Position numbers and translations under genes: made by a program | Origin: a virus | IMG/VR virus record: IMGVR_UViG_3300035544_000158 | Coordinates: 1 to 17,124 of that record | Strand: one strand, 5' to 3' | DNA: 17,124 bases | Shown here: positions 1 to 17,124 of the stretch, piece by piece | Layout: each line of letters opens with the position of its first letter | Numbering within the stretch: the stretch's first letter is position 1 | Notes under the pieces: model-generated | The model's input: only the letters and a program-made list of their open reading frames with translations | What the model was told of the DNA's origin: nothing | Databases searched by the model: none

Positions 1-127
1 TATCGATACCAGTTAGGATTGATAGCTGGTGCGGGGATAGCTGCTATAACTAAATCGGTGTTCAGTGCTGGTGATGCCAGGGAAACAGTAAATAAATTCA
101 ATGTTGTATTTGGTGAGGTGTCTGATC
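1..127. repeat. Terminal redundancy, copy 1 (identical to 16998-17124)
   Basis: Base-by-base comparison of the window start and end shows 127/127 identical. This length is typical of the overlap left on circular contigs by a k=127 de Bruijn assembler. Confidence 0.95.
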
Positions 128-2289
128 AGACGAAAGATTGGGCTGATAAATATTCAAATCAGATTGGGCGTTCAAAATATGCGACAATGGACTGGCTCAA
201 CAGCTTTCAAGATGTTCTGGTACCAATGGGACTTGCCAGAGATGAAGCAGCTGCACTTTCCAAAGATATGGTTACTTTAGCAGCTGACTTAGGTTCCTTC
301 AACAATGTTGGTACAGCAGAAGCGGCCAGAGGAATGCAGTCAGCTTTAGTTGGAAACCACGAAGCGGTTAGAATGTTAGGTGCTCAGCTCAATGAAGAGA
401 ATCTTAATGCTAGAGCTGCAGCAATGGGTTTTAAGGAAAACTTTGCTCAACTAGACAGCTTATCGAAAATGCAAATTAGATACCAAGAAATAATTGCTCA
501 ATCTCAAGATTCAATAGGCGATGCAACAAGGACTGCAATGGAATGGAATAATCAGGTTCAGAGATTCAAGGGAACTATTCGAGATGTTTCAATCGCAATG
601 GGTTTTAATTTCATACCGAGATTTACAGAGGGACTAATAGTAGTTAATGATTTTTTAGATAGAATAGAACAGAGCGAGAAGCTTACGGCAGCAGCTAGAT
701 TCTTTACTATCGGTGTTGCAATTACAGGAATAGCTGCAGCAATCGGAATGGTGAGCTCTGCGTGGCCTATGATAGGGGCAATATTCAGCATTCAGGGTTT
801 TGCTATAGCTGGTGCAGTAACAGGCCTAGTTCTATTGCTGGAAGACTTGTGGGTTGGTCTTAACGGAGGTGAAGCAGTATTAAATCCACTGATAGACTTC
901 ACCAAAGAATATAAAAATGAGGTATTGGCTGTAGCTGGAGTAATAACGGCATTTTTTGCACCTGCAATATATTCTACAGCAATGCCAGCAGTCGGAGCGT
1001 TCGCTACAAGTTTATTTGTAAAGGGTAAAATAGCCTTAACCTCCTTTGCAAGTGGAATTTGGACTGCTATAACGGCCTCATTCGCTTTTTGGAAGGCTTT
1101 AATTACTAAAGCTGTTGTTGGTGTGGCAAGTTTTGCTACTTCGGTAGCTGGGGCTGCCTGGACTGCAGCAACTACCTTTGTTGGAGCAATAGGTTCAGCG
1201 ATTACGGCAACATTATCATTTACAGCTGCACTGTTGGCTAACCCTATAACTTGGGTAGTGATAGGGATTGCTGCTTTAGGTGCTGCACTCTATACTTTGT
1301 ATAAAAATTGGGATACAGTGAGTGAATTTCTAACCAATACCTGGAATTCGTTTATTGATACTCTTTCAGCTGGTGTCAGCTGGATAAAAGAGAAATTTAT
1401 TAACCTGCTGCCTGATGTTGACATGCCGAGCCTACCAGATATAGCTGCTGGAATAAAGAATAAATTTAATGAGGCTGTTCAATGGATAAAAGAGAATCCG
1501 CTGACAGTAGTTAGATTCTTAGTTCCTGCAGTCAATCTCCCAGATATAATAAATAAGATTTACGAGGCTGGAAGGCAATTCATAAAGGACAAAACAGGGT
1601 TAGAACTGCCTGCCTTAAAACTACCTACACTGCCTGATTTGGTGGGAGCAGTCAAAGGGGTTTGGAATAAGGGTAAAGAGTTTGTGGCTGGCCTGAATCC
1701 TTTTAAATTTCCTGATATACCTGATTTACCTGATCCAATAGCAAAGATTGATGAGTGGTCAGCTAGAATAAAAAGTAAATTAAGCAATATAGATTTTGGA
1801 TCTGCTTTAAAGACTGCTATTGAAAATGCTATGGATAAACTGCCAGGCTGGATGCAGGGAATGGCTAAGAAAGTAATGGACTATCTGCCTCAATCACCCG
1901 CGAAAGTGGGACCATTGAGCCAGTTAGACAGGGTAGGACCAGGACTCACTCAAACCATTGGAAAAGGTGTCGATAAGTCCAGAGAGCAAGTTACTGGACC
2001 ATTAAGCAGCATGTGGAATGAGTCAATGATTGCTGAGCCTAAAACTATTGTTAAAGATTATAACCCGATGACAGGTATATCTGACAGTGGTTTTGGAAAT
2101 AGTAAGTCTGTAACCACGAATAATTATAATAACAGCAATTCTCAGCAGCAAAGGTCAGTGAAAAAAGTGGATAAGATTGAAATTATTGTTCAGGACTCTG
2201 GGGATAGCAAGCAGACTGCTATTGATGTCAGAAAAGAAATTGAAAAATATTTTGACGGAGAGGCCACGGCATCTTTAGCCAGTAGTTAA
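1..2289 (+). CDS. Phage tail tape measure protein (TP901-type core), 3' portion; continuous with 16767..17124 across the junction (839 aa in total)
   Basis: The frame is open from base 1 and matches the frame of the ATG at 16767. FGEVSDQTKDWADKYSNQIGRSKYATMDWLNSFQDVLVPMGL...ALVGNHEAVRMLGAQL resembles the conserved N-terminal core of TP901-family tape measures. There is a ~200-aa Ala/Gly/Ile-rich multi-helix hydrophobic centre, the size fits, and a strong terminator follows. Confidence 0.75.
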   Translation, partial: YRYQLGLIAGAGIAAITKSVFSAGDARETVNKFNVVFGEVSDQTKDWADKYSNQIGRSKYATMDWLNSFQDVLVPMGLARDEAAALSKDMVTLAADLGSFNNVGTAEAARGMQSALVGNHEAVRMLGAQLNEENLNARAAAMGFKENFAQLDSLSKMQIRYQEIIAQSQDSIGDATRTAMEWNNQVQRFKGTIRDVSIAMGFNFIPRFTEGLIVVNDFLDRIEQSEKLTAAARFFTIGVAITGIAAAIGMVSSAWPMIGAIFSIQGFAIAGAVTGLVLLLEDLWVGLNGGEAVLNPLIDFTKEYKNEVLAVAGVITAFFAPAIYSTAMPAVGAFATSLFVKGKIALTSFASGIWTAITASFAFWKALITKAVVGVASFATSVAGAAWTAATTFVGAIGSAITATLSFTAALLANPITWVVIGIAALGAALYTLYKNWDTVSEFLTNTWNSFIDTLSAGVSWIKEKFINLLPDVDMPSLPDIAAGIKNKFNEAVQWIKENPLTVVRFLVPAVNLPDIINKIYEAGRQFIKDKTGLELPALKLPTLPDLVGAVKGVWNKGKEFVAGLNPFKFPDIPDLPDPIAKIDEWSARIKSKLSNIDFGSALKTAIENAMDKLPGWMQGMAKKVMDYLPQSPAKVGPLSQLDRVGPGLTQTIGKGVDKSREQVTGPLSSMWNESMIAEPKTIVKDYNPMTGISDSGFGNSKSVTTNNYNNSNSQQQRSVKKVDKIEIIVQDSGDSKQTAIDVRKEIEKYFDGEATASLASS

Positions 2290-2300
2290 AAGAAAATCGC

Positions 2301-2323
2301 GAGGGGAGAAATCCCCTCTTTTT
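2301..2323 (+). terminator. Rho-independent terminator after the tape measure gene
   Basis: GAGGGGA-gaaa-TCCCCTC perfect 7-bp GC-rich stem followed by TTTTT, 12 nt after the stop codon. Confidence 0.85.
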
Positions 2324-2367
2324 ACTGATAGATAGCATAAATCTTAAATAAAAAGAGATGTGATTAT

Positions 2368-2841
2368 ATGCAGGAGGAACTGACAAATCATGCAGATGTG
2401 GCTGACCATTTAAAATGCTATTTTAGTGGTGAGTTGGAAAAATCAATTAGACGGCTTAAGAGGCTGGTTGAAAGGGAATTCCCTGAGGACTATTATTGCA
2501 CGGTAAACGCTGTTAATCTGACACCTGGGAGGTCAAGTAATAGCACTGGTCATGCTGATTTTACGGCTTCAAGGGCAATTCATTTGGCTGATATTAGATT
2601 AACCAGGAAAAGAATTTATAAAAAGCATGTTGAACTGAGAGAAGGTATTAAAAAACAGCTGGAAAAGTATGATCAGGAAGTCATTGACCTATTAAAAGCC
2701 GATTTAGGACTTATTCAGGCCACTAAAACAGAGATAGTGAGTGCAGCAAGTTTTGGTTACAGCAAATCAAGAGTGATATTAAGTCAGGTTTTAAAAGAAT
2801 TAAGCACTGTAATTAGGAGGATTTTTGATGAATGCGATTGA
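2368..2841 (+). CDS. ArpU-like phage transcriptional regulator (putative late activator)
   Basis: 157 aa. The C-terminal segment EVIDLLKADLGLIQATKTEIVSAASFGYSKSRVILSQVLKEL has the sigma-region-4/ArpU-type layout (xxIxxLxY... GYSxxxV). Size and overall layout match ArpU-family proteins. Recognised by eye only. Confidence 0.4.
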   Translation: MQEELTNHADVADHLKCYFSGELEKSIRRLKRLVEREFPEDYYCTVNAVNLTPGRSSNSTGHADFTASRAIHLADIRLTRKRIYKKHVELREGIKKQLEKYDQEVIDLLKADLGLIQATKTEIVSAASFGYSKSRVILSQVLKELSTVIRRIFDECD

Positions 2842-3106
2842 AATCTTAGAAAATTACACAGATTTAAAGACAAAAAAAGAGCTTTTAGAATGCCAGGGGA
2901 AAGATAATTCAGAGCTGGAGGCTCAAATTAAATCTTATAACATAATTAAAAATTCATTATCTGAGAGAAAACAGAAAGTTTTGGAGCTGTATTTTGAGAA
3001 AGAGCACGAATATTATCGAATAGCAAGTGAAATTGGTTATAGTGTCAGCACTGTAAAAAGGGATATTAACGCAATCAAGTCAGAATTCAAGAAATATTTG
3101 GACTGA
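2828..3106 (+). CDS. Sigma-70 region-4-like HTH protein (RinA/ArpU/DUF1492-type small regulator)
   Basis: AGGAGG at 2815-2820 lies 7 nt before ATG 2828; the track start at 2825 is a TTG one codon upstream. LSERKQKVLELYFEKEHEYYRIASEIGYSVSTVKRDINAIKSEF is a classic region-4 type HTH. Confidence 0.5.
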   Translation: MNAIEILENYTDLKTKKELLECQGKDNSELEAQIKSYNIIKNSLSERKQKVLELYFEKEHEYYRIASEIGYSVSTVKRDINAIKSEFKKYLD

Positions 3107-3276
3107 GAGAGGTCAGAGAAATAAAAAGTATGTAGATTTACCCATCTTAGAAAAACTTTTGCCTTGTAGAGCCTCTGTAATAGCAGAGAATAACAGGCAT
3201 TAAAGCATTTTAAGCATAGGGTGTTATATTGCCCTTTAAAATAAATATGGTCATAATAATAACTACCCTCTTACTG

Positions 3277-3302
3277 GTGTCCGAATAAAAATCGGGCACT
3301 TT
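3277..3302 (+). terminator. Possible weak terminator
   Basis: GTGTCCGA-ataaaaa-TCGGGCAC, an 8-bp stem with one G-U pair, followed by only TTT. Confidence 0.35.
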
Positions 3303-3372
3303 ACTTGTTTATGAAGGAATTACAGGTATTATTGACTAATAATAAGCATAAGAAGTAAAAGGAGGGTTAAAA

Positions 3373-3822
3373 ATGGAAGAATTAACTATCAAGGCAGCTG
3401 CTGAATACTATGGAAAAAGTGAGTCCTGGATAAGAAAAAGAATACTTTCAGGCGAATTGGAGGCAGAAAAAAGACCTTTTCAGTATGGAGAAAGATGGAT
3501 CACAACAGAAAAAGCACTGGACGATCTAGCAGAGAGACTGAATGAGCAGGCAAAAATGCAAAAAGACTCAGTGAACATCAGAGAAGTTTCAAAGCCAATA
3601 GGAAAAGAGCAATTTATCAATGAACTTATTGAGGCCACTGAGTCGAAAAATAAAGAAATGATAGATGATGCAGTTAATAAAGTAAGTGAGCAGTTTAAGC
3701 AGCAAAACAAACAGCTGCAGCAACAAAACGAGTTGATCAATAAACTATATGAGAAATTGGACCGAGTGGAGAAAAAGCAGGATAGAAGTTTAATCGACAA
3801 AATAAAACATTTTTTTAAGTGA
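3373..3822 (+). CDS. Excisionase/MerR-type HTH DNA-binding protein with C-terminal coiled coil
   Basis: AAGGAGGG SD. The N-terminus LTIKAAAEYYGKSESWIRKRILSGELEAEK...RWI is an HTH_17/Xis-like motif. The C-terminal half is Q/K/E-rich heptad-like sequence. Confidence 0.6.
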   Translation: MEELTIKAAAEYYGKSESWIRKRILSGELEAEKRPFQYGERWITTEKALDDLAERLNEQAKMQKDSVNIREVSKPIGKEQFINELIEATESKNKEMIDDAVNKVSEQFKQQNKQLQQQNELINKLYEKLDRVEKKQDRSLIDKIKHFFK

Positions 3823-3871
3823 TTCGTTATTCTGGCCACAGATAGCGGTAGCTGATTAATAATTCTACCTG

Positions 3872-3905
3872 AGGCAGTAAAAAGTTAATCTAAACTTTTC
3901 TGCCT
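3872..3905 (+). other. Long hairpin 50 nt downstream of the 3373..3822 CDS (terminator-like, no U tract)
   Basis: AGGCAG-t-AAAAAGTT / AACTTTT-CTGCCT, about 13 bp with a small bulge, followed by atgctcatttta. Confidence 0.3.
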
Positions 3906-4229
3906 ATGCTCATTTTATAATTTTTAGCTGCAGGAAAGAATCGATTAATATTTACTTGAATTCTATTTCAGGGTGGAAAAATACTTTTCATTGTTATAAA
4001 TTAGAAATAGTTAGTAAAAAGAGGTTATTTAAGGTAAAATTAGGTTATAAAAAATAAACTAAAATCGGCTTAAAAGTGCTATGAACCTATGATATGAAAG
4101 GGATTACAGCACTTTTGCAATAATTTCGGAAAATGATTCTTTTACGAAGTTTTTTACTCTAAGTTACACAATAAGTATATATAATTACTTTAGAAGAAAC
4201 AAAGCGAAACAAAAAGTTTATAATATTAC

Positions 4230-4258
4230 TTGATATTACACAAAACTACTGATATAAT
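4230..4258 (+). promoter_or_regulatory. Strong sigma-A type promoter for the Xis-like gene
   Basis: TTGATA (4230-4235), 17-nt spacer, TATAAT (4253-4258), 30 nt upstream of ATG 4289. Confidence 0.75.
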
Positions 4259-4288
4259 GATTTTAAATTAAATATTGGAGGTGTAAAC

Positions 4289-4456
4289 ATGGAAGTTTTT
4301 TCAGCCGAGGAAGCAGCCGAAATTCTCAAAGTCAGTAAGAGAACTGTTTATAATGAAATAAAAAGAGGGAATTTAAAAGCGAAAAAAGTCGGCAATAGAT
4401 ACAGAATCCTTAAATCAGAGATTGAAAATTATATGAGAGATACTGAAAATAATTAA
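4289..4456 (+). CDS. Excisionase-family HTH protein (55 aa, below the ORF-track cutoff)
   Basis: GGAGG lies 7 nt upstream of the ATG. Translation is MEVFSAEEAAEILKVSKRTVYNEIKRGNLKAKKVGNRYRILKSEIENYMRDTENN. The xxEAAxxLxVSxxTVYxxIxxGxLxAxKxGxxxRI pattern is the canonical excisionase/HTH_17 signature. Confidence 0.85.
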   Translation: MEVFSAEEAAEILKVSKRTVYNEIKRGNLKAKKVGNRYRILKSEIENYMRDTENN

Positions 4457-4555
4457 TTTTTTAGATGTCTATAACATTATATTTTTGGCCAGCAAAATTA
4501 AATACTGACATTTCAAAAGAATAAATTGCACCTATATAGCCAAACAGGGTAAATA

Positions 4556-4591
4556 GGTAGATATTGAGCTCTACATGGTAGATATGGAGCT
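4556..4591. repeat. Two direct 15-nt repeats, 21 nt start to start (putative protein-binding sites)
   Basis: GGTAGATATTGAGCT (4556-4570) and GGTAGATATGGAGCT (4577-4591), 14/15 identical and two helical turns apart. Confidence 0.5.
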
Positions 4592-4859
4592 TGAAACCCC
4601 CTCCAGGTTGAATTTAAGATACCCTTTTTCTGTTTTAAAGGTACTCAAACATTAAATAAACCACTTATTTTTTTGTTCTGACAAATTTATAATCTGATTC
4701 TATTTCAAAACATAAATTTTAGGAGGCTGCTGGGCTGCTTTGCCCAGGAGAAAGAAGTGCAGCAGCCGAAAGACAAATAAAAGAATCGCCCAAACCCCAC
4801 CCGAAAATACTGGAAGTGAAATCGGGTTCACACTCAAAAAATAATTAAGGAGGATTAAG

Positions 4860-5294
4860 ATGAGCAGAAAAATCGGTCGAACTAAAGAAAACGAATTAAT
4901 AAAAGTTTATTCTGCAGCTGAAAAATATGTTGTTGATATTGATGAGGTAACTATCGGCCAGTTTGATACACCAGGAGAAGCCGAGGAAGTGGCAAAAGTC
5001 GAAATGCTAAGGAGCTACGGCCTTGATTATGAACAGGCCAGAGAAATTGTCGGCTCAAATATAATTATCAGCTATAACTTTCTGAAAGACTGGAAAGAAA
5101 AGACTGATCAGAAAGTTGAGATAGTCCAAGAGGGCAACAAGTGGGTAACTAAAATAAACGGTGCTCCCAGAGGTGAATCCGATACCAAAGAAGATGCTGA
5201 AAGAACTGCTGATTTTATTCTTGTATCAAAACAGCACCCAAAATGGACTGTGCAGCAGTGTTGGGATTATGTAGATCAGGAAAGAGGGAGCTGA
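4860..5294 (+). CDS. Hypothetical protein with two DUF2188/AP2-like repeats
   Basis: AAGGAGG SD 6 nt upstream. Two internal copies of a K(Y/W)Vxx(I)xGxxxGxxDTxxxAExxA pattern: EKYVVDIDEVTIGQFDTPGEAEEVAK and NKWVTKINGAPRGESDTKEDAERTAD. Confidence 0.7.
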   Translation: MSRKIGRTKENELIKVYSAAEKYVVDIDEVTIGQFDTPGEAEEVAKVEMLRSYGLDYEQAREIVGSNIIISYNFLKDWKEKTDQKVEIVQEGNKWVTKINGAPRGESDTKEDAERTADFILVSKQHPKWTVQQCWDYVDQERGS

Positions 5295-5308
5295 AAGGAG
5301 GTGAGAAT

Positions 5309-5638
5309 TTGCTGAAACAAACTTATTATTTACAGCTTTTAGTAACAGCTGTTGAAAATGTAGTTGATGCCTATGATATTGTCGAGGAGCCAGACTTTAA
5401 TAGTGATATACAGCGAGAAATTCAAAAAATCGCAATGAAAACTGGTGAATCAGTCTTATTTGAGACAGAAATTAATGCTGAACTAATGAGCCTGAATTAC
5501 AAGCTGGGTCATTTAAACAGAGTTGAGAGTATAATTAATGATATGAAAGAGGAAATTGAAGGGAAAAGGACCGAACTCATTGATGAGCTGAATCTTGACA
5601 TTGAAAAGGAGGTGAGAAATGCTAAGAATAAAAAGTAG
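5309..5638 (+). CDS. Hypothetical coiled-coil protein
   Basis: AAGGAGGTG (5296-5304) precedes an in-frame TTG at 5309. The track's ATG at 5243 has no SD and would overlap the previous gene by 52 nt. Confidence 0.6.
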   Translation: MLKQTYYLQLLVTAVENVVDAYDIVEEPDFNSDIQREIQKIAMKTGESVLFETEINAELMSLNYKLGHLNRVESIINDMKEEIEGKRTELIDELNLDIEKEVRNAKNKK

Positions 5639-5780
5639 AATTCATGACAGAAAAACTGGTGAGATAATTAGTGAGGAAATTACAGACGAAGTTCCAGACA
5701 TCACTTTAGAAGAACTCAATCGGCCACTGGCTGAAATAATCTATAACAGGATCAAGGAAAAGAGAAAAAATAAAAATTAA
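5619..5780 (+). CDS. Small hypothetical protein (53 aa, below the ORF-track cutoff)
   Basis: AAGGAGGTG SD ends 5 nt before ATG 5619. Translation is MLRIKSRIHDRKTGEIISEEITDEVPDITLEELNRPLAEIIYNRIKEKRKNKN. It fills the gap between neighbouring genes and overlaps the upstream gene's end by 20 nt. Confidence 0.55.
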   Translation: MLRIKSRIHDRKTGEIISEEITDEVPDITLEELNRPLAEIIYNRIKEKRKNKN

Positions 5781-5795
5781 AGGTGGGATTTTAAG

Positions 5796-5981
5796 TTGGA
5801 TATTATTGAAGTAGAAGAAGTGCCAAATTATGAAGCAATACTTTACAGAACTGATAAAGGACATAAATATTTAGCATTTAATGCAGATTTAGAAGATTCA
5901 AGAAAAGATGAGATTAAGGAAGAAGCTAGAGAACTTGAATATAAAGTTTGGTTTAACAAGAATATATTAAAAAACGACTAA
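5796..5981 (+). CDS. Small hypothetical protein (TTG start)
   Basis: AGGTGGG SD (5781-5787) lies 8 nt before TTG 5796. 61 aa, acidic. Confidence 0.55.
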   Translation: MDIIEVEEVPNYEAILYRTDKGHKYLAFNADLEDSRKDEIKEEARELEYKVWFNKNILKND

Positions 5982-6023
5982 ATATGACATAAAAAGACAT
6001 TAAACTAAAAGGAGAGATGTAAA

Positions 6024-6194
6024 ATGTTATTAATTCAATTCGCTGATCTGGAAGGTATTGAGGGATATTACACCAATCTAGGGCAGGAAAGATTAACTTT
6101 AGACAACAGCATTTCAGCTGAAAGAGCAATGAAAATAGTCAAAAAAATAGAAAAAGACAGACCAACTCATAGTCAGCCTGTCTGCTGTGCTTAA
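6024..6194 (+). CDS. Small hypothetical protein (56 aa, below the ORF-track cutoff)
   Basis: AAAGGAGAG SD about 9 nt before ATG 6024. Translation is MLLIQFADLEGIEGYYTNLGQERLTLDNSISAERAMKIVKKIEKDRPTHSQPVCCA. Confidence 0.5.
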   Translation: MLLIQFADLEGIEGYYTNLGQERLTLDNSISAERAMKIVKKIEKDRPTHSQPVCCA

Positions 6195-6289
6195 TACTGC
6201 AATTGTGATTTTAACACAACTCTTGGGCGAGTTTTGTGCAGTAAAAGCAACAATTTAAAACTTCTTTTAAACATTATATCACATTCAGA

Positions 6290-6316
6290 GCTCCAGTGTA
6301 AAAGCTGGGGCTTTTC
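6290..6316 (+). terminator. Rho-independent terminator closing the 4860-6194 gene string
   Basis: GCTCCAG-tgtaaaag-CTGGGGC, a 7-bp stem with one G-U pair, followed by TTTT. Confidence 0.6.
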
Positions 6317-6337
6317 AATATGCTGCAAAAAAATATT

Positions 6338-6365
6338 TTGTACAAAATTTTAGATATGATAAAAT
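6338..6365 (+). promoter_or_regulatory. Extended -10 promoter overlapped by a 14-nt perfect palindrome
   Basis: TTGTAC (6338-6343), 16-nt spacer, TGATAAAAT (TGn + TAAAAT at 6360-6365). The palindrome ATTTTGTACAAAAT (6335-6348) covers the -35. Confidence 0.55.
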
Positions 6366-6431
6366 AAGTTTAATATTTGACATTCAGGTTAAAACCTCCG
6401 ACACAACAACTATCTTAGGGAGGTGGAAAGC

Positions 6432-6695
6432 GTGAATCAGAAACAGATTAGAAATTTTTTGAGGAACAGGAAAGAGAAACTTCGAAGAAGAAAGCAGAAT
6501 TTTAACAGTGCAGTAGAATTATTTGAAATAGATATTTGCATTCTTGAAATAGAAAAAATATTATACTTTATGGACCATGGAATTAAACCAGAAATTGCCG
6601 AAGATGCCCGAGAAACAGCTATTGTCAATCAGTTTATTAAGAAAGATGATAAATCGATTGCTGAAATTGAAAAAATAAATAATAGCAGATCATAA
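6432..6695 (+). CDS. Hypothetical basic/coiled-coil protein
   Basis: GGGAGGTGG SD (6418-6426). The in-frame GTG at 6432 has better spacing than the track's GTG at 6423. It forms a monocistronic unit between two terminators. Confidence 0.6.
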   Translation: MNQKQIRNFLRNRKEKLRRRKQNFNSAVELFEIDICILEIEKILYFMDHGIKPEIAEDARETAIVNQFIKKDDKSIAEIEKINNSRS

Positions 6696-6702
6696 AAAAA
6701 CA

Positions 6703-6736
6703 CCCCAGCAGGACACTATGTCTGTTGGGGCTTTTG
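6703..6736. terminator. Bidirectional rho-independent terminator
   Basis: CCCCAGCAG-gacactatgt-CTGTTGGGG, a 9-bp stem with one G-U pair. It is flanked by AAAAAAA upstream and CTTTTGTATT downstream, so there is a U run in both orientations. Confidence 0.8.
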
Positions 6737-6762
6737 TATTGCATTAATTATGTGAATATTAT
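6734..6762 (+). promoter_or_regulatory. Putative plus-strand promoter firing antisense into the small minus-strand peptide gene
   Basis: TTGTAT (6734-6739), 17-nt spacer, TATTAT (6757-6762). The predicted start near 6769 lies inside the peptide ORF. Confidence 0.45.
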
Positions 6763-6819
6763 ATACTTATCAGCAGAAAGTAAAAAAATTACATATAGAA
6801 AGACGAAAGACAGCTGCAT
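6748..6819 (-). CDS. 23-aa hydrophobic peptide (candidate type I toxin / small membrane peptide)
   Basis: On the minus strand, AGGAGGG (6827-6833) lies 7 nt before the ATG at 6819. Translation is MQLSFVFLYVIFLLSADKYIIFT. The stop sits 12 nt before the bidirectional terminator. The mRNA leader carries a 9-bp perfect hairpin (6865-6873 / 6893-6901). Confidence 0.45.
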   Translation of the reverse strand: MQLSFVFLYVIFLLSADKYIIFT

Positions 6820-7091
6820 CTGACGACCCTCCTACAAGCCCAGATAAAAGCTGCCTCTTTCACTTCTAACATTCCACCTCTCAAAGCGATTGTTAGAAGC
6901 ATAAAAAATATAAATTTGTTAGCTAATGTTTTTAGCAACATTCTGTATTCTTATATTATCACAACAAGTGATAGATGTTCAATCTTTTTGAACAAATTTC
7001 ATTAAAAAGTTTACAGAAAGTGCACTAAAAGTTACAAAATGTGCGATTAAATCAACAAATTTATTGAAAAAGTGAATACTAATAAATAATC

Positions 7092-7129
7092 AGGCTTGGG
7101 AGGGGTCAAAACTCTTTCAAGCCTTTTTT
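7092..7129 (+). terminator. Plus-strand terminator/attenuator upstream of rep
   Basis: AGGCTTG (7092-7098) pairs with CAAGCCT (7118-7124), followed by TTTTT. No annotated plus-strand ORF ends here. Confidence 0.6.
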
Positions 7130-7217
7130 AATTTGCTCTATAAATACAAAAAACCCCGTCATTTAGGGGATAGTTTAACTAAAAAAATATTAAAATTTAA
7201 AAGGAGAGTGTAAATTT

Positions 7218-8819
7218 ATGAGTGGTAAAAAAGAAAAAAGACTGCTGGACCAACAGCAGCCAAACGACAGTAATAATATTATATCAGATAAAGAGAGATT
7301 CTTAAATACTTTATTCAAAAATTTATCAGGATTTATCGAAATTAGAGAAATAAAAGACGGCAAATCAAATCAAAAGTTCTTTCAAAATGTTGATGATCTG
7401 ATGGAATATGAACCTCCAACTGATAAAAATATTTATTTCGGTGTTATGACCAGGAGCAGAAAGCGTGGAAGAATTGAGGACACTAGAAAGACTAATGTTC
7501 TCTGGTTTGATTTTGATGATGTAGCAAGTTATGCAGAGATTGAGTATATTTTAAATATGAGGAACCTGCCAGAGCCTTCAATAATCGTAAACAGCGGTCA
7601 TGGGTATCACCTATATTATTTACTGGATAAGCCAGCAGGTGCAGAAATAAAAGCAGTTTTAAATAAATTCATTAAGATTACTGGTGCAGATAGTCGAGCT
7701 GCAGACTTAGCCAGAATAATGAGGCTGCCTGATACTATGAATGTCAAAGAGGACCCAGTCGAATGCAAATTAATGACAATCAGCAAAAATAAATATAACT
7801 TAAATGAGATTGCAGATTTATTAGGGGTAGAAGTAAAAGAACCACCTGAAAAAGGCCAGATACGGCCAGAAAAGGTTGCAGAGGTATTAGGGATTGACTA
7901 CAAGGGTATTAAATCGCAGATAGATAAACCCTGCATTAAATCAATTCTTGACGGCGTGCCAAAGGGAGAGAGGAACTGGCTTCTTGGCCGTTTAACTAGA
8001 CATTTAAAAGACGATTTGGCTATCAGCAAAATGAGAGCTGAAAAAGTAGTCAGAGTATGGAATTTAAAATGTGAGCCTTCTCAAATCGAGACTGAAGTTT
8101 TATCAAGTTTCAATTCATACTGGAATAATGATAATTTAAATTTGCAGGGCTGCAAGATATTAGACAGCACAGGTGATCTGATTCTTGATAAGCAGCAAAT
8201 ATTAAATAAATACTGTAACAAAGGGAAGTGCAGCTTAACCGAGAACTTCGAACTTGCCGAAATAGAAGGGGAGAGCCTTATTAAATTTAACAATCGACTG
8301 TTGAATAAAATTAAAAGTATGAGTGTATATTCTTTAATTATATACGGAGTATTGAGCATGCACGAAGAGGGTTTAACTAAAAGAAATGCTGCTAAAATTA
8401 TCGGAATAACTAAAAAAACATTCAAAAAGCACACTACCCAGCTGATAAAATTAGGTTTTATTAATGTCAGAAAAGGTATAAGGCAGCGTGGGACCTCTGA
8501 TTTGTATTATTTGAGGCAGCAGGGAACATTCAATCTTGGTAGAACCAGTATTAGTTATGCAGCAATCAGGCTTTTAAATGCTGAATTAAGGCAAGGATAC
8601 ATAAGACCAGCTGAAATTAAAGTGTACATGCTCTTAAGATATTTCGAATATCAAAGTAAGACTGGGGAAGTTTATCCAGCTACAACCACCCTGGCAGAAA
8701 AATTAGGGACCAGCAGACCCCGTCTGAGTTATTCAATCAATAGATTAGAAGAAAGAGACTTTATAAAAATAGACAGAGAAAAAAGACGATCTAACACTTA
8801 TATTTTTAAAGTTAGATAG
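7218..8819 (+). CDS. Replication initiator: AEP primase-polymerase (PrimPol) + PriCT-like + two winged-helix domains
   Basis: AEP motifs occur in order: VLWFDFDD (hhhDxD), NSGHGYHLYY (sGxGxH), IMRLPDTMN. A PriCT-1-like CIKSILDGVPKGERNWLLGRLTRHL follows. Then come wHTH-like LTKRNAAKIIGITKKTFKKHTTQLIKLGFINV and TLAEKLGTSRPRLSYSINRLEERDFIKI. Iterons follow immediately. Confidence 0.8.
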   Translation: MSGKKEKRLLDQQQPNDSNNIISDKERFLNTLFKNLSGFIEIREIKDGKSNQKFFQNVDDLMEYEPPTDKNIYFGVMTRSRKRGRIEDTRKTNVLWFDFDDVASYAEIEYILNMRNLPEPSIIVNSGHGYHLYYLLDKPAGAEIKAVLNKFIKITGADSRAADLARIMRLPDTMNVKEDPVECKLMTISKNKYNLNEIADLLGVEVKEPPEKGQIRPEKVAEVLGIDYKGIKSQIDKPCIKSILDGVPKGERNWLLGRLTRHLKDDLAISKMRAEKVVRVWNLKCEPSQIETEVLSSFNSYWNNDNLNLQGCKILDSTGDLILDKQQILNKYCNKGKCSLTENFELAEIEGESLIKFNNRLLNKIKSMSVYSLIIYGVLSMHEEGLTKRNAAKIIGITKKTFKKHTTQLIKLGFINVRKGIRQRGTSDLYYLRQQGTFNLGRTSISYAAIRLLNAELRQGYIRPAEIKVYMLLRYFEYQSKTGEVYPATTTLAEKLGTSRPRLSYSINRLEERDFIKIDREKRRSNTYIFKVR

Positions 8820-9012
8820 AAAAAATTAGGCCTGCCCTGACGGGTGGGTCTTTAGCTATAAGTGCATATTTGATACATGTAGATAGAAAATTTTAGGCTT
8901 GTTCTGTCGGGCACCTCTTAAGCTATAAGCGTAAATCTGATACATGTAGATAGAAAATTTTAAGACTGCTATGACGGGGCTCCCTTGGGCTATAAGCGTA
9001 AATCTGATACAT
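8814..9012. repeat. Three tandem 67-bp repeats (iterons; putative origin of the Rep replicon)
   Basis: Units at 8814-8880, 8881-8947 and 8948-9012. Conserved arms are AGATAGAAAAnnTTA and GCTATAAGyGyAAATyTGATACATGT, around a diverged GC-rich ~23-nt core (CTGnCGGG). The first unit overlaps the rep stop codon, and an AT-rich tract follows (9013-9190). Confidence 0.75.
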
Positions 9013-9168
9013 AAAGACTTTAAAAGGTTTATATATGAATATAGAACTTAAAGAATTAAAGGTATTAGAGAATAAATAAAGTGAATTGGTGAGGAAATAA
9101 TTAGCTGATGAGTTGAGGTAAAACTTTTTAAAAAAGTTAGCTGTCAACAAAATAATATAAAAGTGTGC

Positions 9169-9177
9169 TGCTAAAAT
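9169..9177 (+). promoter_or_regulatory. Extended -10 element upstream of the 9193 CDS
   Basis: TGCTAAAAT (TGn + TAAAAT) 16 nt before the ATG region. I found no convincing -35. Confidence 0.35.
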
Positions 9178-9192
9178 AATCGAGGTGAAAAA

Positions 9193-9582
9193 ATGATTGT
9201 CAAAATAATAGTTTGTGCTTCAGAAAAGTATTATTCAGTGCTGCTTACAGCTGGTGATCATCAGAAAAAGTTAAAAGGACCAATGAAAGAAGCTGCAGAA
9301 TTGGAAAATGTGCTCAGGTCAACTATAAAAGCAATTAAAATGCTCAAGTATCCAGTCGATATTGAGTTGGTAACCGACTATGAGGTATTCAACCAGGTAT
9401 TTGACTTAGGACGGCCAGAAATACAGAATAAGCAGTCTGTGCAGGATAATTTGGAGCTCTGGCAGGAATTAATTCACCTGATCAAGCAGCATAACAGTTT
9501 CAACCACAGATTAAAAGACAGTAATCGACAGGATTTGACAGAGTATGATAAATTATATCGAGATTGTTTGTATAGAAGGTGA
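9193..9582 (+). CDS. RNase H-like (RNase HI / RVT_3 fold) protein, first catalytic Asp apparently replaced
   Basis: By-eye alignment to E. coli RNase HI: KIIVCASEK vs EIFTDGSC; AAELENVLRSTIKAIKMLK vs NNRMELMAAIVALEALK; IELVTDYEVFNQV vs VILSTDSQYVRQG; NLELWQELIHLIKQH vs NVDLWQRLDAALGQH. The Glu and second Asp are conserved; the first Asp position is Ala. Confidence 0.35.
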   Translation: MIVKIIVCASEKYYSVLLTAGDHQKKLKGPMKEAAELENVLRSTIKAIKMLKYPVDIELVTDYEVFNQVFDLGRPEIQNKQSVQDNLELWQELIHLIKQHNSFNHRLKDSNRQDLTEYDKLYRDCLYRR

Positions 9583-9852
9583 GGCTCTCAAAGGCTCATA
9601 TTTGAGATTTTAGAGGGGGTTAACCAGAAAGGGTATAAATCCTTACTGAAATAGATTGAGCGAGAAAATGGTGCAGAATTTAATTAATTTAGGCTAATTT
9701 TAGGTGATAGCCTTACAAAATAAAAGTTTTATCGTATATTTAAGTAGAGGGAGATAAAAAAATATTAATTTTCCCTAACAAATACCAGGTAAAAGCTGTA
9801 TATATTATTGAGAAGAGTTTTGTTTCAAAGGGAATTATGTTAAAATAATCCC

Positions 9853-9884
9853 TGTAAAAAGAAAAAAACTGCCTCCGTGGGCAG
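9853..9884 (-). terminator. Minus-strand rho-independent terminator (weaker in the plus direction)
   Basis: ACTGCC-tccgtg-GGCAGT stem (9867-9884). On the minus strand it is followed by TTTTTTTCTTTTT. On the plus strand only TTTT follows. Confidence 0.65.
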
Positions 9885-9934
9885 TTTTAAATACCTGTCA
9901 TCATACAGCCCTAAAAGAAAGGAGGTGATGACTT

Positions 9935-10024
9935 ATGAACATTAACATCAATGTTCGCTTGACCTTAAAGGTCAGCGTTACCGTTATTGGTGTTCTGTTC
10001 TTTGTGTTTAGAGTAATTCTCTAA
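9935..10024 (+). CDS. 29-aa hydrophobic peptide (candidate type I toxin / small membrane peptide)
   Basis: AAGGAGGTG SD (9919-9927) lies 7 nt before ATG 9935. Translation is MNININVRLTLKVSVTVIGVLFFVFRVIL. A strong terminator begins 9 nt after the stop. A 7-bp bulged hairpin (9896-9903 / 9926-9932) brackets the SD. Confidence 0.5.
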   Translation: MNININVRLTLKVSVTVIGVLFFVFRVIL

Positions 10025-10032
10025 ACCAGGTT

Positions 10033-10068
10033 CCCTCAGATAAGCTGGTACCTTGTCTGGGGGTTTTT
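10033..10068 (+). terminator. Rho-independent terminator of the small peptide gene
   Basis: CCCTCAGATAAG-ctggtac-CTTGTCTGGGGG, a 12-bp stem with two G-U pairs, followed by TTTTT. Confidence 0.8.
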
Positions 10069-10088
10069 CTATGTCTTTTTCTAAGGTA

Positions 10089-10117
10089 AGTGTAAATTAT
10101 TTTGTACAAATTGTCAA
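10089..10117 (-). promoter_or_regulatory. Minus-strand promoter directing antisense transcription across the 9935..10024 peptide gene
   Basis: Minus strand reads TTGACA (10117-10112), 17-nt spacer, TACACT (10094-10089). The spacer contains the palindrome ATTTTGTACAAAT (10099-10111). The next minus-strand terminator is at 9853-9884. Confidence 0.5.
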
Positions 10118-10198
10118 CATTTTTTGATAAAAAGTAAAGCTTTTGACCTACTCAGGACCAATGGGTCAGAGAGATGATCAGTGAGTCAATCCCTCCTG

Positions 10199-11269
10199 TT
10201 AATCCTTCAAATTCTCAGCTTCTTTTATTGATATGTCGAGCCTCTCAGCTACTTCCTCCACAGTTTTTCTGCCGTCATTTAAATATTTTTTCCATCTGCT
10301 TTTAAGAGAATGATAATTTGTTGCACAGTTAGTAGTTTCGCAGAATTTTCTTTCCCTTCCACTGGTGTTCTCAACTGGGAACCAATCTCCACAATCTGGG
10401 TGATTACACTTTTTGAACTTTTTATTCCCTGTTATATCCTCAAAAAACTGCATATAAGCTACTGATAGCAAGGTTTTTGACTTATTAGCTGGCAGCAAAC
10501 TACTATTTTTTATTACTAAGTGAGGGTTAGTCAAGCTAAGGTGCTTATTTATATTAGCAGCAAGCATTTCTTTGGCTCTATCAACCGTTACTGCTTTACC
10601 GTTATTTTCAGTTAGTATATTTTTGATATACCAGGCTTTTGTATTATTCAAGTCAGGCAGCTCATTTTCCTGCAAACTTCCCCAGATTTCAACCCAACCC
10701 TGCAATTCTTCTACTGCTAATTTAAACATTTCGTAACTCTGGAAAGCATCACTATTAAGCCCTATATATTTTCTTTTTGGATAACATTCATCAAATGAAA
10801 TAACTTTTATTGGGTGAAAATCTGCTCCTAAAGACCCATATTTATTGCAGAATTCTATGATCTCATTATCATTATCGAGGTTCAATTTATTTAAATTAAG
10901 ATAGAATTTATTCTCAACATTCATTCCCTCATTATACGGATTATAGCCCTCCTTGCCACCATACCAGTGCTTTTTAATCTTTTCAGGTGAAGCAATAAAG
11001 AGACTTTCATCAGTCAGGTTATTGTAATCTTTATTGACACTCTCCACAAAGCTTTCCTTCAGCTTTTCTACTTCTTCAGAGATACTGGAAACTTTTTTAA
11101 TCTGATCTACTTCCCAGTCTGGTAGCTGGTTATTGTAATAATCGACCAGGTATTTATGATACAGCTGCTTGATCTTCTTAAACTTTAAAATTTTATAAGG
11201 ACCAAAATTATTGCTATCAATTCTGTTAATATCGACATTTTCTCCCTTAAATTGCTTTGTATAAGACAT
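10199..11269 (-). CDS. CGNR-type zinc-finger protein with C-terminal HTH; sits in the master-repressor position
   Basis: The only long minus-strand gene, divergent from the Cro-like gene. KKCNHPDCGDWFPVENTSGRERKFCETTNCATNYHSLKSRW follows the CGNR zinc-finger spacing (Cx4C...F...RxRxxC x4 C), with CATN in place of CGNR. The C-terminal RKTVEEVAERLDISIKEAENL is HTH-like. I do not recognise the N-terminal 280 aa. Confidence 0.45.
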   Translation of the reverse strand: MSYTKQFKGENVDINRIDSNNFGPYKILKFKKIKQLYHKYLVDYYNNQLPDWEVDQIKKVSSISEEVEKLKESFVESVNKDYNNLTDESLFIASPEKIKKHWYGGKEGYNPYNEGMNVENKFYLNLNKLNLDNDNEIIEFCNKYGSLGADFHPIKVISFDECYPKRKYIGLNSDAFQSYEMFKLAVEELQGWVEIWGSLQENELPDLNNTKAWYIKNILTENNGKAVTVDRAKEMLAANINKHLSLTNPHLVIKNSSLLPANKSKTLLSVAYMQFFEDITGNKKFKKCNHPDCGDWFPVENTSGRERKFCETTNCATNYHSLKSRWKKYLNDGRKTVEEVAERLDISIKEAENLKD

Positions 11270-11291
11270 ATTAATACCCCTTTTTTATCAG

Positions 11292-11336
11292 AATGACATA
11301 AACAATGACACTTTCAAACCTGTTTTTAATGTCATT
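11292..11336. promoter_or_regulatory. Three AATGACA boxes (putative operators) in the divergent control region
   Basis: AATGACA at 11292-11298 and 11304-11310 (direct), and TGTCATT at 11330-11336 (inverted). The third box abuts the -10 and predicted start site of the leftward promoter. Confidence 0.5.
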
Positions 11337-11339
11337 TTT

Positions 11340-11368
11340 ATTATAGACTATAAGTAGAGCAGTTGCAA
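11340..11368 (-). promoter_or_regulatory. Strong leftward promoter for the 356-aa gene
   Basis: Minus strand reads TTGCAA (11368-11363), 17-nt spacer, TATAAT (11345-11340). Confidence 0.7.
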
Positions 11369-11420
11369 TAGCTGAAAGAAAAAAATGATTTTATCTTTTA
11401 AAAAAGTGGAGGTGGATTTG

Positions 11421-11621
11421 GTGAATAGAGTTAGAGAATTTAGAAAGAAAAAAGGTTTAACACAGCTTGATTTGGCAGATATAACAGAGATTTATCAAAA
11501 TGACATTAGCCAAATTGAGACGGGAGGGAGAAAAGTTTTTCCAGGTTGGAGGAAAAGATTATCTGAGGCTCTGGAAGTGGAGGAAGAAATTCTTTTTCCT
11601 GATGAAGACGAGTTGAAATGA
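11421..11621 (+). CDS. XRE-family (Cro/cI-type) HTH regulator
   Basis: GGAGGTGG SD lies 5 nt before GTG 11421; the track's ATG at 11385 has no SD. VNRVREFRKKKGLTQLDLADITEIYQNDISQIETGGR is a canonical XRE HTH. Confidence 0.8.
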   Translation: MNRVREFRKKKGLTQLDLADITEIYQNDISQIETGGRKVFPGWRKRLSEALEVEEEILFPDEDELK

Positions 11622-11743
11622 AGTTCAGCAGTTTAAACGCTCATATTTGCTCAGTTAAGCAGTTGGCAGTTAAGAGGTGTAAAAATACCTGTAATAAATC
11701 AAAGTCTGTAGATGGTGCAGAAATGAAAGGAGAATGACCGAAT

Positions 11744-12166
11744 ATGCTCAAGGCTAAAGGCTCAAAGAGGGAAAGACCAGTTAGCAGTAGCCCGACATTA
11801 TATTTTGGAATTGATGTCAGTCAGCTAAGCTTTAAAGAATTCAGAGCTGTTAGTTCAGAAGTCAGAACGATTATTGAGGATTCAATCGAGAAAGTAGAGA
11901 AAGAAAATTACTTTGCTCCCCGTAAATTGTCATTTTTGAAGTGGTTGCAAATCAAAATGGTAGGGAATGATCAGGAGAGAATGATTGAATCGCATAAATT
12001 AGCAGCTGATAAGTTAGGCAGTCTATTTGAAAGAAGTTTTATTTTACAGGAAATACTGTCAGAACAGCAATTAGAGACATTAATCAGCGAGGTAAAGGCT
12101 TACTGGATTAAAAAAGGGATTGAAGAAATCAAAAAAACTTATCCAGGCAGAATGAAAATATTTTAG
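11744..12166 (+). CDS. Hypothetical protein
   Basis: 140-aa ORF in the rightward operon. The AAGGAG SD has a longish 11-nt spacer. No motif recognised. Confidence 0.6.
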   Translation: MLKAKGSKRERPVSSSPTLYFGIDVSQLSFKEFRAVSSEVRTIIEDSIEKVEKENYFAPRKLSFLKWLQIKMVGNDQERMIESHKLAADKLGSLFERSFILQEILSEQQLETLISEVKAYWIKKGIEEIKKTYPGRMKIF

Positions 12167-12179
12167 GAGATGATTGATT

Positions 12180-12302
12180 ATGCAGCACAAAATAAAAAAA
12201 AGCCAGCCTGTTGGAAGCAGACCTGGCAAAGAGAAAATAAATCATTTCATTAACCTAATTATACCAGATAATCACCGATATAGCAAGGTTAGGGGTGATT
12301 AA
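12180..12302 (+). CDS. Possible 40-aa basic peptide, translationally coupled (TAAATG) to the next gene
   Basis: AGGAGA lies 9 nt before ATG 12180. Translation is MQHKIKKSQPVGSRPGKEKINHFINLIIPDNHRYSKVRGD. Its stop abuts the ATG at 12303. Confidence 0.3.
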   Translation: MQHKIKKSQPVGSRPGKEKINHFINLIIPDNHRYSKVRGD

Positions 12303-13106
12303 ATGGGTTGGGTTAAACTGCACAGAGATATCTTAAATCACTGGGCTTATGATGATCCTGAAAAGCTAAAGGTCTGGATTACATTAATCGCCAAAGCTAC
12401 TCATAAAAAGCATACTCAAAATGTTGGTTATGAGTTAGCAAAGCTGGAGCCAGGACAGCTGGTGTTTGGCTTGATTAAGTTTTCTAAGTTAATTGATATA
12501 TCTAAATCAAAATTATACAGGATAATTAAGCTGCTGGAAAAAGACGAAATGATTGATTATGATACGGAAACCCACAAAGGAAACTTCTCTATAATTACTA
12601 TTAAAAATTGGGATAAATATCAACATGGGAAGGTGTCAAGCCCTACAGAACAGGGAGAACAAGAGGATAGTGAAAAGGAAGTGAAACGGGAGCGAAACGG
12701 CAGTGAAACGGCAGTGGAAACGAACAAGAATGTAAAGAACTTAAAGAATAAAGATCTATATAAATACGCAGATGAAATTCAGGCTGTACACAAACATTGG
12801 ATTGAATTGCTTGAGGACATTAACGCAGCTAACTTAACTAAAAAGCAGCAAAGGACTATTCTCACTAAACTAAAAAAATGGTCAGTTGAGGAAATCAAGC
12901 AGGCTATTTCAAATTATAACGAGGTTTACCGATCTGATTACTACTATAGCCACAATTTCACAATGTTTAAATTTATTAAGCAGGGAAACGGAGCTCCGAG
13001 GTTTTTACCTGGACTAGATGAAAAGCATGATGGGGATGTCTGGAAAGATTATTCAAAAAATAGAGGGGTTCCAAAAAGTAAACTACCACCAGACGAGTAC
13101 ATTTAG
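12303..13106 (+). CDS. Phage replisome organizer / replication initiation protein (N-terminal wHTH, DnaD/TIGR02220-like C-terminus)
   Basis: GWVKLHRDILNHWAYDDPEKLKVWITLIAKA...LEPGQLVFGLIKFSKLIDISKSKLYRIIKLLEKDEMI is the typical organizer N-domain. The C-terminal LTKKQQRTILTKLKKWSVEEIKQAISNY...FTMFKFIKQ resembles the conserved phage C-terminus. It sits directly upstream of the primase-helicase. Confidence 0.6.
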   Translation: MGWVKLHRDILNHWAYDDPEKLKVWITLIAKATHKKHTQNVGYELAKLEPGQLVFGLIKFSKLIDISKSKLYRIIKLLEKDEMIDYDTETHKGNFSIITIKNWDKYQHGKVSSPTEQGEQEDSEKEVKRERNGSETAVETNKNVKNLKNKDLYKYADEIQAVHKHWIELLEDINAANLTKKQQRTILTKLKKWSVEEIKQAISNYNEVYRSDYYYSHNFTMFKFIKQGNGAPRFLPGLDEKHDGDVWKDYSKNRGVPKSKLPPDEYI

Positions 13107-13117
13107 GAGGTTAAGCA

Positions 13118-14878
13118 ATGGATCCACGGGAATTAGCTGATTTATATTTAGGAGAATATAAGGACAAAGGGAATGAAATCAATGCTAAGAACTGCCCTTT
13201 TTGTGGACCGAATCCAAAGAGGGATAATCAATATAAATTTTTTATGAACAAGGAAACTGGAGCCTATAAGTGCTACAGAGAGAATCATTGTGGAGCCGAG
13301 GGTGGATTTAAAGATTTATTAGAGCACTTCGGGGAAGAGGATTATGACAATTATTATAAACCGAAAAAGAAAAAATATAAAAAGCCTAAAGTTTCAAATA
13401 CTACCGAGGTAAAAGGGAAGGTTGCTGAGTATTTAAAAAAGCGTGGAATCAGCGAAAAGACTTGGAACAACAAATATCTTGAAGCTAAAAATGGTCGAAT
13501 AGTTTTTAAATATTTTAAGAATGATGAACTGGTATTAGTAAAATATCGGTCAGCTGATAAAAAGAAAAAATACAGTGCTGAACCAGGAGGAAAACCAGTT
13601 CTTTGGGGAATAGATGAGGTTGATCCTAATGAAAGTGTGATTATTACAGAGGGTGAATTCGATAAATTAGCAATTGAGGAATGTGGAATCGACAATGTTG
13701 TCAGTGTGCCAATGGGTTCCAATAATCTAAAGTGGATAGAGCACGACTGGTCAGTCCTGGAGAAGGTCAAAGAGTTTATTATTTGGCCAGATAATGATGA
13801 AGCAGGAATGAAAATGAAAAATGAAGTAGTCAACAGGCTGGGAAAGCACAGGTGTAAAGTAGTTAAGTCGGAAATGAAAGATGCTAATCTCTTAATGTTC
13901 AAAAAAGGGAAGCAGGCAATCTACAATGCCTTAGATAATGCAGAGTTTGAGCCGATTGACAATGTAATTAGAATGGCAGATGTCGAGCCCCTTAAATTAA
14001 ATCAGATAGACAGCTGTCCTTCCAGTGTTCCAGCACTCAACAGGGTTCTTGGTGGTTTTATGATGGGATATATCACGGTCTGGACTGGTAAGAATTCAAG
14101 TGGTAAATCCACGCTGCTAAATCAAGAAATACTGGAGGCAATAGATCAGGGTTACGGTGTCGGATTGTATTCAGGAGAATTAAATGCCGATTTAGTTCAA
14201 AAGTGGATAGCATATCAGGCAGCAGGACCTCAAAATTTAGAATATGAATATCATGATCTAAAAAAAGAGGAAATGCCCGAGGTTCCAGATGATGTAATGG
14301 AAAAAATCAGAAAATGGTATGGTGATAATTTCTTTTACTATGACCTCAATTCCAGCACTAAGCCAAAGAAAATATTAAATACTTTTGAGAATTTATATAA
14401 GCAATATGGGACTAAAATTTTTGTAATAGATAACATAATGACCCCAGAATATGGTGGAAGTGGCAGTGAATATATGCATCGGCAAAGCAGATTTGTTACA
14501 GCTATTAAACAATTTGCTCAGAGATTAAATGTTCATGTTCATATTGTAGCACACCCGAGAAAATCTAAAGGAAAAGTTGAAAAAGAAGATGTGGCAGGAT
14601 TGTACGAGATAACTAATAAAACAGACAACTTAGTCGCTTTTCATAGAGTTACTAAAAATAATATTGATATTTTTGATGATGAGATTAAGAACAGATATAT
14701 AGAATTGAACCAGCTGGAAGATAAGCCAAAAGATTTTAATGTGGTAGAAGTTCAGAAATCAAGGATTTACGGCTGGCAAAATGTAAAATCAGCTCTAAAA
14801 TTTGATGTGGATTCAAAGAGGTTTTATCCGTTCAATTCGAGGACTCTAAAAAATAAAAAGTATGGGTGGGAAAAATGA
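13118..14878 (+). CDS. Bifunctional DNA primase-helicase (T7 gp4/Twinkle-like: Zn ribbon + Toprim + SF4 RecA-like helicase)
   Basis: Zn motif CPFCG...CYRENHCG. Toprim ITEGEFDKLA and IWPDNDEAG. Walker A GKNSSGKST, Walker B IFVIDNIM, then HIVAHPRK. Confidence 0.85.
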   Translation: MDPRELADLYLGEYKDKGNEINAKNCPFCGPNPKRDNQYKFFMNKETGAYKCYRENHCGAEGGFKDLLEHFGEEDYDNYYKPKKKKYKKPKVSNTTEVKGKVAEYLKKRGISEKTWNNKYLEAKNGRIVFKYFKNDELVLVKYRSADKKKKYSAEPGGKPVLWGIDEVDPNESVIITEGEFDKLAIEECGIDNVVSVPMGSNNLKWIEHDWSVLEKVKEFIIWPDNDEAGMKMKNEVVNRLGKHRCKVVKSEMKDANLLMFKKGKQAIYNALDNAEFEPIDNVIRMADVEPLKLNQIDSCPSSVPALNRVLGGFMMGYITVWTGKNSSGKSTLLNQEILEAIDQGYGVGLYSGELNADLVQKWIAYQAAGPQNLEYEYHDLKKEEMPEVPDDVMEKIRKWYGDNFFYYDLNSSTKPKKILNTFENLYKQYGTKIFVIDNIMTPEYGGSGSEYMHRQSRFVTAIKQFAQRLNVHVHIVAHPRKSKGKVEKEDVAGLYEITNKTDNLVAFHRVTKNNIDIFDDEIKNRYIELNQLEDKPKDFNVVEVQKSRIYGWQNVKSALKFDVDSKRFYPFNSRTLKNKKYGWEK

Positions 14879-15078
14879 TAAATTTAAAATTTGTATCCGA
14901 TAAAATCCACGACATACAGCTAAAGAACAACGATAATTGGGAAGAGACAGCCAGGGATTTAAGGGAAATTGAAAAGGACCTGATGTCAGTGCTTAAATAT
15001 GTAAAAGATTGTCGAAAGATTTATGAAAGCTACACCGAAGAAGAATTAAAAAATATTTTTGATGAGGTGATCAAATGA
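14875..15078 (+). CDS. Small hypothetical protein
   Basis: ATG 14875 overlaps the helicase stop (ATGA). The track's start at 14866 is a GTG with no SD. Confidence 0.55.
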   Translation: MINLKFVSDKIHDIQLKNNDNWEETARDLREIEKDLMSVLKYVKDCRKIYESYTEEELKNIFDEVIK

Positions 15079-15365
15079 GAGGATTCGCTAAGCTACTAAA
15101 AGATATTGATAATATTAAAAGGCAAAATAATGCCAGTAATCAGGAAATGTCAGTATTATTGGCTAAAATAAGCAATCACTATAGAGAACGAGCTGAACCA
15201 AATCAGAGAAAGAGGTTGATCAGTGAGACAAAAGATAAAATTGAAACTGCTTTAACCTTTGTTGAAGCCCTGGAAGCAGAAAGAGGCAGCGTTTTCACTC
15301 ATGAAGCAAGGGAAGTTATCACTGATATTGGTGATTATTTAGACGAGATAGAAAAATACAGTTAG
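15075..15365 (+). CDS. Small hypothetical helical protein
   Basis: ATGA start/stop overlap with the previous ORF. GAGGTGA SD. Confidence 0.6.
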   Translation: MRGFAKLLKDIDNIKRQNNASNQEMSVLLAKISNHYRERAEPNQRKRLISETKDKIETALTFVEALEAERGSVFTHEAREVITDIGDYLDEIEKYS

Positions 15366-15375
15366 GAGGCAGCAG

Positions 15376-15918
15376 ATGTTAGCAACTAAATTAGCTTATC
15401 GCTACACTAAAGGCGAAATGAAAGAACTTTTAAAGAGTTTGACCGTTCTCATTGACACCAGGGAGCAGGCCAACACTCACATTCAGGGATATTTCGATAG
15501 TAAATGTATAGATCATAAAAGCAAAAAGCTTGATTTTGGTGATTACAGCTTCATGTTACCGAGGAATGATGAGCTGGGGATCATGAGAGATATTTATTTT
15601 ATGGACCAGATAGCGATAGAAAGAAAAGCTAGCTTAACAGAATTGAGCAATAATTTTACTCACGATAGAACTCAGTTTGAGAACGAGTTAATCAGGTCGA
15701 ATGGGAGCAAATTAATTCTACTGGTAGAGAATGCAGCAGGGTATGAGGATATTATTGAGCATAATTACAGGACTCAGTATAAGCCAAAAAGTTTTCTGGC
15801 CACGCTGCATTCATTTAAACACCGTTATGACCTTGATACTGTGTTCATAAAGCCCGAAATAGCAGGAGATTACATTTATCGAAGTTTATATTATTGGCTT
15901 AGAGAATACCTTAAATAA
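15376..15918 (+). CDS. ERCC4 (XPF/Mus81-type) domain nuclease
   Basis: AGGAGG SD. LIDTREQ ... GDYSF ... IERKASLTELSNNF matches the GDxn-ERK signature. The acidic residue after ERKxxx is shifted by one (Thr-Glu). Confidence 0.55.
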   Translation: MLATKLAYRYTKGEMKELLKSLTVLIDTREQANTHIQGYFDSKCIDHKSKKLDFGDYSFMLPRNDELGIMRDIYFMDQIAIERKASLTELSNNFTHDRTQFENELIRSNGSKLILLVENAAGYEDIIEHNYRTQYKPKSFLATLHSFKHRYDLDTVFIKPEIAGDYIYRSLYYWLREYLK

Positions 15919-15942
15919 GACCCTAAGAAGGAGGTATTATTA

Positions 15943-16161
15943 ATGGAAAATAGCAAAGTGATTTATTTAGATAGATTTAAAGGAGAGGGAAAAGGGAAAA
16001 ATGAATGCAGCAGACTTAGAAATAAAATTATCCAGGCTCTAAGAGAGGAAAATTATTTTGATAACCCAGATGCCCCAAGCAGAATTGAAATAAATATTTC
16101 CTTGAGTAAAAGCAAAAATAATAAAAAAACAGAGATATTTATTAGGCAAACTGATGAATAG
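15943..16161 (+). CDS. Small hypothetical protein
   Basis: AAGGAGG SD 8 nt upstream. 72 aa, basic. Confidence 0.55.
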   Translation: MENSKVIYLDRFKGEGKGKNECSRLRNKIIQALREENYFDNPDAPSRIEINISLSKSKNNKKTEIFIRQTDE

Positions 16162-16265
16162 TCGCAGTTTCTGCAGGCCCTAAAAAGAGCAAATTTAATA
16201 ATAGTCGGAGTTTTCGGAGCCCCTAAAAAAGGATAAACCGAGTTTTCCGAGGCCTTAAAAAAGAG
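16158..16265. repeat. Three direct ~32-nt repeats (A-boxes)
   Basis: ATAGTCGCAGTTTCTGCAGGCCCTAAAAAGAG (16158-16189), ATAGTCGGAGTTTTCGGAGCCCCTAAAAAAGG (16201-16232), ATAAACCGAGTTTTCCGAGGCCTTAAAAAAGAGA (16233-16266). Each holds an internal 5-mer duplicated across TTTT and ends in GCCyTAAAAAAG. Confidence 0.7.
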
Positions 16266-16275
16266 AGAGTTTGCT

Positions 16276-16430
16276 GACACGGTTATGCGTGCGAGACTAA
16301 AACTTAACAAAACTTCACATTGAGAGACTTACAAAAGCTTACATTGGATACCTGAAAAAACCTGAGATTGAGTAGAGTTTGGTAACACGATAGACGCGTG
16401 AGAATGTTTACATATGTTGACATTGGAGAG
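16276..16430. repeat. Second set of direct repeats (B/C boxes)
   Basis: ACACGGTTATGCGTGCGAGA (16277-) resembles ACACGATAGACGCGTGAGAA (16384-). ACTTAACAAAACTTCACATTGAGA (16302-) resembles ACTTACAAAAGCTTACATTGGATA (16327-). ACATTG(G)AGAG occurs three times (16317, 16341, 16421). Confidence 0.6.
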
Positions 16431-16438
16431 TAAAGGAG

Positions 16439-16741
16439 GTGATTATTATCAAGTCTAAACAGGTAAAGGTTAAGGGTGAAGATTACTTAATCAAGAATCC
16501 TGGTGCCAGATGGATCATAAAATTAGACGATGAATTAAAGAATAGTGGTGAAAACTTTGGTTCGTATGATTTGAAAGATTTCTCTGATAGGCTGCTGAGT
16601 AAGGTAGTTGACGGGGAACTGCCAGCTGATGAAGAAGTGCAAGAAAAATTATTTAATGAAACATTGAAATTTATTGGTTTGTCGATAAAAGAGGAAACTA
16701 TTGACGGTGAAAAGATAATGTATTTTGACTTTGAGCCTTAA
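16439..16741 (+). CDS. Tail assembly chaperone-like protein (gpG-like), tentative
   Basis: About 100 aa and acidic, immediately upstream of the tape measure. KQVKVKGEDYLIKNPGARWIIKLDDEL resembles the N-terminus of siphoviral TACs. The start is uncertain: GTG 16439 abuts AAGGAGG but lies 8 nt after GGAGAG (16425-16430). Confidence 0.4.
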   Translation: MIIIKSKQVKVKGEDYLIKNPGARWIIKLDDELKNSGENFGSYDLKDFSDRLLSKVVDGELPADEEVQEKLFNETLKFIGLSIKEETIDGEKIMYFDFEP

Positions 16742-16766
16742 TAGATTACAGAGAGGTGTTTAAGTT

Positions 16767-17124
16767 ATGACAGGAGGTTCACAGAGAAGTTTACATTTCA
16801 AAGTTGGATTCGGAATTAATGACAGGCCACTCACTCAGGCCGATAGACGAGTTGATGATTTTAAGCAGAGTGTGGTCAGGGCTACTGACAGAATGGGAGC
16901 CTTAGAGAGAAAAGCATATACTGCTGGCCGAGCTATGTCCAATGCTTTCAGTGGTGTTAAAAGAGCAATGGGTCGAGGGATTGCATTACTTGAAAGATAT
17001 CGATACCAGTTAGGATTGATAGCTGGTGCGGGGATAGCTGCTATAACTAAATCGGTGTTCAGTGCTGGTGATGCCAGGGAAACAGTAAATAAATTCAATG
17101 TTGTATTTGGTGAGGTGTCTGATC
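16767..17124 (+). CDS. Tape measure protein, 5' portion (continues at base 1 via the circular junction)
   Basis: GAGAGG SD lies 10 nt before ATG 16767. The ORF is open to the window end and in frame with 1..2289. Bases 16998-17124 duplicate 1-127. Confidence 0.75.
   Translation, partial: MTGGSQRSLHFKVGFGINDRPLTQADRRVDDFKQSVVRATDRMGALERKAYTAGRAMSNAFSGVKRAMGRGIALLERYRYQLGLIAGAGIAAITKSVFSAGDARETVNKFNVVFGEVSD
16998..17124. repeat. Terminal redundancy, copy 2 (identical to 1-127)
   Basis: 127/127 identity with the window start. Confidence 0.95.

What the first reader, a model, noticed from the sequence alone, without database searches (positions are those of the whole stretch)
1..17124. Whole window is an integrase-less, capsid-less 17-kb circular phage-derived element: candidate episomal phage satellite
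The gene inventory comprises regulators (XRE/Cro-like, two excisionase-type HTH, two ArpU/sigma-r4-like), two replication modules and an ERCC4-like nuclease. From the virion module there is only a TAC-like ORF plus a tape measure. Nothing resembles terminase, portal, major capsid, major tail, baseplate, holin/endolysin or a tyrosine/serine recombinase. 17 kb cannot encode a tailed virion, but it is in the size range of known satellites (P4 ~11.6 kb, SaPIs ~15-17 kb, PLEs ~18 kb). The order leftward repressor-like gene / rightward cro-like gene / xis-like genes / rep followed directly by iterons mirrors the PICI plan. It differs from the satellite families I know in three ways. It has no integrase, which suggests plasmid-like maintenance and fits the Rep-iteron replicon and two TA-like loci. 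It has no capsid-remodelling or small-terminase gene. Its only structural cargo is a tape measure.
Basis: partly seen in the sequence, partly recalled or inferred. Interest (0 to 1): 0.85.

Follow-up and report, generated by a model that had tools for sequence, protein, structure and literature searches.

The report
Plasmid-borne phage satellite with tape measure
This 17-kb circle is most likely a small Halanaerobium plasmid that rides on a resident tailed phage: it carries that phage's tail-length ruler gene and short copies of its DNA-packaging signals, but has no capsid, packaging enzyme or integrase of its own.

Summary
The window is a 16,997-bp circle closed by a 127-bp assembler overlap. 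A second contig of the same sequence has a different breakpoint. At least 35 related contigs of 16.3-17.8 kb come from many samples.

Pfam, PHROGs, NCBIfam and PADLOC find no capsid, portal, terminase, lysis gene or recombinase.

The satellite reading gains three independent supports:
- The tape measure is about 61-63% identical over its full length to that of a temperate contractile-tailed phage of about 48 kb. One such phage contig comes from the same metagenome.
- The non-coding array at 16160-16405 holds 20-28-nt blocks nearly identical to sequences inside three alternative terS genes of that phage lineage. None of 1000 shuffles gave any such hit.
- A chromosomal, integrase-bearing, PICI-like island in a Halanaerobiales MAG shares the regulatory and replication module.

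The Rep protein belongs to a small-replicon family never seen on contigs longer than 17.1 kb. Relatives of about 9 kb lack the tape measure but keep the blocks.

Best reading: an episomal satellite packaged through pac-site mimicry that builds chimeric tails. Satellite tape measures and pac mimicry are already known in PLEs, so this is a new variant of a known kind. Nothing here is experimental.

The parts
1..127 (.). Assembler overlap. It is identical to 16998-17124 and closes the sequence into a 16,997-bp circle.
   Evidence: Exact 127-nt terminal repeat. L001 carries the same sequence with a different breakpoint.
16767..17124 (+). Tape measure protein gene, 5' part. The ORF continues across the circle junction into position 128 onward.
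   Evidence: Continuous 839-aa ORF. PHROG tape-measure hits. About 61-63% identity with full coverage to myophage tape measures.
1..2289 (+). Tape measure protein gene, remainder (839 aa in total). It is a mosaic. The N-terminal 350 aa are 50-88% identical to the phage protein. The hydrophobic core, residues 351-550, is of another type. Residues 551-800 are 60-100% identical to the phage protein. The last 39 aa are specific to the elements.
   Evidence: dN/dS of 0.09-0.27 within the family.
2301..2318 (+). Terminator-like hairpin that ends the chaperone-like/tape measure transcription unit.
2368..2841 (+). 157-aa conserved ORF, a possible late-regulator partner. It has no HMM hit of its own. 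Homologues sit in the 9-kb relatives and in the integrated island L052.
2825..3106 (+). 93-aa protein similar to sigma-70 region 4, DUF722 and phrog_36 regulators.
3373..3822 (+). 149-aa protein with a MerR/excisionase-type winged helix followed by a long coiled coil. It is a DNA-binding protein of unknown role and was not shown to be a small terminase.
4289..4456 (+). 55-aa HTH_17 (excisionase-type) protein, preceded by a strong sigma-70-like promoter at 4230-4258.
4860..6695 (+). Run of six small ORFs of unknown function. The 53-aa ORF at 5619-5780 is 75% identical to an ORF of the candidate helper.
7218..8819 (+). Plasmid-type replication initiator (533 aa): primase-polymerase-like N-terminus plus a C-terminal winged HTH.
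   Evidence: 116 homologue clusters, all on contigs of 17.1 kb or less.
8813..9013 (.). Three tandem 67-bp repeats (iterons) immediately after rep. This is the putative plasmid origin.
9193..9582 (+). 129-aa RNase H-like protein.
   Evidence: NCBIfam RNase HI 1e-7. phrog_531.
10199..11269 (-). 356-aa leftward gene with a weak C-terminal CGNR zinc-finger match, divergent from the XRE gene. It is inferred to be the master regulator (Stl-like position). Homologues occur only in this family and in the integrated island L052.
11385..11621 (+). XRE/Cro-like HTH regulator.
11744..12166 (+). 140-aa conserved ORF of unknown function.
12303..13106 (+). DnaD/O-like initiator. Its N-terminal 142 aa are 56% identical to the helper's initiator. 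Internal 11-bp tandem repeats at 12664-12724 form a putative phage-type origin.
13118..14878 (+). Toprim primase fused to a DnaB-like helicase.
14866..15365 (+). Two small conserved ORFs (70 aa and 96 aa) of unknown function.
15376..15918 (+). ERCC4-type nuclease, the most conserved protein of the family. It always sits just upstream of the block array.
15943..16161 (+). 72-aa ORF of unknown function.
16162..16265 (+). Three tandem 'A' units. The best copy, 16238-16263 (CCGAGTTTTCCGAGGCCTTAAAAAAG), matches 25 of 26 nt inside the type-A terS gene of the helper lineage (L019 8218-8243).
16267..16294 (+). 'B' block, GAGTTTGCTGACACGGTTATGCGTGCGA. It matches 26 of 28 nt inside the type-B (P22 gp3-like) terS gene (L021 4961-4988). 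A diverged second copy lies at 16375-16403.
16350..16369 (+). 'C' block, ACCTGAAAAAACCTGAGATT. It matches 20 of 20 nt inside the type-C (Terminase_2) terS gene (L018 2330-2349). It is invariant in all 17-kb family members.
16439..16741 (+). 100-aa homologue of the ORF in the chaperone slot upstream of the phage tape measure. It is inferred to be a tail assembly chaperone.
   Evidence: dN/dS of 0.21-0.27.

Best explanation
The window is a complete, circular, extrachromosomal element of Halanaerobium (order Halanaerobiales). It behaves as a phage satellite carried on a plasmid replicon.

Shown by sequence:
- It is a 16,997-bp circle.
- It has a plasmid-type Rep with 67-bp iterons. It also has a second, phage-type module: a DnaD/O-like initiator with internal iterons, plus a primase-helicase.
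- It has no integrase, capsid, portal, terminase or lysis gene.
- Its tape measure and the adjacent chaperone-slot ORF are homologous to those of a temperate myophage of about 48 kb that carries a serine recombinase. One contig of this phage comes from the same sample.
- A conserved non-coding array holds short, near-identical copies of sequences from inside three alternative terS genes of that phage lineage.

Inferred mechanism:
1. In uninfected or lysogenic cells the element replicates as a plasmid from Rep and its iterons. The divergent pair of the 356-aa gene and the XRE gene keeps the rightward operon quiet.
2. When the helper is induced or infects, the phage-type module produces concatemers. 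The ERCC4 nuclease may process branched DNA.
3. The helper's own TerS recognises the mimic blocks, and TerL fills full-size helper heads with element multimers. Three units total 51 kb, about 105% of the 48.4-kb helper genome.
4. The element's tape measure and chaperone replace the helper's in otherwise helper-made contractile tails. At 839 aa against 787-789 aa, the element's tape measure would make the tail slightly longer.
5. Carrying three kinds of block would let the element use whichever terminase module the local helper variant has.
For: Circularity and the family.

Absence of virion, lysis and recombinase genes.

Plasmid-type Rep. All 116 homologue clusters lie on contigs of 17.1 kb or less, and several are named Halanaerobiales. 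An 8,996-bp circular relative with the same core is L051.

Candidate helper:
- Its tape measure is 59-65% identical by tblastn and lies inside complete myophage structural modules.
- One contig is from the same JGI sample, 3300035042.
- The phage is temperate: serine recombinase, XRE repressor and an ImmA-like protein.
- A 707-nt stretch of the tape measure's C-terminal part is 88% identical to the phage, against about 70% elsewhere. That points to recent exchange.
- The tape measure and the chaperone-like ORF are under purifying selection.

The blocks:
- Three hits of at least 40 bits, all inside terS genes. None of 1000 dinucleotide shuffles gave any such hit.
- terS identities: P22 gp3-like at 1e-16 and Terminase_2 at 5e-39.
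- The B and C blocks are invariant across diverged family members while the flanks vary.
- Across 1.07 Mb of fetched loci, the blocks occur only in element arrays and in terS genes.
- They are also present in the 9-kb relatives that lack the tape measure.

An integrated PICI-like cousin shares the 356-aa gene, XRE, DnaD, helicase, ERCC4 and the 157-aa ORF, and adds an integrase, TerS, HNH and a head protease.

Precedents:
- PLE satellites encode a tape measure and a chaperone and build chimeric tails on a myophage (PMC12987554).
- PLE needs a 14-bp pac mimic for transduction. P4, SaPIbov5 and EfCIV583 also mimic packaging signals (PMC11417361).
- That P22 and SPP1 have their pac sites within or at terS is established knowledge, not tested here.
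Against: - Nothing is experimental.
- The pac sites of these phages have not been mapped, so calling the blocks pac mimics is an inference from their position in terS.
- No clear promoter was found for the chaperone-like/tape measure unit.
- The trigger for induction is unknown.
- The 356-aa gene could not be assigned a fold (pLDDT 57).
- The 9-kb relatives lack the tape measure, so it is not essential to the family's way of life.
- No interference or capsid-resizing gene is recognisable.
- Host and helper are assigned by MAG binning, co-occurrence and homology only.
- No coverage or virome data were available.
Confidence: 0.62

Rival explanations
1. It is an ordinary small plasmid that picked up phage DNA by recombination: the tape measure, the chaperone-like ORF, the DnaD domain and fragments of terS. 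It has no dependence on a helper. Any transfer by phage is incidental generalised transduction.
For: The Rep family is a widespread small-replicon family. The 9-kb relatives have no structural gene. The tape measure is a mosaic, which shows recombination with phages.
Against: - The tape measure and the chaperone-like ORF stay intact under purifying selection across 56-90% divergence.
- The three terS-derived blocks are invariant in non-coding DNA while their flanks drift. They come from three different terS types and are tandemly repeated. Decaying gene remnants would not look like this.
- The regulatory and replication module is shared with an integrase-bearing PICI-like island.
Confidence: 0.17
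2. It is a plasmid-borne anti-phage defence. The tape measure and chaperone act as decoys that poison tail assembly of the related myophage, and the terS-like blocks titrate its small terminase. The host population is protected, and the element is not itself transmitted in particles.
For: Interference with tail assembly is a documented defence strategy (PMC11364771, listed; Rta in PMC12987554). The element-specific C-terminal 39 aa of the tape measure could make it dominant-negative.
Against: No PADLOC hit. Defence and satellite spread are not mutually exclusive, as PLEs do both. Conservation of three kinds of block fits being packaged better than titration. The second, phage-type replication module is hard to explain by defence alone.
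Confidence: 0.12
3. It is an assembly artefact, or a fragment or deletion derivative of a full-length phage or prophage.
For: The circle is inferred only from assembler overlaps. The join falls inside a gene type that is often repetitive.
Against: - At least 35 contigs from different samples and assemblers (overlaps of 127 and 53 nt; k141 contig names) have different breakpoints and the same gene order.
- No member lies on a contig longer than 20 kb.
- The gene order cannot be derived from the helper by simple deletion.
Confidence: 0.04

Closest known systems
[quoted passage not shown]
   Same: - About 17-18 kb, parasitising a contractile-tailed phage.
- Encodes its own tape measure and tail assembly chaperone and relies on the helper for every other tail part (PMC12987554).
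- Carries a short mimic of the helper's pac site (PMC11417361).
- Has its own initiator and iteron origin, and a nuclease gene.
   Different: - PLEs integrate with a large serine recombinase, use a RepA_N initiator, and encode a capsid-resizing scaffold (TcaP), packaging proteins (Gpi, GpsA, GpsB) and a baseplate hub. None of these is detectable here.
- This element's tape measure is about 61-63% identical to the helper's, against about 20% for PLE.
- It has a plasmid replicon.
- It has three kinds of mimic block.
- The host is an anaerobic halophile of the order Halanaerobiales.
- No homology to PLE proteins was seen.
PICI / SaPI (phage-inducible chromosomal islands of Gram-positive bacteria)
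   Same: A divergent regulator pair is followed by a replication module, in the 10-18 kb size range, with dependence on helper virion genes. An integrated cousin (L052) has the full PICI layout. Some PICIs (SaPIbov5, EfCIV583) are packaged through mimicry of the helper signal and without capsid resizing.
   Different: There is no integrase or att site, no terS, and no cpm/ppi-type genes. The element is extrachromosomal with a plasmid Rep and iterons. It carries tail genes.
P4 (satellite of P2)
   Same: It can be maintained as a multicopy plasmid, has its own primase-helicase and carries the helper's packaging signal.
   Different: P4 has an integrase, Sid/Psu capsid resizing, the delta/epsilon transactivators and a cos site. 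No homology was detected here. P4 has no tape measure.
EPIPs (11-kb satellites of Mycolicibacterium prophage HerbertWM; preprint PMC12822802)
   Same: A small satellite that carries a tape measure gene. Its particles have tails of altered length.
   Different: EPIPs encode a serine integrase, a small terminase, a major capsid protein, a scaffold and head-tail connectors. None of these is present here.
Small iteron plasmids of Halanaerobiales (the Rep family found) and the 9-kb relatives L051 and L033
   Same: The same Rep family, ERCC4, the 157/93/149/55-aa regulator set and the terS-like blocks.
   Different: The window adds three things: the chaperone-like ORF with the tape measure; the DnaD-like initiator with the primase-helicase; and the 356-aa/XRE regulator pair.

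Membership tests
Phage satellite (general definition) | Lacks the genes needed to build a virion. | tested here: met
   No capsid, portal, terminase, tube, sheath, baseplate or lysis hits in Pfam, PHROGs or NCBIfam.
Phage satellite (general definition) | Is packaged and transferred in particles made by a helper phage. | not testable with these tools
   Only indirect evidence: terS-internal mimic blocks, a shared tape measure and chaperone-slot ORF, and co-occurrence in sample 3300035042.
PICI | Integrase at one end and site-specific chromosomal integration. | tested here: not met
   No recombinase hit. All family contigs are circular and 17.8 kb or less. The cousin L052 does have a tyrosine integrase.
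PICI | Divergent regulator pair followed by a replication module with its own origin. | tested here: met
   The 356-aa gene (minus strand) faces XRE, followed by the DnaD-like gene with internal iterons and the primase-helicase.
PICI | A packaging or interference module (terS, cpm/ppi, or capsid genes in cf-PICIs). | tested here: not met
   No TerS or capsid hit. The 149-aa HTH protein resembles Xis, MerR and RacA rather than a small terminase.
PLE | Large serine recombinase, RepA_N initiator, and TcaP/Gpi/Gps genes. | tested here: not met
   No such Pfam or PHROG hits. No direct comparison with PLE protein sequences was run.
PLE | Own tape measure and chaperone used in chimeric tails on a myophage helper. 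| tested here: inconclusive
   The genes are present, intact and under purifying selection, and are homologous to those of a myophage. Incorporation into tails could not be tested.
PLE | Mimicry of the helper's pac site. | tested here: inconclusive
   20-28-nt near-identical matches to three terS genes, with 0 of 1000 shuffles giving any such hit. The helper's pac site has not been mapped.
P4-like satellites | Sid/Psu/Delta genes, integrase and cos site. | tested here: not met
   No hits in PHROGs or Pfam.
Phage-plasmid | A complete virion and lysis module on a plasmid replicon. | tested here: not met
   The plasmid replicon is present, but the only virion genes are the tape measure and the chaperone-like ORF.
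Iteron plasmid | Rep initiator with adjacent iterons, on a small circular extrachromosomal molecule. | tested here: met
   Rep at 7218-8819 with 3 x 67-bp repeats. Circle. The Rep family occurs only on contigs of 17.1 kb or less. Replication itself was not tested.

The most novel reading that the evidence does not exclude
A family of Halanaerobiales plasmids has become obligate riders on phage. Its conserved backbone would carry a modular 'multi-pac' array: tandem mimics of the packaging-recognition sequences of at least three alternative terminase modules circulating in one temperate myophage lineage. The plasmid would then be packaged by whichever helper variant it meets. The 17-kb branch has additionally captured the helper's tape measure and chaperone, and keeps recombining them with the helper, to build its own chimeric tails. 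This would be an integrase-free route to satellite status that starts from a plasmid rather than from a chromosomal island.
Probability: 0.45. Interest if true: 0.78.

Novelty: new variant of a known kind. Interest (0 to 1): 0.66.

Why it matters
If this is correct, satellites need not be chromosomal islands. A plain iteron plasmid could gain phage-mediated spread merely by collecting short packaging-signal mimics.

It would also show that tail-gene capture, reported for Vibrio PLEs only in 2026, arose independently in an unrelated anaerobic halophile.

The three kinds of block give a direct, testable prediction of where three different small terminases bind. They may also explain how a satellite copes when its helper swaps terminase modules.

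Relatives of these elements are held in IMG/VR as viral contigs. Recognising them as satellites would change how such contigs are counted in the saline subsurface communities where I believe Halanaerobium dominates; that ecological point is from my own knowledge and was not tested here.

Tried and rejected
- Megablast of the whole circle against GenBank phages and PLSDB plasmids found nothing.
- Rfam gave no hit and no tRNA was found.
- PADLOC found no defence system.
- The 'TA-like loci' have no support in any library.
- Is the 149-aa HTH protein the element's own small terminase? Weak PHROG hints (phrog_57, 5e-4) did not hold up. It shows no similarity to the helper's TerS. The profile search against the PDB hits only the Pukovnik Xis HTH. 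A confident AlphaFold model (pLDDT 84) matches generic MerR, Xis, RacA and BldC winged helices. The idea is left open but is not supported.
- Is the 356-aa leftward gene a hidden recombinase or capsid protein? It has no HMM hit beyond a weak CGNR zinc finger. Its homologues occur only within the family. The model is mostly helical but of low confidence (pLDDT 57), so I ran no fold search.
- Are the blocks remnants of a decayed terS gene? I rejected this because they are tandemly repeated, come from three non-homologous or allelic terS types, and are the most conserved columns of the region.
- Other intergenic regions of the element give no significant match to the phage.
- No convincing sigma-70 promoter was found for the chaperone-like/tape measure unit.

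Full report
**1. What is in the window**

The 17,124-nt window begins and ends with the same 127 nt. That overlap is what I would expect from a k=127 de Bruijn assembler, which is my own inference. The unique sequence is a 16,997-bp circle.

The same sequence exists as a second JGI contig (L001, 17,050 bp, sample 3300035042). It is broken at window position 3144 and has a 53-nt overlap instead.

One ORF crosses the junction. It runs from the ATG at 16767 to the stop at 2289 and encodes 839 aa. It is a tape measure protein (phrog_1535, 1e-31, plus about ten other tape-measure PHROGs).

G+C is 30-42%. All genes but one lie on the plus strand. There are no tRNAs and no Rfam hits.

**2. Gene inventory** (Pfam, PHROGs, NCBIfam and PADLOC)

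Going clockwise from the tape measure:
- A terminator at 2301-2318.
- A 157-aa ORF with no HMM hit.
- A 93-aa sigma-70 region-4/DUF722-like protein.
- A 149-aa MerR/excisionase-type winged helix with a coiled coil.
- A 55-aa HTH_17 protein behind a strong promoter.
- Six small unknown ORFs.
- A 533-aa Rep with a primase-polymerase-like N-terminus and a winged-HTH C-terminus, followed directly by three 67-bp tandem repeats.
- An RNase H-like ORF.
- A leftward 356-aa gene with a weak CGNR zinc-finger match.
- A rightward XRE regulator.
- A 140-aa unknown ORF.
- A DnaD/O-like initiator that contains five 11-bp repeats.
- A Toprim-DnaB primase-helicase (phrog_239, 5e-92).
- Two small ORFs.
- An ERCC4 nuclease (phrog_3490, 5e-59).
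- A 72-aa ORF.
- 277 nt of non-coding repeats.
- A 100-aa ORF directly upstream of the tape measure.

Nothing matches capsid, portal, terminase, tube, sheath, baseplate, holin, lysin or any recombinase. The 'two TA-like loci' have no support. The 157-aa ORF cannot be called ArpU-like on HMM evidence.

**3. It is a family of circles, not a fragment**

Close tape measure homologues (87-90% identical) lie on contigs of 17.4-17.8 kb. One cluster alone is indexed in 34 contigs, and 33 of these are 10-20 kb long. They come from ENA, JGI, Logan and IMG/VR samples, have different breakpoints and share the same gene order.

A more distant member, L013 (16,353 bp, tape measure 56% identical), keeps the synteny but has swapped both replication proteins.

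Cluster members are annotated in MAGs of Halanaerobium sp. and Halanaerobium sp. MDAL1. No member sits on a contig longer than 20 kb.

Rep homologues form 116 clusters. All lie on contigs of 17.1 kb or less, and several are named Halanaerobiales, Halanaerobiaceae or Halarsenatibacteraceae. This is the signature of a small extrachromosomal replicon family.

**4. The candidate helper**

Tape measures about 61-63% identical over their full length (59-65% by tblastn) lie inside complete contractile-tail structural modules. The gene order is: TerL, portal, Mu F-like protein, cement protein, major capsid protein, tail terminator, E217-type sheath, PhiTE-type tube, two chaperone-slot ORFs, tape measure, Dit-like protein, sheath initiator, baseplate J, a DGR and a lysin. 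These phage contigs are 46-48 kb long.

One of them, IMGVR_UViG_3300035042_000091 (48,392 bp), comes from the same metagenome as the L001 copy of the element. Walking along it shows a large serine recombinase, an XRE repressor, an ImmA-like protease and an antirepressor-like gene. It is therefore a temperate phage.

Besides the tape measure, the element shares three things with this phage:
- The chaperone-slot ORF: 32% identity over 59 aa, and the same phrog_1778.
- The 53-aa ORF at 5619-5780, 75% identical.
- The N-terminal 142 aa of the DnaD-like initiator, 56% identical. Both genes carry internal 11-bp repeats, but of different sequence.

The tape measure is a mosaic:
- Residues 1-350 are 50-88% identical to the phage protein.
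- The hydrophobic core, residues 351-550, is of a different type. It is 52-64% identical to another prophage's tape measure over residues 351-500.
- Residues 551-800 are 60-100% identical to the phage protein. A 707-nt stretch is 88% identical at the DNA level, against about 70% elsewhere.
- The last 39 aa are specific to the elements.

Within the family the tape measure and the chaperone-like ORF evolve under purifying selection, with dN/dS of 0.09-0.27.

**5. The non-coding array matches terS genes**

BLAST of the element's intergenic regions against the phage loci gave significant hits only for 16162-16438, and all three lie inside small-terminase genes.

The phage lineage has portals 93-100% identical but carries three alternative terminase modules:
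- Type A: a 165-aa TerS with a 474-aa TerL.
- Type B: a 121-aa P22 gp3-like TerS (PF16677, 1e-16) with a Terminase_3 TerL.
- Type C: a Terminase_2 TerS (PF03592, 5e-39) with a Terminase_3 TerL.

The element carries a matching block for each type:
- An A block matching 25 of 26 nt, with two further diverged tandem copies.
- A B block matching 26 of 28 nt, with a second diverged copy.
- A C block matching 20 of 20 nt.

The A and B blocks map to the homologous position of the two TerS proteins.

Controls:
- None of 1000 dinucleotide-preserving shuffles of the region produced any hit of 40 bits or more. The real sequence produced three.
- In 1.07 Mb of fetched loci, the blocks occur only in element arrays and in these terS genes.
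- In an alignment of diverged family members, the B and C blocks are invariant while the surrounding non-coding DNA varies.

Pac sites inside or at terS are established for P22 and SPP1; I recall this and did not test it. Satellites that copy helper packaging signals are documented: P4, SaPIbov5, EfCIV583, and PLE with 14 identical bp (PMC11417361). I therefore read the array as a set of pac-site mimics for three helper terminase types. The helper pac sites themselves are unmapped, so this step is an inference.

**6. Relatives that frame the interpretation**

A scan of GTDB genomes with the ERCC4 protein found two informative relatives.

The first is an 8,996-bp circle binned in a Bacillota MAG (L051, with a 127-nt overlap). 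It has Rep, ERCC4, the 157/93/149/55-aa set, and A-, B- and C-like blocks after ERCC4. It has no tape measure, no DnaD or primase-helicase, and no 356-aa gene. L033 looks like a similar unit of about 9.3 kb.

The second is an integrated island of about 15 kb in a Halanaerobiales MAG (L052), next to ksgA. It has a 356-aa-gene homologue facing an XRE gene (64% identical), then DnaD, DnaB and ERCC4 (72% identical). It also has a head-maturation protease, an HNH nuclease, a P27-type TerS, a 157-aa-ORF homologue and a tyrosine integrase. That is a classical PICI-like layout.

The window therefore looks like a plasmid backbone that has combined with a satellite-type regulatory and replication module and with the helper's tape measure cassette.

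**7. Mechanism**

Shown: the anatomy, the homologies, the circularity and the co-occurrence.

Inferred: plasmid maintenance from Rep and its iterons; a switch to phage-type replication on helper activity; recognition of the mimic blocks by the helper's TerS; headful packaging of multimers into unmodified heads (3 x 17.0 kb = 51 kb, about 105% of the helper genome); and substitution of the element's tape measure and chaperone into helper tails, as demonstrated for PLE11 (PMC12987554).

Why a satellite benefits from its own tape measure is unknown even for PLEs. Possible reasons are escape from defences or exclusion systems that target the tape measure, or interference with the helper.

**8. Comparison and novelty**

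Functionally the closest known system is PLE: own tape measure and chaperone, a pac mimic, a myophage helper. Architecturally the closest are PICIs, and P4 for its plasmid state.

The element fails the membership tests of all three. It has no integrase and none of their signature genes.

A satellite-borne tape measure was reported in 2025-26 for PLEs, PLE-like elements, some cf-PICIs and EPIPs. That feature is therefore not new.

What appears new is the combination: an integrase-free plasmid replicon as the satellite chassis; an array of mimics for three alternative terminase modules; and ongoing recombination of the tape measure with the helper. The host group is one for which no satellite paper turned up.

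I rate it a new variant of a known kind.

**9. Limits**

There is no coverage, virome, long-read or experimental evidence. The host is assigned by binning and homology. The 356-aa regulator, the 149-aa HTH protein and most small ORFs remain functionally unassigned.

Noticed in passing
L019 8067-9985; L021 4796-6410; L018 2071-3913: Phages with portals 93-100% identical carry three unrelated terminase modules: type A (165-aa TerS with 474-aa TerL), type B (P22 gp3-like TerS with Terminase_3 TerL) and type C (Terminase_2 TerS with Terminase_3 TerL). Packaging modules are being swapped within one lineage.
   Followed up: partly
L003 19454-21260; L065 1874-3662: The candidate helper myophage carries a diversity-generating retroelement (bAvd plus a reverse transcriptase) downstream of its tail-fibre region.
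   Followed up: no
L052 about 3500-18600 (JADQBT010000007.1, Halanaerobiales MAG Soudan_29): An integrated PICI-like island next to ksgA. It carries a tyrosine integrase, a head-maturation protease, HNH, a P27-type TerS, DnaD and DnaB, ERCC4, and homologues of the window's 356-aa and 157-aa genes.
   Followed up: partly
L051 (VENI01000014.1, 9,123 bp) and L033 (IMGVR_UViG_3300028378_000401): Circular relatives of about 9 kb have the same Rep, ERCC4, regulator set and terS-like blocks, but no tape measure and no phage-type replication module. L033 appears to be two variants about 88% identical, merged by the assembler into 1.3 unit lengths.
   Followed up: partly
window 12664-12724 and L063 7233-7313: The DnaD/O-like initiator genes of both the element and the helper contain arrays with an 11-bp period at the same position, just after a shared N-terminal domain. 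The repeat sequences differ. This resembles lambda-type origins inside the initiator gene, each with its own specificity.
   Followed up: partly
window 8813-9013: Each 67-bp iteron has conserved ends and a variable G+C-rich centre that could form a small hairpin. I did not examine whether the centre matters.
   Followed up: no
window 9583-10198: 615 nt of non-coding DNA between the RNase H-like ORF and the 3' end of the 356-aa gene, with convergent terminator-like hairpins (10033-10063 on the plus strand, 9888-9865 on the minus strand). No function is assigned.
   Followed up: no
window 1-2289 compared with L013 3958-6627: Family members differ in the type of tape measure core and in length (839, 841 and 889 aa). 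L013 carries the phage-type core plus extra C-terminal repeats. If these proteins are used, tail lengths should differ between members.
   Followed up: partly
IMG/VR entries 3300042790_000002, 3300043035_000022, 3300009194_000480: Members of this family are held in IMG/VR as viral genomes or fragments (UViGs).
   Followed up: no

What the first reader, a model, noticed from the sequence alone, without database searches (positions are those of the whole stretch)
1..2289. Orphan tape measure (with TAC-like partner at 16439..16741) as the only structural cassette
In siphoviruses the TMP gene sits after the major tail and gpG/GT chaperone genes and before the distal-tail and baseplate genes. Here the TAC-like ORF is preceded by a repeat-rich non-coding region. 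The TMP is followed by a strong terminator (2301-2323) and then regulators. TMP length sets tail length, and TMP leaves the tail ahead of the DNA. An element carrying only its own TMP could re-size or re-programme a helper tail or condition its own ejection; alternatively, the protein may have been exapted. Notable features are a ~200-aa multi-helix hydrophobic centre (nt ~650-1300) and a cluster of (L/F)PD(I/L) proline motifs (nt ~1400-1750). I see no C-terminal peptidase or lysozyme-like motif and no gpGT-type frameshift extension.
Basis: partly seen in the sequence, partly recalled or inferred. Interest (0 to 1): 0.75.

Follow-up and report, generated by a model that had tools for sequence, protein, structure and literature searches.

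The report
Plasmid-like phage satellite carrying its own tape measure
The window is a complete 17-kb circular element of Halanaerobium that has no capsid, terminase or other tail genes but keeps a working tape measure gene and a small chaperone-like gene. Both were taken from, and are still being swapped with, a co-occurring contractile-tailed phage, which makes it a likely new example of the recently described satellites that build hybrid tails.

Summary
The window closes on itself: its first 127 nt equal its last 127 nt, so the true length is 16,997 bp. An 839-aa tape measure protein (TMP) gene crosses the junction (16767..16997 + 1..2289). It is preceded by a 100-aa chaperone-like ORF and followed by a terminator. 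No other structural gene is present.

The TMP matches TMP profiles (PHROG 1e-31) and is under strong purifying selection (dN/dS 0.09). At least five syntenic variants of the element, 16-18 kb each, all carry the cassette.

The donor or helper is a temperate ~47-48 kb myovirus of Halanaerobium, not a siphovirus. It occurs in the same metagenome as the element and as a prophage in H. saccharolyticum MA284_T2. One element variant shares 95% nucleotide identity over 2.3 kb of TMP with that prophage. The last ~50 aa of the TMP and the chaperone-like ORF are always element-specific.

The "repeat-rich" spacer upstream holds a 26-nt motif that matches, 25 of 26, a site inside the helper's small-terminase gene. 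This is a candidate pac mimic.

The best reading is a non-integrating satellite that builds chimeric tails, as shown for Vibrio PLEs (Nature 2026). That makes it a new variant of a known kind. The satellite lifestyle is inferred, not shown.

The parts
16767..17124 (+). 5' part of the tape measure gene (ATG at 16767). Window positions 16998-17124 repeat positions 1-127 because the contig is circular.
   Evidence: 127-nt terminal overlap; the joined ORF is 839 aa; homology to phage TMP genes begins at 16763-16771.
1..2289 (+). Remainder of the tape measure gene, with the stop codon at 2287-2289. Together with 16767-16997 it makes 2,520 nt.
   Evidence: PHROG TMP families, 1e-31. PDB TMP chain 9d93 at 2e-6; orthologues sit in myophage tail modules; dN/dS 0.086.
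682..1300 (+). Hydrophobic multi-helix centre of the TMP (aa ~305-511). The adjoining stretch, aa ~360-560, exists as two alleles that are about 30% identical where they align (about 10-25% in 60-aa windows). Both alleles occur in phages and in elements.
   Evidence: hydropathy; segment identities.
1408..1737 (+). Cluster of six [L/F]PD[I/L/V/P] motifs in the TMP.
2140..2289 (+). Element-private C-terminal module of the TMP (last ~50 aa). Nucleotide homology to every phage allele stops at 2139.
   Evidence: homology breakpoints; element vs element 84%, phage vs phage 86-100%, element vs phage 37-47%; it resembles the C-termini of more distant phage TMPs.
16439..16741 (+). Chaperone-like ORF of 100 aa. 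It is a single-domain relative of the helper's 163-aa gene in the TAC position and has no frameshift extension.
   Evidence: 32% over 59 aa and the shared motif Y.L.NPG.RW.IK; both hit phrog_1778; pLDDT 75; weak fold matches, mostly labelled tail assembly chaperone; dN/dS 0.21-0.27.
2301..2323 (+). Intrinsic terminator closing the cassette.
   Evidence: 7-bp stem with 5 GC pairs, loop of 4, then a T run.
16146..16270 (+). Three tandem units of ~43 nt. The third holds CCGAGTTTTCCGAGGCCTTAAAAAAG (16238-16263), which matches 25 of 26 a site inside the helper's small-terminase gene. Candidate pac mimic.
   Evidence: (0 of 200 shuffles); the helper gene is TerS, phrog_309 at 2e-63; no terS coding remnant in the elements.
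12303..13106 (+). DnaD-like replication initiator. Its N-terminal domain is 58% identical to the helper's initiator. Internal 11-nt iterons lie at 12669-12723.
13118..14878 (+). Toprim primase / DnaB-type helicase fusion.
   Evidence: phrog_239 at 5e-92.
5619..5780 (+). 53-aa ORF, 75% identical to a helper early-region ORF that lies next to the helper's antirepressor-like gene.
7218..9013 (+). Prim-pol / winged-helix replication protein (7218-8819) followed by 3 x 67-nt tandem repeats (8813-9013). Likely a plasmid-type origin.
10199..11621 (.). Divergent pair: a 356-aa minus-strand ORF (10199-11269, a family found only in these elements) and a 78-aa XRE-type HTH on the plus strand (11385-11621). 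Candidate regulatory switch.
2368..3106 (+). 157-aa ORF and a 93-aa sigma-70 region-4-like HTH immediately downstream of the cassette.

Best explanation
The window is a complete, non-integrating, plasmid-like phage satellite of Halanaerobium, 16,997 bp long.

What it carries:
- two replication modules: a prim-pol with 67-nt iterons, and a DnaD-like initiator with a primase-helicase;
- a divergent regulatory pair;
- a cis site that copies a sequence inside the small-terminase gene of a temperate ~47-48 kb myophage;
- one structural cassette, made of a chaperone-like gene plus a full-length TMP.

Proposed mechanism (inferred). When the helper phage enters its late phase, the element replicates. 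The helper terminase recognises the pac-like repeats and packages the element by headful, plausibly as trimers, since 3 x 17.0 kb is 105% of the co-occurring 48.4-kb helper. The element's TMP, kept soluble by its own chaperone-like protein, takes the place of the helper TMP inside helper tube, sheath and baseplate. The particles therefore have chimeric tails.

Shown here by sequence. The TMP body is freely exchanged with helper alleles by recombination. The last ~50 aa and the chaperone-like gene stay private to the element. I take these private parts to be where the element-specific function lies. Possible functions are preferential assembly, resistance to an element-encoded inhibitor of the helper TMP, or DNA delivery into cells that exclude the helper.
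For: Closed circle with no other structural genes:
- Circularity.
- Gene content.

A conserved family:
- At least five backbone variants are syntenic and all carry the cassette.
- P0002 is indexed in 34 blocks of the collection.

The TMP is functional:
- dN/dS is 0.086 at dS 0.77.
- It matches TMP profiles.

Helper identity:
- The orthologous TMP lies in a conserved myophage tail module.
- The helper is temperate: it has a serine recombinase, a repressor and an antirepressor-like gene.
- It is a prophage in H. saccharolyticum MA284_T2.
- The element's contig and a 48,392-nt helper contig come from the same metagenome, 3300035042.
- A member of the element's 356-aa protein family is named as coming from a Halanaerobium MAG.

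Ongoing exchange with the helper:
- There is 95.2% nucleotide identity over 2,338 nt between element L005 and the prophage TMP.
- Both centre alleles occur in both phages and elements.
- Breakpoints fall exactly at the TMP start and ~150 nt before its stop.

Other links to the helper:
- A 25/26 match to the terS-internal site, with 0 of 200 shuffles reaching it. The motif is repeated and conserved in all elements.
- The initiator N-domain is 58% identical and the 53-aa ORF is 75% identical.

Precedent:
- PLEs encode a TMP and TAC that replace ICP1's in chimeric tails and are needed for transduction (PMC12987554).
- EPIP satellites encode a TMP (PMC12822802).
Against: - There is no direct evidence of encapsidation, helper-dependent induction, or presence of the protein in virions.
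- No integrase or attachment site is present, unlike PICIs and PLEs, so an ordinary plasmid remains possible.
- The pac assignment rests on position inside terS and on sequence identity only. The helper's real pac site is unknown.
- The chaperone-like ORF has only one of the helper gene's two domains (100 vs 163 aa) and lacks the downstream overlapping ORF, so it may not be a complete TAC. Its fold matches are weak (best E 2.6e-3).
- No baseplate hub gene accompanies the TMP, unlike in PLE.
- The divergence of the C-terminal module could be a passive result of recombination having to resolve inside the gene rather than an adaptation.
- Same-sample co-occurrence was found for one sample only.
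Confidence: 0.6

Rival explanations
1. Defence plasmid. The element is a plasmid that protects its host by interfering with tail assembly. Its TMP has a foreign C-terminal module, and its chaperone is truncated and lacks the tube-recruiting extension. Together they act as dominant-negative competitors that poison helper tail assembly. The element itself is not packaged.
For: - The chaperone-like ORF has only one of the phage gene's two domains and no overlapping extension ORF.
- The TMP C-terminus, which in solved contractile tails contacts the hub (established knowledge), is the part that differs.
- Tail-assembly interference by mobile elements is known: Tai systems (PMC11364771, listed) and PLE11 Rta.
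- There is no integrase and there are plasmid-type iterons.
Against: - The whole 839-aa protein, including the membrane-type centre, is under strong purifying selection and tracks helper alleles. That is more than a decoy would need.
- The terS-internal motif, repeated and conserved, suggests packaging.
- Element size is confined to ~16.3-17.8 kb, about one third of the helper.
- No PADLOC hit for the 10 element proteins scanned.
Confidence: 0.15
2. Plasmid with a passenger gene. An ordinary Halanaerobium plasmid repeatedly picks up the TMP region from resident prophages by recombination, with no role for the protein in the plasmid's biology.
For: - 95% nucleotide identity to a prophage allele shows recent transfer.
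- The TMP is 41% GC against 34% for the rest of the element.
- The element has plasmid-like replication genes.
Against: - The cassette is present at the same place in every backbone variant, including ones whose other genes differ.
- dN/dS is 0.09 between element copies at dS 0.77.
- The private C-terminal module and the private chaperone-like gene are conserved among elements.
- A dedicated terminator and conserved upstream motifs are present.
Confidence: 0.1
3. Exapted membrane protein. The TMP has been recruited for a non-virion role in the element's own maintenance or transfer, for example a membrane channel or anchor for DNA export or uptake, or lysis. It uses its multi-helix hydrophobic centre and is independent of any phage tail.
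For: - The hydrophobic centre has at least four to six membrane-type segments.
- There are no other tail genes.
Against: - Continuing exchange of the whole body with tail-embedded phage alleles implies that the same constraints act on both.
- The phage chaperone-domain homologue is retained next to it.
- The element also shares a pac-like motif and other genes with the phage.
Confidence: 0.08
4. Assembly artefact or fragment of a larger phage genome.
For: The TMP gene is split by the ends of the window.
Against: - The 127-nt end overlap closes the circle with the ORF in frame.
- An independent assembly closes with a 141-nt overlap.
- The same gene order is seen in many samples and from several assemblers.
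Confidence: 0.02

Closest known systems
[quoted passage not shown]
   Same: - Both are small elements without capsid or most tail genes that parasitise, or are predicted to parasitise, a contractile-tailed phage.
- Both carry their own TMP with an adjacent chaperone gene.
- In PLE the satellite TMP replaces the helper's in virions and is needed for transduction.
   Different: - There is no sequence relationship between the two.
- This element has no integrase and appears to be a plasmid.
- It has no baseplate hub gene and no recognised capsid-remodelling gene.
- Its TMP is 59-85% identical to helper alleles and locally up to 100% identical, against ~20% for PLE versus ICP1. It is in active recombinational exchange with the helper.
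- Only the last ~50 aa and the chaperone-like gene are private to the element.
- The host is a halophilic anaerobe (Halanaerobiales).
- Nothing has been tested experimentally.
EPIPs, 11-kb satellites of Mycolicibacterium aichiense prophage HerbertWM (Qian et al., bioRxiv Dec 2025, PMC12822802)
   Same: - Both are satellites noted for encoding a TMP.
- Particles with altered tail length have been reported for EPIPs.
   Different: - EPIPs also encode TerS, head-tail connectors, a scaffold, a capsid protein and a serine integrase. The present element has none of these.
- The helpers' tail types and the host phyla differ.
SaPI/PICI-type satellites packaged as multimers or through helper pac/cos mimicry (e.g. 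SaPIbov5), and P4, which can persist as a plasmid
   Same: - Size is about one third of the helper.
- They carry their own replication module and a regulatory switch.
- They use the helper's packaging signal.
   Different: - This element has no integrase, no Stl/Ppi/Cpm-type genes and no recognisable terS.
- PICIs and P4 do not carry a TMP, apart from the putative tmp genes reported in some cf-PICIs in Extended Data Fig. 10 of PMC12987554.
pSSVx/pSSVi satellite plasmids of Sulfolobus fuselloviruses (own knowledge)
   Same: Both are extrachromosomal plasmids that depend on a helper virus for packaging and spread.
   Different: - pSSVx and pSSVi are archaeal and their helper is non-tailed.
- No structural gene is shared.
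Tape measure proteins of E217/Pam3-like contractile-tailed phages
   Same: - The element's gene is an orthologue of the TMP of a Halanaerobium myophage whose tail module carries E217_gp31_N sheath, PhiTE tube, Dit_like, Pam3_gp18, sheath initiator and baseplate J domains.
   Different: - The gene sits outside any tail module.
- It has a private C-terminal ~50 aa.

Membership tests
Phage tail length tape measure protein | Significant profile match to TMP families | tested here: met
   PHROGs phrog_1535 at 1.1e-31, plus a further 10 TMP-annotated PHROGs. The PDB profile hits 9d93 'Tapemeasure protein' at 2e-6. Pfam PF10145 is not matched, although distant relatives carry it.
Phage tail length tape measure protein | Orthologues encoded between the chaperone genes and the distal-tail/baseplate genes of a tail module | tested here: met
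   Orthologues with 59-85% identity lie between the tube/163-aa/75-aa ORFs and the Dit_like/Pam3_gp18/baseplate J genes. In the element itself this context is absent.
Phage tail length tape measure protein | Physically located in the tail lumen, setting tail length | not testable with these tools
   Needs virion proteomics and EM.
Tail assembly chaperone (gpG/gpGT type) | Encoded immediately upstream of the TMP and homologous to a phage gene in that position | tested here: met
   The ORF lies 25 nt upstream of the TMP. It is 32% identical over 59 aa (E 2e-5) to the helper's 163-aa gene. Both hit phrog_1778.
Tail assembly chaperone (gpG/gpGT type) | Programmed frameshift giving a longer GT product | tested here: not met
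   The element has no overlapping downstream ORF and no space for one. The helper has a 75-aa ORF overlapping in the +1 frame.
Tail assembly chaperone (gpG/gpGT type) | TAC fold | tested here: inconclusive
   The AF2 model has pLDDT 75 from a 4-sequence alignment. The best Foldseek E-value is 2.6e-3 with TM 0.5-0.6. Named hits are mostly tail assembly chaperones and T4 gp26/gp51-like proteins.
Phage satellite (general) | Lacks the genes for an autonomous virion but has its own replication and regulation | tested here: met
   no capsid, portal, terminase, tube, sheath, baseplate or lysis genes. Two replication modules and HTH regulators are present.
Phage satellite (general) | An identifiable helper with which it co-occurs and shares specific sequences | tested here: met
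   Both come from the same metagenome, 3300035042. They share the TMP, the chaperone domain, the initiator N-domain, the 53-aa ORF and the terS-internal motif.
Phage satellite (general) | Packaging signal recognised by the helper terminase | tested here: inconclusive
   The motif matches 25 of 26 a site inside helper terS, is triplicated and is conserved in all elements. The helper's pac site has not been mapped.
Phage satellite (general) | Helper-dependent induction, encapsidation and transfer | not testable with these tools
   Requires culture experiments or virion-fraction sequencing.
PICI / PLE families | Chromosomal integration through an integrase and attachment site | tested here: not met
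   No recombinase domain is found in any ORF. All copies are ~16-18 kb free contigs and two are circular. No integrated copy turned up in 185,579 species genomes scanned with TMP patterns.
PICI / PLE families | Sequence homology of core genes (Stl/Pri-Rep/TerS for PICI; PLE core genes) | not tested
   No PICI or PLE reference sequences were compared directly. Pfam, PHROG and PADLOC scans gave no such annotation.
Plasmid | Circular replicon with an initiator and iterons | tested here: met
   Circular. A prim-pol/wHTH protein is followed by 3 x 67-nt repeats, and a DnaD-like gene contains 11-nt iterons. No partition or conjugation genes were found.

The most novel reading that the evidence does not exclude
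This is an independent, plasmid-borne origin of TMP piracy in which satellite and helper trade the body of the tape measure gene, including a dimorphic membrane-inserting centre. Meanwhile the satellite keeps a private C-terminal hub-end module and a private single-domain chaperone. The private pair would give the satellite's TMP priority in helper tails, or immunity to a satellite-encoded inhibitor of the helper TMP. Carrying a centre allele different from that of the co-resident helper would let satellite particles deliver DNA into helper lysogens that exclude helper-type tape measures. The satellite would also serve as a reservoir from which helpers acquire new TMP alleles.
Probability: 0.25. 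Interest if true: 0.8.

Novelty: new variant of a known kind. Interest (0 to 1): 0.6.

Why it matters
Satellite-encoded tape measure proteins were unknown until 2025-2026. The one experimentally dissected case (PLE/ICP1) leaves open how the satellite's TMP is selectively used.

This family would be a phylogenetically unrelated, non-integrating example from a different phylum. Its cassette is reduced to the minimum: one chaperone domain plus a TMP. Natural recombinants narrow the element-specific determinants to about 50 C-terminal residues and the small chaperone-like gene. That gives a concrete, testable handle on the selectivity question.

It also shows that TMP alleles flow between a phage and its putative satellite. 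Finally, it points to a mobile element that may shape phage-host dynamics of Halanaerobium.

Tried and rejected
- Megablast of the whole window against GenBank phages and PLSDB plasmids found nothing.
- Pfam on the TMP and on the 100-aa ORF gave no hit. NCBIfam gave only a far sub-threshold phage-tail hit.
- Rfam and tRNA scans were empty.
- PADLOC on 10 of the element's proteins (nine uncharacterised ORFs and the prim-pol protein) found no defence system.
- The 356-aa ORF has no PDB relative, and its family is confined to these elements. Its role as regulator is a guess from position only.
- I looked for a decayed terS gene around the pac-like motif. None was found, so I rejected the pseudogene-remnant reading.
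- I looked in the helper for the second conserved spacer motif (GAGTTTGNTRACACG-N6-CGCGTG). It is absent there, so a shared late promoter could not be shown.
- I considered tail re-sizing as the purpose. I rejected it as necessary because phage alleles span 776-845 aa and one matches the element's length.
- I considered a siphovirus helper and rejected it.
- The literature search on Halanaerobium phages found no description of this element.
- The helper's genome ends were not fetched, so its exact size (46.8-48.4 kb) rests on contig lengths and on the structural module continuing across the contig ends.
Full report
**1. What is in the window**

The first 127 nt of the window are identical to the last 127 nt. 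This is the signature of a circular contig written out with an assembler's k-mer overlap, so the true length is 16,997 bp. When the overlap is removed, the ORF listed as 19..2289 joins an upstream part and becomes a single gene. It runs from ATG 16767 across the junction to the stop at 2289 and encodes 839 aa.

A relative from another assembly, L005, closes with a 141-nt overlap. Another, L083, has the same gene split over its two ends. The genome is closed.

**2. Is it a tape measure protein?**

- Pfam finds nothing.
- PHROGs finds tail length tape measure families over the whole length: phrog_1535 at 1.1e-31 for aa 28-297, and a further 10 TMP-annotated families, most of them matching aa 365-826.
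- A profile of the family hits the PDB chain 9d93 'Tapemeasure protein' at 2e-6.
- Most tellingly, proteins 59-85% identical lie in complete tail modules. The gene order there is tail terminator, sheath (E217_gp31_N), tube (PhiTE), a 163-aa ORF, an overlapping 75-aa ORF, the TMP, Dit_like, Pam3_gp18, sheath initiator, baseplate J.

- The hydrophobic centre spans aa 305-511, nt ~680-1300.
- Six [L/F]PD[I/L/V/P] motifs lie at nt 1408-1726.
- The terminator sits at 2301-2318 plus a T run.
- No enzymatic domain is found.

**3. The upstream ORF**

ORF 16439-16741 (100 aa) aligns with the N-terminal domain of the phage's 163-aa gene: 32% over 59 aa, E 2e-5, with the shared motif Y.L.NPG.RW.IK. Both proteins hit phrog_1778. 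The phage protein hits it twice, so it is a tandem of the domain.

The phage gene occupies the chaperone position and has an overlapping 75-aa ORF in the +1 frame. The element has neither the second domain nor any extension.

An AF2 model (pLDDT 75, shallow alignment) gives only weak fold matches, with best E 2.6e-3 and TM 0.5-0.6. The named hits are mostly tail assembly chaperones. 'TAC-like' is therefore a fair label, but one defining feature of TACs, the frameshift product, is absent.

**4. The rest of the element**

No capsid, portal, terminase, tube, sheath, baseplate, lysis or integrase gene is detectable. The following are present:
- a prim-pol/winged-helix protein followed by 3 x 67-nt tandem repeats;
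- an RNase H-like ORF;
- a divergent pair made of a 356-aa ORF, whose family is confined to these elements, and an XRE HTH;
- a DnaD-like initiator with internal 11-nt iterons;
- a primase-helicase (phrog_239 at 5e-92);
- an ERCC4 nuclease;
- several HTH proteins, including a sigma-70 region-4-like one just after the cassette.

**5. A family of such elements**

Contigs of 15.8-17.8 kb with the same gene order recur in JGI, ENA and Logan assemblies. One TMP variant, P0002, is indexed in 34 blocks of the collection.

In a matrix of element and phage markers against all fetched loci, the loci fall cleanly into two classes. The TMP and the small ORF are the only genes shared between the classes.

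Variants differ in backbone genes. L009 and L083, for example, have a 460-aa DnaB helicase instead of the 586-aa primase-helicase, and L009 has a 426-aa prim-pol. All of them keep the cassette at the same place.

Between the window and L005 the TMP has dS 0.77 and dN/dS 0.086. The small ORF has dN/dS 0.21-0.27. Both are maintained as protein-coding genes.

**6. The helper candidate**

The phage class is one conserved temperate myovirus.
- Structural proteins are 90-100% identical across samples.
- It encodes a serine recombinase, an XRE repressor and an ORF6N antirepressor-like gene.
- It has a TerS (phrog_309 at 2e-63) directly upstream of TerL.
- It carries a reverse transcriptase and bAvd, the marks of a diversity-generating retroelement, downstream of the baseplate genes.
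- Contigs reach 46.8-48.4 kb.
- It is a prophage in the isolate Halanaerobium saccharolyticum MA284_T2.
- A member of the element's 356-aa family carries the NCBI name of a Halanaerobium MAG.
- GC content agrees: element 35%, phage 34-37%.
- The contig carrying the identical TMP comes from JGI sample 3300035042. The 48,392-nt phage contig comes from the same sample.

**7. Exchange of the TMP between phage and element**

Identities were computed over four segments, aa 1-360 / 361-560 / 561-790 / 791-839:

| Comparison | 1-360 | 361-560 | 561-790 | 791-839 |
|---|---|---|---|---|
| Element P0002 vs the H. saccharolyticum prophage | 97% | 100% | 87% | 37% |
| Element P0005 vs phage L018 | 72% | 91% | 94% | 47% |
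| Window vs element P0005 | 78% | 29% | 83% | 84% |
| Prophage L076 vs phage L001 | 73% | 30% | 93% | 100% |

At the nucleotide level, L005 and the prophage share 95.2% identity over 2,338 nt.

The part of the protein spanning aa ~360-560 therefore exists as two alleles that are about 30% identical where they align, and about 10-25% identical in 60-aa windows. Each allele is found both in phages and in elements.

In contrast, the last ~50 aa are always of one type in elements and of another type in phages. Nucleotide homology between element and phage starts at the TMP start codon and ends ~150-166 nt before the stop.

The element-type C-terminus resembles the C-termini of more distant phage TMPs, P0019 and P0020. 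It is thus a normal variant of a TMP end domain and not a degenerate tail.

In the sample where both were found, the element's TMP carries the centre allele that the co-resident phage lacks (window vs L018-type: 30%; L018 stands in for the same-sample contig, whose TMP shows the same 59% overall identity).

**8. Other links to the phage**

The third unit holds CCGAGTTTTCCGAGGCCTTAAAAAAG. This differs at one position from a sequence lying inside the helper's terS coding region. None of 200 shuffles gives such a match.

The motif is present, in two or three variant copies, in the same spacer of every element. No other trace of terS is there.

It is established knowledge that the pac sites of headful phages usually lie within terS, and that satellites commonly copy the helper's packaging site. 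I therefore read these repeats as a pac mimic. This is an inference.

The element also shares two further sequences with the helper:
- the N-terminal domain of its DnaD-like initiator (58% identity), although the iterons differ;
- a 53-aa ORF (75% identity).

Three element genomes equal 50,991 bp, which is 105% of the co-occurring 48,392-nt phage contig. That would fit headful packaging of trimers without any capsid remodelling. This is also an inference.

**9. Mechanism proposed**

The element is a plasmid-like satellite that is packaged by the helper terminase through the pac-like repeats. It supplies its own TMP, plus a cognate single-domain chaperone, to helper tail assembly and so produces chimeric tails.

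Shown here:
- homology;
- closure of the genome;
- conservation and purifying selection;
- recombination with the helper;
- co-occurrence in one metagenome;
- the shared motif.

Inferred:
- packaging;
- incorporation of the TMP into tails;
- why a private TMP pays.

For the last point there are three non-exclusive possibilities:
- (a) priority in assembly through the private chaperone and C-terminus pair;
- (b) resistance to an element-encoded inhibitor of the helper TMP, as with Rta in PLE11;
- (c) delivery into helper lysogens whose exclusion systems act on the helper's TMP.

It is also possible that the C-terminal divergence is simply what is left when recombination must resolve inside the gene.

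**10. Comparison with what is known**

Mathur, Boyd et al. (Nature 2026; PMC12987554) showed the following:
- all PLEs encode a TMP and a TAC, and PLE11 also a baseplate hub;
- these replace ICP1's proteins in PLE virions;
- tails differ by the predicted 10 nm;
- deleting tmp cuts transduction by 96-99.9%.

They also list putative tmp genes in PLE-like elements and in some cf-PICIs. Qian et al. (PMC12822802) report TMP-encoding EPIP satellites in Mycolicibacterium.

The principle is therefore known, but only very recently. The present family is not a member of PLE, PICI or EPIP. It has no integrase, no capsid or connector genes, no hub and no sequence relationship. It differs in being extrachromosomal, in having a TMP nearly identical to helper alleles and exchanging with them, and in its host phylum. 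I rate it a new variant of a known kind.

**11. Rivals**

- A defence plasmid that poisons tail assembly with a mismatched TMP end and a truncated chaperone: 0.15.
- A plasmid with a passenger gene: 0.10.
- An exapted membrane protein: 0.08.
- An artefact: 0.02.

The evidence against each is given in the rival entries. The strongest general arguments are purifying selection over the full length, the conserved position in all variants, the pac-like motif and the narrow size range.

**12. Verdict**

Interest is moderate to high. This looks like a second or third independent case of a mechanism published only in 2025-2026, and its natural recombinants point to where selectivity may reside. There is no experimental support yet.

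Noticed in passing
window 1-127 and 16998-17124: An exact 127-nt terminal overlap. The window is a circular contig of 16,997 bp written with an assembler k-mer overlap.
   Followed up: yes
window 8813-9013: Three tandem 67-nt repeats (73-78% identical to the first copy) begin at the stop of the prim-pol/winged-helix gene. They are probably the iterons of a plasmid-type origin.
   Followed up: partly
window 12669-12723 (inside the DnaD-like gene); L067 7230-7310: Five 11-nt iterons (AGTGAAACGGN) lie inside the initiator gene. The helper's homologous gene has a different iteron (TGACAAACG-like) at the same place. The two initiators share an N-domain but probably not origin specificity.
   Followed up: partly
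window 16146-16270; L005 7300-7610; L009 3130-3445: In each copy of the pac-like unit the two half-sites co-vary: CGCAG/TGCAG, CGGAG/CGGAG, CCGAG/CCGAG, each followed by GCCyTAAAAA. The internal direct repeat is kept although its sequence changes. This is unexplained.
   Followed up: partly
window 16267-16300 and 16375-16405: Two copies of a ~30-nt motif (GAGTTTGnTrACACG-N6-CGCGTGnGAGA) lie between the pac-like repeats and the chaperone-like ORF. The motif is conserved in other elements and absent from the helper loci examined. It may be an operator or activator site for the cassette.
   Followed up: partly
window 16400-16450: Relatives have a 112-aa version of the chaperone-like ORF starting MF(T/I)YVDI. 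In the window and in L011 that start is out of frame, leaving a GTG that overlaps the Shine-Dalgarno sequence. The true start codon here is uncertain.
   Followed up: partly
window 5619-5780; L067 600-758: A 53-aa ORF is 75% identical to a helper ORF located just after the helper's ORF6N antirepressor-like gene. Its function is unknown and it may be tied to induction.
   Followed up: no
window 10199-11269 (minus strand): A 356-aa ORF with only a weak C-terminal CGNR zinc-finger hit. Its family comprises five clusters, all on these elements. It is divergent from an XRE gene, in the position of a master regulator.
   Followed up: partly
window 3373-3822 and 2825-3106: The 149-aa HTH_17/DUF5053 protein and the 93-aa sigma-70 r4-like protein both give weak hits (E ~5e-4 to 1e-3) to small-terminase PHROGs. 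A satellite-encoded TerS-like protein cannot be excluded.
   Followed up: no
L001 9290-9998: The helper's chaperone pair is a 163-aa ORF (two phrog_1778 domains) and a 75-aa ORF overlapping in the +1 frame at TTT-CTT-G, not the usual -1. This may be a +1 programmed frameshift.
   Followed up: partly
L001 19454-21260: The helper phage carries a bAvd gene and a reverse transcriptase downstream of the baseplate and putative fibre genes. These are the marks of a diversity-generating retroelement.
   Followed up: no
L013, L076 versus L001, L010, L018: Within an otherwise 90-100% identical phage structural module, the TMP is by far the most variable gene. It has two centre alleles and lengths of 776-845 aa.
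   Followed up: yes
window 16767-2289 versus the rest of the window: The TMP gene is 41% GC, against 34% for the remainder of the element and 37% for a phage TMP allele.
   Followed up: partly
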